NCBI GenBank assembly: GCA_963765635.1
Contig: CAVXXF010000002.1
Location: forward strand, 914,411 to 978,410
DNA from: an uncultured Thermoleophilia bacterium
GTDB taxonomy: Bacteria > Actinomycetota > Thermoleophilia > UBA2241
Reading direction: 5' to 3'
DNA: 64,000 bases
The stretch's first letter is position 1. The number at the start of each line of letters is the position of its first letter. The translations under genes and the position numbers were made by a program. A model generated the notes under the pieces. That model did not search any database and had not been told where the DNA came from. It worked only from the letters and a program-made list of their open reading frames with translations. This document shows positions 1 to 64,000 of the stretch, piece by piece.

Positions 1-1
1 C

Positions 2-406
2 ACCTCCCTGTACACCGACGCCGGCCTCACGGCCGTGTACGTCGGCTCGCGCGAAGAGGCAGTCGAAGAAGCCATGACCGTCATCCTCGACGTGCTTGAC
101 CGCCTTGCCGACGACATCTCCGAAGAAGCCATCAAGCGCGCCAGGAACCATCTCAAGGGTCAGCTCGTGCTGAGCATGGAGAGCCCCGGCAGCCGCATGC
201 AGTCCCTTGGCCGGGCCGTTCTCATGGAGCAGCCTGTGCTCAGCGTCGACGAGGTGCTGGAGCGCATCGATGCGGTGACTCGCGACGACGTGGTGGCCGC
301 GGTGCGCCGGTACTACGACCCCAGGAAGTGGTCCACAGTGTGCATCGGCCCGCGGCCGGAGCCGTTTCGGGCCGTCACCGAAGGGTTCGCATGGGAGGAA
401 CGATAA
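2..406 (+). CDS. M16 (insulinase/PepR-like) zinc peptidase, C-terminal part; the gene starts before the window
   Basis: Open frame from the window edge. The C-terminal region resembles M16 peptidases, and this is the usual gene upstream of dapB in actinobacteria. TAA stop. Confidence 0.55.
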   Translation, partial: TSLYTDAGLTAVYVGSREEAVEEAMTVILDVLDRLADDISEEAIKRARNHLKGQLVLSMESPGSRMQSLGRAVLMEQPVLSVDEVLERIDAVTRDDVVAAVRRYYDPRKWSTVCIGPRPEPFRAVTEGFAWEER

Positions 407-458
407 GCGGCATGTACCTACGATGTACCGCTTGTGTACGCCGGAAGAGAGGAGCGTC

Positions 459-1211
459 ATGACGGACGTGCTCGTGACCGGCGCTGCCGGCAAGATGGGT
501 GGCCTGAGCGCCGCCACGATCGCCGCCGAGGACGACCTGCGCGTAGTGGCGCTCGTCGACCCAAAGGGCGCGAGCGCCGGCGAGGCGCCGTGCTTCGCGA
601 CTGTGGAGCAGGCCCTGGCGCTGACGTCACCCGACGCGGCTCTGGAGTTCAGTCTCCCGGAGGCGGTGTTCGACAACACCAGACTGCTGCTGCAGGCCGG
701 CGTGCCGACCGTGGTCGGCGCCACCGGCCTCGATGACGCCGCCGTCGAGGAGCTCAGCGCCGCTGCCGCGGCTAGCGGCGTGGGACTCTTGATCGTGCCC
801 AACTTCGCCCTTGGCGCCGTCCTGCTGATGCGCTTCGCCGCCCAGGCGGCCAAGTACTACGAGCACGCTGAGGTCATCGAGATGCACGAGGCCGGCAAGC
901 TCGACGCCCCGTCGGGCACCAGTCTGCGTACGGCGCGTCTCATGGCCGAGGCGCCGGGGTCCGCCCTGCGGGACGCGCCCGGCGAGCAGGTCTCTCGCGG
1001 CTTGGCTGCCGACCACGTGCGCATCCACAGCGTTCGCCTGCCGGGCGTCGTCGCTCACCAGGAAGTCCTTTTCGGCGGCGGCGACGAGGTTCTCAGCCTG
1101 CGGCACGACTCGCTCTCGCGGCAGTCCTTCATGAGCGGCGTCCTGCTCGCTCTGCGCCGCCTGAACAGCGTCCAAGGGACTGTCGTGGGGCTGGAGAACC
1201 TCCTAGACTAG
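459..1211 (+). CDS. dapB: 4-hydroxy-tetrahydrodipicolinate reductase
   Basis: N-terminal GAAGKMG Rossmann motif and full-length DapB-like sequence. RBS GAGAGGAG precedes the ATG at 459. Confidence 0.85.
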   Translation: MTDVLVTGAAGKMGGLSAATIAAEDDLRVVALVDPKGASAGEAPCFATVEQALALTSPDAALEFSLPEAVFDNTRLLLQAGVPTVVGATGLDDAAVEELSAAAAASGVGLLIVPNFALGAVLLMRFAAQAAKYYEHAEVIEMHEAGKLDAPSGTSLRTARLMAEAPGSALRDAPGEQVSRGLAADHVRIHSVRLPGVVAHQEVLFGGGDEVLSLRHDSLSRQSFMSGVLLALRRLNSVQGTVVGLENLLD

Positions 1212-1254
1212 TGCGAGCATGTACCAGCCACCGTCCGCCTTCGAGGAGCGCGCC

Positions 1255-2136
1255 ATGACCGACAGCCTGGGGACGATCCTCACCGCGATGGTCACGCCCT
1301 TCGACGCCGACCTGGCCGTCGATCACGGCAGACTCGCCGAGCTCGCCGAGTACCTCGTCGCCAACGGTTCCGACGGTCTCGTGGTCGCGGGCACGACCGG
1401 CGAGTCGCCGACGCTGACGGACGACGAAAAGGCGGCGATGTTCCGCACCGTCGTCGCCGCCGTGGGCGACCGCGTGCCCGTCGTCGCCGGTACCGGCAGC
1501 AACGACACGGCCCACAGCATAGAACTTACGCGCTCCGCCGAGAGGTGCGGCGTCGACGCGGTCCTCGTGGTCACGCCCTACTACAACAAGCCGCCCGAGC
1601 GCGGCCTCCTGGCGCATTTTCGCGCCGTAGCCGCCGCCACAAGCCTACCGCTGGTCGTGTACAACATCCCCGGTCGTTCGGTGGTCAATCTGTCACCGGA
1701 GGCGCTGGCCACGCTGGGCGAGGTCGACAACATCGTCGCCGTGAAGCAGGCGAACCCCGATCTTGACGAACTGCGCCGGCTGCGCGAGCTCAGCGACCTC
1801 GGTATCTACGCCGGCAACGACGACATGCTGCTCGACGTGCTCAAGATGGACGGTCTCGGCGGCATCTGCGTGGCCAGCCACGTCGTCGGGCCGCGGCTCG
1901 CCGAGATAGCGCGGCTCGTCAGAGCCGGTGACGAGGCTGGGGCCGAGGCGCTCGACGATGGCCTCCACGCGCTTTTCAAAGCGCTGTTCATCACGGCGAA
2001 CCCCATCCTCGTCAAGGAAGCCCTGAACCTTCTCGGGCACGAGGTCGGCGGTCTCCGCCTCCCGCTCGTGCCCGCCAGCCCCCAGGAGTCCGCGGCGGTC
2101 GCCGACGAGCTGCGGGCACTGCGCCTACTGCCGTGA
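1255..2136 (+). CDS. dapA: 4-hydroxy-tetrahydrodipicolinate synthase
   Basis: DapA signature (TPF, GTTGE, YYNKP). RBS GAGGAG before the ATG at 1255. Confidence 0.85.
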   Translation: MTDSLGTILTAMVTPFDADLAVDHGRLAELAEYLVANGSDGLVVAGTTGESPTLTDDEKAAMFRTVVAAVGDRVPVVAGTGSNDTAHSIELTRSAERCGVDAVLVVTPYYNKPPERGLLAHFRAVAAATSLPLVVYNIPGRSVVNLSPEALATLGEVDNIVAVKQANPDLDELRRLRELSDLGIYAGNDDMLLDVLKMDGLGGICVASHVVGPRLAEIARLVRAGDEAGAEALDDGLHALFKALFITANPILVKEALNLLGHEVGGLRLPLVPASPQESAAVADELRALRLLP

Positions 2137-2224
2137 GCCCGTCCGCGCGCACCTCCCTCGACATTTCCCTTTCCGCCGCGGCTCTTCGCCGCAGCGCCTA
2201 CCCACCACACAGAATGGTGTCCAC

Positions 2225-3886
2225 ATGAAAGACTCCCTCCGCATCATCCCTCTCGGCGGACTCGGCGAGATCGGCAAGAACATGACCGCCGTCGAGTACC
2301 GCGGCAAGATCGTGGTGCTCGACTGCGGCGTCGAGTTCCCGCGCGACGAGATGCTTGGCATCGACCTCATCATCCCCGACATCCGCTGGCTGCTCGAGCG
2401 TCGCGACGACGTCCTCGCGTTCCTCATCACGCACGGCCACGAGGACCACCAAGGGGCACTGCCCTTCGTGCTCAAGCAGCTCAACAAGCCCGTCTACGGC
2501 AGCCGTTTCACCCTGGCCCTCATCAAATCGAAGCTCGACGAGCACGGGCTTCTCAAGGTCGTCGAGCTCAACGAGGTAAGCGATACCTCGGCGTTCCGCC
2601 TCGGACCCTTCGATGTCTCGTTCATCGCCACCAGCCACAGCGTCCCCGACTCGCTGTCCATCGTGCTGGGAACGGAGCTGGGCGCCGTGGTGCTCACCGG
2701 CGACTACCGCTTCGACCACACGCCGATCGACGGCCGCATCACCGACGTCAACGCGTTCGCTCAGATCGGCCAGAAGGGCGTCCTTGCTCTTCTCGGCGAT
2801 TCGACGAACGTCGAGACTCCGGGATCGACGGCGTCGGAGAGCACGGTCGGCCAGGCCTTCCATCAGATCTTCGCCGAGGCCGAGGGTCGCGTGATCGTCA
2901 CCAGCTTCGCGTCTCACATCCACCGTGTCCAGCAGGCGATCACGATCGCGCATCTGCACGGCCGCAAGTTCGCGCTTTCGGGGCGTTCGATGGTGAAGAA
3001 CGCGAACATCGCTCGCAACCTCGGCTATCTCGACGTGCCCGACGGCGCCATGATCAAGCTCACCGAGATCGACGACTACCGCCCCGAGGAGATCCTGATC
3101 ATCTCGACCGGAAGCCAAGGCGAGCCTCTCTCGGCGCTCACGCGCATGGCTTTCAACGATCACCCGCAGGTCGCCCTCCACGAGGGCGACACGGTGGTCA
3201 TCTCAGCCAAGGCGATCCCCGGCAACGAGCGCAGCGTGACGGCCACCATCGATCGCCTTCTCAAGGTCGGCGCCACGGTGATCTACGGCGAGGACAGCGG
3301 CATCCACGTCAGCGGCCACGCCGCCCAGGAAGACCTGCGCATGATGCTCAACCTGGTGCGTCCCCAGTACTTCTTGCCGGTCCACGGTGAGTACCGCATG
3401 CAGCACTTTCATGCTGAGCTTGCGCGTCAGTCCGGCATTCGCGACGAGGACATCTTCATCCTCGAGAACGGCGATGTCCTCGAGCTCGACGCCGAGAACG
3501 GCGAGATCGTCGACAAGGTGCCCACGGGCATGGTGTTCGTCGACGGTTTCGAGCTCGGCGATGCCGAGGGTCTCGTGCTTCGCGATCGCCAGCAGCTGGC
3601 CGGCGACGGCATCCTCATCGCCGTGGTCACCGTCGACTCCCAGAGCGGCGACTCGGTGGCGCCTCCGGAGCTCGTGGCGCGCGGCTTCCTGCACGACGAC
3701 GAGCGCCTCCAGGAGGTGCTCGAGGAGTGTGCGACTGCGCTCGATGATCTCATGGACGAGCTCGGCGCCGTGCACGTGACGGGGCAGCGCCTCATCAGGG
3801 ACGACATCAAGGAGAAGCTCGCCGGGCTCGTCTACTCACGCACCCGGAGGAGGCCGCTGATCATGCCGGTCGTCGTCGAGGTCTGA
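2225..3886 (+). CDS. rnj: ribonuclease J (metallo-beta-lactamase / beta-CASP)
   Basis: HGHEDH motif, N-terminal IPLGGLGEIGKNMT, 553 aa. Confidence 0.85.
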   Translation: MKDSLRIIPLGGLGEIGKNMTAVEYRGKIVVLDCGVEFPRDEMLGIDLIIPDIRWLLERRDDVLAFLITHGHEDHQGALPFVLKQLNKPVYGSRFTLALIKSKLDEHGLLKVVELNEVSDTSAFRLGPFDVSFIATSHSVPDSLSIVLGTELGAVVLTGDYRFDHTPIDGRITDVNAFAQIGQKGVLALLGDSTNVETPGSTASESTVGQAFHQIFAEAEGRVIVTSFASHIHRVQQAITIAHLHGRKFALSGRSMVKNANIARNLGYLDVPDGAMIKLTEIDDYRPEEILIISTGSQGEPLSALTRMAFNDHPQVALHEGDTVVISAKAIPGNERSVTATIDRLLKVGATVIYGEDSGIHVSGHAAQEDLRMMLNLVRPQYFLPVHGEYRMQHFHAELARQSGIRDEDIFILENGDVLELDAENGEIVDKVPTGMVFVDGFELGDAEGLVLRDRQQLAGDGILIAVVTVDSQSGDSVAPPELVARGFLHDDERLQEVLEECATALDDLMDELGAVHVTGQRLIRDDIKEKLAGLVYSRTRRRPLIMPVVVEV

Positions 3887-3947
3887 GCGACCGGCGCGCT
3901 TTTGCCGGCTCGCGCCACGTGCCTTCCTAGGGTTTCCCGCGCCTGCG

Positions 3948-6419
3948 TTGAATAGACGCCCTATGGCGACTGCACGCCCCAAGCAAGCGCGGCGCGCGGG
4001 CGCTGCGGCGCGGACATCACCGCGCGCCGCCCGTCCGGCGCCTCGCCCGGAGAGATCGGCCTCCCGTCACCGCCACGAGCTGGCGGCGATCGCTTGCGTC
4101 GCCCTCGCCGTGTTCCTCGCCTTCGTCATCTATCTCGGCTGGGACGGGGGCACGCTCGGGCGCTGGCTCGGCGGCGTCACTCGCTGGCTGGTCGGGCTCC
4201 TTGTCTTTGCGCTTCCGCTGCTGCTCTGCTTCGTCGCCTACATGCTGGTTGCTCGCGAGGACCGTCGGCCGCGGCGCGGAGTGACCTGGGGGATCGTGCT
4301 GGTCGTGGCCGCCTTCGTCCTGGCCGCGGCCGCCGACGCCTTCGGCGTGTTCGCCGGCGAGCGCCCGGAGCGTCTGTTCCGCGACACCTACATGAGTGCT
4401 CATGGTGGGGTGGCTGGCGAAGCTCTGTGGTCGCTGCTCCGCAGCACTATCGGGCGTATCGGCGTCGACGTGCTGGTCGTGGCGCTCTTCGTGGCCGGCC
4501 TGCTCCTGGCCACCGGCTCGTCGCTCAGGTTGTGGGCAGACCATTCGCGCAAGGGCGTGACTGCTGCCGGGGCCGCCGCCGGCCGGGCGGCGCGCAGCCA
4601 GGCTGAGGCGTTGGGGGCGCGACGCCGGGACGAGACGCCCACGCACGTGGTGGAGCCCGACGAGTCGCCCACGAGCGACGCTTTCGACCTGATGCGCACA
4701 GCGGTGTCCACGGTCGCTCAGTACGGCCCGGCGGTGAGCACGCACACCCCGCACCTCGTGGACGGGCGCGTGGCGGCGCCGGAGATCTTCGGCGCGCCGC
4801 CGCCCTACTCGCCGCCCCCGGAACCCGTGGACGATGCCGACGAGGGCGAGCAGCTCTCGCTGGCCGAGGCCGTGTCCGGCGAGCCCGGTGAGGCGGACGC
4901 AGCTCTCGCCTTCCACGGCGCCGAGAAGCGTCAGTGGCTGCTGCCGGAGGCTTCGCTGCTGCAGCGGCTCGGCGAGAGCATCGGCGAGTCGCCCGACGCG
5001 ATCCATCGGGTCTCCCAGCGCCTCGTCGAGACCCTTGGGCATTTCGGCATCACCGCCCAGGTCATCGGTACAGTCTCGGGGCCGCGCGTGACGCGCTACG
5101 AGCTGCAGCTGGCGCCGGGCATCAAGGTCAGTCGCGTCGCAGGGCTGAAGGACGACCTCGCCTACGCGCTCGCTGCCACCGAGATCCGCGTGCAGGCGCC
5201 CATCCCCGGCAAGACCGCCGTCGGCGTCGAGGTGCCCAACCTCGAGGCCAACTACGTCTCTCTCGGCGACATCCACGGGCTCTTCCCGCCACACGCCTCG
5301 CCGATGGCCTTCTGGCTCGGCAAGGACGTCACCGGCAAGGCCGTCCTCGCCGATCTCGTCAAGATGGTCCACCTGCTGATCGCCGGCACCACCGGCTCGG
5401 GCAAGAGCGGCTGCCTCAATGCGCTGATCAGTTCGATCCTGCTGCGCGCGACGCCGGACGAAGTACGCATGATCATGATCGACCCCAAGAAGGTGGAGCT
5501 CAGCAACTTCAACGGCGTGCCGCACCTGCTGGCCCCGGTGGTCACCAACATGAAGCAGGCCACCTACGTGCTCGACAACATCACCCGCGAGATGGACCGC
5601 CGCTACGACGTGCTCTCGCGCAACGGCTGCCAGGACATCCGCGCGCTCAACAAGAAGCTCGCCCGCTCCGGCGAGGAGCACTTGCCCTACATCATGGTCA
5701 TCGTCGACGAGCTGGCCGACCTCATGATGGTGGCGCCCTCCGAAGTGGAGGACTCCATCATCCGCCTCGGCCAGCTCGGACGCAGCTGCGGCATCCATCT
5801 CGTGGTTGCCACGCAGCGACCGTCGGTGGATGTCGTCACCGGTATGATCAAGACCAACATCCCGTCGCGCATCGCCTTCGCCGTGGCGTCGCAGACAGAC
5901 TCTCGCATCATCCTTGACCAGGGCGGCGCCGAGAGCCTCCTCGGCATGGGCGACATGCTGTTCAGCCCGATGGGCAGCAACCGCCTGCTGCGCGTCCAAG
6001 GGGCTTTGATCACCGCCCACGAGATGAAGCTGCTCACCGAGCACTGGAAGCGCCAGGCGAAGCCGGAGTTCCAGGATGACCTTCTCGAGAACCCCGCCGG
6101 CCCGGACGCCGACCAGCAGGCACAAGCCGCCGGCGGCGACACCCTCCTCGCCGATGCCATCCGGACCGTGGTGACCACGGGCGCGGCCTCCGTGGCGCTC
6201 CTTCAGCGCCGCCTGCGCGTGGGCTATGCGCGCGCCGGCCGGCTCATCGACATCATGGAGGAGATGGGCATCATCTCGGGCTACGACGGCAGCAAGGCCC
6301 GCGCCGTGCTCATCGACGAAGCTGAGCTACCGGCCACGCTCGCGCGCGTGGGCGGCGATGCGCCCGAGGCGCCCGAGGCGCCACTCGAAGCGGACGTTCC
6401 GGTCGCCGGGGAGGACTGA
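3948..6419 (+). CDS. ftsK: DNA translocase FtsK/SpoIIIE
   Basis: N-terminal membrane segments, Walker A GTTGSGKS, C-terminal gamma/winged-helix domain. The start may instead be the ATG at 3963. Confidence 0.85.
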   Translation: MNRRPMATARPKQARRAGAAARTSPRAARPAPRPERSASRHRHELAAIACVALAVFLAFVIYLGWDGGTLGRWLGGVTRWLVGLLVFALPLLLCFVAYMLVAREDRRPRRGVTWGIVLVVAAFVLAAAADAFGVFAGERPERLFRDTYMSAHGGVAGEALWSLLRSTIGRIGVDVLVVALFVAGLLLATGSSLRLWADHSRKGVTAAGAAAGRAARSQAEALGARRRDETPTHVVEPDESPTSDAFDLMRTAVSTVAQYGPAVSTHTPHLVDGRVAAPEIFGAPPPYSPPPEPVDDADEGEQLSLAEAVSGEPGEADAALAFHGAEKRQWLLPEASLLQRLGESIGESPDAIHRVSQRLVETLGHFGITAQVIGTVSGPRVTRYELQLAPGIKVSRVAGLKDDLAYALAATEIRVQAPIPGKTAVGVEVPNLEANYVSLGDIHGLFPPHASPMAFWLGKDVTGKAVLADLVKMVHLLIAGTTGSGKSGCLNALISSILLRATPDEVRMIMIDPKKVELSNFNGVPHLLAPVVTNMKQATYVLDNITREMDRRYDVLSRNGCQDIRALNKKLARSGEEHLPYIMVIVDELADLMMVAPSEVEDSIIRLGQLGRSCGIHLVVATQRPSVDVVTGMIKTNIPSRIAFAVASQTDSRIILDQGGAESLLGMGDMLFSPMGSNRLLRVQGALITAHEMKLLTEHWKRQAKPEFQDDLLENPAGPDADQQAQAAGGDTLLADAIRTVVTTGAASVALLQRRLRVGYARAGRLIDIMEEMGIISGYDGSKARAVLIDEAELPATLARVGGDAPEAPEAPLEADVPVAGED

Positions 6420-6532
6420 CCGGCGCGGCGCGTCTCTCTTGACTGATTTGTCTTCACCGAGCCCGCTTACTAGACTGTGCGTTCGGGCGCCGGGCCACCG
6501 GTCCCGAACGACCGAGGAGAAGGCCATCCACC

Positions 6533-7276
6533 GTGTTTGAGATCGGCAACACGCTGCGCGAGGCGCGCGTGCGTCGTAACCTCACGCTCCAGCAGGTCGA
6601 GGAAGACACGAAGATCCGTGTCAGGTACGTCCAAGCCATGGAGAACGAGGACTTCGACGTGATGCCCGGCGCGACGTACGTCAGAGGCTTCCTGCGCACG
6701 TACTCCGAGTATCTCGCCCTGGATCCCGAGGTCATCGTCGGCGAGTATCGCTCGCGCGGCATCAAGACCGGGGAGATCCAGGAACCCTTCGGTGGCGTCT
6801 CGATGCTCGGCGCGCCGCGCAGCCACCGCGGGCGCAACACCGTGGTGTTCGTCGCCGTGATCTGCCTTCTCGTGCTCGGCGTGATCTGGATCCTGGGCCG
6901 CGGCACAGAGACGCGGTCGCCCACCAAGCCCGGAGCCCTCGGCATCGTGAGCCCGTCACCGTCGCCGTCGGCCAGCGCGTCCGCCAAGCCCCAGAAGACC
7001 GCGGCACCGGTGGTGAAAGGCGAGCTGCGCATCACCGTCCCCGAAGGGGAGAGCTGGCTCGAGGTCCGCAGGGACGGGTCCACCGGCACCGTGTTGTTCT
7101 CCGGCACCGTGAACAAGGGCAAGACGCGCGTGTTCGTCGGCGACGTCTTGTGGCTGCGCCTCGGTAACCCGTCGGCAGTGCGCCTGCGCGTCGAGGGGCG
7201 CAAGATCGCGCCCAGCGACACCGCGGACCCCGTCGACTACATCGTCAAGGACGGCAAGCTCGAGAGGCAGGGCTGA
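6533..7276 (+). CDS. XRE-type HTH protein with membrane anchor (RodZ-like, DUF4115)
   Basis: N-terminal HTH (LREARVRRNLTLQQVEEDTKIR), one TM segment. Conserved position after ftsK. GTG start with RBS GAGGAGAAGG. Confidence 0.6.
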   Translation: MFEIGNTLREARVRRNLTLQQVEEDTKIRVRYVQAMENEDFDVMPGATYVRGFLRTYSEYLALDPEVIVGEYRSRGIKTGEIQEPFGGVSMLGAPRSHRGRNTVVFVAVICLLVLGVIWILGRGTETRSPTKPGALGIVSPSPSPSASASAKPQKTAAPVVKGELRITVPEGESWLEVRRDGSTGTVLFSGTVNKGKTRVFVGDVLWLRLGNPSAVRLRVEGRKIAPSDTADPVDYIVKDGKLERQG

Positions 7277-7277
7277 C

Positions 7278-7769
7278 ATGGCAAAGGAATCTTCGTTCGA
7301 CGTAGTCTCGCGCGCCGACATCAACGAGGTGCGCAACGCCGTGAACATGGCGCAGAAGGAGATCACCACGCGCTACGACTTCAAGAAGAGCGTGAGCTCC
7401 ATCACGCTCGAAGGCGAGGCGCTCGTCCTGGTCTCCGACGACGACGGCAAGCTCAAGCAGGTGGTGGAGGTGCTGGAGGAGAAGCTCGTGCGCCGCAAGG
7501 TGCCGCTCAAGGCGTTGCAGTATGGCAAGGTCGAGGAGGCGCTGGGCGGCACCGTGCGCCAGCGCGTGCCCATCGCCCAGGGAATCCCCGACGACAAGAT
7601 CAAGGCCATGAACAAGCTTCTGCGCCAGCGCTTCAAGAAGGTCAAGTCGCAGATCCAGGGCGACACCCTGCGCGTGTTCTCGGCGAGCAAGGACGAGCTC
7701 CAGGCGGCGATGGCGGCGCTGCGCGAAGAGGACTGGGGCGTCCCTGTCCAGTTCGTGAACTATCGCTGA
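7278..7769 (+). CDS. yajQ: YajQ-family nucleotide-binding protein (UPF0234)
   Basis: MAKESSFDVVSRADINEVRNAVNMAQKEITTRYDFK is typical of YajQ. Confidence 0.75.
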   Translation: MAKESSFDVVSRADINEVRNAVNMAQKEITTRYDFKKSVSSITLEGEALVLVSDDDGKLKQVVEVLEEKLVRRKVPLKALQYGKVEEALGGTVRQRVPIAQGIPDDKIKAMNKLLRQRFKKVKSQIQGDTLRVFSASKDELQAAMAALREEDWGVPVQFVNYR

Positions 7770-7770
7770 G

Positions 7771-9078
7771 ATCCCGACGGGCGCCGCCTTCTACATCCAG
7801 ACCCTGGGCTGCCCCAAGAACGAGGCCGACTCCGACGCGCTCGCCCGTCGGCTGCGCGCCGCCGGACATCGCGAGGCTCAGCCGGGTGGCGCCGACGTGA
7901 TCGTCGTCAACACCTGCGGATTCATCGACGCCGCCAAAGAGGAGTCCATCGCGGCGCTTCTCGAAACGCTCGAGTTCGCACACCAGCGCGGGGCACGCGT
8001 CGCCGCCGTGGGCTGCCTCGTCGAGCGCTACCGCGAGGAGCTTGCGGCGGACCTGCCCGAGGTGGACCTCTGGTGCGGCCTCGACACGGCGCCGCTGCTC
8101 GCCGCCCTCCGCGAGGCGGGCGCTGGGGGAGAGGGCGCGGAGGGGCACGGCGCAGCCGTGCCGGTGCCGCGCCGCCCGCGTCCCGTGACCAGCTACCTCA
8201 AGATCTCGGACGGCTGCGACCGCCGCTGCGCGTACTGCGCCATCCCGCTGATCAAGGGCGACTACGAGACGATGGCGGCCGCGGAGATCCTTCGCGCGGC
8301 TCGCGCCGCGCTGGCCGCGGGCGCCAGGGAACTCGTGCTCGTCGGCCAGGACACGTCGCGCTGGGCGCAGCCGGGCTGGGGCGGCCTCGGGCGGCTTCTG
8401 GCCGAGCTCAAGGCGCTGGCGCCGGCGCCGGTCTGGCTGCGCCTCCTCTACCTGCAGCCTGACGGTATCGATGAAGCGCTCCTTGAGGCCATTTCGCGGC
8501 ACGCGGTGCCCTACGTGGACGTCCCCCTCCAGCACGCCTCCGGCGCCGTCCTGCGGCGCATGGAGCGCCGCGGCGACGGCTCCCGCTACCTCGAGCTTCT
8601 CGCCGGAATACGCGCCGCGCTCCCCGGCGTGGCCGTACGCTCGACCTTCATCGCCGGGTTCCCCGGCGAGACCGACGACGAGTTCGACGAGCTGCTCGCT
8701 TTCGTCCGCGAAGCCGGGCTCGCGGCCGCCGGCGTGTTCCCCTACGACGCTCAGGAAGGCACGCCGGCGGCGACGCTGCCCGGGCAGGTCCCGGCGGCGC
8801 TCGCCTTCGCGCGCGCCGCTCAGCTTGGTGAGGTCATCGACGACGTCGCCGCCGGGTTCTGGGAGGCGCTCGTCGGGCAGCCGCTCGATGTTCTCATCGA
8901 GCGCGGCGCGAGCGCCGACGGTGTCGCCGTGGGGCGTTGCCCCTTACAGGCGCCGGATATCGACGGTCGCACCTTCGTGCGCGGCACCAAGACGCGGCGC
9001 GGGCAGCTCGTGCAGGCCGTAGCGTCGGGCAGCGTCGGGTATGATGTCGAGGCCGACGCCGGGAGACGTGAGCCGTGA
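7771..9078 (+). CDS. rimO: ribosomal protein S12 methylthiotransferase RimO-like radical SAM enzyme; start codon uncertain
   Basis: Conserved N-terminal FYIQTLGCPKNEADS is encoded upstream of the first GTG (7897) with no ATG/GTG/TTG. It abuts the yajQ stop. C(x3)C(x2)C radical SAM motif and TRAM domain downstream. Confidence 0.65.
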   Translation: MPTGAAFYIQTLGCPKNEADSDALARRLRAAGHREAQPGGADVIVVNTCGFIDAAKEESIAALLETLEFAHQRGARVAAVGCLVERYREELAADLPEVDLWCGLDTAPLLAALREAGAGGEGAEGHGAAVPVPRRPRPVTSYLKISDGCDRRCAYCAIPLIKGDYETMAAAEILRAARAALAAGARELVLVGQDTSRWAQPGWGGLGRLLAELKALAPAPVWLRLLYLQPDGIDEALLEAISRHAVPYVDVPLQHASGAVLRRMERRGDGSRYLELLAGIRAALPGVAVRSTFIAGFPGETDDEFDELLAFVREAGLAAAGVFPYDAQEGTPAATLPGQVPAALAFARAAQLGEVIDDVAAGFWEALVGQPLDVLIERGASADGVAVGRCPLQAPDIDGRTFVRGTKTRRGQLVQAVASGSVGYDVEADAGRREP

Positions 9079-9671
9079 GCAGCAGCCAGTGGAACCTCGC
9101 CAACGCCATCACCATCGCACGGATCCTGCTCATCCCCGTGTTTCTGGTGCTGCTGCTCTCGGGGATCCCGCAGCCGTACGGCGACATCGCCGCCGCGGCC
9201 GTGTTCATCCTGGCGGCGGCCACCGACAAGCTCGACGGCTATGTGGCGCGGCGCAACAAACAGATCACGACGCTCGGGCAGTTTCTCGACCCTCTCGCCG
9301 ACAAGCTCCTCATCGCCGCCGCTCTCATCGCCCTGGTGAGCCAGGGCCGCATCGTCGCCTGGGTGGCCATGCTCATCATCGGTCGCGAGATCGCCGTCAG
9401 CGTGCTGCGCATCGTCGGCGTATCGCAAGGCGTCTCCATCCCCGCGGACAAGTACGGCAAGCTCAAGACGGTCCTGCAGATCGTCTACGTGGTGTACGTC
9501 CTCGTGCCCACAGAAGACATCGCCGAGCTCATCCACGTGTCCACCGACGTTGCCACCATCATCCAGTGGATCCTGGCGGGCGTCGTGGTGATCGTCACCC
9601 TGGCCTCGGGCGTGCGCTACTTCCTGAACGCCCGCGGCGTCATCCGCATGCCCGGGAGTCCACAGCATTGA
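9075..9671 (+). CDS. pgsA: CDP-diacylglycerol--glycerol-3-phosphate 3-phosphatidyltransferase
   Basis: CDP-alcohol phosphatidyltransferase motif DKLDGYVARR...; GTG start overlaps the rimO stop. Confidence 0.8.
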   Translation: MSSSQWNLANAITIARILLIPVFLVLLLSGIPQPYGDIAAAAVFILAAATDKLDGYVARRNKQITTLGQFLDPLADKLLIAAALIALVSQGRIVAWVAMLIIGREIAVSVLRIVGVSQGVSIPADKYGKLKTVLQIVYVVYVLVPTEDIAELIHVSTDVATIIQWILAGVVVIVTLASGVRYFLNARGVIRMPGSPQH

Positions 9672-9699
9672 GCGGCGTCCGCTGGAAGAGCGCGGAGGG

Positions 9700-10950
9700 G
9701 TGAGCGGCGCGCTGCCGCGCGCCGCCGTCGTGCTCAGCGGCAACGAGCTCCTCGACGGGCGTACTCGCGACACCAACGGCGCTTTCGTGAGCGCCGACCT
9801 CAGCGGCCGGGGAGTGAAAGTGACAAGCGTCCTCACGGTCGCCGACGACGAAGAGCGTCTCACTGCGGCCCTGCAGTACTCACTGGCCGCTGAGCCCGAC
9901 CTGCTCGTGATCGGTGGCGGTCTGGGCACGACCCATGACGACCTCACCGCCGCGTGTCTGGCGCGTGCCCTCGGCGTGAGCCTCGCCGAAGACGCCACCG
10001 CGCTCGCCATGGTCCAGGAGCGCGTGCGCTGGGTCGCCGAGCGCCGCCACGTGGACTTCGACGAGCTGTTCCCCCTCGCGCGTCGGCAGGCCCTGTTGCC
10101 GGCCGGCTCCAGTCCTGTCTCTCCGGCCGGCGTCGCGCCCGGCATCGCCGCGCGCCGCGGGCCGACGCGCATCTACGCCTACCCGGGAGTGCCCCACGAG
10201 TTCCAGGCCATGTGGCGCGCCACCGCCGAGCGTCTGCAGGCCGAGGAGTTCTTCCCCGACGTCGCGGTGCGCATCGTGCGCATGTTCGGCATCGGCGAAC
10301 TGCAGGTGGCGCCGCTGCTCGACGCGGAAGCGCACGATCTGCTCGAGACGGGGATCAATGTCGGCAGGGGAGAGGTGACCGTCAGGCTACGCTACCGGCG
10401 CGGGGCGCCCGCCGACGCCCAGGCGGCGGCGCTGGTCGCCGCGCTCACCGCCGGCGCGCCGGTGTTCAGCTCCGACGGTCGCAGCGTCGACGACCTGGTC
10501 GCCGATGCTCTCCGTGCCGGCAGCCTCACGGTCGCCGTCGCGGAGTCGTGCACCGGCGGTCTGCTCGGCGCCCGACTCAGCGAGCGGCCGGGAAGCTCAG
10601 GCTACTTCCTCGGCGGCGTCATCAGCTATGCCAACGAGATCAAGATGGAACTGCTGGGCGTACCGGCGGCCATGCTCGTGCAGTACGGCGCGGTCTCCGA
10701 GGAGGTCGCTGGGGCGATGGCCGAAGGCGCGCGCGCCGCGACGGGCGCCGACTACGCTCTGGCCGTGAGCGGCGTCGCAGGGCCGGACGGCGGCACGGCG
10801 GACAAGCCCGTGGGCCTCGTCTACGTGGCCTGTTGCGGGCCGCGCCGCACGTACGGCGTGCGCGGCCTCTATCCGGGCGATCGCGTCTCGGTGCGCGAGT
10901 ACAGCGTCTCCGCGGCGCTCCACCTGCTGCGCCGGGAGCTGGAGGGGTGA
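9700..10950 (+). CDS. cinA: competence/damage-inducible protein CinA (MoCF-biosynthesis domain + CinA C-terminal)
   Basis: N-terminal VVLSGNELLDGRTRDTNG and C-terminal CinA domain (AESCTGGLLG). Confidence 0.8.
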   Translation: MSGALPRAAVVLSGNELLDGRTRDTNGAFVSADLSGRGVKVTSVLTVADDEERLTAALQYSLAAEPDLLVIGGGLGTTHDDLTAACLARALGVSLAEDATALAMVQERVRWVAERRHVDFDELFPLARRQALLPAGSSPVSPAGVAPGIAARRGPTRIYAYPGVPHEFQAMWRATAERLQAEEFFPDVAVRIVRMFGIGELQVAPLLDAEAHDLLETGINVGRGEVTVRLRYRRGAPADAQAAALVAALTAGAPVFSSDGRSVDDLVADALRAGSLTVAVAESCTGGLLGARLSERPGSSGYFLGGVISYANEIKMELLGVPAAMLVQYGAVSEEVAGAMAEGARAATGADYALAVSGVAGPDGGTADKPVGLVYVACCGPRRTYGVRGLYPGDRVSVREYSVSAALHLLRRELEG

Positions 10951-11504
10951 GTCCGGGGGGAGGCGACGAAGGGATTCTTCGCCTCTTCGTCGCCTGCGAC
11001 CTTCCAGAAGAGACGCGCCTCGCCGTCACGGCCTGGCAGCGCGAGGCGCTCGAGGGTCGCGAAGGGCTGCGCCTCAACCACGCCTTGCACATCACGCTGG
11101 CGTTTCTCGGCGCGGTGGCGGCGGCCCGCGTGCCCGAGCTCACCGAGAAGCTTTTGCAGGTTTGTGTGCGACCCTGCGATGTGGCCGTCACGGGGCCGGC
11201 CTTTCTGCCCGTGAGCGGCCCCAAACGCGTGCTCGTGCTGCGCCTCGCCGACCGCGACGGTGAGCTCGCGCGGCTGCAGGCGGCTGTGGCGGGCGCGCTT
11301 GCGGGGACCGGCCTCTTCGAAGCTGAGGGACGCCCCTGGCTGCCGCATCTCACGGTCGCCCGTTTTCGCCGTCCCCGTCAACCGTTTTCCCTGCAAAACG
11401 TCAACATCCCGGGGTTTTGTGTCGTCCGCGTCGTCTTGTATAGTAGCCTCCTGGAGAGGGCAGGCGCCGTGCACACTCCCCTGGCAGAATTCGCCGCATC
11501 CTGA
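10947..11504 (+). CDS. thpR: RNA 2',3'-cyclic phosphodiesterase (2'-5' RNA ligase family, 2H)
   Basis: Two H-x-T-x motifs ([15 protein letters not shown]). GTG start overlaps the cinA stop (GTGA). Confidence 0.7.
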
Positions 11505-11523
11505 GCAAGAGAGGAGCGCTACC

Positions 11524-12591
11524 TTGGACAAGGACAAAGCCCTTGAGGCCGCCGTCACGCAGATCGAGCGCCAGTTCGGCAAGGGCAGCGTCATGCGCCT
11601 CGGCGACCACCCCGTGAGCGACGACATGCAGTTCGTGCCCACCGGGTCGCTGGCCCTCGACATCGCTCTCGGCGTGGGCGGCATCCCGCGCGGCCGCATC
11701 GTCGAGATCTACGGCCCGGAGTCGTCGGGCAAGACGACCATGGTCTATCACCTCATCGCGCAGGCGCAGCGGCTCGGCGGCCAGGCCGCCTTCATCGACG
11801 CCGAGCACTCCATGGACCCTATCTACGCCAAAGCCATCGGCGTCGACGTCGACAACCTGCTGGTATCGCAGCCCGACTACGGAGAGCAGGCCCTCGAGAT
11901 CGCCGAGATGCTGGTCCGCAGCGGCGCCCTCGACATCGTCGCCATCGACTCCGTGGCGGCGCTCACGCCCAAGGCCGAGATCGAGGGTGAGATGGGCGAC
12001 AGCTTCGTCGGTCTGCAGGCGCGCCTCATGAGCCAGGCGTTGCGCAAGCTCGCTGGGAGCCTCAACCGCTCGGGCACCATCTGCTGCTTCACCAACCAGC
12101 TGCGCGAGAAGATCGGTGTCATGTTCGGCAGCCCCGAGGTCACCACGGGCGGCAAGGCGCTCAAGTTCTATGCCACCATCCGTCTCGACATCCGCCGCAT
12201 CGAGACACTCAAGGACGGCACCGACGCAGTCGGCAACCGCGTGCGCGTCAAGGTCGTCAAGAACAAGGTCGCGCCGCCCTTCAAGCAGGCCGAGTTCGAC
12301 ATCATGTACGGGCAAGGCATCTCGCGCGAGGGCACGCTGCTCGACCTCGGCGTCGTCCACGATGTGGTCGCCAAGAGCGGCGCCTTCTTCAGCTACAACG
12401 ACGAACGCCTCGGGCAGGGCCGCGCCAACGCCAAGGTCTTCCTCAAGGAGAACCCCGACATGGCCGACGCCATCGAGCTGCAGATCCGCGAGAAGGCCGG
12501 TCTCCCGCTGGTCTCCATCGGCGCGACGGCGCCGTCCGCGGCACCGGTCGTGCCCGAGGGCGTCGACCCGGTCACCGGCGAGGTGCTGTAG
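11524..12591 (+). CDS. recA: recombinase RecA
   Basis: Full RecA sequence (GPESSGKTT Walker A). Likely TTG start at 11524 after RBS GAGAGGAG; the upstream extension of the track ORF was rejected. TAG stop. Confidence 0.9.
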
Positions 12592-12601
12592 GGCTCCAGA
12601 C

Positions 12602-13255
12602 GTGCCTGTCGTCACCGCTCTTCGGGCCACTCGCCGTGGCCACGTCGCCGTGCACGTCGACGGCAGCTTCGTCTGCAGCGTCAGCGACTCGTTCGTCGCG
12701 CGCTGGCGTCTGTACCAGGGGCGCGAGCTCGACGCCGACGCGCTCGCCCAGCTTCGCGGCCAGGGGTCGGCCGAACGGGTCATGGCCGACGCCTACCGCC
12801 TGCTCGGGCACCGCGCCCGCAGCCGTCATGAGCTCCGCCGGCGGCTGCTGCAGAAGGGGCACGACGACGAGGCCGTCGCAGAGGCGCTCGAACGCCTCGC
12901 CGCCGACGGCCTGCTCGACGACGCCGAGTTCGCGCGCTGCTATGTGGCCGACAAGCGCGGCCTCAGCGGCTGGGGCAGCCAGCGCATCCGCCGCGGCCTG
13001 ACCGAGCTGGGCGTCGATCACGACGTGATCGACGCGGCGCTCGGGGCCGCCGCGGCCGCCGAAAGCGAAGACGCGGAGCTCGAACGTGCGCTTGAGGCGC
13101 TGCGCCGCCGCGGCGCGCCGCAGGCGCCGCTCGACGCGGCCCGGCGGCGCGCCTATCAATCCTTGGTACGGCGTGGCTTCAGCACGGCGATCGCGTATGC
13201 GGCAATACGGCGCTGGAGCGGCGACCAGCCCTCCGTGAGCGGCGACGAGACCTGA
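12602..13255 (+). CDS. recX: recombination regulator RecX
   Basis: RecX-like repeats directly downstream of recA; GTG start at 12602. Confidence 0.8.
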   Translation: MPVVTALRATRRGHVAVHVDGSFVCSVSDSFVARWRLYQGRELDADALAQLRGQGSAERVMADAYRLLGHRARSRHELRRRLLQKGHDDEAVAEALERLAADGLLDDAEFARCYVADKRGLSGWGSQRIRRGLTELGVDHDVIDAALGAAAAAESEDAELERALEALRRRGAPQAPLDAARRRAYQSLVRRGFSTAIAYAAIRRWSGDQPSVSGDET

Positions 13256-13279
13256 GGCGCTCGCGGCGCCGGCGCCCGG

Positions 13280-15061
13280 CTACTCGCCGAAGGTCATCTC
13301 GCGCAGGAAGACCTCATGGAACCGGCTGTCCATGGCCAGTTCGCGGAACGTGATCTTCCTTCGGAGCTCGGCGATCCGCTCGCGCTGACGCACGTCGATC
13401 AAGGCCATCTGCGCGCCGACTCCGGCGGCGTTCCCCACGAAAGCGATGCGGTTCGTGGCGATTGGCGGAAGCAGCCCGATGGCCAGCGCGTTATCCAGAC
13501 CCAGGTAGTTGCCGAACGCCCCGGCGACGAAGACGTGACGCAGGTCCTGGGGCTCCAGGCCGGCGTTCGAGAGCAGCAGCGACCATCCGGCGGCAATCGC
13601 TCCCTTGGCCAGCTGGAGGGCCCGTACGTCGCGCTGCGTGAAGACGATCTCGCCCTGGGCGCCCTCCGCCACCAGATACTCGAGGCCGCGTGCGCCTCGG
13701 CGCACGCGTTCGTGGGCCTGCATCAGGCCCGATCTGTCGACGACCCCGGTGGCGAGTAGTCCGGCGAGGATATCGACGACCCCGGAGCCGCAGATCCCGA
13801 CCGGCTCGGCCCGGCCGATGGTCTGGATGTGCCTTGGCCGGCCATCGGTGGTGAAGTCGATGCGCTCGATGGCGCCCTCGGTAGCCTTCATGCCGCAGGT
13901 GATCTGATAGCCCTCGAAGGCCGGCCCCGATGCGCAGCTCGTCACCGATACTTTGCCGTCCTTGACCAGCGCGATCTCGGTGTTCGTGCCGATGTCGATG
14001 GCCATGGCCGGCAGGCGCTTCGCCTCGAGGTGCGTCGCCGCGATGACGGCCAGGCAGTCTGACCCAACGAAGCCGGCGATGGGCGGCATGAAGTAGATGC
14101 GCCCCTCGGGGTTCATGGTCACGCCCAGATCGGCGGCGCGCAGTGAGAGCGGTTCGTCGAGCGCCGGCGCGAACGGAGCACCCGTCAACCCCAGGGGCGA
14201 CAGCCCCAGCGCCAGATGGTGCATCGCCGTGTTGCCCACGATCACCATGTCGTACACGTGCTGCGCGGAGATCTCCTGGCGAACGCAGAGCGTCGCGAGT
14301 ACCTCGTTGATGCCCTCTGCGGCAAGACGCGTGAGCTCGAGCAGCGCTGCTTCATCCAGAGCCTCGGTGATCCGCGAGATCACGTCCTCACCGTAACGCA
14401 TCTGCGGATTCTCGATGGCCTCCTGGTCGATCAGGTGGCCTTCCTGAAGGTCCATGAGGTAGACGATGATCTTGGACGTGCCGATGTCGACGGCGGCCCC
14501 GTAGGCGCTCAGGCCGACGTGCCTCGGCTCGATGTCGATGAGGCATCCTTCGTACATCGTGGTGGTGACCGAGAAGCGGCCGTCACGCAGGGACACGGGA
14601 AGCTTGCGCAGCACCGACAGAGGCAGAGCGGTGGCGCCCAGCTCCTCCCGCACACGCTCGCGGTCGCTGCGCGCGTCCTCGAACGTGGCGCGAGGTAGCG
14701 TGGCAGCTTGCCTGCCGACCGCGGACCGGGCCTCGCCGTGCGTGAGCTTCGAGGCCGTGAGGATCTGCCGGCGACCCGCGGTCTCGCGCACCTCGACGCT
14801 GACGCGCGCCGAGAGCGGCATGGCCTGACACGCAAGGCGCCAGCCCTCGGCGCGCTGCTCAGGCGTCAGCTTGCTCAGCTCGACGCTTGTCGGAGGGCTG
14901 AGCTCTCCCGCTCCCAAACGTACCCGGCACTTGCCGCACGTCCCCCGGCCGGCGCAGTCGACAGGCAGGCCTACGGCCGCACTCGATACGGCCGCCAGCA
15001 GCGTGTCGCCGGCGGCGACCTCGACGGTGACGCCGATGGGCTCAACAAGGACCTTGAACAC
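13280..15061 (-). CDS. corrinoid activation/regeneration protein (RamA/RACo-like: N-terminal 2Fe-2S ferredoxin + ASKHA ATPase, DUF4445)
   Basis: N-terminal plant-type ferredoxin CxxGxCGxC motif (CAGRGTCGKCRV), long ATPase domain. GTG start at 15061 with RBS AAGAGG. Divergent from mtmB. Confidence 0.75.
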   Translation of the reverse strand: MFKVLVEPIGVTVEVAAGDTLLAAVSSAAVGLPVDCAGRGTCGKCRVRLGAGELSPPTSVELSKLTPEQRAEGWRLACQAMPLSARVSVEVRETAGRRQILTASKLTHGEARSAVGRQAATLPRATFEDARSDRERVREELGATALPLSVLRKLPVSLRDGRFSVTTTMYEGCLIDIEPRHVGLSAYGAAVDIGTSKIIVYLMDLQEGHLIDQEAIENPQMRYGEDVISRITEALDEAALLELTRLAAEGINEVLATLCVRQEISAQHVYDMVIVGNTAMHHLALGLSPLGLTGAPFAPALDEPLSLRAADLGVTMNPEGRIYFMPPIAGFVGSDCLAVIAATHLEAKRLPAMAIDIGTNTEIALVKDGKVSVTSCASGPAFEGYQITCGMKATEGAIERIDFTTDGRPRHIQTIGRAEPVGICGSGVVDILAGLLATGVVDRSGLMQAHERVRRGARGLEYLVAEGAQGEIVFTQRDVRALQLAKGAIAAGWSLLLSNAGLEPQDLRHVFVAGAFGNYLGLDNALAIGLLPPIATNRIAFVGNAAGVGAQMALIDVRQRERIAELRRKITFRELAMDSRFHEVFLREMTFGE

Positions 15062-15266
15062 TGGTGCACCTCTTTCCGGGCGGGGCGAGAGCCTGGCTCT
15101 CGACGAGCGATGGCATGCGATCCTCGCTATGTATCTCACAAGGTCTGTGGATGCTGCAACGGCGGGCCCCTGGGAGTGGCGGCTGCCTGCACGACGTGCG
15201 GCCCTTCGCCGACCACTGCGGGGAGCCTGTGGAATCACCGCACCATGTTGGACAAACGGCAGTCTC

Positions 15267-15297
15267 TTGACGATGTCTCCCCACCAAAGCGTATACT
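15267..15297 (+). promoter_or_regulatory. candidate sigma70-like promoter (TTGACG, N19, TATACT) upstream of mtmB
   Basis: Hexamers read directly in the divergent RACo/mtmB intergenic region. The spacer is long, so confidence is low. Confidence 0.3.
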
Positions 15298-15437
15298 CCG
15301 GATGATTCGGCGATGAGTCGCATCGCTGGAGTCACGCGGATGCCATCGAGTCTCCGACAGGGAGGTGGTGCTCTAGCCCGAGGCAACAGCGAGCTGGAAT
15401 CAGTCTTCTGAACCGCGAGTCTGGAAGGAGGAGCCAC

Positions 15438-16847
15438 ATGGCTGGACCTGGGACCAAAGCCCAGCGCGAGCGCATGTCGGTCTTCGAGGCGTACGAGAGG
15501 GCCCGCAAGGGGCCAAAGGTCGATGAGGCGGTCTGGAACTTCGAGACCATCCCGCAGACGGCCACACGCCTCAAGGAGAAGTACGGGATCAAGATGGACA
15601 AGAGCGTCATGGTCCCCACTGATCCCGAGATGATGAAGAAGCTCTATCAGGCCGGTCTCGAGATGCTCGTCGAATGCGGCGTGTACTGCATCTCCACCGG
15701 ACGCGTCATCAAGTGGACCGAAGAAGAGGTCCTTCTCAACCTCGCCACAGCGCCGAAGGAATGCGTGATCGGCGAGGGACTCCACTCCCGCCGAATGTTC
15801 CCGCGCTCGCACAAAGACACGCGTCCGCCGCTCGTCCAGGGCGGCCCCACTGGCGCGCCCTGCAGCGAAGAGCACTTCTTCGGCATCCACGAGTCATACG
15901 TCAAAGAGGGTATCGTCGACTGCATCGTCGACGGGGTGCTCTCCACGGTCAACGGCTATAACCCGGCTCCGGACACCCCGTGGGAGGTCCTCGCCGGTCG
16001 CCAGGAGATCATGATGGTCCGCATGGCGCAAGCCAAGTGCGGCCGCCTGGGGATGGGTTTGTAGGGCCCAGAGACCACTCTGAACGCTGCTGCCACGATC
16101 TCTCAGGATTTCGTGGGCGGCATGCGGAAATCAGACAACCACGAAGTCTCGCAGTTGAATGAGCTGAAGTGCGACATAGGCGCGTTGACCTTCACTTCTC
16201 ATTACAATCTCGCTGCCGACGTCGTGATGGTCGAGCAGATGCCAATCTTCGGTGGTTTTGCCGGTGGTCTCGAGGAGACGACCATCGTCAACGTCGCCAC
16301 GCATCTCAACTCTTTCGTCACGTTCGGTGGTACTTGGCACCTTGATGGTCCGGTGCACATGCGCTGGGGGATCACGACGACCAGGGAGGCCCTGGCCATC
16401 GCCGGTCACGCCATCATGGCGGTCAACTCCGTCTGGCCGAGCCTCATGAGCGGCAATCAGTACTACACGATGGCCGGTCCGTGTACGGTCATGTGCCTGC
16501 TGGAGACCGCCGCCCAGGCGATCACCGACACCTCCAGTGGTCGCGAGATCATGTCCGGCGTCGCCGCCGCCAAGGGCGTCATCACCGACAAGACCACAGG
16601 CATGGAGGCGCGGTTCATGGGCGAGTGCGCTCACGCCGTGGCCGGCATGCCTACCCAGCAGACCAACGAGATCCTCGATGCCCTCGTCAAGATGTACGAG
16701 GGCGACTACAAGACCGCCGACCAAGGCAAGTTCTACCCAGAGTGCTACGACACGGTCAAAGTCGTCCCGACCGACGAGTACCTCGAGGTCTACGACAAGG
16801 CCTGCGCCGCCATGAAGGGTCTCGGCGTCAACTACAAGCTGTGGTAG
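15438..16847 (+). CDS. mtmB: monomethylamine:corrinoid methyltransferase with in-frame UAG (predicted pyrrolysine) at 16062-16064
   Basis: The two track ORFs (15438-16064 and 16113-16847) are in the same frame, separated only by TAG. The flanks GRLGMGL*GPETTLN align to the Methanosarcina MtmB pyrrolysine site (GRPGMGV-O-GPETSLS). Strong identity elsewhere (KLYQAGLEMLVECGVYC, HEVSQLNELK). Confidence 0.8.
16062..16064 (+). other. in-frame amber codon in mtmB, predicted pyrrolysine
   Basis: TAG sits at the conserved pyrrolysine position, and the reading frame is conserved across it. Confidence 0.75.
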
Positions 16848-16895
16848 AAGGAGTCCGGACAGTGACCACGCCGAGTTCAAGGAGGCTGTTGGGAA

Positions 16896-17543
16896 ATGGG
16901 AAATGAGGCGTTCTACAAAGAGGCGATCGACTCTCTCGTGAACCACGACAAGGTCGTGGCAGAAGACGTGGCCAAGCGTGCCATTGCTGCCGGCGTCAGC
17001 CCGCAGGAGATCATGCAGAACGGGTTCGTCGTTGGCATCCGCCAGGTCGGTGACCAGTTCGACGAGGGCGAGGTCTACCTGCCCGAGCTCATGCTGGCGG
17101 CGGCGGCGATGGAAGCCGCGATGGCGATCTGCAACGCAGCTCTGCCCGAGGGCGAGAGCGAGACGCGTGGCGTCGTCGTCATCGGCACCGTCGAAGGCGA
17201 CGTCCACGACATCGGCAAGGCCATCGTCTGCGCGTATCTGCGGGCGAACGGCTACGACGTTCACGACCTCGGTCGCGACGTGCCGGTGGATGCGTTCGTC
17301 GACAAGGCCGAGGAGGTCAACGCCGACATTATCGGCGCCAGCGCTCTGCTCACGGCGACCATGCGCAAGCAGGCCGAGATCCTGGCCGAGCTCGACGACC
17401 GGGGCATCCGCGACAAGTACAAGTTCGTGGTCGGCGGCGCGCCGTGTACGCAGGAGTACGCGGACTCCATCGGCGCCGACGCCTACGCCGCGGACGCCAG
17501 CGACGGCGTCAAGAAGATCGAGAAGATGCTGGGCATCAAGTAA
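16896..17543 (+). CDS. mtmC: monomethylamine corrinoid protein (B12-binding)
   Basis: DxHxxG cobalamin-binding motif (GDVHDIGK), MtmC-like N-terminal helical domain. RBS GGAGG. Confidence 0.8.
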   Translation: MGNEAFYKEAIDSLVNHDKVVAEDVAKRAIAAGVSPQEIMQNGFVVGIRQVGDQFDEGEVYLPELMLAAAAMEAAMAICNAALPEGESETRGVVVIGTVEGDVHDIGKAIVCAYLRANGYDVHDLGRDVPVDAFVDKAEEVNADIIGASALLTATMRKQAEILAELDDRGIRDKYKFVVGGAPCTQEYADSIGADAYAADASDGVKKIEKMLGIK

Positions 17544-17578
17544 GAAGAGGTCGGGCTGCGGCAAGCGGCTCGTGTCAC

Positions 17579-17666
17579 GGCAGGGGCGGCGCTCGCGCGC
17601 GAAGAACGCCGCCCCTGCCCCCCATGATCGGCCGCTTGCGCACCGCGCAAGCGGCCGATTTGCATT
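17579..17666 (+). terminator. two consecutive GC-rich hairpins after mtmC (the second is a 15-bp perfect stem followed by TTTGCATT)
   Basis: First: GGCAGGGGCGGCG...CGCCGCCCCTGCC. Second: ATCGGCCGCTTGCGC acc GCGCAAGCGGCCGAT then a T-rich tail. Confidence 0.5.
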
Positions 17667-17886
17667 GGGAAGTGCTTCACAAGCGCAGAGGGCATTGACC
17701 CCGCGGGGAATTTGTCCATAATGGCGCATAAGGCGGGTGACCGCCGTCCACAGCGTCCACACGGACGCACGCGGGCAGCGAATCACCTCCCCAGACAGGC
17801 ACCATCAAGAGGCACCAAGCCAAGACTCAGACTGGAGGTCGCCGGATGATGAGACTGTTCGCGAAACGCATCGCGAGGGGGGGGAC

Positions 17887-18246
17887 ATGAGCACGCCCGA
17901 TGTCGACCACGTCGTCGAAGAGGCGATCGAAGCCCAGGAGCGCGCCGGTAAGCACGACCCCCGCATCGACAAGCTGTACAGGCAGGACACCACCGTCATC
18001 TACTTCTTCGTCGTGACCTTGTGGGTCGTGCTGTGGGGCGTGTTCTTCCTCGTCGCCAACCCGGAGATTACCAACGACTCACTGCGCTGGCTCCTCATCG
18101 GACTCGGCCTTTTCGCCTCGATCTTCAACAGCGTCGGCATGATCTCCAACACGCGGAGGCTCAAGCACGAGGCGGTGCGCTTCTACTCTCAGGACCTCTT
18201 CTGGCAGGACGAGAAGAAGCGCCGCAAGGCGGCGGGCCTCCTGTGA
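17887..18246 (+). CDS. small membrane protein (2-3 TM)
   Basis: ATG after a G-rich RBS, hydrophobic segments, tightly packed with the following small ORFs. Confidence 0.4.
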   Translation: MSTPDVDHVVEEAIEAQERAGKHDPRIDKLYRQDTTVIYFFVVTLWVVLWGVFFLVANPEITNDSLRWLLIGLGLFASIFNSVGMISNTRRLKHEAVRFYSQDLFWQDEKKRRKAAGLL

Positions 18247-18276
18247 GCGGCGCATCATCCCATAAGGAGGCCATCG

Positions 18277-18453
18277 ATGGCTGAGGAAGAACGTCGCCAG
18301 GAGCCCAAGGAGGAGTGGGTCCCGTACAAGGACTACAAGGCGCCCACGCAGAGCACCCTGTGGCAGATCATCGACGTGCTTTTCGTCCTGATCCTCTGCT
18401 ACATCTGCCTGCTGATTCCGATCCTGCTCACCGGCAAGCTGATCGTGGGGTGA
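18277..18453 (+). CDS. 58-aa single-TM membrane protein (below the ORF-track size cutoff)
   Basis: Strong RBS AAGGAGG 6 nt before the ATG. C-terminal hydrophobic helix IIDVLFVLILCYICLLIPILL. Confidence 0.4.
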   Translation: MAEEERRQEPKEEWVPYKDYKAPTQSTLWQIIDVLFVLILCYICLLIPILLTGKLIVG

Positions 18454-18456
18454 GCG

Positions 18457-18792
18457 ATGAAACGTTTGTCACGTACCGGGGCGCGCTCGTCCAGCAGGGC
18501 TCGCCGGCTCATCTCACTGCTGGCGATCGCGCTGCTTTGCCTCACCATCGCGGCCATCTTCGCCGGGGCCGCCCTCGCTGAGGGCGGCGTGATCATCACG
18601 GGCAACGGCACGGAGATCGCCACGTCCGAAGGCATGGAGGCGCCGTCGCTCGACTACACGTTCGTGTGGTGGAGCTTCATCCTCACGTTCGGCCTTCTTG
18701 CCCTCTACTACATCTTCGTGCTGCGCATATCCAACACGGAGTTCAAGAAGATCATCGACGCCCACTTTGGGCCGAAGCAAGACGGGGAGTGA
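18457..18792 (+). CDS. small membrane protein (N-terminal and C-terminal TM)
   Basis: ATG 4 nt after the previous stop; two hydrophobic segments. Confidence 0.4.
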   Translation: MKRLSRTGARSSSRARRLISLLAIALLCLTIAAIFAGAALAEGGVIITGNGTEIATSEGMEAPSLDYTFVWWSFILTFGLLALYYIFVLRISNTEFKKIIDAHFGPKQDGE

Positions 18793-18797
18793 CCGGC

Positions 18798-18986
18798 ATG
18801 GTATGGATCAATTACGCCGCCTGGGCGCTGTCCATCCTTTTCCTGGGGTGGACGATCGTCGACGCATTCCGCATTGAGACCACCTACGACCATGACCTCC
18901 TCGTCAGTTCCGTCGAGGGTGAGATCGAGAAGGAGATCCTCGATCACGCGCACCCGGCAACTCCACCGGCCCAGTCGGGCGACTGA
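18798..18986 (+). CDS. 62-aa single-TM protein
   Basis: ATG 6 nt after the previous stop. Its stop overlaps the start of the permease (TGATG). Confidence 0.35.
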   Translation: MVWINYAAWALSILFLGWTIVDAFRIETTYDHDLLVSSVEGEIEKEILDHAHPATPPAQSGD

Positions 18987-20404
18987 TGGCCACCGAGCAA
19001 GTGGCCGTTCCGTCCGGCGCGGCCGCTCAGCCACAGCGCCTCAGCCTGCTTCGTGTGCTCGGGCCCATGCACGTTTGGGCTCTCGGCGTCGGCATCGTGC
19101 TCGTCGGCGAGTTCATGGGCTGGAACTTCACCGTGGCCAAAGGCGGCGTCTTCGGCGCCCTCGTGGCCTGCTGGTTCTCCGGCATTCTCTACTCCTGCGT
19201 GGCCATGATCGACTCCGAAGTGAGCTCCACCGTGGCCTCGGCAGGCGGGCAGTACGCCCAGGCCAAGCACATCCTCGGCCCTCTCGCGGCCTTCAACATC
19301 GCGCTGTTCATCATCTTCGAGTACTGCATGCTTGCGGCCGGCGACGCCCTCGTCATCGGAGCCATCGTCAACAGCCTCGACCCGGCTCTCAGCCCGGTGG
19401 CGTTCGTGGTGCTCTCGATTGCGTTTCTGGCGTGGCTGAACTATCGGGGCGTGCACACCACATTGACGTTCAACTTCGTCATCACGGCCCTCGCCTTCAT
19501 CACGATCCTCGTGCTGATCGTCGGCGCGGAGTTCTGGAACCCCGGCCACATCACGCAAACTCAGGCGCTGTTCGCGCAGCCTCCAGGCGGCGTCGATCCC
19601 AAGATGCCGTACGGCTGGCTGGGCATCCTCGCCGCGCTGCAGTTCGGCATCTGGTACTACCTCGGCATCGAGGGCACCTGTCAGACGGCCGAAGAGTGTC
19701 GCTCAGCGCCGCGGGCGTTGCCGGTCGGTACCATGTCCGGCCTCATCACTCTGCTGGTGGCCGCCACGCTCACCTGGTACATCTGCACCGCCCTGGTCAA
19801 CTGGATCACGCTGGGCGAGTCGCTCTACCCGCTCTACGACGCGGCCGTCAACACCGGCAAGGACTACTTGAAGGTCATCCTGTGGATCGGCACGGTGCTC
19901 AGTTGTCTCGCATCCGCCAACGGCTGCATCAACGACGCCTCACGGGCGTGGTTCGCCATGGGCCGCGACCAGTTCATCCCCCGGTGGTTTGGCGGTGTGC
20001 ACCCACGCTACAAGACGCCGTACCGCGCGATCCTTTTCCTCGTCCCGATCATGATCGCGTTCGGCTACACCGGGCTGCTCGACCAGGTGATCACCTTCTC
20101 GATCATCTCCGGCTGCCTGATCTACCTCATCATGCCTCTCAACATGATCCGCTTTCGCCGTCTGTACCCGATGGACTCGATCAGACGCGGCTATGTGTCC
20201 CCGTTCCATCCGCTGCCGTCGTACGTGCTGTTCGCCTTCGTGTCGTTGACGTTCCTGGCCATATACTTCGGCTTCTGGCGCAACCTCGTGGCAGCGATCG
20301 TGTTCTACAGCCTCTGCTCGGTGTGGTTCGTCCTTCACCGTTTCAAGTACGTGGACCGTGCCAAGCTCTATACGATGCCGTGGCCACGGCCCAAGGGCTA
20401 CTGA
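18986..20404 (+). CDS. APC-superfamily permease (ethanolamine/amine permease-like), candidate methylamine transporter
   Basis: 12-TM APC architecture. N-terminal LRVLGPMHVWALGVGIVLVGEFMGWNF resembles the EAT family. Confidence 0.7.
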   Translation: MATEQVAVPSGAAAQPQRLSLLRVLGPMHVWALGVGIVLVGEFMGWNFTVAKGGVFGALVACWFSGILYSCVAMIDSEVSSTVASAGGQYAQAKHILGPLAAFNIALFIIFEYCMLAAGDALVIGAIVNSLDPALSPVAFVVLSIAFLAWLNYRGVHTTLTFNFVITALAFITILVLIVGAEFWNPGHITQTQALFAQPPGGVDPKMPYGWLGILAALQFGIWYYLGIEGTCQTAEECRSAPRALPVGTMSGLITLLVAATLTWYICTALVNWITLGESLYPLYDAAVNTGKDYLKVILWIGTVLSCLASANGCINDASRAWFAMGRDQFIPRWFGGVHPRYKTPYRAILFLVPIMIAFGYTGLLDQVITFSIISGCLIYLIMPLNMIRFRRLYPMDSIRRGYVSPFHPLPSYVLFAFVSLTFLAIYFGFWRNLVAAIVFYSLCSVWFVLHRFKYVDRAKLYTMPWPRPKGY

Positions 20405-20421
20405 CGTGAGAGGAGGACGCC

Positions 20422-20862
20422 TTGTTTGAGACTCTGTTGGTAGCTACCGACGGTTCACGCGCGGCTCAGAAGGCCGTGGAATACGCGGTCGAGTTCGCCA
20501 AGCGCCACGACTCCCGGCTGATCATCTGCAACGTGACCTCGGAGAGGATGGTGAGGCTCCAGAGTGCCGAGCCGAACCCGCCGGACGTCGACATCTCGCT
20601 GGAGGGCGCCGGCGACCGCATCTCCACAGAGGCCCTGGCACGGGCCGAGGCGGCGGCGAAAGCGGCCGGCGTGAACTACGAGCTCGATGAGATCTACGGC
20701 AGAAACGTCGCGGCCGCCATCGCCAAGGAGGCCGTGGCCGTCGGCGCCGATCACATCGTCATCGGCTCGACCGGGCAGACCCAGCTTGCGACGTGCGTGC
20801 TGGGGTCGGTCGCGCAGAACGTGGTGCACTACGCCCACTGTCCCGTGACGGTGGTCAGATAG
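20422..20862 (+). CDS. universal stress protein UspA
   Basis: UspA fold signature ...HIVIGSTGQTQL...GSVAQNVVHYAHCPVTVV. Confidence 0.75.
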   Translation: MFETLLVATDGSRAAQKAVEYAVEFAKRHDSRLIICNVTSERMVRLQSAEPNPPDVDISLEGAGDRISTEALARAEAAAKAAGVNYELDEIYGRNVAAAIAKEAVAVGADHIVIGSTGQTQLATCVLGSVAQNVVHYAHCPVTVVR

Positions 20863-20908
20863 GTGCGCGAGTGGGGCCGCAGCCGCGGCATGGCGAGGAG
20901 AGGGTGAC

Positions 20909-21580
20909 ATGGACATCTTCTCTCTCCCCCTCAGGATCGCCATCGTCACGGCTGCGGCCCTGCTGCTGGGCTGGGTTTTTCTCGCCTACTTCCGGCGGGA
21001 CCGGAGCAAGATGGAGCACATGCTGGATCCGTTCCTCGGCGCCCTTGACGAGCCTCACACGGGGCGCAGCCCGTGGGGCTACGAGTTCGCCGAGGGAGCG
21101 CTTGACGGCCGTCCGGCCCGGGTGAGTCTCATCCCCGACTCGCTGATCACCCGCACCTTGCCCACGCTGTGGCTCGAGCTGCGCTGGGCGCGGCGTCACG
21201 ACGCCTGGCTCTGCGTCATCCTGGGGGCCAATGGCATGGAGTACTTCGCCGACGACGTCGACGAAGGCTCCCGGCTGATCTCGCCGCGCGAGTGGCCGGA
21301 GAGCGTCCTGGTGCGCGGGAAGGGCCCTGGGAGCGCTGCCTTGGCGCGGCGCCTGCGGGACCTAGACCTCACAGCCTACGAGGACCTCAAGATGTTCACG
21401 CTCAGCGAGACCGAGACCAAGGTGATCATGCGCTGTGCCCGGGCCGACGTGCCCTACTACAGAACACTGCGTTCGGCGGAATTCCCCGAAGACTCGGTGA
21501 AGCCCGAGCTGGTATCCGAGACAGTCCGCGTCCTGCGCGACATCGAGCGCACTCTGGATGCCGTGGAGGACGTCTCGTGA
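20909..21580 (+). CDS. hypothetical protein with N-terminal TM
   Basis: ORF with plausible codon usage; no family recognised. Confidence 0.4.
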   Translation: MDIFSLPLRIAIVTAAALLLGWVFLAYFRRDRSKMEHMLDPFLGALDEPHTGRSPWGYEFAEGALDGRPARVSLIPDSLITRTLPTLWLELRWARRHDAWLCVILGANGMEYFADDVDEGSRLISPREWPESVLVRGKGPGSAALARRLRDLDLTAYEDLKMFTLSETETKVIMRCARADVPYYRTLRSAEFPEDSVKPELVSETVRVLRDIERTLDAVEDVS

Positions 21581-22077
21581 CGAGCGGCCCCCGGCGCCCG
21601 AGGCAGCGCAAAGAAGAGCCCAAGGGGGTCCTGAGGAAGCCCCGCCCGGTGTGGTTCGTCACGCTCATGGCGTTCGTGCTCCCGGGCAGCGGCCAGGTGT
21701 TCAACGGCGCCCCGGCCCGAGGCGTCATCTTTCAGTTCGGCATAGTCCTGGGAGCGTTCATCTCGTATGAGCTGACCACGCCCGACATCTCTCCCCTCGG
21801 TCGCATGGCCGGCGGACTGCTGGTCTACGTGTTCTCCATCGTCGACGCCAACGGCATCGCCAAGCTTCGCGTCAAGGCTTGGGAGCGAATCGAGGCGGGC
21901 CAACCGCCTCGATACCGAAAGGGCATGGCGACCGAGGCGGCCGTCGAGGGCCGCCCAAGCGGCCTCAGCAAGAAGGGTGTAGCGAGCACTCCGGGCCGCA
22001 AGCGACCACCGCCCAGCGACGAGACGGCCGAATCTGGGGCACGCCAGACCCACGGTGACCACACCGGCACTCGCTGA
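21577..22077 (+). CDS. hypothetical membrane protein
   Basis: GTG start overlaps the previous stop; two TM segments. Confidence 0.4.
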   Translation: MTSGPRRPRQRKEEPKGVLRKPRPVWFVTLMAFVLPGSGQVFNGAPARGVIFQFGIVLGAFISYELTTPDISPLGRMAGGLLVYVFSIVDANGIAKLRVKAWERIEAGQPPRYRKGMATEAAVEGRPSGLSKKGVASTPGRKRPPPSDETAESGARQTHGDHTGTR

Positions 22078-22093
22078 CCCGAAAGGGGACCGC

Positions 22094-22303
22094 ATGACGG
22101 TGATGCTTTACACGAAGCCCGACTGCCCGTATTGCGACGCCGCACGCCGGTATCTCGACGAGCGCGAGGTCGCGTATGAGGAGAGGGATATCACGACGAA
22201 TCCGGCCGCCGAGGAAGAGGTGGCCGCGATCACCGGAGGTCCGCTGACGGTCCCCATCACGGTCGAAGACGGGGAGGTGCGGGTAGGCTTTCCCTACACC
22301 TGA
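22094..22303 (+). CDS. glutaredoxin-like protein (NrdH/Grx, CPYC)
   Basis: MLYTKPDCPYCDAARRYL ... GGPLTVPITVEDGE. Confidence 0.65.
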   Translation: MTVMLYTKPDCPYCDAARRYLDEREVAYEERDITTNPAAEEEVAAITGGPLTVPITVEDGEVRVGFPYT

Positions 22304-22646
22304 GGTGGCGCGCGGGGTCGGACGCGCTGGATCTGGCAGCACGACCCCGAGCGCCGGCGCGCGTGACGCGCTGCTGAGCGTTGACGGAAGGCCACCTCGT
22401 GGGTACATAATGCATGCTGACACGGTCACGGAGCGCAGCGGCTGTGTCAGTCGTCGAACCGCGGCCGGAAGCCCCGACCGCGGGGAAGAGGGGGGTTGAA
22501 GGCAACGATGCCGGAGGTCGTGAGTCGCACAGGGTGGTTGCTCGCGGACCTCAAGGCAGGGCTGCCTGTTGGTCGCGCCTCGCCGCGCTCCCCCCCGCGA
22601 CAGATCGCCCCACTGAGTTCTCTATACGAAACGGAGGTGTTACGCA

Positions 22647-24044
22647 GTGAGCAATGTATGGACCCGAATGGGTGACGGCCAGGCCGTCGTGATGACGAGC
22701 GACGAACTTCGCAAGGACATCATCGAGGCGTCCGAGGATGCCGCCGACAAGGGCAAAGTCCCGATTCTCGAAGACAACGAGATCGACAAGATGATGGAGA
22801 TCTTCACCGCTCCATGGCGTGTCATCGGTGTCGAGCCCGGCCACGAAGTACCCCTCACCAAGGATGAAACGGCGTGCACGCTGATCTCTTCGCAGCTGTC
22901 GAGCGGCTCGCACCTGCCCATCAGTCGCGAAGCCGCCGTCGAGATCTTCGAGCGCGTCTTCGCCTTCGACACCATGGAGCTGGGCTGGATCGACTACTCG
23001 TTCAAGCAGGCCAAGCCGATGGTCTCGCTCGACCAGGTCTCCATCGAGCGCCTTCTGGCGACCACGGTGTTCCCCATTCTCTACGGCGCGATGCCGAACA
23101 TGGGGCTCTACTACACGCCTGACGGGCCCTTCACCAACCCGGCCGACCTTCTCGGCATGATGAAGGTCGAAGAGGCGCGGGAGATGCAGATGAAGGCCTC
23201 CGAGCTCTGCGAGGAGGACATGATCTTCGTCTGCAAGCGTATGGCCGAGATCGGCGCCGACGGCATCGACTTCGACACCACCGCTTCGGCCGGTGACGCC
23301 GACTTCCTGGCCGTGCTCAAGACGGTCGAGGAGCTCAAGAAGACCACCAACCTCGGCATCGAGGTCGGCATGTCCGGCGAGTTCATCCTGGGCATGCACG
23401 GCGAGGTGGAGTACAAGGGCACGAAGCTCGCCGGCCTGTGGCCGCACCAGCAGCTCAAGGTCGTTGAGCAGGCGGGCGCGGACATGTTCGGTCCTGTCGT
23501 GAACACCAAGACCAACAAGTCGGCGGCCTGGAACGTCGCCCGCGCCGTGACCATGGTGAAGGAAGTGTGCAAGCAGGCCACGATCCCGATCCACGCCAAC
23601 GTGGGAATGGGCGTGGGTGGCACGCCGATGTTCGAGACGCCGCCTGTCGACGCTCTCAGCCGCGCAAGCGTCGCGATGGTCGAGATCGCCAAAGTCGACG
23701 GGTTGTAGGTGGGTGTGGGCGATCCCTTCGGGATGTCCCTTACGCACGCGATTGCCTCCGGAATGGGTGGCATTCGTACCGCTGGAGATCTGGTGGCGCG
23801 GATGCAGCTCAACTACAAGATGAGACTCCCTGAGGCCAAGAAGTACGTGGCGGACAAGCTTCACGTGAGTGCTTTTGACCTGTCGGACTCCACCGTGATG
23901 CGCCAACTGCGGGAAGAGCTTGACATCGGCCTCATCGAGGCCGTCCCCGGTATGGCCAAAGGCTTGGCGGCGAAGGACCACATCGCCAGGCTCCTGGACA
24001 TCAAGATCGATTGCGTGGAGAAGCTCAAGGAGAAGCTCGCCTGA
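22647..24044 (+). CDS. mtbB: dimethylamine:corrinoid methyltransferase with in-frame UAG (predicted pyrrolysine) at 23706-23708
   Basis: The ORFs 22647-23708 and 23709-24044 share a frame across [21 protein letters not shown] aligns to the MtbB pyrrolysine site (VEIAGVDGI-O-IGVGDPLGM). Strong identity ([25 protein letters not shown]). Confidence 0.8.
23706..23708 (+). other. in-frame amber codon in mtbB, predicted pyrrolysine
   Basis: TAG at the conserved position with frame continuity. Confidence 0.75.
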
Positions 24045-24105
24045 CGGCACGGGTCTTGCGGGATCCCCCCAAGGCTTGCCCAAACTGACCGCTGGAGGTC
24101 ATAGC

Positions 24106-24750
24106 ATGGCAAATGAAGACTTCTACACCGAAGCGATGGAGGCCATCCGCGCCTGCGACAGGGTCAAGGCCACCGATGTGGCTACCAGGGCTCTCGCGGC
24201 GGGCGTCGCTCCGGACGACCTGCTCAAGCTGGGCTTCATCCCCGGCATCGCGAAGATGGGCGACCTCTTCGAGCGCGGCGAGGTGTTCCTCCCCGAGCTC
24301 GTGCTCGCCGCGGACGCCATGACCGGCGCCGCCGAGGTGTGCAACGCGGCGCTGCCCGAGGGTGAGGGTGGCAAGAAAGCGGTCGTCGTCATCGGGACCG
24401 TGCAGGGCGACGTCCACGATATCGGCAAGACCATCGTCGTCGCCTTCCTGCGTGCCAACGGCTACGACGTCACCGATCTCGGCCGCGATATCTCCGGTGA
24501 CAAGTTCATCGCCGCAGCTGAGGAGCTCAACGCCGACGTCATCGGCATGAGCGCGCTGCTCACCACGACCATGCGTGAGCAGACCCGCGTGATCGAGGCC
24601 CTCAAGGCCGCCGGTGTACGCGACAAATACAAGGTCATCGTCGGCGGCGGCGCCTGCACGGAGCAGTGGGCCACCAAGATCGAGGCCGATGCCTACGCAG
24701 AAGACGCCAACGACGGCGTGCGCAAGATCAACCAGCTCACGGGCAATTGA
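24106..24750 (+). CDS. mtbC: dimethylamine corrinoid protein (B12-binding)
   Basis: GDVHDIGK motif; paralogous to mtmC. Confidence 0.8.
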   Translation: MANEDFYTEAMEAIRACDRVKATDVATRALAAGVAPDDLLKLGFIPGIAKMGDLFERGEVFLPELVLAADAMTGAAEVCNAALPEGEGGKKAVVVIGTVQGDVHDIGKTIVVAFLRANGYDVTDLGRDISGDKFIAAAEELNADVIGMSALLTTTMREQTRVIEALKAAGVRDKYKVIVGGGACTEQWATKIEADAYAEDANDGVRKINQLTGN

Positions 24751-25006
24751 CCGCACGCTCGTAGACGCTCAACTCGGCGGCGCGACCGGGCCGGATCCGC
24801 AACGCGGGCCCGGCCGTGCCGCCGAAGTAGGGCTCTTCAAGTCGCCGAGCCTGGCCTGAGCGCAGCACGCGGCCGGATAGCTGCGCCCGGAGCTCAGATC
24901 GGGGCTGCGAGTGGCGAGGTCATGACACCCCCTCCGCCTCGCAGCCCCGATTTAGTGAAGACCGGTCGAATGCCGGCCTGTGTCTGCCAGAGACGTCCCG
25001 AAAGCT

Positions 25007-25462
25007 CTATTCCTTGGCCGGGACCACCAAGACCGGTACGTGGGCCGTATGCAGCAGTGCCTGGGTCGTGGATCCGAGCACGGTGGTCGCCTCAGAGGCG
25101 CCGGCGCCTTTGGCGCCGACGACGATCATGTCGGCATCGACCTCACGCGCCACGGTGACCACGATCGCCGCCGGATTCCCGCGGCTGCAGGCGGTGCCCG
25201 CCTCGATCCCGACGGCCCGCACCGTCTGAGCCGCCTCCTCGAGATCGGCGTTGATCTTGTCCTCCATCTGGTCCCAATGCTTCTCCATCTCCATCGCCGC
25301 CTGCCACAACGGCTCATAGCCGAGCCAGCCAGGGCGACGGTCGTGGCCGCAGGTGATGAAGATCTTGCTCCCTGGCCTGTCCTTGGCCAAGCCGATGGCC
25401 GCGTCCAAGGCGTTCTTGGCCGCCTTGGAGCCGTCATATCCGACCACGAAGGTGTTCGCCAT
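25007..25462 (-). CDS. universal stress protein UspA
   Basis: UspA signature. Confidence 0.75.
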   Translation of the reverse strand: MANTFVVGYDGSKAAKNALDAAIGLAKDRPGSKIFITCGHDRRPGWLGYEPLWQAAMEMEKHWDQMEDKINADLEEAAQTVRAVGIEAGTACSRGNPAAIVVTVAREVDADMIVVGAKGAGASEATTVLGSTTQALLHTAHVPVLVVPAKE

Positions 25463-25614
25463 GCCGCACGCTCCTCTCTCAGTGCAATTGACCGGCCGGC
25501 GCGCCGCCGACCGGAAAGGACAGCCTCAGCCGTGCCCATCGATTCGGGTGGGGCATGCGTCCGCGACAAGGTCGCGGACGCATGCCCCGGACAGGCCTGC
25601 GGCCATCCTGTTGA

Positions 25615-27225
25615 TCAGTACGTCTCACGCACCCCAGCGAAGAACACTTCGTGGTCGTCCACCGGCTCCGCGGAGACGGCGTCGAGCTGCTCTTGCGACG
25701 GCGGCTTGGTGAGGAAGGTCACGACTACGAGCGTGACGAAGGCGAGGATCACGCCGATGACCGCGAAGCCATAGCCGGTATCGATCAGCGCCTGCGGAGC
25801 CGGGTAGTCGTACTCCAGCACGTACTTCTCGACGAGGTAGAACACCAGCGTCCCGACCCCGCCGACCAGAGACGCGGTAAACGCGGCCGCGTAGCCGACC
25901 CGCTTCCAGAACATGGCCAGCACCGCCACGGCGACGCCGGCCGAGAGCAGGCCGCTGGAGAAGTAGTAGGCGTCCCACAGGGCGTTCGGCAGCGTGTCGA
26001 TGAGGAACGTCACGCCGAGGGTCACGATAACGGTGACCAGCGACGCGATCCGGCTGAAGAACACGATGCGCGCGTCGCCCCAGCCGCGCTTGCGGTAGAC
26101 GAGCGGCTGCAGGACATCGTAGCTGGCGTTCAGGGCCGACACGTTGGTGAACGTGGCGATGGTGGCGATGGCGTGGGCCGCCAGCAGACAGAACGTGATC
26201 ACCAGCAGCCACGGCGGGAAGTACTCGGTGAGGAACACCGGCATGAGCTGGTAGGGGTCGCCTCCGAGCAGATTCTGGAACTGCTCGGGCGGATAGAGCA
26301 CGAGGCCAAAGAGGCCGATGAGGCTCGGCAGCGCGAGGATCCAGATGATGTTGTAGACGAGGTTGGCCCAGATGCCGTTCCGTGCCGCGCGAGTGCTGGT
26401 GGCCGACTGTGCCTTGAGCCACCAGTCTTCCTCGATCATCCACCCGGGAAGGAGTGCTATGAGCGAGAAGAAAGCGAACGGTATGCCGAGACTGAACAAG
26501 GTCATGGCGCTTTGGCCCGGTGCGTTGCCCGGCGGGACCACATTCGAGAGGTAATTGAGCATGCTCTGCCCCTCGGGCAGATGGTTGAACGACTCATAGG
26601 TCATCACGATGGTGACGATGGTGACGAACGCCACGCCCATGGCGAACTGCAGCAGGTTGGCACTGATGACCGCGTGGAAGCCGCCCAGCGCCATGTACAC
26701 CGCGACCGGCACCGCGAAGACGATGTACAACACCCAGGGTTCGACGCCAAATGAAGGCGCGAGGTACTGCGACACCGTCCAGATCTCGGCGGCCGACCAG
26801 ATGACGAAGGCGATGATGTTGAACGGGCTGACCAGCACGCGGAGACCTAGCCCGAAGCGCTGCTGCAGGCATTGCGGCTGCGAGATCGCCTTGAAGCGTC
26901 GCACGTTGGGCACCAGGATGACCATGGTGAACAGCAGCACGGTCCATGGGACGACCATGGACCAGATGCCGCCGATGCCATACATGTAGGTATTGGCCAT
27001 GGCCCAGGTGATGAAGCCGATCAGGAACCAGCCGGCGGCGATGGCGCAGCCGACGACCAGGGCGCTGTTGCTGCGTTTGGCGATCCAGTAGTCGTCGTGC
27101 TCGTCGGTGGCTGTCTTCTGCTTCTTCTGGAAGTTGTAGGTCCAGACGCCGATCCCGATGAGCACGAACATGTACGGGATGACGATCGCCCAGTACCAGA
27201 TAGGACTGGCTGCAGCTATGATCAT
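25615..27225 (-). CDS. sodium:solute symporter (SSS) family transporter
   Basis: 13-TM SSS-like architecture, 536 aa. Confidence 0.7.
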   Translation of the reverse strand: MIIAAASPIWYWAIVIPYMFVLIGIGVWTYNFQKKQKTATDEHDDYWIAKRSNSALVVGCAIAAGWFLIGFITWAMANTYMYGIGGIWSMVVPWTVLLFTMVILVPNVRRFKAISQPQCLQQRFGLGLRVLVSPFNIIAFVIWSAAEIWTVSQYLAPSFGVEPWVLYIVFAVPVAVYMALGGFHAVISANLLQFAMGVAFVTIVTIVMTYESFNHLPEGQSMLNYLSNVVPPGNAPGQSAMTLFSLGIPFAFFSLIALLPGWMIEEDWWLKAQSATSTRAARNGIWANLVYNIIWILALPSLIGLFGLVLYPPEQFQNLLGGDPYQLMPVFLTEYFPPWLLVITFCLLAAHAIATIATFTNVSALNASYDVLQPLVYRKRGWGDARIVFFSRIASLVTVIVTLGVTFLIDTLPNALWDAYYFSSGLLSAGVAVAVLAMFWKRVGYAAAFTASLVGGVGTLVFYLVEKYVLEYDYPAPQALIDTGYGFAVIGVILAFVTLVVVTFLTKPPSQEQLDAVSAEPVDDHEVFFAGVRETY

Positions 27226-27623
27226 GTATTCCCCCTACTCAGTGTGGACCCGACCACGACAGACCCGGAGAGGTATACCGGCCTCCGTCCGGTGTCGAGG
27301 CTCTGAACAGCATCTGCGCGATGCTGGAGACCGGTCATCCGCTCGATCAGCCAAGGGCATCACCTCCCCAGCCTAGGGGGGATGCCCAAGGATCCGGCGA
27401 AGAGCACGGACCTGTCACCACGGGCAGGCCAAAGGCCCTCGATGAAGCATCTGGCGACCGTTCAGACAAAGCCAAGTCCGCGCCTTCCCTCCGTGGCGAG
27501 ACAGCTCCACTCTTGAGTGGAGAGTCCCGCCTGTATTTAGTGCAAGCTAATGCGCCTTCGCGGCCGCGTCAATAGGCAGCGCACCGACCATCGACAGTCC
27601 GGGTCGTCTCGCTCCACGACGAT

Positions 27624-28499
27624 TCACTTCTCACGCACCCACCGTCTGTAGATTCGAGCCGCCCGCCGGTCCATGTCAAGCGTGATGTCGACACCGTCGC
27701 GTTCAAGCGCCTCCGCGGCGCCCGGGACGCGCGCGCGACGCAGGCAGATGAGTGCGCTGAGCAGGAGGCTCCGCCGACGTTTGTCCTCGGAGCGCAGTGA
27801 TTCCTCGATGATCGGGACGACGTCGCCACGAAGCTCCGCCATCCCCAGTGAGAGAAGGGCTGCCACTGCGACTCCGCCGAACTGGGGCGCGACCTCGATG
27901 ACGTGTCGCACGCCCGCGAAACGCATGCCGTTGACGCTCAGGCGTGCCTCCATACGTTCTCTGTGGACCCGCGAGTACATCCGTATGAAGGTGCTGTTGC
28001 CATCATCACGCTCGGTGCTGGCCTTCATGCGCGCGAGCTGACGGTCTATCTCCTCGTTTCGTAGGCGGCCCAACAGCTCGACCCTCTCGGCCATGCGAGT
28101 GGCGGGCTCGGCAAGGTCGGGAGCCTCTTCGCCGGCCGCGATCGCGCGCAGCAGCTCGTGCGCGGCCGGCAGATCGCGGTATCGAGCGTAAAGATAGACG
28201 GCATGAAGGGCGCCCTGGCGGCGTAACTCCTCGTCCGACCCCAGCTGGGCGGCGATCGCCGGGAATGTCTCCTCACCAAGCTCGACGAGCACGGCGCCCG
28301 CACTGCGCTGCCACTGCTCATCGCCCAGCAAGTCCATCAGGGCGGTCTGGCCACCACCACCCAGCGACTCTAAGGCGACCCGAGCGGCGTGACGCTTGTC
28401 ACGCCGCTTCGCGGATTCAAAGGCTTCGATCAGTCCGGTGACATCGCCGGCGTCTCGCATGGCCGCGATCTTGTCCCCGCTCGACAACCGCTTAGGCAT
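27624..28499 (-). CDS. HEAT-repeat (PBS-lyase-like) protein
   Basis: Repeated alpha-helical pairs. ATG at 28499 preceded by GGGAGGA; the longer track ORF was rejected. Confidence 0.5.
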   Translation of the reverse strand: MPKRLSSGDKIAAMRDAGDVTGLIEAFESAKRRDKRHAARVALESLGGGGQTALMDLLGDEQWQRSAGAVLVELGEETFPAIAAQLGSDEELRRQGALHAVYLYARYRDLPAAHELLRAIAAGEEAPDLAEPATRMAERVELLGRLRNEEIDRQLARMKASTERDDGNSTFIRMYSRVHRERMEARLSVNGMRFAGVRHVIEVAPQFGGVAVAALLSLGMAELRGDVVPIIEESLRSEDKRRRSLLLSALICLRRARVPGAAEALERDGVDITLDMDRRAARIYRRWVREK

Positions 28500-28721
28500 A
28501 TGGTCCTCCCTCGCGCGCCTCGATCCCCAGGTCCAGCGTGATGGCGCGACCACAGGGTATATGTACTCGAGGGGACAGGCCAGTGCACGAGGCATGCAGG
28601 TGAGCCTGACCGGATACGGGGATGCGCACTGCGACCCTTTACGTACCCTGCCCTCGTCGCCGGCCGCTCGATCGTGCAGGCTCACACTGGGGGCGAGCGC
28701 CTCACTCGCCCGCTGGCGGCA

Positions 28722-29048
28722 TCAACCGCCGGAGATCGCCACGAGCGCGTCTTTGGGGAACGCCAGCTCCGCGGCCACGCGCATCGCCTTCAGCGCCGAA
28801 GCCGGCACGATGCAGTCGGTGCAGCAGCGGCCCTCACGGCCCGCGGCGAGCACGGTGTTCTCGCTGCGGGGATCGATCTCCTTGTAGGCGTCGAGTGGCG
28901 ACCGTTCGGCGAGCAGCGCCGCAAACCGGGTCACGTTGTCGCAGTCGGTCTCGAGAACGATGCTCACGGCACGGCCGTCACTCGTCTCGGCGCGCGCGAG
29001 CGTACGAAAGCCACAGATGCCGGGCTGGATATCCGCCTCTGCTTGCAT
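28722..29048 (-). CDS. hypothetical 108-aa Cys-containing protein (C12, C36, CCxxC)
   Basis: ORF with an 18-bp perfect palindrome 35 bp upstream; no family recognised. Confidence 0.35.
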   Translation of the reverse strand: MQAEADIQPGICGFRTLARAETSDGRAVSIVLETDCDNVTRFAALLAERSPLDAYKEIDPRSENTVLAAGREGRCCTDCIVPASALKAMRVAAELAFPKDALVAISGG

Positions 29049-29082
29049 GGGATGGGCCTTTCTGACGTTTTCCTAACTCACT

Positions 29083-29100
29083 TATACCCCATGGGGTATA
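29083..29100. promoter_or_regulatory. 18-bp perfect palindrome TATACCCCATGGGGTATA between the small Cys protein gene and mttB
   Basis: Read directly; located in the divergent promoter region. Confidence 0.45.
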
Positions 29101-29329
29101 CGCCGTCAAGGCGCCGCAACGACGACAGGCTGTTGATTCGCCGTCCGTGCGTGAGATACTAGCTCTACCGAGGCGGTCTGGAGGGCGCTTGTCGCGCTGT
29201 GACAGCGCCCCTCGAGTGGACCGCATTGCGTGCGACTCAGTGAGAGGAGGGATGCTGCTCCGGAACACAAGGCGGTGACCGCCCAGAAAGCGGCGGTCAC
29301 GGCGCCACCACCATCCCAAAGGAGGAATT

Positions 29330-30805
29330 TTGATCCGAAGTCAACGGTCAGGCATCAATCACCAGGGCGGCATCGGCATCGATGTCTTCTCCGCAGACGA
29401 GCGGCAGGCCATCCACTGGGGCACCGTCGAGGTGCTCGAGAGGGCCGGCATCTGGGTGGAGGATGACGAGGCCCTCGACCTGTTCGCCGACGGCGGCTGC
29501 AAGGTCGACCGCTCCACGCGCAAGGTCAGGATCCCGCAGCACGTGCTCGAGGAGTGCATCGGCTGGGCGCCCTCCACGGTCACGCTCTGCGGCCGCACGC
29601 CCGACAAGGACCTCATCATGGAGGGCCGGCGCGTCGCCTTCACCAACTTCGCCGAGGGCGTCAAGGCCGTGGATCCCTGGGACGGCAAGCTGCGCCCCAC
29701 CACGAAGAAGGACGTCGGCGATCTCGCCCGCCTCGTCGACGCGCTCGACGACATCGAGGTTTACACGATCGCCGTGACGGCTACCGACGTGCCGCCCGAG
29801 GTCGCCGAGGCACATCTCATCGAGCAGTCGCTGCTCAACACCACGAAGCCGATCTGCAGCCTGGCCCTCGGCCACCACGGCGCTCGCCTGCACATCGACG
29901 CCACGGCCGCCGTGGCCGGCGGCCACGACAAGCTGGCCGAGCGCCCCATGCTCCTCTTCCTCTCCTGCCCGGTCAGCCCGCTCAAGCTCATGGGCGAGTT
30001 CACCGGCTGCATCATCGAGGCGGCCCGCGCCCATCAGGTCGCGATGCCCCTCTCCATGGCCATGTCCGGCGGCTCCGCCCCGGTCACCCTGGCCGGCACC
30101 ATGGTCACGCATAACGCCGAGGTGCTGAGCGGCATCGTCCTCGCCCAGCTCGCCGAGAAGGGCGCCAAGTGCGTCTACGGCACCTCCACCACCGCCTTCG
30201 ACCTGCAGCGCGCTGCTGCGACCGTGGGCACCCCCGAGCTCGGCATGATCAGCGCGGCCGTCGCGGAGATGGGCCGCTACTACGGCCTGCCGACCTACGG
30301 CGCCGGGTTGTAGAGCGATTCCAAGCTCGGCGGCGACGCGCAGTGCGCCCACGAGAAGACCATCACCGGCCTCCTGCCAGCGTTGGGAGGGCTCAACCTG
30401 ATCTACGGAGCCGGGATGATCGAGTCGGGCGTCACCATCGACTACGCAACGCTCGTCATGGACAACGATATCGCGCGCATCTGTAAGTTCATCCTTCGTG
30501 GCATCCCCACGAACGACGCGACGCTGATGGTGGATGAGATCGTCGAAGTGGGGTCCGAGGAGGACTTCCTTTCGAGGATGAGCACCCTGAAGCTGATGCG
30601 TGAACACCAGTCCAAGGCCGGGAACATCGACCGCCGCGTGCGCGAAGAGTGGGAGATGGACGGCAGCACCGATATGTACACCCGCTGCGGCGAGGTGGCC
30701 AAGGAGCTCGTCGCCGGCCACAAGGTCGCGGAGCTCCCGAGCGAGATCGTCGATCAGATCCACGCCATCGTCGTTAAGGCCGAGAAGGATGCCGGAGTCG
30801 CCTGA
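29330..30805 (+). CDS. mttB: trimethylamine:corrinoid methyltransferase with in-frame UAG (predicted pyrrolysine) at 30311-30313
   Basis: The ORFs 29330-30313 and 30383-30805 share a frame across TAG. LPTYGAGL*SDSKLGGDAQCAHEKT aligns to the MttB pyrrolysine site ([24 protein letters not shown]). Possible TTG start after AAAGGAGGA. Confidence 0.8.
30311..30313 (+). other. in-frame amber codon in mttB, predicted pyrrolysine
   Basis: TAG at the conserved position with frame continuity. Confidence 0.75.
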
Positions 30806-30853
30806 GCCCTGGGCTTCCGGAAGCGAACCACGAAGCAAAGGACACAGGATCCT

Positions 30854-31483
30854 ATGGCAGATTTTGAGACTCTCAAGAAGATGATCATCGACGGTGCCGA
30901 CGGCGCCACCGCCGAGACGCAGAAGCTGATCGACGGCGGTGCCTCGGCCCGTGACATCCTCGACCAGGCCCTGTTGCCCGGTATGGACGTTGTCGGCGCC
31001 GAGATGAAGAGCGGCGACAAGTTCATCCCCGAGGTGCTGCTCAGCGCTCGCACCATGCAGGCCTGCCTCGACCTCATCAAGCCGCACCTCGCGGCCGGTG
31101 AGACGATGAGCCTCGGCACGGTCGTGATCGGCACCGTCGAGGGCGACATGCACGATATCGGCAAGAACCTCGCCGCCATGCTGCTCTCGGGCGCCGGCTT
31201 CGAGGTCGTCAATCTGGGCAAGGGCGTCACGCCGGCCGACTTCGTGACCGCGGTCAAGGAGAACAAGGCGACGATCCTCGGCATGAGCGGCTTGCTCACG
31301 ACGACGATCCCGAAGATGCCCGAGACCATAGCCGCGCTCAAGGCCGCCGGTCTGCGCGACAGCGTCAAGGTCATCGTCGGCGGCGCGCCCGTGAGCGTCG
31401 AGTGGGCCGACGAGATCGGCGCCGACGCCTATGCGGCCAACGCCTCGCTGGGCGTCGAGAAGTGCAAGGAGCTGGTCTCCTAG
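30854..31483 (+). CDS. mttC: trimethylamine corrinoid protein (B12-binding)
   Basis: GDMHDIGK motif. TAG stop with an in-frame TGA four codons later. Confidence 0.8.
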   Translation: MADFETLKKMIIDGADGATAETQKLIDGGASARDILDQALLPGMDVVGAEMKSGDKFIPEVLLSARTMQACLDLIKPHLAAGETMSLGTVVIGTVEGDMHDIGKNLAAMLLSGAGFEVVNLGKGVTPADFVTAVKENKATILGMSGLLTTTIPKMPETIAALKAAGLRDSVKVIVGGAPVSVEWADEIGADAYAANASLGVEKCKELVS

Positions 31484-31680
31484 CTACTGTCGGCCTGAGA
31501 TGCTCTGCCCGGAGGGGCGGGGAGCGGTTCGCCGCTCGCCGCCCCTCTTCGCGCCTTCTGACGGCACCGCGGGGGAGGGCAGACGGGCCTGCTCACTGAA
31601 TAGGCTCCGCGGGGCGCATGAAATGCAGCGAATGCCGCCGGTCGCACTGTAGAGTCGGGGAGGAGGTCCGTGTGCCTGTT

Positions 31681-31708
31681 GACGACCGGGCAGGCCGCGG
31701 TAAAGTAC
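31681..31708 (+). promoter_or_regulatory. candidate promoter TTGACG, N16, TAAAGT upstream of the second APC permease
   Basis: Hexamers read directly. Coordinates plus or minus 1. Confidence 0.35.
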
Positions 31709-31887
31709 GGTGTAGAAGCGGCTTGTCGCGTTCGCGGACGCGGCAGTGAGGGGGGAGCCAGAGGATCACTCATGTGGGGCTGTTCGCGCCGAGCCCAAGT
31801 CGCCGGAAGTCCGGGGCCCCGGCATGCGCGGGCGCTGACGTCAGAACGCACCTTGTACCCTTAATAATCGCAGAAGGGGGCAACGGT

Positions 31888-33540
31888 ATGGAGGATCAAG
31901 ACCGCTCTCAGTCAGACATGATTCGGTCTGACGTTTCGGATAAGTACCTCGCCGACTACGGCGACGAGTACAAGCAATCACGCTTCCAAACCAACATGCG
32001 CCGAGACCTCAGCTGGGTCGGCGCCTTCTTCGTGGCCGCCGGCGTGCCGGCGCTGATCCTGTTCTCGATGGGTGGCATCTCCGCCGGCACCGGGCCGGTC
32101 GCCGTACTTGTATGGACGCTTTCAGTGCTGGTCGGCTTCGTCGACGCCTTCATCTACGCCGAGATCGCCGGGCTCCACCCGAAGAAGTCGGGTGGCACCG
32201 CGGTGCACGGCGCGACTGCCTGGATCCGCTACATCAGGCCCGCGGCGCCGATCTCGCTGTGGTGCAACTGGCTGGCATGGACACCGGTGCTGGCGCTCGG
32301 CTCCGGTCTCTGCGCGGGGTATCTGCTCTCTGTCTTCTTCGCCCCCGACGCCACCATCAACACGTGGTCGGTCACGATCGCCAATCTCGATTTCTTGAAG
32401 GATGGGCTGACGCTGCGCATCAACGCGGTATTCATCATCGGCGCCGTCATCATGCTCGCCGTGTGGAATATCCAGCACTACGGCATCCTGCGCACCGCGC
32501 GCGTCCAGATGATCCTCACGATCGGGGCGATGACGCCCTTGATCCTGCTGACGGTCATCCCGCTGATCACCGGCGACGTGGTGGCGAGCAACTTCTCGCC
32601 GTTCGTGCCGGTCAACGGCTCGTGGAACCTCGACGGCTGGACGGCGTTCCTGGGAGGCTTCTTCATCGCCGCTTGGTCCGCCTACGCCTTCGAGACGGCC
32701 ATCTGCTACATGAGCGAGTTCAAGAACCCCGGGCGCGACCAGGCCAAGGCCATTCTCTGGTCCGGCGTGTTCTGCATCTTGTGCTACACCGTGATCCCGT
32801 TCGTTTGGCAGGGCGTCCTCGGCACCGACTACATGCTCAAGCCCGAGATCTACTCGGGGGCCGGCGTTCCTCAGGGTTTCGCGGACATGTTCAACGCCGG
32901 CGCAACCTTCACCAAGTTCTGCGCGGTCGCCATGTTCTTCACGGTGATGCTGTCCGTGATGACGGCCATGTCGGGCTCGTCACGGACCCTCTTCCAGGGC
33001 GGTCAGGACGGCTGGCTGCCCAAGTACCTGGCGCACCTCAACAACCACAAGGTGCCGACCTACGCGATGTGGACCGACCTCATCTTCAACCTGTTCCTGC
33101 TGCTGATGTCGGACTACGTCTTCGTGCTCGCCGTCTCCAACTGCAACTACATGATCTTCAACTTCCTCAACCTGAACGCGGGCTGGATTCACCGCAGGGA
33201 CAACCCGCGCGTGCCGCGGCCCTTCAAGGCGCCGCTGCCGCTCTTCGTGCTTGGCACCTGCTTCGCCTACATGAACGTGTTCCTTCTGGGAGCCGGCGCG
33301 AACTACTGGGGCCAGGGCACGCTGCTCATGGGCTGGATCTCGGCCCTGATCGCCCTCCCGGTCTTCTACTACCGACACTACGTCACCGACAAGGGCAAGT
33401 TCCCGTCGCACATGTTCGACGACCTCATCCCCGAGGGCGAGACCGAACTGGGGCCCAAAAGGTGCGGCGTCCTGCCGTACGTCGCCGTCGCCGGCGGCCT
33501 GGCGTGCATGACCCTCGGCTACGTCATCTTCTGGGTCTGA
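31888..33540 (+). CDS. APC-superfamily permease (second copy), candidate methylamine transporter
   Basis: 12-TM APC architecture. ATG MEDQDRSQ... after a G-rich RBS; the longer upstream extension was rejected. Confidence 0.7.
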   Translation: MEDQDRSQSDMIRSDVSDKYLADYGDEYKQSRFQTNMRRDLSWVGAFFVAAGVPALILFSMGGISAGTGPVAVLVWTLSVLVGFVDAFIYAEIAGLHPKKSGGTAVHGATAWIRYIRPAAPISLWCNWLAWTPVLALGSGLCAGYLLSVFFAPDATINTWSVTIANLDFLKDGLTLRINAVFIIGAVIMLAVWNIQHYGILRTARVQMILTIGAMTPLILLTVIPLITGDVVASNFSPFVPVNGSWNLDGWTAFLGGFFIAAWSAYAFETAICYMSEFKNPGRDQAKAILWSGVFCILCYTVIPFVWQGVLGTDYMLKPEIYSGAGVPQGFADMFNAGATFTKFCAVAMFFTVMLSVMTAMSGSSRTLFQGGQDGWLPKYLAHLNNHKVPTYAMWTDLIFNLFLLLMSDYVFVLAVSNCNYMIFNFLNLNAGWIHRRDNPRVPRPFKAPLPLFVLGTCFAYMNVFLLGAGANYWGQGTLLMGWISALIALPVFYYRHYVTDKGKFPSHMFDDLIPEGETELGPKRCGVLPYVAVAGGLACMTLGYVIFWV

Positions 33541-33707
33541 AAGGGGTGACATCGATCGAGCGCGCTGCTGCATCACTCTGAAGCTGGCCAAAGCGCAGCA
33601 GCAACGAGGGTCCCGGCGGAGGCACGTGGCTCCTCCGGGACCCTCAGCTTCAGGGACAGGGGCGGACGCGGTCAGGGTGCGCAGCGCGCGATCGCCGCGG
33701 CGGCCAC

Positions 33708-34148
33708 TCAGACCACAAGGACCGGGATACCTCCCGCCTCGTGCAGGACGCGGTTCGTGGTGGAGCCCAGGCGGGACTTCTCGCCTTGAAGCGCGCCGGC
33801 GCCCTTCGTGCCCATCACGATCAGGCGCGCGTTCGTTTCGCGTGCGATGTTGACGATGGTCAGGTCGGGCCGATCGGGGGTGCAGGCTGTGGCTACCTTG
33901 ACGCCGGCCGCCCTGACCCGAGCCGCTGCGAGGTCGAGCTCCTCCTCGATCTTCTTGGTGAGCTTGTCCCACATCTCCTCGACCCCAAACTCGGCTCCTC
34001 GGAAACCGACCGCCGGCGCCGGTCGATTCTGGGCACAGGTGATGATGATCTCGCTGTCGGGCATCATTCTGGCAAACTCGACGGCGACGTCGAGGGCCTT
34101 CGCGGCGTGATCTGAACCGTCGTACCCTACGATGATGGTATCGGCCAT
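33708..34148 (-). CDS. universal stress protein UspA
   Basis: MADTIIVGYDGSDHAAKALD ... PVLVV. Confidence 0.7.
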   Translation of the reverse strand: MADTIIVGYDGSDHAAKALDVAVEFARMMPDSEIIITCAQNRPAPAVGFRGAEFGVEEMWDKLTKKIEEELDLAAARVRAAGVKVATACTPDRPDLTIVNIARETNARLIVMGTKGAGALQGEKSRLGSTTNRVLHEAGGIPVLVV

Positions 34149-34271
34149 GGCGCTTACCCCCACTCACTTCGGTTGTTCATACGTGTACCCCGTGCACAGC
34201 TGCGACAATCCACAGGGCTCGATCAGCGAGTTGCGCCGACCAGACCCGGTCGTCCTGCGCGTCGCCCTCGT

Positions 34272-34805
34272 TCAGCTCACATCCTCCTCGTCTGGCTCGT
34301 CGCCCTCGTCGTCCAGCAACCCGCGCGCCTCGAGCTTCTCGAGTGCCTCGCGCGCCAGCTTGCGGACGTCGCGGCGAGCGTCCGCAGCCAGCTCGCGCAA
34401 CCCATCCACGGCCGGGCTTCCGATCTTGTCGAGAATATCGAACACAAGGACGTGGTAGAGGTACCTCGCGTTCTCCTCGGGGTTGCCGTACGCGTCGTAC
34501 TCGCGAATCGAGGACACCAGAGGCGTGACCGCGCGGGTGCCCAGTCTCGTGAGAGCCCGTCCGGCCTCGTTGAGGAGCCGGATGCTTCGCGTCGGAAGTC
34601 GCTTCTTGCGGCCGACGCTGTGAGACTCGGCCCACATCGCCGTCTCGTAGAGGTACTCCACCACGGCAGACACGTCCTTGCGCAGCACCGACATGGCCGC
34701 GCGGCTCTCCGCAGGAGCCTTGTCGTGCAAGGCCCAGTAGACGAGTCGCGGCATGTCACCATCGCGCCGCATCTTCTCGAAGTCGGGCGGGCTGAAGATC
34801 CCCAT
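34272..34805 (-). CDS. HEAT-repeat protein (second copy)
   Basis: Helical repeats, acidic C-terminus. ATG at 34805 after AGAGG. Confidence 0.45.
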   Translation of the reverse strand: MGIFSPPDFEKMRRDGDMPRLVYWALHDKAPAESRAAMSVLRKDVSAVVEYLYETAMWAESHSVGRKKRLPTRSIRLLNEAGRALTRLGTRAVTPLVSSIREYDAYGNPEENARYLYHVLVFDILDKIGSPAVDGLRELAADARRDVRKLAREALEKLEARGLLDDEGDEPDEEDVS

Positions 34806-35019
34806 GCATCGGCCTCTGTCCGCGGGAGGTTCTGTGCCGCAGTCTAGCGGTCGGGCCGCACGTGCGCCAGCACGATTCATTCCCCACATGCCAGGCCGCC
34901 GCTATACTAGACGAGCAGCCCGCGTGGGCGCACAGACGCCGCCGGGGGCGACTGCGGCACCCGTCTCATCGCTGACAGTCGGGCCCGGTCGATTCGCCAA
35001 CTGGAAAGCGAGGTCAACG

Positions 35020-35806
35020 ATGTCAGCAGATCTCAAAGAGCAGCTGCGCTCCGCGGCGGCCGATCACGGGTTCGAGTTCTTCGGCGTCGTCGACGCCGGC
35101 AAGCTCGCGGAAGTCCCCTTCCCGCCGAACCGCTGCCTCGACGTCCCCAGCGGCTTTCTGCCCGAGGCGAAGAGCGTCATCGTGATGGGCATGCACATCT
35201 GGGACGTCATGCAGAACGCGGTGGTCACCTCGGTGCTCCCGGACGGCGCCATCCCCTTCGACGACGTCCCCGGATCCCAGTACTACAACATGTACTACGA
35301 GATCACCGAGGCTCGCGCGCATCGCTTCGCCGAGGCCGTGCGCGACGCCGGCTACAAAACCGCGGTCACGCATTTCGTCCACGCCAAGGCGGCCGCCACG
35401 CTCGCCGGTCTCGGCTGGATCGGCAAGCAGACGCTGTGCATCACGCCGCAACTGGGTCCACACGTGCGCTGGGCGTGTGTGGTCACCGATGCCGTGTTGC
35501 CCTACGACGAGCCCTTCACCGAGGACCTCTGCGGCGAGTGCGAGCTCTGCATCAAGGCGTGTCCGACGCAGGCCATCATTCCCGGGCCCCTCCCAGGGAG
35601 TGGAGCCCGGCAAGAAGGTCGACTTCTGGAAGTGCATCGTCCCGCAGGAGATGCTGGCCGAGCCCAACAAGGCGTGGCAGAAGGTGGCTGGCCACTACTC
35701 GCCGCGCGGCAGCCACGAGTGCCTCATCTGCCTGGATGCCTGCCCCATCGGCAGGGAAGAGCACGAGCGCCGCGTCAAGGCCTATGGCTTGAGGCCGAGC
35801 GGCTGA
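35020..35806 (+). pseudogene. QueG-like (DUF1730 + 2x[4Fe-4S]) Fe-S protein, +1 frameshift near 35585-35600 (pseudogene or indel error)
   Basis: The first ferredoxin motif CGECELCIKACPTQAI lies in frame 1. The second, CLICLDACPIGRE, continues in frame 2 (track ORF 35477-35806). There is a C/G homopolymer run at the junction. Confidence 0.5.
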
Positions 35807-35873
35807 CGGCGCCACGGCGGTCGCCGACCGGCGACGAACAGCCCGGCGGCACTCCTCAGAGGCTCCGGCGAAT

Positions 35874-35903
35874 TGACTTTCTGAGCGCCAATCACCTACT
35901 ATC
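35874..35903 (+). promoter_or_regulatory. candidate sigma70-like promoter TTGACT, N18, TACTAT in the rny leader region
   Basis: Hexamers read directly, about 270 bp upstream of the rny ATG. Confidence 0.4.
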
Positions 35904-36114
35904 CTCTTGCGCGACGTGTGTGCGTGCCTAGTGTATTTCACTCTCGCTCTTGTATAGCGATACGCAAGGCGCTTCGGCGCCCATTGGCTGAAACCATCGA
36001 ACCAGGGGTCCACTGTGAGAGTTTTGGGAGGTTTTACGACCTGATCGTTGTCCCGACCCCTGGGCGCTGACACAGCTGCAGATCGGTATCTCTGGCACGG
36101 GCGAGTGTGGCACT

Positions 36115-36140
36115 GGCCGGGCGCGTTGCCCGGCCTTTTT
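36115..36140 (+). terminator. intrinsic-terminator-like hairpin GGCCGGGCgcgttGCCCGGCC followed by TTTTT, 35 nt upstream of the rny start codon
   Basis: Read directly. This is the only clean T-run terminator seen in the window. Confidence 0.5.
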
Positions 36141-36174
36141 CGTGCCGCGTGACCTGTGAAGGGATAGGACTGAG

Positions 36175-37707
36175 ATGATGAGTGCCGTGTACATCGTGGT
36201 GGGCCTGGCAGTGGGCGTGGTCGTGGGATACCTGATCCGCCGCAACCTCGCCTCGGGAAAGCTGGCCGGAGCGGAGCGCGAAGCCGAGAAGGTGCTGCGC
36301 GACGCCAAGCGTGAGGCCGAGACCGTCGTGAAGGAAGCTCGGCTCGAGGCCAAAGAGGAAGTGCACAAGGTGCGCAGCGAGGTCGAGACCGAGCTGCGCG
36401 GCCGGCGCGAAGAGGTCGGCAAGGCCGAGCAGCGCCTGCTGCAGCGCGACGAGCAGCTCGACTCGCGCGCCGCCGAGCAGGACCGGCGCGAGCAGTCGCT
36501 GCGCGACCGCGACGCCAACTCGCAGCGCGTCGCCGACGACCTGCAGAACGCGCACGACGAAGCCATGATCCAGCTCGAGCGTATCTCCGGGCTCAGCGCC
36601 GCGCAGGCCAAGGACATGCTGCTCAAGCAGACCGAGGACGAGGCCCGCCACGACATGGCCAAGCTCGTGCGTCAGGTCGAAGAAGAGGCACGCCGCGAGG
36701 CCGACCGCCGCGCGCGCAACATCCTCTCGCTGACGATCCAGCGTACGGCCGCCAACCACGTTGCCGAGACCACCGTGTCGGTGGTCCACCTGCCCTCCGA
36801 CGACATGAAGGGCCGCATCATCGGCCGTGAGGGACGCAACATCCGTACCCTCGAGAACACCACGGGCATCGACTTCATCATCGACGACACGCCCGAGGCC
36901 GTGGTCCTCTCGGGCTTCGACGGCGTGCGCCGCGAGACCGCGCGCCTCACGCTCACCAAGCTCATCACCGACGGGCGCATCCACCCGGCGCGCATCGAAG
37001 AGACGTACCTTCAAGCCAAGGCCGAGGTCGAGGCCACCATGGAAGAGGCGGGCGAACAGGCCTGCTTCGACACCAATGTGCACGGCGTGGCGCCCGAACT
37101 CGTCAGAGTCCTCGGGCGCCTCAAGTACCGCACGAGCTACGGGCAGAACGTGCTCAACCACTCCATCGAGGTCGCACATCTCGCCGGCATCATGGCCGCT
37201 GAGCTGGGCGCGAACGTCAAGATCGCCAAGCGCGCCGGGCTGCTGCACGACATCGGCAAGGCCGTGGACCACGAGGTCGACGGCTCGCACGCCGACATCT
37301 CTCAGGCGCTCTGCAAGAAGTACCGCGAGTCGGAGAGCGTCTGCCACGCCATCCAGGCGCACCATCAGGACATCGAGCCGCAGACCGTCGAGGCCGTGCT
37401 CGTACAGGCCGCCGACGCCATCTCCGCGGCGCGCCCTGGCGCACGCCGCGAGTCGCTGGAGAACTACGTCAAGCGGCTCGAGTCGCTGGAGCGCATCGCC
37501 GAGAGCAAGAAGGGCGTGGAGAAGTGCTTCGCCATGCAGGCGGGCCGCGAGGTGCGCGTGATGGTCAAGCCCGCCGAGATCGACGACGACGCCACGGCGC
37601 TGCTGGCCCGCGAGATCGCCCGCGACATCGAGGACCAGCTCGATTACCCGGGGCAGATCAGGGTCACCGTGATCCGCGAGAGCCGCGCCGTCGACATCGC
37701 CAAGTAG
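36175..37707 (+). CDS. rny: ribonuclease Y (N-terminal TM, coiled coil, KH, HD domains)
   Basis: Classic RNase Y architecture and sequence ([15 protein letters not shown] motif, HD domain LLHDIGK). Confidence 0.85.
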
Positions 37708-37738
37708 GCGGGGGCGGCGCGGAGGCGCCATCAAGGCC

Positions 37739-39065
37739 ATGCGCACTTACTACCTGCGCTCGTTCGGCTGCCAGATGAACGCCCACGACGCCGAGCGCAT
37801 CCGCGCGCTGCTCGAGGCCGAAGGCCTGGAGCGCGCGGATGCTCCCGACGGCGCCGACGTGCTCGTCTACAACACCTGCACCGTGCGCCAGAGCGCCGAC
37901 GAGCGCCTGGCCGGGCATCTGGGCACCGCCGCCCGGCTCAAGCGCGAGGACGCCGGCCGCATCGTCCTCGTCACCGGCTGCCTGCCGCAGGCCGAGCAGG
38001 ACGACTTCTTCCGGCGTTTCCCCTTCGTCGACGGCGCCCTGGGGCCGCAGAACCTGCACCGCCTGCCCGAGCTGCTCGCGGCGGCCGTGGCGCCGGCGCG
38101 GCCGGCCGGCCGGCCGCCGGGCTTCTTCGCCGACGGCGCGGCCATGAGCGGCGACCTGGCGGCGCGCCGCGAGCGCCCGTTTCAGGCCTGGGTGCAGATC
38201 ATGTCCGGCTGCACCAACTTCTGCTCGTACTGCATCGTGCCCCAGGTGCGTGGCCCCGAGCGCAGTCGCGACGTCCACGCCGTGGTGGCCGAGGTCCGTG
38301 CGCTCGTCGCCGACGGCGTGCGCGAGGTCACCCTGCTCGGCCAGAACGTCAACGCCTACGGCCTCGATCTGCAGCTGGGACGGGCGCGACGGAGCGCCGG
38401 ACTTCCCGGCGCTGCTGCGCGCCCTCGACGCCATCCCGGGCCTCGCCCGCGTGCGCTTCATGACCTCGCACCCCAAGGATCTCTCGGACGACCTCATCCG
38501 GACGATCGCCGAGCTGCCCAGCGTGTGCGAGCACGTGCATCTCCCGGCGCAGGCCGGCTCGGACCGTGTGCTGGCGGCGATGGGCCGCGGCTACACCGCG
38601 GCCGCTTACCTCGCGCGCGTGCAAGCCTTGCGCGCGGCCGTGCCCGACGTGAGCGTCACCACGGACCTCATCGCCGGTTTCCCCGGCGAGAGCGACGACG
38701 ACTTCGCACAGACGCTCGAGCTGGTGCGCGCGGCGCGGTTCGACGCGGCCTTCACGTTCGTGTTCTCGCCGCGGCGCGGCACGGCCGCCGCCGAGCTCCC
38801 GCGTCAGATCGCCGCGACGGTCAAGCGCGAGCGCGTCGAGCGTCTCATCAGCCTGACGCAGGAGCTGGCGCTTGACTCGCGGCGGCGCTGGGTGGGCCGG
38901 CGCGCCGAGGTCCTGCTCGAGGGTCCCAGCCGCGACGGCAAGGGTCTGCGGGGCCGCACGCGCCAGAACGTGACGGCGAACGTCTCCGGGTCGCTGGAAC
39001 CCGGTGCTATAGTGGAGATCGAGGTCACCGGCGCGACCTCGACGACCCTTCGCGGAAGGGCCTGA
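37739..39065 (+). pseudogene. miaB: tRNA-2-methylthio-N6-dimethylallyladenosine synthase MiaB with a single-base frameshift near 38378-38390 (possibly an indel error)
   Basis: The N-terminal 2/3 (MTTase N, CxxxCxxC) is in frame 1 (37739-38875 track ORF). The conserved C-terminal part (RVRFMTSHP, TRAM) continues in frame 2 (38250-39065). Confidence 0.7.
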
Positions 39066-39089
39066 CGAGCGCACTCAGGAGGTGCCGTC

Positions 39090-39891
39090 ATGCAGGGCTG
39101 CATTTGTCCCCATCCTCCACTGCTCATCCCTGAGGTGGGCGGCGCCTCGCTGCGCCGGGTGAACGCCACCGTCACGGCCATGCAGCGTCTGGCCGCCGAG
39201 GTGGGGGAGCCCGAGACCGTGGTCGTCATGTCCCCCCACAGCGACGGCTACGGGGACGCGCACGTGGTGCGCACGACGCCGCGCCTGCGCGGTGATCTGC
39301 GGCCGCTTCCGCTGCCCTGAGGTCACCTTCACCTACGAAAACGACGTGCCCTTCGCTGAGCTGCTGCTGGCTCTGGCCGGCGACTATCGCCGCCTGGAGC
39401 TCGTGCCCGAGGACGGCGATGAGCTCGATTGGGGCGTGCTCGTGCCCCTGAGCTTCCTCAAGGCGCGGCAGATCGTCTCGCTATCCATCGTCAGCTCCTA
39501 CGCCGAACATCGCACGCTGGGGCAGCTCGTGCGCCGCTGCGCCGAAGAACTGGGCCGCGACACGCTGTTTCTCGCGTCTGGCGACCTCTCTCACGCGCTC
39601 ACGCACAACGCGCCGTCGCCCTACGACCCGCGCGGCAAGCTCTTCGACGACGAGGTCGTGCACATGCTGGGCTCCGGCGACTTCGCCGGGCTGGGGCGTA
39701 TGGACCCCATCCTGCTCGAAGGCGCCGCCGAGTGCGGGCTGCGCAGCATCATGGCGCTCGGCGGCTTCCTCGGCGATGACGCTACCGTCGAGCCCGAGAT
39801 CCTGAGCTACGAGGGGCCTTTCGGTGTGGGGTACATGGTGGCGCGCTTCGGAGCAGCGGGGGTGGAGCGCCAGGGAGTGGGGCATGAGTGA
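39090..39891 (+). pseudogene. Memo1/class III extradiol dioxygenase-like protein (AmmeMemoRadiSam system protein B-like) with a frameshift near 39292-39320
   Basis: The N-terminal CPHPPLLIPEVGG is in one frame; the remainder (39292-39891) is in the +1 frame. Confidence 0.55.
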
Positions 39892-40447
39892 AGCTTCATC
39901 CGGCCCCGCAGACTACGCCCGCGCCTGTGTGGAGAGCGTCGTCCTGGCGCGCCCGTTGCCGCCGCCGGCGAGCCACCCCTTCTTCGCGCGTCGCGCCGCC
40001 TGCTTCGTCTCGCTGAAGAAGCATGGCGACCTGCGCGGCTGCATCGGTACCCTGGAGCCGGCCGAGACGCACCTGGGCGCCGAGATCGCCCGTAACGCGC
40101 GCTCAGCGGCCTTCCACGATCCGCGCTTTCACCGCGTGCGCCCCGACGAACTGGCGGCGCTCACCGTTTCGGTGGACGTGCTCAGCGCGAGTGAGTCGTG
40201 CACGCGCGCCGACCTCGACCCCTCGGTCTACGGCGTGATCGTCCTTGCCGGCCTGCGGCGCGGGGTGCTGCTTCCCGATCTGGACGGCGTCGTGACCGTG
40301 GACCAGCAGGTCGACATCGCCCTGCAGAAGGCGGGCATCGGCCGCGGCGTGGCGTTCAGCGTGGAGCGTTTCACCGTGAGCCGGTACCGCGAGGGCGAGC
40401 CGCCGCGCGACGACGAGGTCGGCGAGCCGCCGGCCCAGTCGGGCTGA
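39884..40447 (+). CDS. AMMECR1 domain protein
   Basis: CFVSLKKHGDLRGCIGT AMMECR1 core motif. Confidence 0.7.
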   Translation: MSEASSGPADYARACVESVVLARPLPPPASHPFFARRAACFVSLKKHGDLRGCIGTLEPAETHLGAEIARNARSAAFHDPRFHRVRPDELAALTVSVDVLSASESCTRADLDPSVYGVIVLAGLRRGVLLPDLDGVVTVDQQVDIALQKAGIGRGVAFSVERFTVSRYREGEPPRDDEVGEPPAQSG

Positions 40448-40448
40448 C

Positions 40449-41414
40449 GTGCCGGGTGCCGCAGGCGCACGACGCAGCGGAGCTCCGCTGGTGATCGCTC
40501 TGTTCGGAGCCACCGCGCTCGGCAAGACGGAGGTGGCGCTCGCGCTCGCCGAGCGCCTTGACGCCGACATCGTTGTGGCCGACTCCATGCAGGTCTACGC
40601 CGGCCTGCCCATCGTCACCAACCAGCCCGACGAGGCGCAGCGCGCCCGCGCGCGGCACCACCTCGTCGGTTATGTGCCTCCCCAGCGCGAGTTCACGGTG
40701 GCCGAGTACGCCGGCGATGCCCACGCGGTCATCGACGGGCTGCGCCACGAAGGCCGCGCGGTGATCGTCGAGGGCGGCTCTGGGCTGTACCTCAGGGCCG
40801 CCCTCGGCGACCTCGAGTTCGCGGCGCCACCGGACGCGGCGCTGCGCCGCGAGCTCGAGGAGCGCTGGGCGCGCGACCCGGACGGAGTGCTGGACGAGCT
40901 GCACCGCCGCGACCCCGCCGGCCTCGCGCGCCTCGACGCCGCCAACCCGCGCCGCGTGGTGCGCGCCCTCGAGGCCGTGCTGGTCAGCGGCGAGCCTCTG
41001 CCGGCCGCGGACCGCGACTACCTGTGGCGACCGGGCGAGCGCTACGCACACACGCTGGTAGCGCTCGTACCGGACGACGACCGCGAGGCGCTCAAGGCGC
41101 GCATCGCGACGCGCGTCGACGAGATGCTCGCCGCCGGCGCTCTCGAAGAAGTGGCGCGCGCCCGCGACGGCGGTCCCCTCTCGCGCACGGCCCTGCAGGC
41201 CATCGGCGTGCGCGAGCTCAGCGCTGTCCTCGACGGCGAACTGAGCCTGAAAGAGGCGGCGGCGCGCATGAAGGCGCGCACGCGCGCCTTGGCCCGCCGC
41301 CAGCTCACCTGGCTGCGCAAGCTGCCGGCGGCCGACCAGGTGCCTGCGGACGGGCGGCCTCCCGAGGCCGTCGCGGAGGACGTACTCGCTCTCGCCGAGG
41401 CACGCCCGTGGTAG
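40449..41414 (+). CDS. miaA: tRNA dimethylallyltransferase
   Basis: P-loop GATALGKT, DSMQVY motif. GTG start 1 nt after the AMMECR1 stop. Confidence 0.85.
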   Translation: MPGAAGARRSGAPLVIALFGATALGKTEVALALAERLDADIVVADSMQVYAGLPIVTNQPDEAQRARARHHLVGYVPPQREFTVAEYAGDAHAVIDGLRHEGRAVIVEGGSGLYLRAALGDLEFAAPPDAALRRELEERWARDPDGVLDELHRRDPAGLARLDAANPRRVVRALEAVLVSGEPLPAADRDYLWRPGERYAHTLVALVPDDDREALKARIATRVDEMLAAGALEEVARARDGGPLSRTALQAIGVRELSAVLDGELSLKEAAARMKARTRALARRQLTWLRKLPAADQVPADGRPPEAVAEDVLALAEARPW

Positions 41415-41452
41415 AGTACTCGCTCGGTTCCAACTCACAGGGGGCGTGACGG

Positions 41453-42322
41453 GTGACGCCAACGTGGCAGGGCCTCGGCAAGGTCCAGTTCTCCAAGTGG
41501 CAGGGCCTCGGCAACAACTACATCGTGGTGCACGCCGAGGAGGTGCCGTTCGACCTCACGGTGGAGCGCGTGCGGCTGCTCTGCGACCGCAACCTCGGCA
41601 TCGGCGCAGATGGCATCATGGTAATCGGTGCGCAGACCGGCGAGGACCGCTTTCCGGTCACGATCTTCAATCCCGACGGCAGCCAGGCCGAGATGTGTGG
41701 CAACGGTGTGCGCATGGTCGCGCGCAAGCTGCAGATGGAGGGCTCACTCAGCGGCGATACGGTGGTGCTCGAGACCGCCGCCGGCGAGATCGTCCCCAAG
41801 CTCGGCGACGGCTACATGGTGACCGTCGACATGGGCATCGCGCGCTTCGGCGGCGAGAAGCTCAGCGGCTTTGCCGGAGACTGCGTCGAAGAGTCACTGC
41901 ACGCCGCCGGACGCAGTTTCACGTTCACGTTCGTCGACGTCGGTAACCCGCACGCCGTGATCCACTCTCCGTGGCCGCTCGAGCTCGTCCCGCTGCACGA
42001 GGTCGGGCCCGTGATCGAGGAGCACAAGCACTTCCCGCGCAAGGCCAATGTGGAGTTCGTCAAGGTCCTCGGCGAACACCAGGCCAAGGTCAGGGTCTGG
42101 GAGCGGGGCGTGGGGGAGACGCGCGCCTGCGGTACCGGCGCCACCGCGACCGCGGTCGCGCTGGTGCGCATCGGCCAGTGCGCGTCACCGGTCACCGTGG
42201 AGCTGCCCGGCGGCAGGCTCGTCGTGGAGGTGCGCCCCGACTGGCGCGTGTTCATGACCGGGCCCGCCGAAGAGATCTACCACGGAGATCTCTCGCGGGA
42301 GTTCCTCGATCACCTCGAGTGA
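41453..42322 (+). CDS. dapF: diaminopimelate epimerase
   Basis: GNNY..., CGNGVR active-site region. The N-terminus contains a 17-bp direct duplication (TGGCAGGGCCTCGGCAA x2). Confidence 0.8.
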   Translation: MTPTWQGLGKVQFSKWQGLGNNYIVVHAEEVPFDLTVERVRLLCDRNLGIGADGIMVIGAQTGEDRFPVTIFNPDGSQAEMCGNGVRMVARKLQMEGSLSGDTVVLETAAGEIVPKLGDGYMVTVDMGIARFGGEKLSGFAGDCVEESLHAAGRSFTFTFVDVGNPHAVIHSPWPLELVPLHEVGPVIEEHKHFPRKANVEFVKVLGEHQAKVRVWERGVGETRACGTGATATAVALVRIGQCASPVTVELPGGRLVVEVRPDWRVFMTGPAEEIYHGDLSREFLDHLE

Positions 42323-42356
42323 CGCCTCCACCGCCGTCCAGGACCCCGGGAGAGCC

Positions 42357-43520
42357 ATGAGATTCTCACAGCGCGTGCAGAGCCTGCCGCCCTACCTGTT
42401 TGCCGGCATCGAGCGCCAGATCGCCGCGCGCCGCGCCGCGGGCGCCGACGTGATCAGCCTCGGCATCGGCGATCCGGACCTGCCCACGCCGCGTCACATC
42501 ATCGAAGCGCTGACTGAGGGAGCCGCCGACCCGGCGACGCACCAGTACCCGAGCAACCTCGGGGAGACGGCGTTTCGCGAGGCGGTGGCCGGGTTCTACT
42601 CCACGCGCTTCGGCGTGGAGCTCGACCCGGCCTCGGAGATCGTCCCGCTGCTGGGCGCCAAGGAGGGCATCGCCCATGTCGGCCTGGCCCTCCTCGACCC
42701 GGGCGACGTGGCTTTGGCCGCCGACCCCGGCTACCCGGTCTACGTCACCGGCCCCATGCTGGCCGACGGCGCAGCTGTGCCGCTGCCCCTGATCCGTGAG
42801 CTCGGCTTCCAGCCCGACCTCGAAGCCATCGCGCCGCGCGTGCTCGCCAAGGCCCGCATGCTCTTCGTCAGCTACCCCAACAACCCCACGGGGGCCGTCA
42901 TCGAGGACGACTTCTTCGTGCGCCTGGTCGCCTTCGCCGCCGAGCACGATCTCGTCGTGGTCCACGACAACGCCTACGCCGACATCACCTACGACGGCTA
43001 CGTGGCGCCGAGCTTTCTCGAGGCGCCGGGCGCCAGAGACGTGGGTGTCGAGATGCTGAGCCTGTCGAAGAGCTACAACATGACCGGCTGGCGGGCGGGC
43101 GCGATGGTCGGCAACCGCGACGTGGTCGACGCTTACTGGCGGCTCAAGACGAACATGGACTCCGGGATGTTCGGCGCCGTGCAGCGGGCCAGCGTAGCCG
43201 CGCTCAGCGGGCCTCAGGACTGCGTCCGCGACATGTGCCGCGTCTACCAGCGCCGTCGCGACCTGCTCGTGGAGGCTCTGCGGACCATCGGCATGCACGT
43301 GGAACCGCCCAAGGGCACCATCTACCTGTGGGCGCCGGTGCCCGACGGCTACACCTCCGCCGGCTTCACGCAGCAGGTGCTCGACCAGGCCGATGTCGTG
43401 GTCACTCCGGGAGCCGCCTACGGTGACGGCGGCGAGGGCTATGTACGGCTTTCGCTGACAGTGCCCGACGAGCGGCTGCGCGAGGCCGTGCAACGTATCG
43501 AGGAGCGGGTACGCATCTAG
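42357..43520 (+). CDS. PLP-dependent aminotransferase class I, LL-diaminopimelate aminotransferase-like
   Basis: Fold-type I aminotransferase motifs (SKSYNMTGWR); follows dapF. Confidence 0.65.
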   Translation: MRFSQRVQSLPPYLFAGIERQIAARRAAGADVISLGIGDPDLPTPRHIIEALTEGAADPATHQYPSNLGETAFREAVAGFYSTRFGVELDPASEIVPLLGAKEGIAHVGLALLDPGDVALAADPGYPVYVTGPMLADGAAVPLPLIRELGFQPDLEAIAPRVLAKARMLFVSYPNNPTGAVIEDDFFVRLVAFAAEHDLVVVHDNAYADITYDGYVAPSFLEAPGARDVGVEMLSLSKSYNMTGWRAGAMVGNRDVVDAYWRLKTNMDSGMFGAVQRASVAALSGPQDCVRDMCRVYQRRRDLLVEALRTIGMHVEPPKGTIYLWAPVPDGYTSAGFTQQVLDQADVVVTPGAAYGDGGEGYVRLSLTVPDERLREAVQRIEERVRI

Positions 43521-43530
43521 GGGCCCTCAG

Positions 43531-44862
43531 ATGAGCGCCGACGCTGCTGCCGTCGACACCGGCGCGACCGCGCCGCGGCCGCGCGTCGTGGTCTTCGCGG
43601 TCATGCCCGGGGGTCACGGTGCGCCTGGGGAAGAGGAGCCACTCAACGAGATCAAGGAGCTGCTGAGCTCAGCCGACATGGACTGGGTCGCCGACGTGCT
43701 CCAGCGCAAGGAGCGACCGCACCCGCACTCCTACCTCGGCAAAGGCAAGCTCGTCGAACTCGCAGAGGCCGTCAAGGAGAGCGGCGCCACAGTGGCGGTC
43801 TGCGAGGACGACCTGAGCCCCGGCCAGGTGGCGGCCGTGCTCGACGCCGTGGACGTGGACGTCCTCGACCGCACCGAGCTCATCCTCACCGTGTTCAGTA
43901 AGCATGCGCACTCCATGGAGGGCACCATGCAGGTGCACCTCGCACAGCTCGAGTACGAGCTCACGCGAATGCGGGGCAAGGGCCACATCCTCTCGCGACT
44001 CGGCGCCGGCGTGAACATGCGCGGCCCCGGCGAGACCAAGCTGGAGGTCGACCGGCGCGTCGTGCGCCAGCGCATCCAGACGCTGCGCCGGCGTATCGAC
44101 CATATGGCCAGGACGAGGCGCACGCAGCGCGCCCGCCGCCTGAACGCCGCGGTACCGCTGATCGCCCTCGCCGGTTACACCAACGCCGGCAAGTCGACGC
44201 TGCTCAACGCGCTCACCGACGCCGATGTCTCTGTGCGCGACAGGCTCTTCGAGACTCTCGACCCCACATCACGCTCGTACCGCTTCCGCGACCGCGACTA
44301 CGTGCTCACCGATACGGTCGGCTTCATCCGCAAGCTGCCACACTCGCTGGTGGATGCCTTCGCCTCCACGCTCGAGGAGACGACGCTCGCCGACGTCATC
44401 CTTGTGGTCGCCGACGCCCATCTCGAGCCCTCGGAGATCGCGGTGCGCGAGCAGACCGTCGCCGAGGTGCTCGACATGCTCGGCGCGCAGGCACCGCGGA
44501 TCGTCGTCTTCAACAAGACCGACCTCGCCGATCCCGACAAGCTCACGCGCCTGCAGGCGCTTTACCCGGAGGCCGAGTTCATCGCCGCTGCCCGCGGCGA
44601 GGGCCTCGGCCGCCTCCAGGAGCGCCTCGCCGACTTCTTCGACCGCGCCCTGCGACCGGTGCGGTTGCTGTTCCCCTACGCCTCCGCCGCCGACATGCAC
44701 CGCCTGCGCGGCATCGCCAGCGACGTCCACGAGGAGCACACGCCCGACGGCGTGGTCTTCACCGCCCGGCTGCCCGTCGCGGAAGCCGGGCGCTACGCGC
44801 GGTACAGTCTCGACGCCACGGTAGATCGAAGACGCCGCAGCCGAGGAAGGGGACTCCGATGA
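43531..44862 (+). CDS. hflX: GTPase HflX
   Basis: HflX N-domain, G-domain (GYTNAGKST, DTVGF, NKTD). Confidence 0.85.
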   Translation: MSADAAAVDTGATAPRPRVVVFAVMPGGHGAPGEEEPLNEIKELLSSADMDWVADVLQRKERPHPHSYLGKGKLVELAEAVKESGATVAVCEDDLSPGQVAAVLDAVDVDVLDRTELILTVFSKHAHSMEGTMQVHLAQLEYELTRMRGKGHILSRLGAGVNMRGPGETKLEVDRRVVRQRIQTLRRRIDHMARTRRTQRARRLNAAVPLIALAGYTNAGKSTLLNALTDADVSVRDRLFETLDPTSRSYRFRDRDYVLTDTVGFIRKLPHSLVDAFASTLEETTLADVILVVADAHLEPSEIAVREQTVAEVLDMLGAQAPRIVVFNKTDLADPDKLTRLQALYPEAEFIAAARGEGLGRLQERLADFFDRALRPVRLLFPYASAADMHRLRGIASDVHEEHTPDGVVFTARLPVAEAGRYARYSLDATVDRRRRSRGRGLR

Positions 44863-45347
44863 GCTCTGAGCTCGCCGACAGAGCACTCGACGGGCCCGGC
44901 GGCGCCACCGTGCCGGTGAAGCTCCTCACGGCCGCGGCGCGCCTGCCCGCACGCGCCTACGAGCACGACGCCGCCTACGACCTCCATGCGGCCGAGGCCG
45001 TCGTCATCGAGCCGCTCGGCCGCGCCGTCGTGGGCACCGGCGTCGCCCTCGGGCTCCCCCCGGGTCTGGCGGCCCTCACGCTGCCTCGCTCAGGGCTCGC
45101 CGCCCGCCACGGCATCGCCATCGTCAACGCGCCCGGACTCATCGATCCGGGGTATCGTGGGGAGGTGCGCGTGATCCTCCTCAACACCGACCGAGACATG
45201 GCGTTTCCAGTGGCCGTGGGCGATAGAATCGCGCAACTGCTGTTCCTGTCATTGACCCGGGTCGATCTGGCGGCCGCCGACGAGCTCGACGAGACTGAGC
45301 GTGGCCCTCTGGGCTTCGGCTCCAGTGGAAGAGGGGAGAGGACATGA
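44859..45347 (+). CDS. dut: dUTP diphosphatase
   Basis: dUTPase motifs (AYDL, GLIDPGYRGEV). Confidence 0.8.
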   Translation: MSSELADRALDGPGGATVPVKLLTAAARLPARAYEHDAAYDLHAAEAVVIEPLGRAVVGTGVALGLPPGLAALTLPRSGLAARHGIAIVNAPGLIDPGYRGEVRVILLNTDRDMAFPVAVGDRIAQLLFLSLTRVDLAAADELDETERGPLGFGSSGRGERT

Positions 45348-45832
45348 CCGAAGACGTCATCCGCGACCCGGCTCCGGACGTCGTCGCTTCTCCGGACAAG
45401 CCTACTATTCGCGTCGCAGGACTTCTCGTGCACGAGGGTCGTATCTTGATGGTAGAGCAGGGGCACGGGGAGGAGCGGTACTGGCTCCTTCCCGGCGGCG
45501 GTGTGCAGTTCGGTGAGACGCTCACCGATGCCGTGCGTCGCGAGTTCGACGAGGAGCTCAGCCTGCGCGTGGGCGTTTACAAGCTTCTGGCGATCGTCGA
45601 GTCGATCTCGCCGGATCCCGGCTACGCCAAACACGTGGTGCACCTGGTGTTCGAGGTGTCGGCGCCGCACGAAGTGGTTCCCGAACCTTCAGACGCCAAA
45701 GTCCTCAGCGCGGCGTTCCTCGACGAGATGCAGTTGCAGAGCGCCGACGTGCGCCCGCCCATCACCGAGTTCCTCAGCAGTTGCGTGCGTGAGCTGCCGT
45801 CCTCGCCGCAATACCTCGGGCGGCGCTGGTAG
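45344..45832 (+). CDS. NUDIX hydrolase
   Basis: Nudix box GGGVQFGETLTDAVRREFDEEL. Confidence 0.7.
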   Translation: MTEDVIRDPAPDVVASPDKPTIRVAGLLVHEGRILMVEQGHGEERYWLLPGGGVQFGETLTDAVRREFDEELSLRVGVYKLLAIVESISPDPGYAKHVVHLVFEVSAPHEVVPEPSDAKVLSAAFLDEMQLQSADVRPPITEFLSSCVRELPSSPQYLGRRW

Positions 45833-46289
45833 CGCGACCCTGTCCTTCGCTCCGGCTGCAGGTTCGCGCTGGCAGATAACGCACGATAATCTCCGTTATG
45901 TAAAGCTAGGCATGATGTGGTGGCGAGGGACCTCTCCGACGGCCCACAGTGCCTGGCCCAGAACACCTCTTCCCCCGACATGCCGTGGTGTCTCGTTTGT
46001 CCGATGCTCGGCAGACGTCACTGCCTGCCGCAGACGTCGCAGCGGCGACGTGCGCGGCGTCCACGCCAACAGGCGGCGTCTTGTCTGCTTCTCGTCACTG
46101 GCGCCGCCACTCCTCATCCGCAAAGGCACTCTGGCGCCCCCCGCTGGGCCCGGCGCCTGGTAGTCCGCGGTGATCAAACACGGTGTGCCCGGTCTGCCAC
46201 ATGCCGAGTATGGCGAATCTGGCGAGCAGGTTCGATTGGGTCACGAAAGCGAGTCAGGCATGACGCGGCGTCGAGTCTGAGCACGAGAA

Positions 46290-46303
46290 CGAACGTATGT
46301 TCG
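46290..46303. promoter_or_regulatory. Cheo/LexA-box-like palindrome CGAACGTATGTTCG, nested in a longer palindrome, in a 530-bp convergent intergenic region
   Basis: Matches the Gram-positive SOS-box consensus CGAACRNRYGTTCG. No obvious downstream gene. Confidence 0.3.
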
Positions 46304-46363
46304 TGCATACGTTGGTGCGTCTGGCGTTCCTGACGGCAGCGCTCCGCCCAAGGGCGGCCGGCG

Positions 46364-46891
46364 TCAGTACTTGATCAGGCTGAAGACGTCGTAGCCCTGG
46401 AGCTTGCTGCGCCCGTCGAGGGCCTCGAGCTCGATGATGAAGGCGATACCGACGACGATTCCGCCGAGCTGCTCGACCATGTCGACCTTGGCGCGTGCGG
46501 TACCACCCGTGGCCAGAAGGTCGTCGTGCACGAGCACATTCTGCCCCGGCTTGATGGCGTCGGCGTGGATCTCCAGCTTGTCGGTGCCGTATTCGAGGTC
46601 GTACTCCGCCGAGATGGTGGCGTGCGGTAGCTTGCCCGGCTTGCGCGCGCAGACGAAGCCGGCGCCGAGGCCGTAGGCGACGGCGGCGCCGAGGATGAAT
46701 CCGCGTGCCTCGGCGCCCATGACCATGTCGATGTGTTTGCCGGTGCCGTACTCGACGAGGCGGTCGACGGCCTCGCGCAGAGCCACGGGATCTTGCAGCA
46801 GCGGCATGATGTCGCGGAAGAGAATGCCTTCCTTGGGGAAATCGGGGATGTCGCGCACGTGCGCGCTGAGGTCCATGCGGCCGTCGGTCAT
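46364..46891 (-). CDS. apt: adenine phosphoribosyltransferase
   Basis: Full APRT sequence (PRPP motif VHDDLLATGGT). RBS AAGGAGAAG. Confidence 0.85.
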   Translation of the reverse strand: MTDGRMDLSAHVRDIPDFPKEGILFRDIMPLLQDPVALREAVDRLVEYGTGKHIDMVMGAEARGFILGAAVAYGLGAGFVCARKPGKLPHATISAEYDLEYGTDKLEIHADAIKPGQNVLVHDDLLATGGTARAKVDMVEQLGGIVVGIAFIIELEALDGRSKLQGYDVFSLIKY

Positions 46892-46913
46892 GTGCTTCTC
46901 CTTGAGGATGCAG

Positions 46914-47647
46914 TCAGCGCGCGCTGGAGCCGCCGGTGAGGCGTCGCACGGCGCGCGCGAGGAGCAGCTGGCGAAGCTGCGTGGTCGCCTGGACGATGTC
47001 GTCGAGCTGCTCGAGGCCTTCGCGGCGGCGCTCCTGGCGGTTGGACTTGAGCGCCGGCAGCAGCACCTGCTCGATGAGCCCGATCTCGCGGTCGACAGCG
47101 CTCTTGACCACGCGCAGGTTCTTGGGCCGCAGGCCGAGCTGCGCCAGCTGAGCGGCGGCCCCCACGATGCCGGCGTCGGTCTCGGTGTAGCGGCGCACTC
47201 CGCTGACCTGCCGGGCGTGCACGAGCTCGATACTCCTCCAGCTCGGAGAGCAGCGCGGCGTCGGCGCCGGTCATCTGCTGGATCTCCTCGGCGGTGTACT
47301 CGCGTTCCTCCCCCACCGCCATCAGGTCGGTCTTGCGCAGCCCCTGACGCGCCGAGGGCAACGCGCTGGCCGGGTTGCGTTCGAGCTCGCGGCGGATGAC
47401 CTTGAGGGGCAGGTATTCGTCGCGCTGCATGCCGAGCACGCGCACCAGGCGCGCCGAAGTCGTCCTGCGAGTAGAGGCGATAGCCGGACTTCGTGCGGCG
47501 CGGCGTGACCAGACCCTGTTCCTCGAGGTACCGCAGCTTGCTGACGCTGATGTCGGGGAACTCGCCGTGCAGACGCTCGACGACGGAGCCGATCGTGAGC
47601 AGCTTCTCGTCGCCGACGTCGAACAGGAGTTCGGCGGCGTCGTTCAC
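46914..47647 (-). pseudogene. MerR-family regulator (Rv1828-like, conserved partner of the FHA protein) split into three frames by two single-base frameshifts (near 47215-47235 and 47445-47470)
   Basis: The N-terminal HTH LLTIGSVVERL...LRYLEEQGLVTPRRTKSGYR, the middle QRDEYLPLKVIRRELE and the C-terminal VDREIGLIEQVLLPAL are each in a different frame. Confidence 0.6.
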
Positions 47648-48102
47648 GATGGGATGATGAACGTGAGCTTGTATTTGCCTATCTGGATCTCGTCGCCGTC
47701 GGCGAGCGTCACGCGGTCACCGCGCCGCCGATTGACATAGGTGCCGTTCAGGCTGCCTTCGTCGACGATGACCCACTCGTCGCCGGCGCGCTCGACGAGC
47801 GCGTGGTTGCGCGACACGGTGACGTCGTCGAGGAAGATGGCAGCGTCCGGGTGGCGGCCGATCGTGATGCGTTCGCCGCGCAGAGGGTAGGTCTCGCCGG
47901 CGCGGCCGCCGCCGCTGCGCATGACCAGGCAGGCTTCGTCACCGGCGACGGCGGCGAGCGCGTTGGGCTCGCCCTCTTCGTCGCCGGGGAGATAGCTCAT
48001 GGTGGTGGCGGACTCAGGCTGATCGGCGATGAGACTGGCCCCACAGCGCACGCAGAAGCTTGCTCCCTCTGAGTTGCGAATGCCGCACTCGGGGCAGAAC
48101 AC
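47644..48102 (-). CDS. FHA-domain protein with N-terminal zinc ribbon (GarA/OdhI-like)
   Basis: CPECG...CVRCG zinc ribbon, FHA motifs (TIGRHPDAAIFLDDVTVSRNHA, GSLNGTYVN). Confidence 0.7.
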   Translation of the reverse strand: MFCPECGIRNSEGASFCVRCGASLIADQPESATTMSYLPGDEEGEPNALAAVAGDEACLVMRSGGGRAGETYPLRGERITIGRHPDAAIFLDDVTVSRNHALVERAGDEWVIVDEGSLNGTYVNRRRGDRVTLADGDEIQIGKYKLTFIIPS

Positions 48103-48103
48103 T

Positions 48104-48382
48104 TCAGCGCTCCCCAGGATCCTCGAGGGCGGGCTTGGCGTCCTCCGGCCCGAGGCCGGCGAGGATGCGTGAGAGCCGCTGCACGTCGTCGGCGGAGATG
48201 ACGGGCTCCCCCAGATTGTGCTTGTGCTGCAGCCGCATCACCAGTTCGGCGCGCAGGATGTCGAGCTTGCCGTGCAGAATGCGGCGTCGCCGCGAGATCT
48301 CGAGCTCCTCGGCCTCGAGCTCGACGACCAGGGCGCGCAAGTCGTCGTCCGATCGCGAAACGAGGTCGACGATATCGTCCAT
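48104..48382 (-). CDS. hypothetical small coiled-coil protein
   Basis: ORF downstream of the FHA gene; start assumed at the internal Met MDDIVDL. Confidence 0.3.
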   Translation of the reverse strand: MDDIVDLVSRSDDDLRALVVELEAEELEISRRRRILHGKLDILRAELVMRLQHKHNLGEPVISADDVQRLSRILAGLGPEDAKPALEDPGER

Positions 48383-48451
48383 GGCGCATCTCCTCCGCGT
48401 GCGTGAGGTCTGGGGTGCAGATGGTACCCGACGCGGTCTCAACGTTCAAGC

Positions 48452-49039
48452 TCAGGTTGAGGTGCCCTCCAGGTCAGTTTCCTTTGTCTTGTCGACCTTG
48501 CGGCCCGTCTTGACCCGAACGACGTGGCGAGCGGCGAGTCTCTGCAGAGTCCTGAGAGCATCGTATTCGTCGGCGTCTCCGCCCGACAGGAGGCCTTCGA
48601 CGATGTCGCCGAGGGGCCGTGCCTTGCGGCCGCTGTAGTCAAGCACGCGTGCCTCAAGCTCGTCCTCCGCCTCCCCGCCGATCAGCTTGACGCGTGCCGA
48701 CGCCGGCAGCTCGCAGCGCAGCCGGCGCAGCTCGTCGAGACGCCGCATGCCTTCCATGAGCAGCGACTGCGTGGGAAGGTCGCAGTTCTCGTCGTCGAAC
48801 TCGGCGGCGAGCTCGAAGTCGAAGGCGCCGTCGCTGAGGTCGAGCAATGCGTAGAAAGCCTTCTCGGCGCCGAGCTCACCGCACACGGCGCCGACGAGGC
48901 GGCCGTCGCGAAAGGCGAGTTCGCCGACCGTCGCGCCGTCTTCGTCGAACAGCGTGAGACGGCCGGTCTTGCCGCCCAGCGAGGTCATCTCGATGACGTC
49001 GGCCAGGGGCAGCTCGGCGAGAGTGCCCTTCAGGCCCAT
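48452..49039 (-). CDS. DUF4388-domain protein
   Basis: GTLAELPLADVIEMTSLGGKTGRLTL matches the DUF4388 signature. Confidence 0.5.
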   Translation of the reverse strand: MGLKGTLAELPLADVIEMTSLGGKTGRLTLFDEDGATVGELAFRDGRLVGAVCGELGAEKAFYALLDLSDGAFDFELAAEFDDENCDLPTQSLLMEGMRRLDELRRLRCELPASARVKLIGGEAEDELEARVLDYSGRKARPLGDIVEGLLSGGDADEYDALRTLQRLAARHVVRVKTGRKVDKTKETDLEGTST

Positions 49040-49255
49040 GTGCGACTCGGGTCGTGCAGTCATCGCGTGTGCCTCGCCATCCTGCTGGTAGCTTCGCAGC
49101 CGCGAGCCCCGTTCCTGCAGTAATGGCTCATGCTTTGCCACCCGGGCGACGATAAAGGGGACGCGGAAGTAGTCTGGAACGGGCTTGGCCTGGTATATAC
49201 TTCGCTGGCCGCGGGCGCGCAGGGTCGTCGGCGGTCTCGACCTCGAGGAGCGTGC

Positions 49256-49741
49256 GTGGCGCGACGCAAGGGACTTGTGATCAACGACCGGCAGCTCGAC
49301 CGCTGCGACGACCTCCTGATGAAGCTCAAGGAGGTCTCGGGCTCGAGCTTCCTGGCCCTCATCAGCACGTCAGGCCAGCCCATCACCACGGCCTCCGACA
49401 CGTACCATCCCGAGACGCTCTCTCTGGCTTCTCTGGCGGCGAGCTCCTTCGCGGCCACCCAGCAGCTCGCCAGCATCCTCGACGAGCACGAGTTCACCCT
49501 GCTCTTCCACGAGGGCAAGTCGCTGAACCTGCACGTCTCCCAGGTCACCGACCAGGTGCTGCTCATCGTCACCTTCGGGCGCGAGACCCAGGTGGGCAAG
49601 GTGCGCCTGTACACGCAGCGCGCCATCGAGGTCCTTCGGCAGATCTTCGACGGCCCGGAGGACGAGAACCCGCCGGTCATGGACGTCGACTTCGAGAGCG
49701 CTGCCGGCGACGCCATGGACGACATCTTCAAGGACGGGTGA
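49256..49741 (+). CDS. mglB: Roadblock/LC7 domain protein, MglB-like GTPase-activating partner
   Basis: Roadblock fold signature; sits immediately upstream of mglA. GTG start after CGAGGAG. Confidence 0.6.
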   Translation: MARRKGLVINDRQLDRCDDLLMKLKEVSGSSFLALISTSGQPITTASDTYHPETLSLASLAASSFAATQQLASILDEHEFTLLFHEGKSLNLHVSQVTDQVLLIVTFGRETQVGKVRLYTQRAIEVLRQIFDGPEDENPPVMDVDFESAAGDAMDDIFKDG

Positions 49742-49751
49742 CGCCCTCCCT

Positions 49752-50330
49752 ATGCCGCTCATCAACTTCGCCGCCCGCGAGATCAACTACAAGATCGTCT
49801 ACTACGGCTGTGGCCTCTGCGGCAAGACGACGAACCTCCAGTACATCCACCGCAAGATCAACCCGGACGCACGCGGCAAACTGGTGAGCATCGCCACCGA
49901 GGAGGAGCGCACGCTGTACTTCGATTTCCTGCCGCTCACTCTCGGCACCGTCAAGGGGATGCAGACGCGGTTCCACCTGTACACCGTGCCGGGTCAGAGC
50001 TACTACAACGCCAGCCGCAAACTCGTGCTGCAGGGCGTCGACGGCGTGATCTTCGTGGCCGATTCGCAGATCACGCGGCTCGACGAGAACGTGGAGAGCT
50101 ACCTCAACCTCTGGGACAACCTGCTCGGCCAGGGCGACGACCTCACGAAGCTGGGGTTCGTGATCCAGATGAACAAGCGCGACCTCAGCGACATCTTCTC
50201 GGTCGAGGACATGAACGAGCTCCTCAACCACACCGGTTCGCCGGTCACCGAGTCCAGCGCGATCACCGGCGAGGGCGTCTTCGACACGCTCAAGGTGGTC
50301 TGCAAGCAGGTCATCGCCAAGACCGGCTGA
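49752..50330 (+). CDS. mglA: MglA-family small Ras-like GTPase
   Basis: Very high similarity to Myxococcus MglA (INYKIVYYGCGLCGKTTNLQYI, RFHLYTVPGQ, VIQMNKRDL). Confidence 0.85.
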   Translation: MPLINFAAREINYKIVYYGCGLCGKTTNLQYIHRKINPDARGKLVSIATEEERTLYFDFLPLTLGTVKGMQTRFHLYTVPGQSYYNASRKLVLQGVDGVIFVADSQITRLDENVESYLNLWDNLLGQGDDLTKLGFVIQMNKRDLSDIFSVEDMNELLNHTGSPVTESSAITGEGVFDTLKVVCKQVIAKTG

Positions 50331-50364
50331 GGCGTCGGGCCCAAGCCGCCGCCTCTCCCCCGCC

Positions 50365-52197
50365 TCAGGTCCCGACGCGCTTCACCCAGTCAAGCGGTTC
50401 GTAGCGTGACACGAACGCGTCGCGGAAGAGCACTGCGCCCTGCGCGTCGCGCACCGTGCGCTCGACCTTCACGCTGTGTCCGTCGATGCCGCGCTCCCAG
50501 CGCACCACACCGGGGCCGAGGTCTGCGTCGTAGATCACGCGGGGGTGTGCCTTGCTGTGGGCCGGCCTACGACTATCGTAAAAGGAACTCGTCTTGAAGG
50601 TCACCTCGCGCCCCGTCTTCCCCACGATGGCGACCGTGAGGTGATCGCCCTCCACCCAGCTGCGGATCAGCAACGCCTTGCCGGTGTCGTTGCTGAACTT
50701 GAAGTCCACGGCGCCCCAGGCCACCGTGGCGTCGCGGCCGATCGGGTAGTGCGAGATGTAGAGGGAGTGAGCCTCGCGCTCCACGACCGGGAGGCCGGCG
50801 AGGAGCACGGCATTGAACAGCGTCGTCGCGTACTGGCAGATGCCGCCGCCGACGCCTTGGCGCAGCACGCCGTCGGCGGCGATGACGGGGGCGTAGTCGA
50901 AGCCGCGGTTGGTGGTGCGCGGGCCGATCGCACGGTTGAGCGAGAAGGTCTCGCCGGGCTCGATGACGCTGCCGTCGACGAGCTGCGCGGCCAGGGCGAT
51001 GTTGCCCGCGCGCGTGGTGTTGCGCGGGTCGAAGTAGGTGACGAACTGCGCGCCGAGCGACGAAAGACCCATGGTCTCGACGTCTTCGCTGGTCAGCTCG
51101 GGCATGGCCGGCTTGAGGGCTACGAAGATGCTGCGCAGGCCGCCGCCCAGGGCGGCGTCGTCGAGGTCCTCGAGCAAGACCTTCATGTCGAGGACCTCGC
51201 CCACCTTACTCGGCGTGACCGTGATGCCGCCCTCGGGGTGGACTTCGATGCGTGCGTTCACGGGCGGAGTCTCGGCCCACGAGAACAGTTCGTGGAGCCG
51301 GGCGGAAGCGCGCTCGTTGCGGAAGGTCAGGGGGTACGTGTCGGCGTCGGCGCCCTTGTTGACGCTGAGCAGGCCGGCCATGTCCCGGGGGCTCAGCACC
51401 ACGCTTCGCCCCCGGTAGCGCAGCGTGACCGGACGCGCAAGATACATCGCCGCCACTCCGGCACGCGCCTCGGCGTCGGCCGTGCTCACCTGCGGCGGCA
51501 CGGCCTTCATCGGCACCGGCCCCTGGTAGGCCCTGCCATGGACGACGTCGGCCGTGATGGCGCGCGCCAGGGCCACGGCGTCGGCCGTCGTGCCATCCTT
51601 TGACGGCACGACCGTGACGCCGTCGCCGCTCGCCGAGATGTCCAGGCCCGCGTCGCGAGGCGCCGCGTCGACGGCTGCGCGCACGGCCTCGAGGCCTTGC
51701 TGGTAGGCGGCCGCGTTGACGTGCACCGCAGGCGCCACGTCCCCGCCGCCGCCGGGAAGCCAGACCTGAAGACCGAGAGGCAGGCTGTAGCGGCCGCGCG
51801 CCAGGGCGGCCTGAGCGGTGGCCGTCGTGTCGACGCTCATGCCGAGCTGCGCGAGGGTGAGCATGAGCGATTCATCGGCGCCGGTCTGGAGCTGGACCGT
51901 AGACACGCGCGGCACGAGGTCGCTGGCCAGCGTCTCGCGGGCCGCCGTGGCCGTCTGGCCGCCCACGTCGAGGCCGGCGACCGTGACATCCTCGCCGATA
52001 CGCGCGTGCATCACGAGCTGCAGCGTCACGAACCCCGCCGCGGACACGAGCAGGATCAGCGCGGCGGTCGCGGCCCAGACGTGGCGCCGGTACCACGCAG
52101 CGAGGCCGCGCGGCGGGCGGGCACGCCGCGCGCGCGGAGCAGTGCGGGCCGCCGGAGGAGCGTCAGGTGCCGGTGTCATACGTTCGTCCATGCGCAC
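50365..52197 (-). CDS. VanW-family protein with N-terminal TM anchor
   Basis: C-terminal VanW domain (ATTLFNAVLLAGLPVVERE...). Confidence 0.65.
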   Translation of the reverse strand: MRMDERMTPAPDAPPAARTAPRARRARPPRGLAAWYRRHVWAATAALILLVSAAGFVTLQLVMHARIGEDVTVAGLDVGGQTATAARETLASDLVPRVSTVQLQTGADESLMLTLAQLGMSVDTTATAQAALARGRYSLPLGLQVWLPGGGGDVAPAVHVNAAAYQQGLEAVRAAVDAAPRDAGLDISASGDGVTVVPSKDGTTADAVALARAITADVVHGRAYQGPVPMKAVPPQVSTADAEARAGVAAMYLARPVTLRYRGRSVVLSPRDMAGLLSVNKGADADTYPLTFRNERASARLHELFSWAETPPVNARIEVHPEGGITVTPSKVGEVLDMKVLLEDLDDAALGGGLRSIFVALKPAMPELTSEDVETMGLSSLGAQFVTYFDPRNTTRAGNIALAAQLVDGSVIEPGETFSLNRAIGPRTTNRGFDYAPVIAADGVLRQGVGGGICQYATTLFNAVLLAGLPVVEREAHSLYISHYPIGRDATVAWGAVDFKFSNDTGKALLIRSWVEGDHLTVAIVGKTGREVTFKTSSFYDSRRPAHSKAHPRVIYDADLGPGVVRWERGIDGHSVKVERTVRDAQGAVLFRDAFVSRYEPLDWVKRVGT

Positions 52198-52267
52198 TCA
52201 TTGTACGGCACGGGTTCGCGGCGGGCGCACGGCGTCCTGCACGCACCGCGCCCGCCGCGCTCGGCGC

Positions 52268-54778
52268 CTACTCGGTATTGTCGCGGATGACGCCGCGGAC
52301 GACCTCGAGAAAGCCCTCTGAGAGGCGCTCGGAGTCGGCGTGGTCGGCGCCCTCGGCGTACACGTGGAAGACCGGCTCGTCGGCGTCGGGCAGCAGTTGC
52401 ACCCAGCCCCCGTCGCGACGCAGCTGGATGCCGTCCACGAGGCTGATCTCGCCGTCGTCGCCGAGGTCGCGCTGCAAGGTCTCGGTGGCCGTGCGCATGA
52501 CCGTGCCCTTGAGTGACCAGGGGCAGGCGACGGTCTTGTGCACGAGGGTGCTCAGAGGGATCTGAGCGATCTGCTCGCTGAGCGGCCCCACCTGCGGGGC
52601 CAGCAGCTCGAGCAGCTTGCCGAGACTCATGACGGCGTCGAAGGCCGGCAGGAACTCGGGGAAGATGTAGCCTCCCCCGAGTGAGCCGGCGAAGACGACG
52701 CCGTCCGCAGTCGAGGCCTGCGCCAAAGCCGGCAGTGAGACCTTGGCGCGCTCCACCTCGACGCCGAATTCGCCGGCGAGCTGCTCGGCGAGGCGCGTGA
52801 CGGTGAGCGGCAGGACGATCTTCTCGCCCTTGCTCGCCTGCTGGGCGACGAGCTTGACGTACAGCAGCAGCGCCTTCTCGAGGGGCACCTCGTGGCCGCG
52901 CTCGTCGACGATGTACATGCGCTCGGCCCCGGGGCCGATGATGATGCCCATGTCGGCCTCCATGGTACGCACCAGGCGCTGGACCTCCTGAATGTTGGCG
53001 CCCAGCTCCTCGGCGGCGAGGCTGGCGTGGCGCTGATCGTTGAAGGCGCGCATGGAAAGCACCTCGGCGCCCAGGTCGCCGAGGATGTTGGGCAGCGTGA
53101 GCGATGCCGGCGAATACGAGTAGTCGATGACGAGCCGGTAGGCCCGGCTGCGGATGCGCTCCACGTCCCAGGAGTTGAGGAGGCCACGCACGTAGGTCTC
53201 CATGGCCCTGTCGGGGAACTCGAGCTCACCGAACTCGCTGTAGAAGGCGCGGCGGAAATCCTCGCGGCCGTAGTACTTCTCGATGTCCTTCTGGCGATTC
53301 TCGCTGAGATTGACGCCCGGTGGCTCGAAGACCTGGATCTGGATCATCTCCGGGTCCCAGCTGGAGATGCGCACGTGCAGGCCGCCCTGGGAGCTGCCGT
53401 TCTTGACCTCGAAGCGGTTGATGGCGCTGCTCGCCACGCGCAGGTCGCGGACCACGACGCCGGTCGAGCTGAGTCCGCAGATGAGGGCGCGTTTGATGAC
53501 CCGCGACGCCGGATGAGCGTCGCGGCTCGTGGTGACGCGCGCGCCCTTCTTGAGCACCGTGCCGTAGGCCATGGCGACGCGCAGCGCCAGCTCGGCAGTG
53601 ATGTCGACGTTGATGAGGCCGAGGATGCCGTCCTTGCCGAACAGCTGCGAGGTGCCGCGCGACTCCCAGATGATGCTGGAGTTGATCTGCGCCCCCGACT
53701 CGACCGACTTGAACGGGTAGATCTTGACGTCCGGGGCGATGTACGCCTGCTCGCCGATGATGCACTCGTCGCCGACCGCCACGCCCTCGCTGAACGTGGC
53801 GCCGGCCTTGACGTCGCAGTTCTTGCCGAGGATCGCCCCCAGCACCTTGGCTGAGGCGCCGATGTAGGTGTTGGAGCCGATCACGCTGTTGCGGGTCTCG
53901 GCGTGATCCTTGACCACCACGTTGTTGCCGAGCACCGTGTACTTGCCGATGCTGGCCGTGTCGGCGATCTTGGCGTAGTTGCCGATGTAGGCCGGCCCGG
54001 TGATGTTCTCGATGGAGTCGAGGTTGATGCCGTCGCCGACGAAGATGCGGTGCTGCAGCTCGATTCCGGGGATGCCCGCCTGCACCTTACCGTCGAGCAG
54101 GTCGCAGTTGGCCGTGAGGTACTGCGAGAGGCTGCCGATATCCTGCCAGTAGCCCTCGGCGACGTAGCCGTAGAGCGGCGCCCCCATCTCGAAGAGCTTG
54201 GGAAAGAGGTCCTGGCTGAAGTCGTACTTGGTGTCGGCCGGGATGTGGTCGAACACCTCCGGCTCGAGCACGTAGATGCCGGTGTTGACGGTGTCGCTGA
54301 ACACCTGGCCCCACGTGGGCTTCTCGAGGAAGCGGTCGATGCGGCCTTCGTCGTCGACCACGACGACGCCGAAGTCGAGCGGGTTCTCGACGCGCTTGAG
54401 GGCGATGGTGACCATCGCGCCACGCTGCTTGTGAAAGGCGACGATCTCGCCGAGATCGAAATCGGTGAGCGCGTCCCCGCTGATGACGAGGAAGGTGTCG
54501 TCGCGGAGATGGTCCTCGGCCAGCTTGACGCTCCCGGCGGTGCCCGCCGGCGCCTGCTCCACGGAATACTGCATGCTCAGGCCGAGGGACGAGCCGTCGC
54601 CGAAGTAGTCGCGAATGACCTTGGGCAGGAACATGAGGGTGACGACGGTCTCGTCGAAGCCGTGCTTCTTGAGGAGCTCGACGATGTGCTCCATGCAGGG
54701 CTTGCCGCAGAGCGACACCATCGGCTTGGGCTGGTTGCTTGTGAGCGGCCGCAGGCGAGTGCCCTCGCCGCCGGCCAT
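52268..54778 (-). CDS. bifunctional sugar-1-phosphate nucleotidyltransferase / phosphohexomutase (ManC-ManB-like fusion)
   Basis: N-terminal GGxGTRLxPLT nucleotidyltransferase motif plus left-handed beta-helix. C-terminal alpha-D-phosphohexomutase domain. Confidence 0.7.
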
Positions 54779-54874
54779 GACGACTGCACGCACGGGCCTC
54801 ACCTTCGCTTTCGCTCGAGTGACGGGGTTACTCGTGCGGCTATCGTACCAGAGCGCACGGAGCACGGCGCGGGG

Positions 54875-55435
54875 TCAGGCGGCTGCGCCGCCCCCGGCCC
54901 GCGCCTTTCGCAGCCACTCGATCGCCCTGTAGCCATACAGCAGGCCGCTGGCCACGTAGAGCGTCGCGCCCACGGCGAAGAAGCTCCAGCCGATGACACG
55001 CAGGTCGATGATGAACCACTGGATGGCGCAGATGAGGATGAAGTTGCTGGCCTTGCCCCAGCGACTGATCTGCGGGCCCTGCCGCGAGAAGCGCAGCGAC
55101 GGGCCGACGAGAGCCAGGATGATGCCGTCGCGGAGCAGCAGCGGCACCACGGCCCACCACGGCAGCGTGCCGAAGTACCAGAGCATGGCCACGAGCGTGA
55201 AGAAGAAGAGCCGGTCGGCGATCGGGTCGACCCAGCGGCCGAATTCGCTCTGCACGTCGAACTTGCGCGCGATGAGGCCGTCGGCGACGTCGCTGAGCGC
55301 CGCGAAGAGGACGATCCAGGCGGTCGTCCAGGCGGCGCCCGGCGCATACAGCGAATACGTCCAGACGACGAAGGGCAGCGCCACGAGGCGGGCGACGGTG
55401 AGGATGTTGGGCACGTGGCGCATGAGACGCTGCAT
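54875..55435 (-). CDS. CDP-alcohol phosphatidyltransferase family protein
   Basis: DxxDGxxAR...G...D...D motif (DVADGLIARKF...). Confidence 0.65.
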   Translation of the reverse strand: MQRLMRHVPNILTVARLVALPFVVWTYSLYAPGAAWTTAWIVLFAALSDVADGLIARKFDVQSEFGRWVDPIADRLFFFTLVAMLWYFGTLPWWAVVPLLLRDGIILALVGPSLRFSRQGPQISRWGKASNFILICAIQWFIIDLRVIGWSFFAVGATLYVASGLLYGYRAIEWLRKARAGGGAAA

Positions 55436-55508
55436 GCCGCGGAGTGTAGCAGACGGGGCGGGCAGGCTTCGCAGCCGCCCCCTGTGCTAGAATACCCGCC
55501 TGTACGGT

Positions 55509-55586
55509 CGGCGTGTGGCGCAGCCTGGTTAGCGCACTAGTCTGGGGGACTAGGGGTCGCCAGTTCAAATCTGGCCACGCCGACCA
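55509..55586 (+). tRNA. tRNA-Pro (anticodon GGG)
   Basis: Cloverleaf read by hand: C1-G72 acceptor, D-stem GCGC, anticodon stem CTAGT/ACTAG with loop CTGGGGG, T-loop TTCAAAT, encoded CCA. Confidence 0.8.
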
Positions 55587-55604
55587 TCTCTCCCCTTCCC
55601 GGAC

Positions 55605-56381
55605 CTACACCTTCACCCAGAACATGCGCCACGGTGACGCCTGGCGCGGGTGCATCTCGTCGGCCAGGTGGACGGCCCGCACGCGCCAGTGGATCTTACC
55701 CGAGCCCCAGCCATAGAAACTGTAGCCCACCGTGTAGCGGCTATAGCCTTCGTAGTCCTCGCAGGAGCCAGAGACCGTGCCCGCTGCCCGCCAGCGGCCC
55801 TTGCTGTACTTCTGGAACTCGACCCTCACCGACGTGTCCTCCGCATAGTGCAAAGGTCGCAGGGTCCCGCGCGAGGTGTAGGAGCGATTCACGCGGGCCG
55901 TGCCCGGAACGTTGGGGGCGGTGATGTCCACGTGCGACGCCGGTGACTGGACGTCGACCGTGAAGTGGTACGACCCGGTCGCCTCCGGCGCGGACATACA
56001 GAACGGGTTGATGAGGTAGGTCCCTCCGGCGCCTTGCGGCACCACGTACACGTAGCTCTCCGTGCCGGAGTAGCGGATGGAACTCTCGACCGCTGAGCTC
56101 TTGCGGGTGATGTCGGTGGTCCCGGGCGCCCACAGGCAGAGGTCGAAGTCCTCGCCTTCGGCGGAATACATGGTCACGATGAGCTGCTGCCCGTCGCCCA
56201 TGAAGACGCTCCACAGGTCTTCGTAGTCGGGCGCCTGGAGCGTGCCGTACTGCGTGCCGCCCGTCACGGGAACAGGGACGGGCATCGCCCCGTGGGGCGC
56301 CCCCATCACCGCCGGCGTCGCAGCACTCGCGGCGACCGCGAGCAGACTCACAAGACAGAGAAACACGAACGGCTTGCGCAT
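55605..56381 (-). CDS. secreted hypothetical protein (signal peptide MRKPFVFLCLVSLLAVAASA)
   Basis: Internal Met with a signal peptide; Tyr/Gly-rich beta-type sequence. Confidence 0.45.
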   Translation of the reverse strand: MRKPFVFLCLVSLLAVAASAATPAVMGAPHGAMPVPVPVTGGTQYGTLQAPDYEDLWSVFMGDGQQLIVTMYSAEGEDFDLCLWAPGTTDITRKSSAVESSIRYSGTESYVYVVPQGAGGTYLINPFCMSAPEATGSYHFTVDVQSPASHVDITAPNVPGTARVNRSYTSRGTLRPLHYAEDTSVRVEFQKYSKGRWRAAGTVSGSCEDYEGYSRYTVGYSFYGWGSGKIHWRVRAVHLADEMHPRQASPWRMFWVKV

Positions 56382-56479
56382 GTCTCCCACCCCCTCCGGC
56401 GGCCGCGTCCCAGGCGGACCGCTATCGTGTGGATTCCCATCTCGTGTCGCGGTAAACGCGCGCGACACCTCATGCTACG

Positions 56480-56905
56480 ATGCTGGAAGCGTCGTTGAGC
56501 TTGTCGGAGAGAGCGCGGACAGACGGGAGACCGCTCGTGCGAGACAGGATCAGGGTGGCGCGCACGCTGCTCGTCGTCTACGGCGTCGGCAGCGTGGCCG
56601 TCGCCATCCCGCTGCTCCTCGGCTTCGGCAACGCCGGAGACCTGGCGGATACCACGTCGGGCAAGATCCTCGCCGCGGCGCTTCTCGCCATGGCTTTCGG
56701 AGCGCTGGCCGCCTCCCGCGAACCGCGGCGCGAGCGGCTCATGATCCAGGTGATCATCGCGTTCACGGCGCTCTCTGCGGTGGCCATCGTCTACCGGCTG
56801 GCGTTTGGAGATCACGCCCTCTTCCCCACGCTCATCCTCTTGCCGCTTGCGGTCGCGGCGCCGATCCTCTTCGCGATCTTCTATCCTCGCGGCCCCGGCG
56901 TCTAG
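56480..56905 (+). CDS. hypothetical membrane protein (4 TM)
   Basis: ORF with four hydrophobic helices. Confidence 0.4.
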   Translation: MLEASLSLSERARTDGRPLVRDRIRVARTLLVVYGVGSVAVAIPLLLGFGNAGDLADTTSGKILAAALLAMAFGALAASREPRRERLMIQVIIAFTALSAVAIVYRLAFGDHALFPTLILLPLAVAAPILFAIFYPRGPGV

Positions 56906-57023
56906 GCCCAATTGGAGGGGTGTAGCGTGGCGTCACGAATGCCCCTCGCCTCCGTACGTGCGACGACCGGCCGTTCGGCCGGTCGTCGCACTTCCCACCT
57001 ACTGTCAGCGGGGGGCTACTCTC

Positions 57024-57437
57024 CTAGAAACTGACGATGACGGTCTGCGCACCCCCGTTGCCGCCGCCGTTGCGTGGCTGGCTCAGGGAGTCGCCGATGT
57101 CGTCAGGTACAGGCAGGTTGCGGAGCAGGATGCCGTACAGCTTGTCGGCCAGAAGCGGAGCCTCGTCGAGCACGCGCGCGACCTGCCGCAGACGGTATTC
57201 CACGAAGAAATCGGGCTCGACGCACAGCGCCTCAGCGAGAACGGCCAGGACCGGGTCGGCCGGAACCGGGCGCGTACCCTTGGTCAGGTGGTTCAGGTAG
57301 CCGGCCGAGAGCTTGGTCTTGTACGCGAGCTGGCGGTAACTGAGGTGCCGCTCCTCCATCAGGCCCTTCAGGGCAAGCGGGAACCGCTCCTGCGAGAACC
57401 TGTTCTTGGCTATGGGAGTTGTATACATGGCACTCAT
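57024..57437 (-). CDS. XRE-family HTH transcriptional regulator
   Basis: HTH ERHLSYRQLAYKTKLSAGYLNHLTKG. Start assumed at the internal Met; the long Arg-rich N-terminal extension was rejected. Confidence 0.55.
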   Translation of the reverse strand: MSAMYTTPIAKNRFSQERFPLALKGLMEERHLSYRQLAYKTKLSAGYLNHLTKGTRPVPADPVLAVLAEALCVEPDFFVEYRLRQVARVLDEAPLLADKLYGILLRNLPVPDDIGDSLSQPRNGGGNGGAQTVIVSF

Positions 57438-57543
57438 CGCAGTAAGGGGTATCGCCCGGAGTGCCCGGATACTTGAGTGGTATCTTTGCCCATGTTGCCA
57501 AAGCAGGCTACGAATTGGGCTTGAGAGCGGCCCGGCGGAAGAC

Positions 57544-59355
<1,812 letters not shown>

Positions 59356-59436
59356 GTGACCTCGCGATGACGAGTGGCGGACGAGCTCCTATCGTACCAA
59401 GCCTGCCAGCCGGGCGCAGGTCACCGCCGCTACCCC

Positions 59437-61023
59437 CTAGCGGATCGTGACGGTCACCGTGCGGCTCCAGGCCTCGGCGTGGGCGCGGGTGGCCGGCAGG
59501 TGCGCCCGCAAGCGATACGTCTCGGCCCTCGGCGTCCCGAACGGGCGGCTCTTCCACGTGCGCCCGTTCTTCAGCTTGACCGACCTCTGCAGGCTGACCG
59601 CCCGCCATCTTCCTCCGCGGTCGGTGAACAGGCCCACTCCCTCGCCGGGGAGCTTGGGGGTGACGACGCCGGAGAACCGGTAGATGTCTCCGACGCGCAG
59701 CACAAGGCGTGAGCGCGGCGTGCCGAGCTTCGGTTCGACGACCACCTGGACGGACGGGGCCAGCTCTACGACTGCCTCGCCATACTTGAACTCCAGGAGG
59801 TAGTCGTGCGTGAGCGACGGTTCGAGGAGGAACGACACTCTCCGGTTCCAGTCGCCGGACGCCCACGAGGCGGTGCGCGCTGTCTCCCACGGCCGACCAG
59901 GGACGCGCTCACGCAGGAGCACAGAGCCCGGCGCGTCGACGCTCACCGTCGCCGTCAGGCGCGTGCTCTCGCCGGCCACGATGCGCTTCTTCGTGAGCTC
60001 GACCTGGGCGGGCTCGCGACCGGCGCTCATCGTGCGGACAAGGCGGCCGTCGGTGGCAAGTAAATAGGCAACGCTCTGGCCGCCCGGGGCAACGGCGCGG
60101 CTGGTGCCCCCAAGTCCGGTGGAGGCGGGCAGCCAGCTCTGGCCGAGCGGTTCGAAGAAGCCGGCGTTCCGGGCGCCGGCGATGAGCAGGCTGCGCCCGG
60201 GCACGCCGGCCCAGGCCAGATACGGCCATGGCTGGGAGCTCAGATTCGGCAGGCCGGGCAAGGACGCGAAGGTGAGCGCGTCGTCGCTGCCCAGCACGTC
60301 GCTGCCGCTGGCTGCAAAGAGGTCGGGCAGGGCGTCACCCCACACAGGGTCGGTGGAGGCCGCGACGGAGCTCACGAGCCCCGCGACGGCACCGGCGATT
60401 GTCCAGACGTCGGCGACGCCGACGAGGATCTCGCCGGCCGCTGATCCGGCCACGGCTGTGCCGTCGCCGGCGATCGCGACACAGGTGATGGAGCTGAGGG
60501 TCGGCGAAGCCAGCGCGCGCCAGGTGGCGCCCGCCTCGGCGCTGCTCATGATCACGCCGTCGTCGCCCACCGCCACGGCGAGATCGCCGCGCAGCGCGAC
60601 ATCGTTGATCGCCGCTCGGGGTCCCGGCCCGACGTAAGAAGGCGTCCGCCAGGTGCTGCCGCCATCCTCCGTCACGAGGAGGAGACCGCCAGAGGCGACG
60701 ACGCCGCGGCCGGACGGGCCGACGGCGATCGCCGTGAGCGCTGCTCCCCCGAGACCGGTGGGCACGACGACGCTCCAGGAGTCTCCGCCATCGCGCGTGA
60801 CGCCGATGTGGCCGCCGTCACCCGCGGCGGCCAGACTGGTGGCGCCAAAGGCATAGACGTCGTTGATGGCCCACGAAGCAGCCCACGGCGGGGCCACTGG
60901 GGACCACGGCGTCGTCGCGGCAGCCGCCGAGGCCGTGCCGACGCAGAGTAGGGCGAGGCAGACGACCAGCGCCGTGACCACGCTGGTGCGGCCGAGGCCG
61001 CGAGCTGTCGCGCGAAGCGTCAT
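59437..61023 (-). CDS. secreted BNR/Ycf48-like repeat protein
   Basis: Signal peptide, repeated DGGxSW sialidase-type motifs. Confidence 0.5.
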   Translation of the reverse strand: MTLRATARGLGRTSVVTALVVCLALLCVGTASAAAATTPWSPVAPPWAASWAINDVYAFGATSLAAAGDGGHIGVTRDGGDSWSVVVPTGLGGAALTAIAVGPSGRGVVASGGLLLVTEDGGSTWRTPSYVGPGPRAAINDVALRGDLAVAVGDDGVIMSSAEAGATWRALASPTLSSITCVAIAGDGTAVAGSAAGEILVGVADVWTIAGAVAGLVSSVAASTDPVWGDALPDLFAASGSDVLGSDDALTFASLPGLPNLSSQPWPYLAWAGVPGRSLLIAGARNAGFFEPLGQSWLPASTGLGGTSRAVAPGGQSVAYLLATDGRLVRTMSAGREPAQVELTKKRIVAGESTRLTATVSVDAPGSVLLRERVPGRPWETARTASWASGDWNRRVSFLLEPSLTHDYLLEFKYGEAVVELAPSVQVVVEPKLGTPRSRLVLRVGDIYRFSGVVTPKLPGEGVGLFTDRGGRWRAVSLQRSVKLKNGRTWKSRPFGTPRAETYRLRAHLPATRAHAEAWSRTVTVTIR

Positions 61024-61970
61024 GGCGGAGGAGGTTGTGGAGGATTCGTCGTGCCGGACCCGCCGCCGGCCTGCGGAGGTGAAGCTACCGTCGTCGCGAC
61101 CGGCGCCGGCTGCGTCGCTGCAGGCTTCGGCTTGGGCTTGGGAGCGAGGGCGTCCCGAGCGTCGGCCACCACGGCCGCCGCGCCGGGAAAGTCCTTCTGC
61201 GTGGCGATCACCGCCAGCGCGATACGCAGCGCCGTACGCCACTCACCGCCTTGCGCGGCAGCCTTGGCCTTGCCCAGCTTGGCACCGAGCTCCGCGCCGG
61301 TCCGCGCTCGAGCTGCGAGGGCCACGGCCAGGTCGCTCGACGGCTCCAGCACGAGAAGCGCGGCAGCGTATTTCCCGGCACGTCCCCACGCCGCGTTGCC
61401 GAGCGACCTGCGTGCGGCGGCGGCGAGGTCGAGCGCCAGTGCATCCGCCGCCTCCCGCACCGAATCGCTTCTGTTGAGCGCGGCCCGGAAGTCGTTCACC
61501 TTGATCGCCTGGAGCGCGCTGCGGACGCCATCCGGGTCGCCGACCTCGAGACGAGCGCCGGCCTTCTCGAGCAAGGCGACCGCCGCCGCGCGGCGAGCTT
61601 CGGCTTTCTCGTAGCGGGCGTCTTCGGCCTGAAGAGCGCGCCGGGCCTGTTCCTCGAGGCTTCGCGCGTCGCGGTACGGAAAGACGAGCACTCGGGCGAC
61701 GGAGAATTCGCTGACTGCCGTCGAATACGCGTGGTCCTCGAGCGCTGCGACGCCGCGCGCGTAGTGGGTGTCCGCGATCCACAGGAGGACGCCGACCACA
61801 AGTGCCACGATGATGACCACCACCGCGATGCGCACTGCACGCGCACGCCTGCTCGCCGTCAGGTACGGGTCCTTCCATTCGACAAGCTCGGCACTGCGCC
61901 AGCCGTCGGGCAGGTCGGGCGGCTCCATTGCCTCGTTACTCGTCGCGGTGTTGTGAAGCACGTTCTCCAC
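61020..61970 (-). CDS. membrane-anchored hypothetical protein with Ala-rich helical repeats and Pro-rich tail
   Basis: One TM segment after an N-terminal cytoplasmic segment; start/stop overlaps the downstream gene (ATGA). Confidence 0.4.
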   Translation of the reverse strand: MENVLHNTATSNEAMEPPDLPDGWRSAELVEWKDPYLTASRRARAVRIAVVVIIVALVVGVLLWIADTHYARGVAALEDHAYSTAVSEFSVARVLVFPYRDARSLEEQARRALQAEDARYEKAEARRAAAVALLEKAGARLEVGDPDGVRSALQAIKVNDFRAALNRSDSVREAADALALDLAAAARRSLGNAAWGRAGKYAAALLVLEPSSDLAVALAARARTGAELGAKLGKAKAAAQGGEWRTALRIALAVIATQKDFPGAAAVVADARDALAPKPKPKPAATQPAPVATTVASPPQAGGGSGTTNPPQPPPP

Positions 61971-62013
61971 GTTCTCTCATCGATTCGTGCGCGGGCCACC
62001 TCGGCGCCTGGCC

Positions 62014-64000
62014 CTACCTGACGGTGAGCACCCTGCTGAGACCTGTAGCGTCGCCGGCCCAGGCAGACGTCGGAGCCGTGTAGGCCCGGAACCGGTACTT
62101 ACCCTTCTTGGTCAGCTTCATCTTCACGCTGTACCTGCTGCTGTCGCCGCTGTCGGCGTTGACAGCCCAGACCTGACTGCTGGAGATCCAGTGGCGGTTC
62201 TTGTACTTGTACAGCTTCACGGCGACGGTCTTCCGCCCGGCCGGCAGCTGCGGGGAGAGCGTGCCGGAAACGCTAAACGACCGTCCCGCCCTCACCGACG
62301 ACGGCACCTTGGGTGTGCCCAAGATCGGCCGCACGCTCACACGCACCACGAAGCTGATCGAGCCACCGTAGCCCGAGCCGGCGCCAGCCATGAAGCGCAG
62401 CCTGTAGTAGCTTGGGCCCGTGGGTGTGACCGTCGACGTGAACGTGCCCACGGAGCCGGCGACGGAGCTCGTCGTGGGCGTCTCCAGGTCCACCCACGGT
62501 CCTGTGGCGGATGAGGCGGATTGCACGATGACCGGCCGGTCGCCCATACCCACTTCGTGGAGTGGATCGCCTGAATCGTAGAGAACGCCACTCAGCAGCG
62601 TGGAGCTCCCATAGTCCACCGTGGCCTCCCCCACGCTGATCGACAGTCTCGTCTGAATACCCGGAGCGAACGTGGCGCTGATGGTGTGGTTCGCCGAGAC
62701 GGCCGTGAAGGTGTAGCTGGTCACCGGGCCCACCGAGACGCCGTCGACGAGGACGTCGGCGACGTAGTAGCCCGTCGCCGGCGTGATGGTGAAGGTCTGG
62801 GCGGCGCCGTGGTCGACGGTCTGCGGCGTGTTGGGGCTGATGGTGCCGTTGGCGCCAGCGCTCGGCGTGATCGTGTAGGTGTTGATGGCGAAGGTGGCGC
62901 TGATCGTGTGCGCAGCCGTGACGTTGGTGAAGGTATAGGAGGTCACGGCGCCCACGGATCTGCCGTCGACCAGCACGTCGGCGACGTGGTAGCCGGTCGC
63001 GGGGGTGATCGTGAAAGCCTGCTCGGCGCCGTGGTTGACGGTCTGGGCCGCGTTGGGGCCGATGCTGCCGTTCGCGCCGGCGCTCGGCGTGATCGTGTAG
63101 GTGTTGATGGCGAAGGTGGCGGTGACGCTGAGATTTGCCGTGACGTTGGCGTCTGTCCGGGTGGCGGTGAGCCCGCCGTCGCTCCAGCTGACGAAGCTGT
63201 AGCCGGTGTTCGGCACGGCCGTCACCGGCGTGCCACTTGCCATATAGTTGACCGTCTGCGTCGCCTCTCCCGAGATCGTGCCGTTCGCGAGCGCCGTGTA
63301 GGTGAGCGTGAAGGCATCGATGGCGAAGGTCGCGCTGATCGTGTGGCCGGCGGTGACGTTGGTGAACGTGTAGCTGGCGAGCGGGCCCACGGAGGCGCCG
63401 TCGACGAGCACATCGGCGATGTGGTAGTTGGCGTCCGCGGTGATGGTGAAGGTCCGGGCGGCGCCGTGGTTGACCGAGACGGCGCCAAGCGGCGTGATGC
63501 CGCCGCCGGGGCCGGCGCTGGCCGTGATGGTGTAGGCATCGATGGCGAAGCTGGCACTGATCGAGTGGTTGGCGGTGACGTTGTTGAAGGTGTAGGAGGT
63601 CACAGCGCCCACAGAGTTGCCGTCGACCAGCACACCGGCGATGTGGTAGTTGGCATCCGCGGTGATGGTGAAGGTCCGGGCGGCGCCCTGGTTGACCGAG
63701 ACGGCGCCGCTCGGCGAGATGTTGCCGCCGGGGCCGGCGCTGGCCGTGATGGTGTAGGTGGTGAGGGCGAAGGTGGCGCTGATCGAGTGGTCGGCGGTGA
63801 CGTTGCTGAAGCTATGGGAGGTCACGGCGCCCACGGAGACGCCGTCGACAAGCACGTCGGCGATGTGGTAGCCGCTCAGCGGGGCGATGGTGAAAGCCTG
63901 ACTTGAGCCGTCGGTGACCTCGACCGCGCCGCTCGGCGAGATGTTGCCGCCGGGGCCGGCGCTGGCCGTGATGGTGTAGGTGGTGAGGGCGAAGGTGGCG
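62014..64000 (-). CDS. large secreted protein with tandem ~92-aa Ig-like repeats (InlB B-repeat / bacterial Ig-like); the gene continues beyond the window
   Basis: Open frame to the window edge. At least five repeats of YTITASAGPGG.I.P.GAVSVN.GAARTFTITADANYHIADVLVDG.SVG...SYTFTNVTA.H.ISA.FAI. Confidence 0.6.
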   Translation of the reverse strand, partial: ATFALTTYTITASAGPGGNISPSGAVEVTDGSSQAFTIAPLSGYHIADVLVDGVSVGAVTSHSFSNVTADHSISATFALTTYTITASAGPGGNISPSGAVSVNQGAARTFTITADANYHIAGVLVDGNSVGAVTSYTFNNVTANHSISASFAIDAYTITASAGPGGGITPLGAVSVNHGAARTFTITADANYHIADVLVDGASVGPLASYTFTNVTAGHTISATFAIDAFTLTYTALANGTISGEATQTVNYMASGTPVTAVPNTGYSFVSWSDGGLTATRTDANVTANLSVTATFAINTYTITPSAGANGSIGPNAAQTVNHGAEQAFTITPATGYHVADVLVDGRSVGAVTSYTFTNVTAAHTISATFAINTYTITPSAGANGTISPNTPQTVDHGAAQTFTITPATGYYVADVLVDGVSVGPVTSYTFTAVSANHTISATFAPGIQTRLSISVGEATVDYGSSTLLSGVLYDSGDPLHEVGMGDRPVIVQSASSATGPWVDLETPTTSSVAGSVGTFTSTVTPTGPSYYRLRFMAGAGSGYGGSISFVVRVSVRPILGTPKVPSSVRAGRSFSVSGTLSPQLPAGRKTVAVKLYKYKNRHWISSSQVWAVNADSGDSSRYSVKMKLTKKGKYRFRAYTAPTSAWAGDATGLSRVLTVR
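62690..64000. repeat. tandem DNA repeats (about 276 bp unit) encoding the Ig-like domains
   Basis: Recurrent near-identical segments (e.g. GGCGCCCACGGAG...GTCGACGAGCAC) are visible in the sequence. Confidence 0.55.

Follow-up and report, generated by a model that had tools for sequence, protein, structure and literature searches.

How did a block of genes for pyrrolysine (Pyl)-dependent methylamine use come to lie between recX and rny in an actinobacterium, and does it appear functional there? The host of the 64-kb stretch of DNA analysed here (the window) is a high-GC soil or sediment actinobacterium related to Thermoleophilia. Its backbone runs dapB-dapA-rnj-ftsK...rimO-pgsA-cinA-recA-recX, island, rny-miaB-(AmmeMemoRadiSam B/A)-miaA-dapF-aminotransferase-hflX. 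A first-pass annotation had recognised the island, rightly, as a real block, but its limits of 13280-35806 are refined here to 13256-35869 (22.6 kb), bounded by the recX stop codon on one side and by the rny promoter on the other. We favour, at a probability of about 0.75, the reading that the island is an accessory block for the first half of methylamine demethylation, inserted from within a Pyl-decoding class. The island genes, identified with Pfam and NCBIfam profiles, and the two backbone borders are as follows.

12593..13255, + strand: recX, left backbone border (Pfam RecX_HTH1/2/3)
13280-15058, - strand: RACo-type reductive activase of corrinoid proteins (Pfam Fer2, RACo_linker, Raco_middle, RACo_C_ter)
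15438-16847, + strand: mtmB, monomethylamine:corrinoid methyltransferase (Pfam MtmB, 652 bits)
16896-17543, + strand: mtmC, cognate corrinoid protein (Pfam B12-binding_2, B12-binding; TIGR02370, 227.7 bits, over the 215.3 cut-off)
17887..18986, + strand: four short ORFs for predicted membrane proteins (119, 58, 111 and 62 aa), immediately 5' of APC permease 1
18986-20404, + strand: APC-family permease 1, candidate methylamine importer (Pfam AA_permease)
20422..20862, + strand: universal stress protein Usp1 (Pfam Usp, E = 7e-30)
20909..22077, + strand: two function-unassigned proteins, one of 223 aa and a predicted membrane protein of 166 aa
22055-22303, + strand: glutaredoxin-like protein with a CPYC motif, 'Uxx-star' family (Pfam Glutaredoxin; NCBIfam NF041212, 85.7 bits, above the 66 cut-off)
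22647-24044, + strand: mtbB, dimethylamine:corrinoid methyltransferase (Pfam Dimeth_Pyl, 661 bits)
24106-24750, + strand: mtbC, corrinoid protein (Pfam B12-binding_2, B12-binding; TIGR02370, 208 bits)
24751..28721, - strand: variable cassette of the next three genes (Pfam Usp, SSF)
25007-25462, - strand: Usp2 (Pfam Usp)
25615-27225, - strand: SSS transporter (Pfam SSF)
27624-28499, - strand: 291-aa helical protein
28722..29048, - strand: small Cys-rich DUF6951 protein, divergent from mttB (Pfam DUF6951, E = 1e-22)
29330-30805, + strand: mttB, trimethylamine:corrinoid methyltransferase (NCBIfam TIGR02369, 608 bits, above the 525 cut-off)
30854-31483, + strand: mttC, corrinoid protein (Pfam B12-binding_2, B12-binding)
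31885-33540, + strand: APC-family permease 2 (NCBIfam NF053774, the NCBI model for trimethylamine N-oxide permease, 764.5 bits, above the 690 cut-off)
33708-34163, - strand: Usp3 (Pfam Usp, E = 6e-23)
34272-34805, - strand: 177-aa helical protein (Pfam HEAT_2 at E = 0.035)
35014-35806, + strand: QueG/reductive-dehalogenase-superfamily 2x[4Fe-4S] protein, last island gene
35870..36174, + strand: rny promoter-like site and leader, right backbone border (77% aligned identity to the recX-rny spacer of L002, the closest species representative)
36175..37707, + strand: rny (RNase Y), first backbone gene right of the island (Pfam RNase_Y_N, KH_1, HD)

The activase gene has TAG as its stop codon, 24 nt away from the end of recX. 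Its product joins an N-terminal 2Fe-2S domain to an ASKHA ATPase domain and scores below the cut-offs of both the AcsV-like NCBIfam model (394 bits, cut-off 800) and RamA (TIGR04270, 124 bits, cut-off 500). APC permease 1 is akin to the ethanolamine-permease family (NCBIfam TIGR00908, 210 bits, below cut-off). The four small membrane ORFs have a high in-frame GC3, and the gene calls of L082, L084 and L087 show them in identical order; a profile search gave no significant family match for them, nor did Pfam or NCBIfam for the 223- and 166-aa proteins, which are conserved in L082-L084 and L087. At the position of the variable cassette, L083 and L084 carry SSS and Usp genes on the opposite strand with just 72-76% nucleotide identity, and L082 holds pieces of both versions and a decayed SSS transporter; the DUF6951 gene keeps its position in all three. 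The 2x[4Fe-4S] protein scores 79 bits with NCBIfam QueG (below 200) and 57 bits with RDH, and its best PDB matches are 5d08 and 4uqu. Compared with the intact 266-aa ORF of L093, the window copy of this gene contains a single additional base around 35579. The profiles upheld the gene list of the first-pass annotation except for two supposed HEAT-repeat genes: HEAT_2 on 34272-34805 is the sole match, 27624-28499 has none, and the AlphaFold models of both proteins are all-helical and of low confidence (pLDDT 51-54). The HEAT-repeat call is unproven.

As for the origin of the block, the same annotation had deduced horizontal acquisition of a full module from a GC content of 60% against 72%. The island is indeed lower in GC, but only by 3.8 points (65.1% vs 68.9% outside), a difference significant across 1-kb windows with overlapping ranges (means 0.652 vs 0.689, Mann-Whitney p = 7e-7). 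GC3 is nearly equal (0.87 vs 0.89 in the flanks); the deficit lies mainly at codon position 1 (0.63 vs 0.70-0.72), and the non-coding share of the island is larger (20% vs about 9%). The synonymous-site composition is almost native, and the deficit, located in first codon positions and non-coding DNA, mirrors protein composition rather than a donor signature. Some foreign signal remains, since the codon-usage distance between island and flanks (0.036) is modestly above that of random flank-gene subsets (0.023 +/- 0.003).

Related modules were found elsewhere. MtbB homologues form a distinct clade at >=77% identity, followed by a gap to <=64%. A module occupies the same recX-rny site in L084 and other sites on contigs L085 and L086, whose proteins are 74-95% identical to those of the window. 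With dS of about 0.3-0.7 between the window and L084 islands and mostly about 0.4-0.55 between the window and L002 backbones, the L084 lineage seems about as diverged from the window as the island-free L002, the host position of L084-L086 being gauged from island-gene divergence only. The search for homologues of PylSc gave 2879 proteins with E <= 1e-10, none tied to the source contig; the best 120 of the 2879 are 63-78% identical to the query, and two of these 120, from Thermoleophilia and Actinobacteria MAGs, are named 'pyrrolysine--tRNA(Pyl) ligase large subunit' by NCBI. There is a large PylSc clade, assigned to Thermoleophilia/Actinobacteria by NCBI protein names.

The lower GC, the slight codon-usage excess and the patchy distribution among relatives would fit a recent import in which the entire module came from a phylogenetically remote user of Pyl (Firmicutes, Deltaproteobacteria or a methanogen). 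We consider it unlikely in view of the near-native third positions, the same-site island in a lineage as diverged as L084, the PylSc clade, and the nearest out-of-clade homologues, which are 63-65% identical and also lie on high-GC contigs (68-71% GC). The sister copy at the same site, the modules at other sites and the numerous PylSc homologues make the history look like relocation or transfer within the Pyl-decoding class. Its arrival between recX and rny would predate the split of the window's species from at least one sister lineage, and the block most probably came from inside the same high-GC, Pyl-decoding class. These copies and the PylSc clade, together with the small GC contrast, the almost native synonymous sites and the lack of mobility genes or repeats, weaken the earlier case for horizontal acquisition, of which the insertion itself stands.

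The annotation had described an insertion into a conserved backbone, and synteny bears this out. In all 24 related Actinomycetota loci, spanning Rny identities from 89% down to about 56%, recA-(recX)-rny-miaB is contiguous with a recX-rny gap below 1 kb, and none has island proteins within +/-10 kb. In L002 (Rny 89% identical), the recX-rny spacer matches window sequence to the left and to the right of the island, at 12992-13154 and then from 35892, and shares with it the motif GAATTGACT (window ~35870; read by eye from both sequences). There the recX stop overlaps the -35 element of the rny promoter, which is the compact native arrangement. In the window, recX ends in TGA at 13253-13255 and its last ~100 nt are unlike those of relatives; rny has its native promoter-like site (TTGACT, 17-nt spacer, TACTAT) and a leader closed by a terminator-like hairpin that is kept in five genomes. 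No integrase, transposase, tRNA, or flanking or target-site repeat was found at the island. An ancestral island, deleted in relatives without any insertion, is slightly less probable still than a distant import. The L084 copy speaks for it, and near the L084/L002 node there must have been one loss or gain at the least; however, it would require many independent scar-free deletions across the contiguous loci, and the compact packing in L002 argues against it.

All three methyltransferase genes contain an in-frame TAG, conserved in every homologue compared. In mtmB (16062-16064) it aligns with residue 202 (Pyl202) of M. barkeri MtmB1 (PDB 1tv2/1l2q), and in mttB (30311-30313) with residue 334 (Pyl334) of M. 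barkeri MttB (PDB 7xcm), where Rfam PYLIS_3 matches from 30311 (49.8 bits). In mtbB (23706-23708), the Pfam Dimeth_Pyl alignment continues uninterrupted across the TAG, and Rfam PYLIS_2 (87.7 bits) starts exactly at 23706. All five genomes compared have intact regions downstream of the TAG, with dN/dS of 0.03-0.13 for mtmB, 0.01-0.21 for mtbB and 0.10-0.19 for mttB (0.01-0.21 overall, matching the 0-0.19 before the TAG). This purifying selection indicates that the TAG is read through, and the three-methyltransferase block is real and looks functional.

TAG also serves as an ordinary stop, ending 16 of the 60 window genes (27%; 11/36 in the flanks, 5/24 in the island). The first-pass annotation named seven such genes correctly, and its view that the host does not avoid TAG holds in substance; its overall share of about one third was too high. 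That termination and Pyl insertion compete at TAG is already recognised for Pyl-decoding bacteria, and hence not new. As the annotation had also stated, pyl genes and tRNA-Pyl are absent from the 64-kb window, whose only tRNA is tRNA-Pro; the pyl genes are presumably present elsewhere in this genome. One might take the methyltransferase genes for dead relics with TAG as a true stop in a host that makes no pyrrolysine, given the frequent TAG stops, the missing pyl genes and the decayed transporter of L082. The conserved TAGs, the constrained regions behind them and the intact cognate corrinoid proteins and activase render this very improbable. A chimeric join of two organisms by assembly or binning is hardly credible: the window does have two single-base frameshifts typical of long-read errors, and the L082 contig stops at window 13187 near the left border, but the left junction recurs in L082 (97.7% identical, different sample) and L084 and the right one in L093, a JGI contig that matches 35004-38490 collinearly at 95.2%; these come from four different samples or assemblies, short-read ones included.

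On the favoured reading of an inserted accessory block, the island would encode the substrate-specific steps that form the first half of methylamine demethylation by the corrinoid-dependent route. Pyl-bearing MtmB, MtbB and MttB would strip a methyl group from mono-, di- and trimethylamine, respectively, and pass it to the Co(I) corrinoid of the partner MtmC, MtbC or MttC; the RACo-type activase would reset oxidised Co(II) corrinoid to Co(I) at the expense of ATP. Amines are probably imported by the two APC permeases and the SSS transporter, whose substrates, like the methyl acceptor, we infer. The Usp proteins, the glutaredoxin, DUF6951 and the QueG/RDH-like Fe-S protein may be accessory or regulatory. 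The earlier description of a complete pathway does not hold, because a second-step methyltransferase (URO-D/MtbA, MtrH or pterin-binding type) is missing from the island and the rest of the window, as are the pyl genes. The rest of the genome would have to provide a methyltransferase from methylcorrinoid to tetrahydrofolate (or another acceptor), the C1 pathway downstream of it and the whole pyrrolysine apparatus (pylT, pylSc/Sn, pylBCD).

The island resembles the MtmB/MtmC, MtbB/MtbC and MttB/MttC systems of Methanosarcina barkeri in its three MT1 families, each with an in-frame UAG at the homologous residue (by alignment with proteins of solved structure for MtmB 202 and MttB 334, by Pfam and PYLIS_2 for MtbB), and in the order of each MT1 gene followed by its cognate B12-binding protein gene, with an ASKHA-type reductive activase (RamA in M. 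barkeri) nearby. It differs in that its activase is of the bacterial RACo/AcsV type with an N-terminal 2Fe-2S domain, TAG is not rare in the window, no MT2 gene lies in the island, and the host is a bacterium rather than a methanogen, so that the acceptor cannot be CoM via MtbA. A Pyl-type MttB with a corrinoid protein and an activase is shared with Acetohalobium arabaticum, Desulfitobacterium hafniense, Bilophila wadsworthia and the Olavius delta-1 symbiont, which likewise keep TAG as an ordinary stop. Unlike these, the island belongs to a high-GC actinobacterium, and each of the three Thermoleophilia contigs examined has a solitary pylSc that follows a cell-wall amidase gene instead of lying in a pylTScBCDSn cluster. 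In Bilophila, the pyl genes are also non-adjacent to the methyltransferase genes, but only MttB is present (PMC7593587), whereas the island groups all three methylamine methyltransferases in one block. Guo et al. (2022, PMC9630628) describe the PylRS catalytic domain of bacterial Pyl users as a separate protein, PylSc, and report PylRS in 'two Actinobacteria'. In the accessible parts of that paper and of Ellenbogen et al. (2023, PMC10805028), we found no description of the genomic placement, a three-enzyme island or a recX-rny insertion. Such Pyl methylamine systems were nevertheless already known, also in Actinobacteriota: in the latter paper, Stordalen Mire MAGs of the same phylum express the same Pyl-type methyltransferases, mttB and mtbB, recognised there by amber-codon truncation.

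The methylamine gene island (window 13256–35869, 22.6 kb) lies between the stop codon of recX and the promoter of rny. The flanking genes run in the following order:

Left flank: dapB-dapA-rnj-ftsK-...-rimO-pgsA-cinA-recA-recX
Right flank: rny-miaB-AmmeMemoRadiSam B/A-miaA-dapF-aminotransferase-hflX-dut

Comparison of the window RNase Y with species-representative genomes placed the host among Thermoleophilia-related Actinomycetota. The nearest match, L002, comes from Lake Loclat; this uncultured Thermoleophilia MAG shares 89% identity in Rny and 88% in RecA and is followed by Rny matches from MAGs labelled MFD with 76%, 75%, and 66% identity. The order recA-(recX)-rny-miaB is contiguous in all 24 related loci examined, with a recX-rny gap of less than 1 kb, and none of 21 island proteins found a match within ±10 kb of the locus in these 24. 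The L002 recX-rny spacer can be matched to the window to the left and right of the island: its recX body corresponds to 12992–13154, and its rny promoter and leader to the stretch from 35892 onward (77% identity). The first-pass annotation had proposed that the island interrupts a conserved backbone, and this synteny comparison bears it out. The motif GAATTGACT, read by eye, is common to the window and L002 at about 35870. The recX stop codon of L002 falls inside the −35-like TTGACT of rny; recX of the window differs in its 3′ tail and stop codon, and the stop of the RACo gene follows 24 nt on, on the opposite strand. Judged from the alignment, the island is placed precisely between recX and the rny promoter, and an insertion accounts for this far more parsimoniously than a large number of clean deletions would. 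The left junction is also found in L082, a conspecific contig from a different sample with 97.7% identity, and in L084, a contig with a related module. A junction-spanning pattern search recovered the right junction in the JGI metagenome contig L093, which is collinear with 35004–38490 at 95.2% identity. Because both junctions recur independently, an assembly chimera is excluded. We found no integrase, transposase, tRNA target, or flanking direct repeats at the island, and a search for repeats picked up nothing beyond the paralogous corrinoid-protein genes and chance hits.

Several further observations concern the borders. The L082 contig (ena:ERZ25039461:contig_5942, also listed as L001) breaks at window position 13187, 69 nt short of the recX stop and right at the island's left edge, possibly because strains in that sample differ at the junction. 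Compared with L093 (95% identical), the window carries one extra base at 35579, within a C/G homopolymer-rich stretch of a QueG/reductive-dehalogenase-like gene, and one at 38376 in miaB. Each splits its gene into two frames; both genes are intact in L093, and miaB also in L002. Errors of long-read assembly, not pseudogene formation, probably account for both extra bases. Upstream of rny (35870–36174, also in L002–L005), a promoter-like TTGACT-17 nt-TACTAT precedes a leader of about 280 nt, whose end, some 40 nt ahead of the start codon, forms a GC-rich hairpin with a U-run. The leader has no Rfam match; conservation of the hairpin in five genomes suggests that RNase Y expression is subject to attenuation or autoregulation.

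Nearly every island gene named in the first-pass annotation was verified by Pfam and NCBIfam. The methyltransferases for mono- and dimethylamine exceed the curated family thresholds (MtmB, PF05369, 652 bits; MtbB (Dimeth_Pyl), PF09505, 661 bits), and MttB, acting on trimethylamine (TMA), belongs to the pyrrolysine (Pyl)-type family with 608 bits against the TIGR02369 cut-off of 525. Directly downstream of each of the three genes lies one encoding a protein with B12-binding_2 and B12-binding domains. Only MtmC passes the TIGR02370 subfamily threshold of 215 bits (MtmC 228, MtbC 208, MttC 177). The activase contains all four RACo Pfam domains but stays under the cut-offs of the RamA subfamily model (124 vs. 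500 bits) and of AcsV (394 vs. 800 bits); we therefore assign it to the RACo family and not to RamA proper. The island further encodes two APC permeases, an SSS transporter, three Usp proteins, a glutaredoxin-like protein, and a protein of the QueG/reductive-dehalogenase Fe-S superfamily, which scores under the cut-offs and matches 5d08 and 4uqu best in the PDB. Three other features are located as follows:

31885–33540: APC permease 2, beside mttBC; NCBI trimethylamine N-oxide permease equivalog, 764 bits against a cut-off of 690
28722–29048: Cys-rich DUF6951 protein of 108 residues, always divergent from mttB (window, L082, L083, L084)
17887–18986: series of four small ORFs for predicted membrane proteins (119, 58, 111, and 62 residues) upstream of APC permease 1

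The permease match hints at trimethylamine N-oxide or TMA as its substrate. The series of small membrane ORFs is called likewise in L082, L084, and L087; a family search of their products gave no match, and they may be accessory transporter subunits. Several of the accessory genes (DUF6951, the small membrane ORFs, Usp, glutaredoxin, and the QueG/reductive-dehalogenase-like gene) are kept with the module in relatives. The two genes annotated as HEAT-repeat proteins are unproven as such, the sole match being HEAT_2 with E = 0.035 for one of them. Single-sequence AlphaFold models of these proteins are helical with low confidence (pLDDT 51–54), too poor for a fold search, and BLASTP gave no significant match between the two or with a HEAT_2-annotated neighbor of mtbB in the outgroup locus L088.

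The segment between mtbC and the DUF6951 gene (24751–28721) is a hot spot of cassette replacement within the island. In the window it carries Usp and SSS genes, both on the minus strand, and a gene for a 291-residue protein. The same slot in L083 (4812–7298) and L084 (11976–14488) holds plus-strand SSS and Usp genes with 72–76% nucleotide identity to the window versions, and L082 (11567–14883) has a decayed window-type SSS gene together with remnants of the other SSS/Usp type. A simple inversion of the Usp-SSS segment relative to L083 and L084 is ruled out, as these versions are 72–76% identical and the rest of the island is 85–95% identical.

Each of the three methyltransferase genes forms one reading frame with a single interrupting TAG, at 16062 (mtmB), 23706 (mtbB), and 30311 (mttB). 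The TAG of mtmB aligns with residue 202 of Methanosarcina barkeri MtmB1 (PDB 1tv2) and that of mttB with residue 334 of M. barkeri MttB (PDB 7xcm), both of which are the pyrrolysine positions. The TAG of mtbB is codon 354 and lies within an unbroken Pfam alignment. The Rfam elements PYLIS_2 (87.7 bits) and PYLIS_3 (49.8 bits) start exactly at the TAG of mtbB and mttB, respectively. Compared with each of four related contigs (L082 to L085), every TAG is retained, and dN/dS values are in a like range behind it (0.01–0.21) and before it (0–0.19). Since a genuine stop would let the downstream parts decay, selection on the segments behind the TAG points to decoding of UAG. This constitutes strong, albeit indirect, evidence from sequence evolution that the UAG codons would be read through to full-length proteins in this lineage. 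All three genes are called as two genes split at the TAG in every public contig fetched (L001/L082, L083, L084, and L086), so standard annotation under-reports these enzymes.

In the known system, a pyrrolysine-containing methyltransferase activates its methylamine and methylates a Co(I) corrinoid protein, and RACo or RamA re-reduces the Co(II) corrinoid at the expense of ATP. The methyltransferases, corrinoid proteins, and activase of the island are all present and intact, with the UAG frames under selection. The island permeases would import the amines, tetrahydrofolate would receive the methyl group from a second-step methyltransferase (MT2) encoded away from the island, and Pyl-tRNA would come from pyl genes located elsewhere. 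None of the 60 window genes encodes an MT2 of the URO-D/MtbA, MtrH, or pterin-binding type, and the previous description of a complete pathway was therefore too strong. A URO-D gene adjoins the cluster in the outgroup locus L089.

The island has a GC content of 65.1% versus 68.9% in the rest of the window. The 1-kb profile shows a modest, persistent dip over about 15–36 kb (0.652 ± 0.022 inside, n = 23; 0.689 ± 0.026 outside, n = 41; Mann–Whitney p = 7e-7), with overlapping ranges. The island had been singled out for its low GC; the significant dip agrees with this, but the proposed values of 60% versus 72% make the contrast about three times too large. By codon position, the island and flanks differ in GC1 (0.63 vs. 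0.69–0.72), less in GC2 (0.45 vs. 0.46–0.49), and are nearly the same in GC3 (0.87 vs. 0.89). Non-coding DNA makes up about 20% of the island and about 9% of the flanks. Given the small contrast, the near-equal GC3, and the larger non-coding share, the dip is real but mostly a matter of protein composition (membrane transporters, conserved enzymes) and longer spacers. Codon usage deviates slightly more than expected from random flank subsets (mean absolute RSCU difference 0.036 vs. 0.023 ± 0.003, maximum 0.033), and the residual foreign codon signal is weak.

The N-terminal part of MtbB falls into a tight clade (77–100% identity), set apart from the next relatives, which reach no more than 64%. 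L084 carries the whole island with 80–85% nucleotide identity, again directly after recX but with a different right end. In L085, RACo-mtmBC-grx-mtbBC adjoins mur/ftsW cell-division genes, and the cluster of L086 comprises a sigma factor, a two-component system, mtmBC, mtbBC, a glycyl-radical enzyme with its activase, mttBC, and DUF1638. The PFL-like glycyl-radical enzyme and radical-SAM activase of L086 (13461–16406), a contig with the same MtbB clade, lie between mtbC and mttB; the pair may be choline-TMA-lyase-like, making TMA beside TMA-consuming genes. Between the window and L084, island genes have dS values of 0.31–0.71, and between the window and the island-free L002, backbone genes mostly show 0.41–0.55 (cinA, 0.85). 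From this comparison, the island would have resided at recX/rny for about as long as the species have been separated. The nearest outgroup copies are 63–65% identical and likewise on high-GC contigs. Taken together, the module distribution, dS values, high-GC outgroups, and a clade of PylSc proteins (see below) favor movement of the module within a class already using pyrrolysine over import from a distant phylum. Horizontal acquisition, as suggested in the first-pass annotation, thus fits the interrupted gene order, but mobility signatures were not found at the island, GC3 is near-native, and movement within the class is favored.

As previously noted, the window has no pyl genes: we found nothing similar to pylS, pylB, pylC, or pylD, and its sole tRNA is tRNA-Pro. 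ARAGORN and a hand-made anticodon stem-loop scan found no tRNA-Pyl in the window or in 11 loci. No pyl genes stand beside mtbB in the relatives L084–L087 or in the outgroups L088 and L089. An exhaustive search of representatives with the catalytic domain of M. mazei PylRS (100% match to P0121), followed by a search for relatives of P0255, a representative chosen for its high-GC amino-acid composition, revealed a large PylSc clade of 284–286 residues with 63–78% identity to P0255. NCBI names two members, from a Thermoleophilia MAG and an Actinobacteria MAG, "pyrrolysine--tRNA(Pyl) ligase large subunit". Thermoleophilia/Actinobacteria MAGs contain many PylSc homologues, and no match in this search could be assigned to the source contig. 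Three contigs carry the gene behind an amidase_3 gene with a 4-nt overlap:

L090, 10001–10858: pylSc homologue
L091, 10001–10861: pylSc homologue
L092, 3528–4388: pylSc homologue

The surroundings are conserved and of housekeeping type (gltX, decarboxylase, TldD/PmbA, OsmC, amidase), and pylT, pylSn, and pylBCD were not found within 10 kb of pylSc in any of the three. In L090, mtbB and mttB fragments adjoin pylSc, and its mtbB is 47% identical to that of the window. L090 and L091/L092 represent lineages other than that of the window.

TAG is clearly not avoided as a stop codon in the window, where 60 genes end in 42 TGA, 16 TAG (27%), and 2 TAA. The TAG stops are distributed over 11 of 36 flank genes and 5 of 24 island genes. 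All seven genes previously named as ending in TAG do so; the accompanying estimate of one third was right in that TAG is common, and somewhat high as a share. Retention of TAG as a common stop is usual in Pyl-decoding bacteria. In A. arabaticum, expansion of the genetic code is reportedly confined to growth on trimethylamine.

Pyl decoding appears to have a large reservoir in the Thermoleophilia, one that is under-described. With a probability of about 0.45, slightly short of even odds, Thermoleophilia of soil, peat, and sediment would be a large, barely described group of non-methanogenic Pyl decoders that demethylate all three methylamines, with modules moving between sites, dispersed pyl genes with pylSc alone behind an amidase gene, and high-GC genomes in which UAG ends about a quarter of the genes. 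If so, Thermoleophilia would offer a natural system for conditional amber suppression and would possibly compete with methanogens for methylamines. Methylamines are non-competitive substrates for methanogens, and bacteria demethylating them without producing methane would divert carbon from methane in soils and wetlands.

The Pyl-dependent methylamine system has been known since the work on Methanosarcina, and bacterial examples are established. With this type of system and its occurrence in bacteria and Actinobacteriota already documented, the gain is incremental. Two papers report PylRS in two Actinobacteria genomes (PMC9630628) and expression of Pyl-type mttB and mtbB by Actinobacteriota MAGs from Stordalen Mire (PMC10805028). 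Our literature search found no paper substantively linking Thermoleophilia with pyrrolysine, only a co-mention in an unrelated soil survey. The points of interest are the union of all three methyltransferases in one block and the exact insertion between recX and the rny promoter, along with sequence evidence that, within the clade, the module has moved and cassettes have been swapped. The locus is a clean, well-bounded case of three Pyl-dependent methyltransferases in one actinobacterial block, with read-through indicated by sequence evolution. In Bilophila, the pyl genes are unlinked to the methyltransferase genes (PMC7593587). The usual bacterial arrangement is a pylTScBCDSn cluster, from which the dispersed, lone pylSc of L090–L092 differs.

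Follow-up and report, generated by a model that had tools for sequence, protein, structure and literature searches.

A probable pyrrolysine-encoding monomethylamine methyltransferase gene in the methylamine island of an uncultured high-GC actinobacterium

In the 64-kb stretch of DNA analyzed here (hereafter the window), a single forward-strand frame of 470 codons runs from ATG 15438 to a final TAG at 16845-16847. It is preceded by a Shine-Dalgarno sequence (GGAAGGAGGAG) and followed on the same strand, 5 sense codons past the terminal TAG, by a back-up TGA (16863-16865). The sole internal stop is a TAG at 16062-16064, and the product has 469 residues if this codon is counted as one of them. 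The initial annotation had described the locus as two ORFs of 208 and 244 codons that share a frame and are split only by this TAG, on which the sequence, the ORF list and the translation agree. As no further stop occurs between the TAG and GTG 16113, the two open frames are indeed contiguous; however, the listed 244-codon ORF begins at that GTG, 16 codons past the TAG, and not directly after it. Both halves bear the coding signature of the genome, with a GC3 of 0.81 before the TAG and 0.83 after it (0.84-0.94 in neighboring genes).

The gene (15438-16847) was assigned to mtmB, encoding a monomethylamine:corrinoid methyltransferase, with UAG read as pyrrolysine (Pyl). The Pfam MtmB profile PF05369 matched the joined product with 652.3 bits (E 5e-196), residues 14-463 covering profile positions 2-449 of 450, which bears out the earlier description of a full-length MtmB of about 469 aa. 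The best matches among solved structures were those of Methanosarcina barkeri MtmB1 (1L2Q/1NTH and 1TV2-4; E about 4e-157), and 236 of 452 positions (52%) were identical to 1L2Q. M. barkeri MtmB1 (PDB 1L2Q, 1NTH, 1TV2-4) is the protein in which pyrrolysine was discovered. By every feature that could be tested in the sequence, the gene belongs to the MtmB family, and its methyl transfer activity is predicted.

In the alignment with 1L2Q/1TV2, codon 209 (TAG, 16062-16064, forward strand) fell on residue 202, the pyrrolysine position, within a block without gaps, and it is therefore predicted to be the pyrrolysine codon equivalent to Pyl-202 of M. barkeri MtmB1. The surrounding residues (...CGRLGMGL before and GPETTLN... 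after the TAG) agreed with the previously proposed equivalence of GRLGMGL and GPETTLN to the flanks of Pyl-202, and the comparison with M. barkeri MtmB1 thus placed the TAG on the conserved Pyl site rather than on a non-conserved one. Among homologs drawn from Bacillota, Desulfobacterota, Actinomycetota, Methanosarcinales and Methanomassiliicoccales, the aligned codon was TAG in 20/20 mtmB, 20/20 mtbB and 6/6 mttB genes.

mtmB belongs to an island at about 13.3-35.9 kb of the window, which holds the gene pairs mtmB/mtmC, mtbB/mtbC and mttB/mttC and is flanked by cinA-recA-recX on one side and rny-miaB-miaA-dapF-dapL-hflX on the other. The miaB gene is apparently broken and looks frameshifted, so that the assembly is not error-free. 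On the forward strand, mtmC (16896-17543), coding for the cognate corrinoid protein of 215 aa (PF02607 and PF02310), lies 49 nt downstream of mtmB, and its gene call recurs in related contigs. Divergent from mtmB, on the reverse strand, 13280-15061 encodes a 593-aa RamA/RACo-type reductive activase of corrinoid proteins with Fer2 and RACo linker, middle and C-terminal ASKHA domains; the same 593-aa gene call was made in two related contigs (L001/L002). Further along the forward strand are a dimethylamine methyltransferase gene, mtbB (22647-24044; PF09505, E 7.8e-197, full length), with its TAG at 23706-23708, and a trimethylamine methyltransferase gene, mttB (29330-30805; PF06253, E 6.3e-86), with its TAG at 30311-30313. 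They are followed by the corrinoid protein genes mtbC (24106-24750) and mttC (30854-31483), both with PF02607 and PF02310. Each of the three methyltransferase genes therefore has one in-frame TAG, located at its Pyl site, and its own corrinoid protein gene next to it, and all three carry the GC3 of the genome (0.84-0.92). The island also encodes an amino-acid/amine permease (18986-20404, forward strand; PF00324/PF13520) and, after mttBC, a second permease (31774-33540, forward strand; PF13520, E 1e-65), both probably serving methylamine uptake, as well as a sodium:solute symporter and three Usp genes.

Scanning the TAGs in all six frames of the window revealed coding-like sequence on both sides at 16062, 23706, 30311 and 32478 only. 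The first three fall in the three methylamine methyltransferase genes, and the one at 32478 is an antisense artefact. Such a restriction of in-frame coding TAGs to these three genes is far beyond chance.

Related contigs were obtained by exact look-up of the mtmB N-terminal fragment and MtmC. Their nucleotide identity to the window was 97.7% over 11.6 kb (L002), 94.3% over 19.4 kb (L001) and 84-88% (L126 and L127). The codon facing the mtmB TAG was TAG in all of these and in L026, an Actinomycetota homolog of mtmB that is 70% identical, i.e. from 98% down to 70% nucleotide identity. Substitutions in mtmB were mostly synonymous on either side of the TAG: L002 differed by 12 synonymous and 0 non-synonymous changes upstream and by 12 and 0 downstream (24:0 in total), L001 by 12 and 1 downstream, and L126 by 52 and 20 upstream (pN/pS 0.11) and 64 and 41 downstream (pN/pS 0.19). 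Similar patterns were found in mtbB and mttB. Judging from these sequence comparisons, purifying selection acts on both halves of mtmB, and together with the TAG shared by 20/20 mtmB homologs, the selection downstream supports the UAG-to-Pyl reading put forward in the initial annotation. Constraint also extended to the 16 codons that separate the TAG from the earliest possible restart codon (7 synonymous changes and 1 replacement against L126), which indicates that this stretch is translated and, thus, that read-through of the mtmB TAG is required.

The genes for pyrrolysine synthesis and charging were not found close to the island. No pylT was detected in the 64-kb window, where ARAGORN gave only a tRNA-Pro and Rfam only that same tRNA, and Pfam and NCBIfam scans of about 60 of its ORFs, covering nearly every plausible one, identified no pylS, pylB, pylC or pylD. 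A complete set is present in a relative, whose contig (ERZ25039554 contig_15812, 618,423 nt) shows 84-88% nucleotide identity to the island. At 427-447 kb (L126), this contig contains orthologous split mtmB, mtmC, split mtbB and mtbC, and at 30-50 kb (L125), about 390 kb from its mtmB/mtbB, it contains pylSc, pylSn, pylD, pylC, pylB and pylT. The order at L125 is pylSc, a corrinoid protein gene, a radical-SAM gene, pylSn and a Germane-domain gene, followed by pylB-pylC-pylD-pylT on the opposite strand. All five proteins exceeded the NCBIfam curated cut-offs, with scores of 316.7/178 for PylSc (TIGR02367), 127.7/51 for PylSn (TIGR03912), 196.7/150 for PylD (TIGR03911), 339.5/248 for PylC (TIGR03909) and 437/348 for PylB (TIGR03910), score being given before cut-off. 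ARAGORN placed a tRNA-Pyl(CUA) at 14390-14462 of L125 and also called tRNA-Pyl in L026, L019 and L064. Much of the L125 pyl neighborhood is shared by four further relatives (PylSc P0369, P0472, P0466 and P0401), which come from ERZ25039527 and ERZ25039500; the species of the window occurs in ERZ25039459 and ERZ25039461. Based on this genus-level relative and on the evidence of selection, the pyl genes are probably located elsewhere in the window's own genome.

The distribution of PylSc was analyzed on a larger scale by scanning one genome per species with the back-translated motif CLRPMLAPxLY, restricted to CTN/CGN codons. At least 120 matches were obtained, and all 120 listed were true PylSc genes. 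Of these, 23 were in Thermoleophilia, Actinomycetota, Actinomycetes or Coriobacteriales MAGs (23/120), a share that is inflated since the CTN/CGN restriction favors high-GC genomes. At the 120 listed loci, the mt proteins were at most 65% identical to those of the window, whose species was not among them. Profile and single-sequence searches of metagenomes detected PylSc clusters of the Thermoleophilia type in the thousands, for some of which NCBI already uses the name 'pyrrolysine--tRNA(Pyl) ligase large subunit [Thermoleophilia bacterium]', and a search of 50%-identity representatives yielded high-GC candidates, including P0213, a Thermoleophilia-type PylSc. When the Desulfitobacterium hafniense enzyme was used as the PylSc query, the best 120 matches were all from Bacillota. 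PylSc is thus widespread in the Thermoleophilia/Actinomycetota lineage.

These results were weighed against several other explanations of the internal TAG. First, mtmB might be a recent relic, i.e. the mt genes are intact, the pyl genes have been lost from this genome, and the enzymes are no longer made at full length. In agreement with this, the PylSc searches gave none that could be assigned to the window's genome, and the 390-kb spacing of pyl and mt genes in the relative means that independent loss is feasible. However, all change in mtmB within the species (L002) was synonymous, the frames of mtmB, mtbB and mttB are all intact, and the related PylSc loci that we examined keep much or all of the pyl neighborhood. 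We therefore consider a relic to be very unlikely.

Second, Pyl might not be involved: a near-cognate tRNA or another suppressor might insert a standard amino acid at the UAG, or the halves might be synthesized apart and then assemble. Possible starts do follow the TAG (GTG 16113 and ATG 16122, with a weak AGGA upstream), and in every related contig examined gene callers split the Pyl genes and annotated two MtmB fragments. A restarted product, however, would lose 16 conserved codons, among them the GPET motif that comes after Pyl in the solved structure. Because MtmB relies on Pyl as its catalytic residue, a standard residue would not explain why the TAG was kept over 70-98% nucleotide identity; in addition, the lineage has dedicated Pyl machinery. 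Both variants appear highly improbable, and synthesis as two polypeptides was rejected in view of the conserved TAG and the predominantly synonymous change across it.

Third, the TAG might be a nonsense mutation in a pseudogene that yields a 208-aa fragment or nothing useful. An in-frame stop is the typical appearance of a pseudogene, the window is devoid of pyl genes, and miaB in the same assembly is apparently broken. Against this, the stop sits exactly at the Pyl codon and is shared by bacterial and archaeal homologs alike (20/20), selection is as strong downstream of it as upstream, the 7:1 ratio of synonymous changes to replacements extends over the 16 codons just past it, and mtbB and mttB each have a single TAG at their own Pyl sites. 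On the same two grounds as above, a nonsense mutation was rejected, and its probability is extremely low. A sequencing or assembly error, for which the frameshifted look of miaB might be cited, was likewise rejected as practically negligible, because the identical TAG is found in the independent assemblies ERZ25039459, ERZ25039461, ERZ25039554 (two contigs) and JGI 3300064029.

Hence, the gene is very probably a functional Pyl-encoding mtmB of an uncultured high-GC actinobacterium, as indicated by its identity, by where the UAG lies and how consistently it is kept, by purifying selection before and after it, and by the pyl genes of relatives. Proteins sharing at least 90% identity with those of the window carry the names Thermoleophilia, Actinomycetota or Actinomycetes bacterium. 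According to this model, the ribosome would read the UAG at 16062-16064 as pyrrolysine by means of a Pyl-tRNA(CUA) that receives its amino acid from a split PylSn/PylSc synthetase, and PylB, PylC and PylD would make pyrrolysine from lysine, all of these components presumably being encoded elsewhere in the same genome. The Pyl side chain of the 469-aa MtmB would bind monomethylamine and its methyl group would pass to the Co(I) corrinoid of MtmC, while the divergently encoded RamA/RACo-type activase would restore oxidized corrinoid to Co(I). The mtbB/mtbC and mttB/mttC pairs of the same 22-kb island would do the same job for di- and trimethylamine, and the methyl groups are presumably passed into a C1 pathway that depends on tetrahydrofolate. 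In about one third of genes, UAG would still act as a normal stop, so that Pyl insertion would have to compete with termination by release factor 1. Insertion is probably aided by induced pyl expression like that of other Pyl bacteria, and the local codon context may contribute.

Comparison with M. barkeri MtmB1 revealed the same full-length Pfam family, a UAG at Pyl-202 with GPET next, and a corrinoid protein gene downstream. In contrast with M. barkeri, the host of the window is a bacterium (GC content 67.5%), Pyl is preceded by Leu (TTG) instead of Val, its lineage has the bacterial type of synthetase with separate PylSn and PylSc, and the pathway that accepts the methyl groups presumably cannot be methanogenesis. 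Several features are shared with Pyl-utilizing Bacillota and Desulfobacterota such as D. hafniense, Acetohalobium arabaticum and Bilophila, including split pylSn/pylSc, pylBCD and pylT, UAG as a still common stop, and methylamine methyltransferases as the Pyl proteins. MtmB of the window was 61-65% identical to its homologs in Desulfosporosinus, Selenomonas and Acetobacterium. On the other hand, the window belongs to Actinomycetota and has all three of mtmB, mtbB and mttB. In its relative, pylSc is set apart from pylBCD-pylT by the corrinoid, radical-SAM, pylSn and Germane-domain genes, and the distance of about 390 kb from the pyl genes to mtmB/mtbB is a further difference; PylSc of the lineage shares no more than about 48-52% of its residues with that of D. 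hafniense.

Genome-wide reassignment of UAG to Pyl has recently been reported for some archaea. We rejected this possibility for the host of the window, because UAG is neither rare nor absent as a terminator: 16 of 45 genes in the window (36%) end in TAG, 28 in TGA and 1 in TAA. UAG is therefore ambiguous rather than reassigned throughout the genome. The TAG-terminated genes include recA, rny, dapB and miaA, as well as mtmB itself. If their TAG were read through, 79-251 codons would be added to recA, rny, dapB, dapL and the activase gene, and efficient unconditional suppression of UAG would thus be costly. The median distance to a back-up stop was 26.5 codons for the 16 TAG genes and 52 for the 28 TGA genes, although the number of genes is small.

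A common codon context was observed upstream of the Pyl sites. All three Pyl UAGs are preceded by Gly-Leu with Leu encoded by TTG (GGT TTG TAG, GGG TTG TAG and GGG TTG TAG). This codon makes up only 3.9% of Leu codons (62/1608) in the genes of the window, and its occurrence at three of three sites has a probability of about 6e-5 if the sites are independent. In relatives, the Leu before the Pyl UAG is encoded by TTG or, in L026 and L019, by the still rarer TTA. A metagenome scan for the context MG-x-UAG-GPET detected 124 sites. Among 32 high-GC3 mtmB homologs no shorter than 250 codons, the Leu preceding Pyl was encoded by TTG in 21 and by CTC in 1, a distant sequence, whereas the ten further Leu columns conserved in this alignment had TTR in only 9 of 281 cases (3.2%); the TTG-bearing homologs range from 70 to 98% nucleotide identity to the window. 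Where Ile precedes the Pyl UAG, the rare ATA was dominant (43 ATA, 3 ATC and 1 ATT). The tetranucleotide CTAG is strongly avoided in the window (22 observed vs 192 expected), which explains why NNC-TAG is avoided but not why TTG is used in preference to CTG. Codons before terminal TAGs of the window were varied, and none was TTG.

It is conceivable, if on balance doubtful, that in the high-GC clade the recoding signal includes the codon 5' of the Pyl UAG; the P-site codon, tRNA-Leu(CAA) or the U at -3 might favor Pyl-tRNA over RF1. If so, TTG would be a sequence cue that tells Pyl UAGs from the stops of 36% of genes. Targeted Pyl insertion has been described as lacking a known mechanism, no broadly conserved sequence cue having been found (PMC12626013). 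A description of a bias in the -1 codon was not found in the part of the literature that we covered, and the fixation of TTG before the Pyl UAG may be new.

The presence of Pyl in an actinobacterium had been called unexpected in the initial annotation, and this appears overstated in view of two studies (PMC9630628; PMC10805028) and of the 23 PylSc genes mentioned above. The genus RBG-16-64-13, placed in Thermoleophilia by GTDB, is relevant in this respect. Two Actinobacteria were reported among 81 bacterial genomes bearing PylRS (Guo et al., 2022, PMC9630628; repeated in PMC11764691). In addition, Actinobacteriota MAGs from a thawing permafrost mire, where RBG-16-64-13 was the most active methylotrophic genus of Actinobacteriota, express mttB and mtbB with a pyrrolysine codon, genes that were recognized by their truncation at the amber codon (Ellenbogen et al., 2023, PMC10805028). 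These MAGs are from the same phylum as the window and probably from the same class, and a MAG recovered from palsa there (L065) has a PylSc of the clade of the window's lineage. Whereas mttB and mtbB were found in those MAGs (PMC10805028), the window has mtmB too, and all three lie in one island between recA/recX and rny. In the part of the literature covered here, Thermoleophilia were named together with pyrrolysine only in an incidental mention. As the Pyl trait is already documented in Actinobacteria, its discovery there is not new, and the mtmB gene of the window adds an example to a phenomenon already known.

What the window adds is a well-assembled case in which one island houses all three methylamine systems, together with evidence that purifying selection spans the UAG, a use of TAG as stop that is not depleted, and TTG before the Pyl codon. 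It confirms that a widespread uncultured high-GC actinobacterial lineage possesses the complete trio of Pyl-dependent methyltransferases for mono-, di- and trimethylamine, and soil and sediment bacteria of this lineage are thus likely consumers of methylamines that compete with methylotrophic methanogens. It also provides a clean natural case of ambiguous UAG, the fixed TTG being a lead on how Pyl sites differ from stops; the gene would be of greater interest only if this lead holds.

Finally, the window was scanned for PYLIS elements at the Rfam gathering thresholds. PYLIS_2 was detected at 23706-23805 (87.7 bits), beginning on the mtbB TAG, and PYLIS_3 at 30311-30413 (49.8 bits vs a gathering score of 38), beginning on the mttB TAG. 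In mtmB, a PYLIS_1-like stretch at 16062-16161 on the forward strand remained below threshold (RF01982, 49.4 bits vs a gathering score of 70, E 1.7e-9); its outer stem is mostly kept and its inner stem broken, and its MFE z-score is -2.3. All three matches overlap conserved coding sequence, so that we put little weight on the PYLIS_1 match in mtmB, whose score may reflect coding conservation only. The tryptic peptide predicted across residue 209 of MtmB is LGMGL-O-GPETTLNAAATISQDFVGGMR, where O contributes 237.15 Da.

Besides the monomethylamine methyltransferase gene mtmB, the window contained two further pyrrolysine (Pyl)-type methyltransferase genes, the dimethylamine methyltransferase gene mtbB (22647-24044, with TAG at 23706-23708) and the trimethylamine methyltransferase gene mttB (29330-30805, with TAG at 30311-30313), each of which was accompanied by a gene for its own corrinoid protein and matched an Rfam PYLIS model above threshold. 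Analysis of stop codons revealed that TAG also ended 16 of the 45 genes in the window (36%), including recA, rny, dapB, dapL and miaA, and that several of the TAG-ended genes would gain 79-251 codons on read-through. Thus, UAG was ambiguous rather than reassigned. The terminator of mtmB itself was TAG, with an in-frame TGA five sense codons further on (16845-16865), and read-through at this end would add six residues in all. The tetranucleotide CTAG was approximately nine-fold under-represented in the window, with 22 occurrences versus 192 expected from base composition.

The codon directly upstream of the Pyl UAG was the rare Leu codon TTG in all three genes of the window (16056-16064, 23700-23708 and 30305-30313); TTG made up 3.9% of the Leu codons of the window. 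Among high-GC mtmB homologues of 70-98% nucleotide identity, we found TTG at this Leu in 21 of 22 cases, and TTR codons accounted for 3.2% at the other columns of this alignment in which Leu was conserved. Across the loci compared (L126, L127, L026, L019 and L132-L251, comprising relatives and other homologous loci), TTA occupied the Leu position in two other Actinomycetota, and where the preceding residue was Ile its codon was mostly the rare ATA. A rare codon 5' of the Pyl UAG may reflect a codon-context effect on UAG decoding.

With regard to the residues that follow the Pyl site, MtmB of the window lineage carried Gly-Pro (16065-16070), as in archaeal MtmB, whereas the other bacterial homologues examined, including the Actinomycetota homologue L026, carried Gly-Asn. 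Despite this archaeal-like feature, the overall identity of the window MtmB was higher to bacterial than to archaeal proteins.

The pyl cluster of a relative (ENA ERZ25039554 contig_15812; L125 10001-17650) had an unusual layout, in which pylSc, on one strand, preceded genes for a corrinoid protein and a radical-SAM protein, pylSn and a gene for a Germane-domain protein, and pylB-pylC-pylD-pylT lay on the opposite strand, with pylT after pylD. This cluster was approximately 390 kb away from the mtmB/mtbB island on the same contig, and much of the same neighbourhood was present in four further relatives (L128-L131).

The methylamine island was rearranged between close strains (window 24751-27300 versus L001 19363-20627 and L002 11568-12880). 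In the 94%-identical L001, mtbC was followed on the opposite strand by a sodium:solute symporter gene that was only ~72% identical to that of the window, and the identity of L002 fell from 97.7% to ~83% beyond 24751. A DUF6951 protein (28722-29072, minus strand) and a QueG/reductive-dehalogenase-like 4Fe-4S protein (34753-35931, plus strand) accompanied the methyltransferase island, as they also did in the relative (L126 19686-20648), and may have a corrinoid-related accessory function.

Finally, miaB (37739-39065) seemed to be frameshifted, with the switch near 38370-38400: the N-terminal part (UPF0004 and Radical_SAM profile positions 2-59) was in the frame of 37739, and the remainder (Radical_SAM 59-166 and TRAM) in that of 38250. 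The cause could be an indel in the assembly, or miaB could be a genuine pseudogene.

What the first reader, a model, noticed from the sequence alone, without database searches (positions are those of the whole stretch)
22647..24044. mtbB (dimethylamine methyltransferase) with an in-frame UAG at the Pyl site
Same pattern as mtmB. ORFs 22647-23708 and 23709-24044 are contiguous in one frame across TAG 23706-23708. The flanks VDGL / VGVGDP match the MtbB pyrrolysine-356 context. The cognate corrinoid protein mtbC follows immediately.
Basis: partly seen in the sequence, partly recalled or inferred. Interest (0 to 1): 0.85.

Follow-up and report, generated by a model that had tools for sequence, protein, structure and literature searches.

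The report
Pyrrolysine-coding dimethylamine methyltransferase gene, actinobacterial
This is a genuine dimethylamine methyltransferase gene (mtbB) whose single in-frame TAG sits exactly at the conserved pyrrolysine position; it is an ordinary member of a well-known family, notable only for lying in a high-GC actinobacterial (Thermoleophilia-like) chromosome where TAG is still a common stop codon.

Summary
Window 22647-23705, TAG 23706-23708 and 23709-24044 form one frame, and the joined 465-aa product matches the MtbB family end to end (Pfam PF09505, E 1e-198; NCBIfam TIGR02368, 552 bits against a cut-off of 369).

- **TAG position:** all 88 mtbB copies I collected carry TAG at this aligned column (DG[L/I]-TAG-[V/I/L]GxGDP). 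They come from Thermoleophilia, other Actinomycetota, Desulfobacterota, Firmicutes and cultured Methanococcoides. In a Methanosarcinaceae-type homologue the TAG is codon 356.
- **Translation past the TAG:** the 110 codons after it are under purifying selection (dN/dS 0.16-0.24). They also match Rfam PYLIS_2 (88 bits).
- **Neighbours:** a corrinoid protein gene follows 61 nt downstream. The gene lies in a ~22-kb island between recA-recX and rny, with mtmBC, mttBC, a RACo-type activase and three permeases.
- **What is missing:** there are no pyl genes and no tRNA-Pyl in the 64 kb. Class relatives carry pylT/Sn/Sc/B/C/D. TAG ends 14 of 46 window genes.
- **Prior knowledge:** Pyl-encoding mtbB in Actinobacteriota has already been reported.

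The parts
22647..24044 (+). mtbB, dimethylamine:corrinoid methyltransferase. It is a single 465-codon reading frame (GTG start, TGA stop) with one internal TAG.
22633..22637 (+). Shine-Dalgarno-like GGAGG, 9 nt upstream of the GTG start.
   Evidence: Read directly from the sequence.
23706..23708 (+). In-frame TAG (codon 354), the pyrrolysine codon.
   Evidence: TAG at the same aligned column in 88/88 mtbB copies; it equals codon 356 of a Methanosarcinaceae-type MtbB; homologues called as proteins all end at this column.
23709..24041 (+). Post-TAG coding segment (111 codons) that completes the MtbB fold.
   Evidence: dN/dS 0.16-0.24 against four orthologues at 88-92% identity, with no indels; 57-74% amino-acid identity to distant copies, higher than for the N-terminal part.
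23706..23805 (+). Match to Rfam RF02509 (PYLIS_2, 'pyrrolysine insertion sequence mtbB'). This marks a conserved sequence context; a functional RNA structure is not shown.
   Evidence: 87.7 bits (gathering score 36), model positions 1-100/100, starting at the TAG. Single-sequence fold z = -1.8. RNAalifold covariation term is only -0.59 kcal/mol.
24106..24750 (+). mtbC-like cognate corrinoid (B12-binding) protein, 214 aa.
   Evidence: PF02607 + PF02310. TIGR02370, 208.1 bits (cut-off 215.3), and MtbC model NF041607, 206.8 bits (cut-off 350). This is family-level membership, just under both cut-offs.
15438..16847 (+). mtmB (monomethylamine methyltransferase) with in-frame TAG at 16062-16064. Its own terminal stop is also TAG, with a back-up TGA 5 codons later.
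   Evidence: (PF05369, E 5e-196), and 51 (PYLIS_1, 49.4 bits, below the gathering score of 70).
16896..17543 (+). mtmC-like corrinoid protein.
   Evidence: TIGR02370, 227.7 bits, above the cut-off.
29330..30805 (+). mttB (trimethylamine methyltransferase) with in-frame TAG at 30311-30313. The start codon is uncertain.
   Evidence: PF06253; TIGR02369, 607.9 bits, cut-off 525; PYLIS_3, 49.8 bits, gathering score 38.
30854..31483 (+). mttC-like corrinoid protein.
13280..15238 (-). RACo/AcsV-type corrinoid reductive activase (2Fe-2S ferredoxin domain plus ASKHA domains). It is the presumed re-activator of the Co(II) corrinoid proteins.
   Evidence: PF00111, PF17650, PF17651, PF14574. NF040756, 393 bits, below its cut-off of 800.
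31774..33540 (+). APC-family permease that matches the 'trimethylamine N-oxide permease' model. A likely methylamine/TMAO importer.
   Evidence: NF053774, 764 bits, cut-off 690. The same family lies next to mtbC-mtbB in Thermoleophilia FR_37.
18986..20404 (+). APC-family permease (ethanolamine-permease-like), between mtmBC and mtbBC.
25615..27225 (-). Sodium:solute symporter family transporter, downstream of mtbC.

Best explanation
Window 22647-24044 is a functional mtbB gene of a high-GC actinobacterium, most likely of the class Thermoleophilia.

**Decoding (inferred).** The UAG at codon 354 is decoded as pyrrolysine by Pyl-tRNA(CUA), in competition with release factor 1. The product is a ~50-kDa TIM-barrel enzyme.

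**Catalysis (from established knowledge of the family).** Pyrrolysine binds and activates dimethylamine, so that a methyl group passes to the Co(I) corrinoid of the adjacent MtbC.

**Pathway (inferred from gene content).** With mttBC and mtmBC in the same island, the cell can strip methyl groups stepwise from trimethylamine to ammonia. The RACo-type activase re-reduces oxidised corrinoid, and the permeases import the amines.

**Missing components (inferred).** The methyl-corrinoid acceptor enzyme (MT2) and pylTSBCD must be encoded outside the window. Because TAG also ends about 30% of genes here, decoding is ambiguous rather than reassigned. Read-through probably depends on how strongly the pyl genes are expressed, as shown for Acetohalobium and Methanosarcina.

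**Shown here:** family membership, TAG at the Pyl column, selection on the post-TAG segment, the cognate partners, and pyl operons in class relatives.
**Inferred:** Pyl insertion in this organism, the substrate, and the regulation.
For: - **Family membership across the TAG:** full-length matches.
- **TAG at the Pyl column:** 88/88 copies, including cultured Pyl-using Methanococcoides alaskense and M. vulcani. It equals codon 356 of a Methanosarcinaceae-type MtbB.
- **Gene-caller truncation:** callers cut nearly all homologues at 353 aa, the same column.
- **Selection after the TAG:** dN/dS 0.16-0.24, against 0.10-0.12 upstream, with no indels, in four orthologues.
- **Rfam PYLIS families:** hits start exactly at each of the three TAGs.
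- **Partners:** corrinoid proteins and an activase are adjacent.
- **Synteny:** the island has the same gene order in Thermoleophilia MAG loci L043, L004 and L005.
- **Pyl machinery in relatives:** tRNA-Pyl in Actinomycetota loci L019, L021 and L022. pylSn-pylSc-pylB-pylC follow pylT in L021. pylSc-B-C-D lie beside mtbC-mtbB in Thermoleophilia FR_37. NCBI already names PylD in Thermoleophilia MAGs.
- **Fold:** a TIM barrel most like the corrinoid-dependent methyltransferase modules.
- **Literature:** amber codons in M. barkeri mtbB are translated as Pyl (PMC9842639). Actinobacteriota MAGs express Pyl-encoding mtbB and mttB (PMC10805028). UAG has a dual meaning in Pyl users (PMC12626013).
Against: - **No Pyl machinery in the window:** no pylT, pylS, pylB, pylC or pylD in the 64 kb. 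I could not show them elsewhere in this genome: two PylD searches found none linkable to it.
- **No MT2 gene in the window**.
- **TAG is not depleted:** it ends 14 of 46 genes, including recA, rny, dapB and miaA, some with long potential read-through. That is above the 1-27% range reported for Pyl-positive archaea, so constitutive efficient suppression would be costly.
- **MtbC scores just under its curated cut-offs**.
- **Taxonomy is indirect:** the assignment rests on the island's nearest relatives plus actinobacterial synteny, not on a marker-gene phylogeny.
Confidence: 0.88

Rival explanations
1. Termination only. TAG 23706 is a real stop, the gene makes a 353-aa truncated protein (or is a pseudogene), and the downstream 111 codons are untranslated remnants.
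For: TAG is a frequent genuine stop in this window (14/46 genes). No pyl genes are in the window. Gene callers annotate it this way. An open run of 111 codons has about a 5% chance at this GC content (hand estimate).
Against: The post-TAG segment is under purifying selection (dN/dS 0.16-0.24, no indels). It is more conserved than the N-terminal part across phyla. It is required for the full-length family profile. The TAG is conserved in 88/88 copies, which fits a functional codon rather than decay.
Confidence: 0.03
2. Split gene. Two polypeptides are made, with translation re-initiating at the GTG (23709) immediately after the TAG, and they assemble into the enzyme.
For: The codon after the TAG is GTG, a possible start, and the ORF listing reports 23709-24044 as an ORF.
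Against: In other copies the codon after the TAG is ATA, ATC, ATT, GTA or CTG. ATA/ATC in the Methanosarcinaceae copies, GTA in three bacterial copies and CTG in L060 are not among ATG/GTG/TTG, yet the arrangement is identical. The junction never has a spacer or an overlap in 88 copies. In M. barkeri the amber codon is translated into one polypeptide (PMC9842639).
Confidence: 0.02
3. Read-through without pyrrolysine. This lineage has lost, or never had, pyl genes. The UAG is then suppressed at low level by a near-cognate or other suppressor tRNA, giving an enzyme with a canonical residue, or the island is a recently acquired and not yet functional cassette.
For: pyl genes were not found in the window or in the 10-kb flanks of the closest orthologues L003, L004, L005 and L043. 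The island has lower GC than its flanks. A natural non-Pyl MtbB homologue with Leu at the column exists (P0048).
Against: Three different genes in the island each keep TAG at their own Pyl site. The same island keeps them in at least four related species under purifying selection. That is hard to explain without an efficient, specific decoder. Class relatives carry complete pyl operons. Only 64 kb of this genome was examined.
Confidence: 0.06
4. Sequencing or assembly error created the TAG.
For: The window does contain at least one apparent frameshift (miaB, about 38360-38394), so the assembly may not be error-free.
Against: Independent metagenome contigs L001, L002 and L082-L084 carry the same TAG, as does every homologue examined.
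Confidence: 0.01

Closest known systems
Methanosarcina barkeri MtbB1-3 and Methanosarcinaceae MtbB (dimethylamine:corrinoid methyltransferase, Pyl-356)
   Same: It belongs to the same Pfam and TIGRFAM family over the full length. It has a single in-frame TAG at the same column (VDGI-O-IGVGDP against VDGL-O-VGVGDP). It is paired with a cognate corrinoid protein gene. Identity is about 51% to the Methanosarcinaceae-type P0025, and 51-61% to Methanococcoides copies.
   Different: The host is a high-GC bacterium rather than a methanogen. There is no mtbA (CoM methyltransferase) context and no archaeal RamA; the activase is of the bacterial RACo type. TAG is about 30% of stops here, against a median of about 5% in Pyl-positive archaea. 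In the window the gene order is mtbB then mtbC, whereas L088 has the corrinoid gene upstream.
Bacterial Pyl-dependent methylamine methyltransferase systems (Acetohalobium arabaticum, Desulfitobacterium, Thermincola, Bilophila wadsworthia, the Olavius delta-1 symbiont)
   Same: These are non-methanogenic bacteria with mttB/mtbB/mtmB carrying TAG at the Pyl site. TAG is retained as a normal stop, so decoding is ambiguous or conditional (PMC7593587; PMC1976440, listed). Thermincola and Peptococcaceae copies are 55-59% identical.
   Different: Those genomes usually have pylTSBCD next to a methyltransferase gene, whereas here none lies within 64 kb. The phylum differs (Actinomycetota). All three methylamine pairs lie in one ~22-kb island between recA-recX and rny.
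Pyl-encoding mtbB/mttB of Actinobacteriota MAGs from Stordalen Mire (Ellenbogen et al. 2023, PMC10805028) and Thermoleophilia MAGs in GTDB
   Same: They share the phylum, and probably the class. The nearest MtbB copies are Thermoleophilia MAGs at 88-92% identity, with the same island gene order. 'bog_752' and 'fen_672' MAGs are among the hits. Expression of such genes has been reported.
   Different: This particular locus has not been described individually. Databases hold it only as a 353-aa truncated call plus an 80-109-aa fragment.
Non-Pyl MtbB homologue (P0048, GCA_016278615.1)
   Same: It belongs to the same family and is full length, at 48% identity.
   Different: It has a sense TTG (Leu) at the Pyl column, sits in a 35% GC genome, and has no adjacent corrinoid gene. 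The window gene has TAG, so it is not of this kind.

Membership tests
MtbB, dimethylamine:corrinoid methyltransferase (PF09505 / TIGR02368) | Full-length match to the family profile, above the curated cut-off | tested here: met
   PF09505: 660.8 bits (cut-off 25), profile 5-462/463. TIGR02368 equivalog: 552.5 bits (cut-off 369.1), 7-464/466.
MtbB, dimethylamine:corrinoid methyltransferase (PF09505 / TIGR02368) | A single in-frame UAG at the conserved pyrrolysine column (Pyl-356 in Methanosarcina numbering) | tested here: met
   The TAG is aligned in 88/88 copies, including cultured Methanococcoides. It is codon 356 in the Methanosarcinaceae-type L088/P0025, and the alignment is A1. That Pyl-356 is the M. 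barkeri MtbB1 numbering comes from my own knowledge; I could not read the primary paper.
MtbB, dimethylamine:corrinoid methyltransferase (PF09505 / TIGR02368) | The sequence after the UAG is translated (conserved as protein) | tested here: met
   dN/dS is 0.16-0.24 over 110 codons against four orthologues, with no indels. Identity to distant copies is 57-74%.
MtbB, dimethylamine:corrinoid methyltransferase (PF09505 / TIGR02368) | A cognate corrinoid protein (MtbC) is encoded next to it | tested here: met
   24106-24750, 61 nt downstream. It carries B12-binding_2 plus B12-binding domains. TIGR02370 scores 208.1 against a cut-off of 215.3, and NF041607 scores 206.8 against 350. Both are just under or under their cut-offs, so the specific 'MtbC' name is by position.
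MtbB, dimethylamine:corrinoid methyltransferase (PF09505 / TIGR02368) | TIM-barrel methyltransferase fold | tested here: met
MtbB, dimethylamine:corrinoid methyltransferase (PF09505 / TIGR02368) | Dimethylamine-specific methyl transfer to Co(I)-MtbC | not testable with these tools
   This needs biochemistry.
Pyrrolysine genetic-code expansion system | tRNA-Pyl(CUA), PylS and PylBCD in the same genome | tested here: inconclusive
   All are absent from the 64-kb window. They are present in class and phylum relatives: L019, L021 and L022 have pylT; L021 has pylSn/Sc/B/C; Thermoleophilia FR_37 has pylSc/B/C/D.
Pyrrolysine genetic-code expansion system | Pyl residue actually incorporated at the UAG | not testable with these tools
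   This needs mass spectrometry of the protein.
Rfam PYLIS_2 (RF02509) | Match above the gathering score, starting at the UAG | tested here: met
   87.7 bits against 36, model 1-100/100, at 23706-23805.
Rfam PYLIS_2 (RF02509) | Conserved RNA secondary structure supported by covariation | tested here: inconclusive
   On 25 sequences RNAalifold gives two short hairpins. The covariation term is -0.59 kcal/mol, and only 2 of 15 pairs have compensatory changes. The single-sequence z-score is -1.8. Conservation is explained at least as well by the coding constraint (GDPx[10 protein letters not shown]).

The most novel reading that the evidence does not exclude
A free-living Thermoleophilia lineage (Actinomycetota) runs the complete pyrrolysine-dependent trimethylamine -> dimethylamine -> monomethylamine -> ammonia demethylation pathway from one chromosomal island. 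It does so while keeping TAG as about 30% of its stop codons, including on recA, rny and dapB, and with the pyl operon unlinked from the methyltransferase genes. It would therefore need a conditional, substrate-induced switch of the meaning of UAG, in a phylum where code expansion has not been studied experimentally.
Probability: 0.45. Interest if true: 0.45.

Novelty: new member of a known kind. Interest (0 to 1): 0.25.

Why it matters
For annotation, the gene should be called as one 465-codon CDS with Pyl at codon 354. Public gene calls currently split it into a 353-aa protein and a fragment.

Biologically, it adds a clean, syntenic example of all three Pyl-dependent methylamine methyltransferases in Thermoleophilia-like Actinomycetota. 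These bacteria may compete with methylotrophic methanogens for methylamines; the only environmental indications here are the peatland study and MAG names such as 'bog_752' and 'fen_672'. It is also a case where UAG must keep two meanings at high TAG usage.

None of this changes current understanding of pyrrolysine.

Tried and rejected
1. **Solved structures.** A PDB sequence search with MtbB returned no relative at E <= 1, so no direct structural comparison of the Pyl site was possible.
2. **Locating pyl genes in this genome.**
   - I searched with Thermoleophilia PylD, first alone and then as an 18-sequence profile. I looked for a hit on the 1,251,329-bp contig that carries the identical MtbB N-terminal part. 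None was found.
   - Exact look-ups of the window's YajQ and DapL are not on record. The window is therefore not that contig, and the approach could not have worked.
   - The 1.25-Mb record itself was never returned by the look-up of encoding contigs.
3. **pyl genes near the closest orthologues.** I ran tblastn with the L021 Pyl proteins against all loci. None lies within 10 kb of L003, L004, L005 or L043, or of their paralogue loci L009, L028, L031 and L047.
4. **A functional PYLIS hairpin.** Single-sequence folding and the RNAalifold consensus give only weak support. I do not claim an RNA element, despite the strong Rfam hit.
5. **First AlphaFold run.** With a 12-sequence alignment it gave pLDDT 57 and was discarded. 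A 99-sequence alignment gave pLDDT 85.
   - Foldseek against the PDB returned only generic TIM barrels.
6. **Primary paper.** Paul et al. 2000 (PMC111316) is not held.
7. **Back-up stops.** I considered whether they are enriched after TAG-terminated island genes. The sample is too small to test.

Full report
**1. The observation**

Translating window 22647-24044 on the + strand gives 353 codons, a single stop (TAG 23706-23708), 111 further codons and a TGA. The ORF list shows the two pieces as contiguous ORFs in one frame. A GGAGG lies 9 nt before the GTG start.

The window is about 64-72% G+C, and such DNA has long open frames everywhere. From base composition I estimate about a 5% chance that 111 codons stay open after a stop, so ORF continuity on its own proves little.

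Homology settles it:
- The joined 465-aa product matches Pfam PF09505 (Dimeth_Pyl) in one stretch over profile positions 5-462 of 463, E 1.2e-198.
- It also matches the NCBIfam equivalog TIGR02368 at 552.5 bits against a cut-off of 369.1.

**2. Is the TAG at the pyrrolysine column?**

Yes, on three lines of evidence.

- *Protein databases.* Nearly all of the 120 best homologues among 5.8 billion proteins are 353 aa long. In an alignment they all end at the same ...DGL as the window's N-terminal piece. Gene callers therefore stop at the same column in all of them.
- *DNA of 79 GTDB species-representative loci.* A scan returned loci from Thermoleophilia and other Actinomycetota, Desulfobacterota, Firmicutes and Methanosarcinaceae, including cultured Methanococcoides alaskense DSM 17273 and M. 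vulcani. Including extra copies and metagenome contigs, 88 of 88 mtbB copies have TAG at the aligned column. The context is DG[L/I]-TAG-[V/I/L]GxGDP, followed by 102-120 in-frame codons.
- *Numbering.* One 'full-length' database protein, P0025, shows Q at that position. In its DNA (L088) the codon is TAG, and it is codon 356 of a Methanosarcinaceae-type 468-aa MtbB. That the number belongs to M. barkeri MtbB1 is from my own knowledge, because the primary paper was not available.

**3. Is the part after the TAG translated?**

I compared the window with four orthologues at 88-92% protein identity (L003, L004, L005, L043).

| Segment | dN/dS |
|---|---|
| 110 codons after the TAG | 0.16-0.24 |
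| 353 codons before the TAG | 0.10-0.12 |

There are no indels. Across phyla the post-TAG part is more conserved (57-74% identity) than the N-terminal part (48-64%). This is incompatible with an untranslated remnant.

Rfam's curated PYLIS families hit exactly at the three TAGs of the window:
- RF02509 (mtbB) at 23706-23805, 87.7 bits (gathering score 36).
- RF02510 (mttB) at 30311-30413, 49.8 bits (gathering score 38).
- RF01982 at 16062-16161, 49.4 bits, below its gathering score of 70.

I read these as recognition of the conserved sequence context, not as proof of an RNA element:
- The single-sequence fold has z = -1.8.
- A 25-sequence RNAalifold consensus has a covariation term of only -0.59 kcal/mol.
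- The literature says a PYLIS is not required for Pyl insertion (PMC3639795; PMC12626013).

**4. Surroundings**

The window is a bacterial chromosome with gene order typical of actinobacteria. It reads dapB, dapA, rnj, ftsK..., pgsA, cinA, recA, recX, then an island, then rny, miaB..., miaA, dapF, dapL, hflX..., proS.

The island runs from 13280 to about 35900 and is slightly less G+C-rich than its flanks. It holds:
- a RACo/AcsV-type corrinoid activase (minus strand);
- mtmB (TAG 16062-16064) and mtmC;
- two small membrane proteins;
- an APC permease;
- universal stress proteins;
- a glutaredoxin;
- mtbB and mtbC;
- a sodium:solute symporter;
- a DUF6951 protein;
- mttB (TAG 30311-30313) and mttC;
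- a permease that passes the NCBIfam 'trimethylamine N-oxide permease' model.

The corrinoid gene after mtbB starts 61 nt downstream. It scores just below the curated cut-offs of the cognate-corrinoid models, so 'mtbC' is a positional name.

The same island order occurs in the Thermoleophilia MAG loci L043, L004 and L005 at 72-88% nucleotide identity. There the symporter-usp block is inverted relative to the window.

**5. What is missing**

The window contains no pylS, pylB, pylC or pylD, no tRNA-Pyl, and no methyl-corrinoid acceptor (MT2) gene.

Relatives do have the machinery:
- ARAGORN finds tRNA-Pyl(CUA) next to mtbB in Actinomycetota loci L019, L021 and L022.
- L021 reads mtbB, mtaA-like, pylT, pylSn, pylSc, pylB, pylC.
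- Thermoleophilia FR_37, a 4.6-Mb contig, has pylSc-pylB-pylC-pylD beside an Lrp-type regulator, a permease and mtbC-mtbB.
- NCBI already names PylD in Thermoleophilia MAGs.

I could not reach the rest of this organism's genome. Whether it has pyl genes therefore remains inferred.

**6. Stop-codon usage**

Among 46 curated genes of the window, the terminal stops are TGA 31, TAG 14 and TAA 1. TAG ends recA, rny, dapB, miaA and dapL. For some of these, read-through would add 79-251 residues.

Pyl-positive archaea use TAG at a median of 5%, with a range of 1-27% (PMC12626013). UAG is therefore not reassigned here. It must carry two meanings, as in other Pyl bacteria (PMC7593587) and as demonstrated in Methanosarcina acetivorans.

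**7. Fold**

No MtbB structure exists. An AlphaFold model built on 99 sequences has pLDDT 85 and pTM 0.89, and is a TIM barrel. The first 12-sequence model was poor.

Codon 354 follows the last short beta element (residue 352), at the face where TIM-barrel active sites lie. Local confidence there is only 61-69, so this is a weak inference.

**8. Mechanism**

The best explanation (confidence 0.88) is a functional Pyl-encoding mtbB:
- Pyl-tRNA(CUA) competes with RF1 at UAG-354.
- The full-length enzyme uses pyrrolysine to bind and activate dimethylamine, and methylates Co(I)-MtbC.
- MttBC and MtmBC handle the steps before and after.
- The RACo-type protein re-reduces inactive Co(II).
- The permeases import substrates.
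- The methyl group then goes to an acceptor encoded elsewhere.

The catalytic role of Pyl and the translation of the amber codon are established for M. barkeri enzymes (PMC9842639). Their transfer to this organism is an inference.

The rivals are each disfavoured by the conservation data:
- termination only;
- split gene with re-initiation at the GTG after the TAG;
- read-through without Pyl;
- sequencing error.

The only one with real residual weight is that this lineage lacks pyl genes (0.06).

**9. Comparison and novelty**

The family, the Pyl site, the operon partner, the Rfam context and the occurrence in bacteria are all textbook.
- Expression of Pyl-encoding mtbB and mttB by Actinobacteriota MAGs has been reported from Stordalen Mire (PMC10805028), and MAGs from that study are among my hits.
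- Full-text searches found essentially nothing on pyrrolysine in Thermoleophilia specifically.
- This locus exists in databases only as truncated calls.

I therefore rate it a new member of a known kind, with interest 0.25. The modestly interesting angle is ambiguous UAG decoding at about 30% TAG stop usage, with the pyl operon unlinked from a three-enzyme island.

Noticed in passing
window 15438-16847 and 29330-30805: mtmB (TAG 16062-16064) and mttB (TAG 30311-30313) also carry a single in-frame TAG at their own Pyl sites, and each is followed by a corrinoid protein gene. mtmB's true terminal stop is also TAG, with a back-up TGA 5 codons later. mttC ends in TAG, with a TGA 4 codons later.
   Followed up: partly
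window 37739-39065: miaB appears frameshifted. The UPF0004 domain and Radical_SAM positions 2-59 are in the frame of 37739. Radical_SAM positions 59-166 and the TRAM domain are in the frame of 38148-39065, and the junction is near 38360-38394. This is either a real pseudogene or an indel error in the assembly. The LigB/AmmeMemoRadiSam-B-like ORF 39292-39891 also begins at profile position 81, so its N-terminus may be lost in the same way.
   Followed up: partly
L086 6001-7401 (NCBI GCA_016278615.1, contig JADQBM010000005.1): P0048 is a full-length MtbB-family protein with a sense TTG (Leu) at the pyrrolysine column. It lies in a 35% GC genome, has no adjacent corrinoid protein gene, and sits among regulators and AzlCD genes. 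It looks like a non-Pyl MtbB homologue of unknown substrate.
   Followed up: partly
whole window (46 curated genes): TAG is the terminal stop of 14 of 46 genes (30%), including recA, rny, dapB, miaA and dapL. Potential read-through extensions reach 251 codons. This is high for an organism presumed to decode UAG as Pyl (compare).
   Followed up: partly
window 13280-~35900: The methylamine genes form an island between recA-recX (11260-13255) and rny (36175-37707). Its G+C is 63-66%, against 68-72% in the flanks. The island is syntenic in Thermoleophilia MAG loci L043, L004 and L005, but there the symporter-usp block (25007-27225) is inverted, and the HEAT-like ORF 27624-28685 is not matched.
   Followed up: partly
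window 31774-33540; L034 7644-9215: An APC-family permease passes the NCBIfam 'trimethylamine N-oxide permease' model NF053774. It lies next to the Pyl methyltransferase genes both here and in Thermoleophilia FR_37. This suggests that TMAO or TMA uptake is coupled to the pathway.
   Followed up: no
L021 11387-16156; L034 1-3941: Actinomycetota and Thermoleophilia relatives carry compact pyl operons next to mtbB. L021 has mtaA-like, pylT, pylSn, pylSc, pylB and pylC. L034 has pylSc, pylB, pylC and pylD, then an Lrp/AsnC-type regulator. In L021 no pylD follows pylC; a membrane protein gene does.
   Followed up: partly
L088 1029-2435: The database protein P0025 shows glutamine at residue 356, but the DNA has TAG there. 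The gene caller evidently used a code in which TAG means Gln, so 'full-length' MtbB entries with Q at this position are annotation artefacts.
   Followed up: yes
window 28722-29048 (-), 27624-28685 (-), 34272-34889 (-): A small Cys-rich DUF6951 protein sits directly upstream of mttB on the opposite strand and is conserved in the relatives' islands. Two HEAT-like repeat ORFs in the island have no family match.
   Followed up: no

Follow-up and report, generated by a model that had tools for sequence, protein, structure and literature searches.

The stretch of DNA analysed here (the window, 64,000 nucleotides from an uncultured soil Thermoleophilia bacterium) contains a real and intact trimethylamine:corrinoid methyltransferase gene (mttB) of the pyrrolysine (Pyl) type, in which, with a probability of about 90%, the in-frame UAG at codon 328 is decoded as pyrrolysine. 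Both the identity of this residue and the activity of the product as a TMA:corrinoid methyltransferase are predicted from sequence. The gene belongs to an island of methylamine methyltransferase genes, the coordinates of which are given in Table 1.

The original prediction had joined two open reading frames, 29330-30313 and 30383-30805, across the TAG between them; its coordinates are exact, and the frame of the ORF from 30383 is identical to that of the 5' part of mttB. The TAG is the only internal stop among the 491 codons, and there are no frameshifts. On the Pfam MTTB profile (PF06253), the part before the TAG covers positions 31-337 (E 3.4e-57) and the remainder positions 345-497 (E 1.1e-22); because these matches are consecutive, the two ORFs are evidently the two ends of one gene, broken at one codon, and on the profile alignments the arrangement cannot be put down to chance. 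The C-terminal part comprises the end of the TIM barrel, where the tyrosine equivalent to Tyr364 is conserved (IYGAGM), followed by the dimerisation loop and C-terminal helices. Gene callers choose the equivalent start codon in orthologues, which yields products of 327 aa. The GC content of the window is approximately 67%, and a promoter and terminator scan around mttB gave nothing beyond shuffled expectation that fits the operon.

Table 1. Predicted features of the mttB locus and of the methylamine island (window coordinates)
Feature	Position	Strand	Remarks
RamA/AcsV-like corrinoid reductive activase	13280..15238	-	NF040756 393 bits, TIGR04270 123 bits, both below cutoffs
mtmB, monomethylamine methyltransferase	15438..16847	+	In-frame TAG 16062-16064; Pfam MtmB on both halves
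mtmC corrinoid protein	16896..17543	+	
mtbB, dimethylamine methyltransferase	22647..24044	+	In-frame TAG 23706-23708; Pfam Dimeth_Pyl 5-353 and 355-462
mtbC corrinoid protein	24106..24750	+	
AGGAGG, Shine-Dalgarno-like	29320..29325	+	4 nt 5' of the mttB TTG start
mttB, trimethylamine:corrinoid methyltransferase	29330..30805	+	491 codons including one UAG (predicted Pyl); TTG start at 29330, TGA stop at 30803-30805
In-frame UAG, predicted pyrrolysine codon	30311..30313	+	mttB codon 328; X334 column of 7xcl
mttB part after the UAG, 163 codons	30314..30802	+	Pfam MTTB 345-497
mttC, cognate corrinoid protein	30854..31483	+	B12-binding_2 and B12-binding; DMHDIG
APC-family permease, mttP position	31774..33540	+	AA_permease_2; NF053774

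Family assignment points to the pyrrolysine-type enzyme. With X at codon 328, the translation scores 607.9 bits (cutoff 525) over profile positions 2-469 of 469 against TIGR02369, the NCBIfam equivalog for the pyrrolysine-type '[trimethylamine--corrinoid protein] Co-methyltransferase'. Its best PDB matches are 7xcl and 7xcm, both of Methanosarcina barkeri MttB (E ~2.7e-108), where query residue 328 falls on X334 (Pyl334) of 7xcl and on the substituted lysine of 7xcm, whereas MtgB (2qne) is a more distant match (E 6e-56) with leucine at the Pyl column. The flanks of the codon, GAGL and SDSKLGG..HEKT, had been read as the context of MttB Pyl334, and they do align with VAGS-Pyl334 of the M. barkeri protein; the distinction drawn from non-Pyl proteins such as MtgB is borne out both by the equivalog score and by the alignment of the TAG.

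The TAG is conserved well beyond this genome. A one-genome-per-species scan yielded 15 loci, most of them Microflora Danica MAGs, and the titles of nearly all close mttB loci read 'uncultured Thermoleophilia bacterium', the exceptions being L007 (Coriobacteriaceae) and L010 (Actinomycetes). The TAG is present at the Pyl column in 13 of 13 related loci, comprising 12 orthologues (66-95% protein identity) and a paralogue of 45% identity (L013); it is the sole internal stop in each, and the complete genes all end in TGA. The 163 codons 3' of the TAG are open in all orthologues without a single indel; in this part synonymous changes equal or outnumber non-synonymous ones in comparisons with the closer relatives L001, L003 and L005-L009, and the two are about equal in the comparison with L004. 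Hardly any variation occurs in the 23 codons that separate the TAG from the next potential start codon at 30383 (SDSKLGGDAQ.AHEKTITGLLPA). Among homologues of at least 52% identity in a collection of 5.8 billion proteins, almost all are 327-residue products that end at this codon; full-length homologues are confined to identities of 48% or below. Two full-length relatives checked in DNA have CTC (Leu, L023) and TGG (Trp, L024) at the column and lie beside TAG-containing copies; such sense-codon relatives (44-48% identity) have replaced Tyr364 in several cases, by Ala, Ser or Phe. A sense codon at this column in the closest homologues, combined with decay of the gene, would have spoken against the original prediction; neither is observed. 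The UAG and the frame downstream of it are kept by selection in the orthologues. No second copy of MttB was found within the 64 kb window; L013 and L015 also encode non-Pyl paralogues of the MttB family, with 24-27% identity to the window protein.

The structural study of MttB stresses Pyl334, Tyr364, Met249 and a cis peptide between Gly110 and Thr111 (PMC9842639). The equivalents of the active-site residues Tyr364 (LIYGAGM) and Met249 (LSMAMSGGS), the roles of which are taken from that paper, are conserved in the alignment of the window MttB. The Gly110-Thr111 pair is replaced by Ala108-Glu109 (FAEGVK) in the window protein and in all 11 orthologues that cover the region, whereas Gly110 was reported to be 100% conserved in 66 Pyl-MttBs of UniProt (PMC9842639); the 45% identical paralogue (L013) retains glycine at this position (FGIG). 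The departure from a reportedly invariant glycine was counted as a point against the Pyl-MttB reading. It is treated here as clade-specific variation and not as exclusion from the Pyl-type MttB family, because the contact comes from a main-chain carbonyl.

The UAG of mttB coincides with model position 1 of a match to Rfam PYLIS_3 (RF02510, 49.8 bits, gathering score 38). The model contains only a few pairs, several of which are broken in mttB, the region 3' of the UAG has an MFE z-score of -0.75 relative to shuffles, and RNAalifold with 11 orthologues gives a covariation term of -0.21 kcal/mol with compensatory changes in 2 of 32 pairs. Conserved RNA secondary structure 3' of the mttB UAG is therefore unsupported by Rfam pairs, folding energy or covariation, and the PYLIS_3 match reflects homology of the coding sequence; an insertion element is not indicated. 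TAG also serves as the terminator of 15 of the 49 genes in the window (approximately 30%), including recA, rny, mtmB and mttC, so that decoding of this codon must be ambiguous; TGA follows within 5-6 codons of the terminal TAG of mtmB and of mttC.

The methylamine island occupies approximately 23 kb, with recA (11260-12591) on one side and rny (36175-37707) on the other. Its GC content (0.63-0.67) is slightly below that of the flanks (0.68-0.72), the genes of which (RNase J, FtsK, RecA, RNase Y, MiaA/B, DapF, HflX and ProRS) identify the host as bacterial. The expected mttC does follow mttB: its product has a DxHxxG cobalt-ligand motif (DMHDIG) at residue 98, in addition to the domains listed in Table 1, and a domain match to the pyl_corrinoid model TIGR02370 (177.4 bits, under the 215.3-bit cutoff). 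The permease gene next in order is syntenic with mttBC in relatives and exceeds the cutoff of the NCBIfam equivalog 'trimethylamine N-oxide permease' (NF053774, 764 bits, cutoff 690); it is a probable importer of TMA or TMAO. The mtmB product aligns with M. barkeri MtmB (PDB 1l2q/1tv2, E ~3.5e-157) with X on residue 202 (Pyl202), and the gene has a PYLIS_1 match of 49.4 bits, below the Rfam gathering score; in mtbB the TAG falls at position 354 of Pfam Dimeth_Pyl, and PYLIS_2 scores 87.7 bits. All three methyltransferase genes, mtmB, mtbB and mttB, thus carry a UAG at the canonical Pyl site. No second methyltransferase (MT2) is encoded within the 64 kb window. The island recurs, rearranged, beside rny in several related MAGs and is therefore an established trait of the clade. 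The contigs nearest to the window have 95-98% nucleotide identity (L016, L020, L021). Beyond the island, the window differs from a 95.6% identical contig by frameshifts in miaB (near 38375) and in a LigB-like gene (near 39300), so that errors in the sequence, or decay, do occur in this neighbourhood.

Genes for pyrrolysine synthesis and decoding (pylT, pylS and pylBCD) are absent from the 64 kb window and from the 10 kb on either side of mttB in relatives, except for a pylB fragment approximately 5 kb from the mttB of L005; the sole tRNA in the window is tRNA-Pro. A tblastn search with the M. mazei PylRS sequence (100% identical to P0001/P0002) matched neither the window nor the mttB loci, and the first database search with PylRS returned only Methanosarcina relatives among the best 120 matches. 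The actinobacterial PylSc clade was reached by a search of 50%-representatives, composition screening and a word-index search. The clade is large: identity to the query P0135 is 63% or more in each of the best 120 matches. Among its members, P0335 has the NCBI name 'pyrrolysine--tRNA(Pyl) ligase large subunit [Thermoleophilia bacterium]', and P0429 has the same name for '[Actinobacteria bacterium]'. One PylSc (P0419) is encoded on contig_19728 (1,137,818 bp; L017), the contig of L013, and this contig shares the MAG MFD00032.bin.2.59 with L003, the MttB of which is 93% identical to that of the window, a link that rests on metagenomic binning. L018 and L019 contain a complete set: pylSc (312.7 bits, NCBIfam cutoff 178), pylSn (119.6 bits, cutoff 51), pylD (205.6 bits, cutoff 150), pylB (423.8 bits, cutoff 348), a tRNA-Pyl(CUA) called by ARAGORN, and pylC in the form of two ORFs, neither of which alone reaches the 248-bit cutoff, probably owing to a frameshift. 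In relatives the pyl genes are located in a housekeeping neighbourhood (gltX, tldD/pmbA, amidase). These relatives argue strongly that the organism of the window would itself be competent for Pyl.

If mttB were a pseudogene, dead or decaying, its TAG being a nonsense mutation or an assembly error, then the absence of pyl genes from the window and the local frameshifts in miaB and the LigB-like gene would fit; but 13 independent assemblies, with identities as low as 45%, share the TAG at this column, hundreds of database entries end at exactly 327 aa, the 491 codons contain no further defect and are conserved downstream of the TAG, and TAG also occupies the canonical Pyl site in two more genes of the island. 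This explanation is rejected on conservation, and its probability is next to nil. Conservation likewise leads to rejection of a split enzyme, consisting of a 327-aa N-terminal protein and a 140-aa protein initiated at TTG 30383, which is hardly credible: both ORFs exist and are listed separately by gene callers, but such an enzyme would lose the 23 nearly invariant codons between the TAG and 30383 together with their motifs common to M. barkeri MttB, gene callers put the start of the second ORF at varying positions (products of 129-160 aa), and the MttB polypeptide in the solved structure is unbroken and has Pyl in the loop at this site (PMC9842639).

It is also very unlikely that the UAG is read as a canonical residue, by a suppressor or near-cognate tRNA, to make a non-Pyl enzyme for another substrate. 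The fold evidently tolerates a sense codon, as the relatives with leucine or tryptophan demonstrate, the Gly110-Thr111 pair is altered in the clade, and the pyl genes are known here from relatives and not from the window genome. Yet one base change would have sufficed to replace a TAG that has been kept across 45-95% identity, complete pyl systems exist in the lineage, and Tyr364, the activator of the Pyl imine, is retained here although it has been replaced in several of the sense-codon relatives.

Pyl decoding of mttB would most likely follow the standard mechanism of competition between Pyl-tRNA and release factor 1 (RF1) at UAG328. The products of pylT, pylSn, pylSc and pylBCD, presumably encoded elsewhere in the genome as in related MAGs, would make pyrrolysine from lysine and provide charged tRNA-Pyl(CUA), which would compete with RF1 at UAG328 to give the enzyme of 491 residues; no special RNA element 3' of the UAG would be required. 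The Pyl imine would bind TMA, the methyl group would pass to Co(I)-MttC, the RamA-like activase would repair oxidised Co(II), and a methylcorrinoid:tetrahydrofolate methyltransferase encoded outside the window would hand the methyl group on. Regulated expression of pyl genes and competition with termination would probably keep read-through tolerable.

Pyl-type MttB is a textbook family, and among bacteria the use of pyrrolysine is best documented in Firmicutes and Deltaproteobacteria. A search of the literature on pyrrolysine and Thermoleophilia found no dedicated paper. PylRS genes were reported earlier in two Actinobacteria (PMC9630628), and expression of Pyl-type mttB and mtbB was reported for Actinobacteriota MAGs of Stordalen Mire (Ellenbogen et al. 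2023, PMC10805028); that paper names three genera as those with the highest methylotrophic activity among the Proteobacteria, Acidobacteriota and Actinobacteriota, and RBG-16-64-13 is one of them. Pyl-type mttB and mtbB in Actinobacteriota MAGs are thus already published, and in Thermoleophilia there are only brief mentions in metagenome studies. The additions made here are modest: a complete island of three systems, the variation at Gly110-Thr111, and the size of the Thermoleophilia PylSc clade.

With roughly even odds, Thermoleophilia of soils and sediments constitute a large, undescribed clade of Pyl-decoding Actinomycetota that has a complete island for mono-, di- and trimethylamine apart from its pyl genes, a variant MttB (Ala-Glu), and UAG as an ambiguous codon that still terminates approximately 30% of genes. 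If so, Thermoleophilia could act in soils as a significant, non-methanogenic methylamine sink, and the conserved island in widespread soil members would carry a natural expansion of the genetic code into a major soil phylum. The island would suggest that methylotrophic methanogens have bacterial rivals for TMA, DMA and MMA, and the lineage would offer a high-GC PylRS/tRNA-Pyl pair and an active-site variant of MttB for biochemical comparison. The understanding of how Pyl-type MttB works is unchanged.

Desulfitobacterium hafniense, Acetohalobium arabaticum and Bilophila wadsworthia have bacterial Pyl-type MttB systems, with split pylSn and pylSc; these presumably share with the window a UAG-containing mttB beside a corrinoid protein gene, in genomes where TAG is still a common stop. 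The window would be unlike all three in belonging to the Actinomycetota and in having mtm, mtb and mtt grouped in one island, at a distance from the pyl genes. PylRS is always split into PylSn and PylSc in bacteria (PMC9630628), and the lineage of the window conforms to this.

The archaeal reference, M. barkeri MttB (7XCL/7XCM/7XCN), aligns over its full length with the window protein (residues 7-486 with 8-490, 42.5% identity, E 2.7e-108) and is like it in having UAG at the Pyl334 column, Tyr364 and Met249, and the gene order mttB-mttC-permease. The two differ in that the window comes from a bacterial host (Thermoleophilia) of approximately 67% GC, in that Ala108-Glu109 stands for the Gly110-Thr111 cis-peptide pair, in that the window protein has one residue more after the Pyl (KLGGD versus KV-PD), and in that its methyl acceptor is presumably tetrahydrofolate and not coenzyme M. 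Non-Pyl members of the MttB superfamily (MtgB 2QNE/9YCE, MtcB, MtpB and MtyB) have in common with the window protein the TIM-barrel family PF06253 and a corrinoid partner, but at the Pyl column they show leucine or a different sense residue, they lack HEKT and IYGAGM, and they act on quaternary amines. The Stordalen Mire MAGs (PMC10805028) are of the same phylum and were recognised by the same kind of evidence, genes ending at an amber codon; unlike the single sentence devoted to them there, which is without locus anatomy, the present comparison covers the island, mtmB, the conservation of the TAG and the pyl loci of relatives.

The methylamine genes of the window form an inserted island of ~23 kb in the recA/rny interval (12600-36170), which has a GC content of 0.63-0.67, a little below that of its flanks (0.68-0.72), and in several related MAGs a methylamine island is again found beside rny, in rearranged form. 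Two sister Pyl-type genes, mtmB and mtbB, are encoded there in addition to mttB, and each has a separate corrinoid protein gene on its 3' side (mtmC and mtbC, respectively). The permease encoded 3' of mttC scores above the cutoff (764 bits, cutoff 690) of the NCBIfam trimethylamine N-oxide permease equivalog, rather than matching a generic TMA permease. A QueG/reductive-dehalogenase family Fe-S protein gene occupies an island-edge position that is kept in most relatives, and a small Cys-rich ORF (DUF6951), divergent from mttB, keeps its place beside mttB in the three nearest contigs (L016, L020 and L021).

Features of the window and of related loci
Feature	Location	Positions (strand)	TAG or codon at Pyl column	Remarks
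mtmB, Pyl-type	window	15438-16847	TAG 16062-16064	TAG aligned with Pyl202 of 1l2q/1tv2
mtmC, corrinoid protein	window	16896-17543		follows mtmB
mtbB, Pyl-type	window	22647-24044	TAG 23706-23708	Rfam PYLIS_2, 87.7 bits
mtbC, corrinoid protein	window	24106-24750		follows mtbB
DUF6951 ORF	window	28722-29048 (-)		
Permease	window	31774-33540		
QueG-like Fe-S protein	window	34753-35931		
miaB	window	37739-39065		frame change near 38375
LigB-like gene	window	39090-39891		frame change near 39300
pylB piece	L005	4304-4798 (-)		TIGR03910 positions 234-347
pylC/pylD region	L018	12389-14463		
pylC/pylD region	L019	12389-14464		
MttB homologue, full-length	L023	6001-7467	CTC (Leu)	
MttB homologue, full-length	L024	2521-3999	TGG (Trp)	

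TAG also serves as an ordinary stop codon in the window: of the 49 curated genes, 15 end in it, with recA, rny, mtmB and mttC among them. In mtmB and mttC a TGA comes no more than 5-6 codons past the TAG stop; in other TAG-ended genes, read-through would lengthen the product by up to ~250 codons. A comparison with contig L020, which is 95.6% identical, shows frameshifts in both miaB and the LigB-like gene; these probably result from assembly indels, but the genes are possibly true pseudogenes.

In a relative, a lone C-terminal piece of pylB, flanked by a QueG-like gene and murG, lies ~5 kb from the mttB of the same MAG (L005) and is possibly the leftover of a pyl cluster that formerly adjoined mttB. 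In three Thermoleophilia contigs (L017, L018 and L019, around 8917-10861), an N-acetylmuramoyl-L-alanine amidase gene shares its last 4-14 nt with pylSc, which lies among housekeeping genes (gltX, cysS, tldD/pmbA); this suggests that pylSc is co-transcribed with non-methylamine genes in these relatives. L018 and L019 both have a broken-up pylC, part of which is joined to the pylD ORF. The pattern differs between these otherwise identical contigs, consistent with indel errors in their assemblies.

Full-length MttB homologues with a sense codon at the Pyl column (L023 and L024, 44-48% identity) adjoin TAG-containing mttB copies, and look like Pyl-loss derivatives inside the Pyl-type branch. According to the MttB structural paper (PMC9842639), Gly110 is 100% conserved across Pyl-MttBs. 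The M. barkeri enzyme has a Gly110-Thr111 cis-peptide pair, whereas the mttB of the window (codons 108-109, 29651-29656) and all of its Thermoleophilia orthologues have Ala-Glu there.
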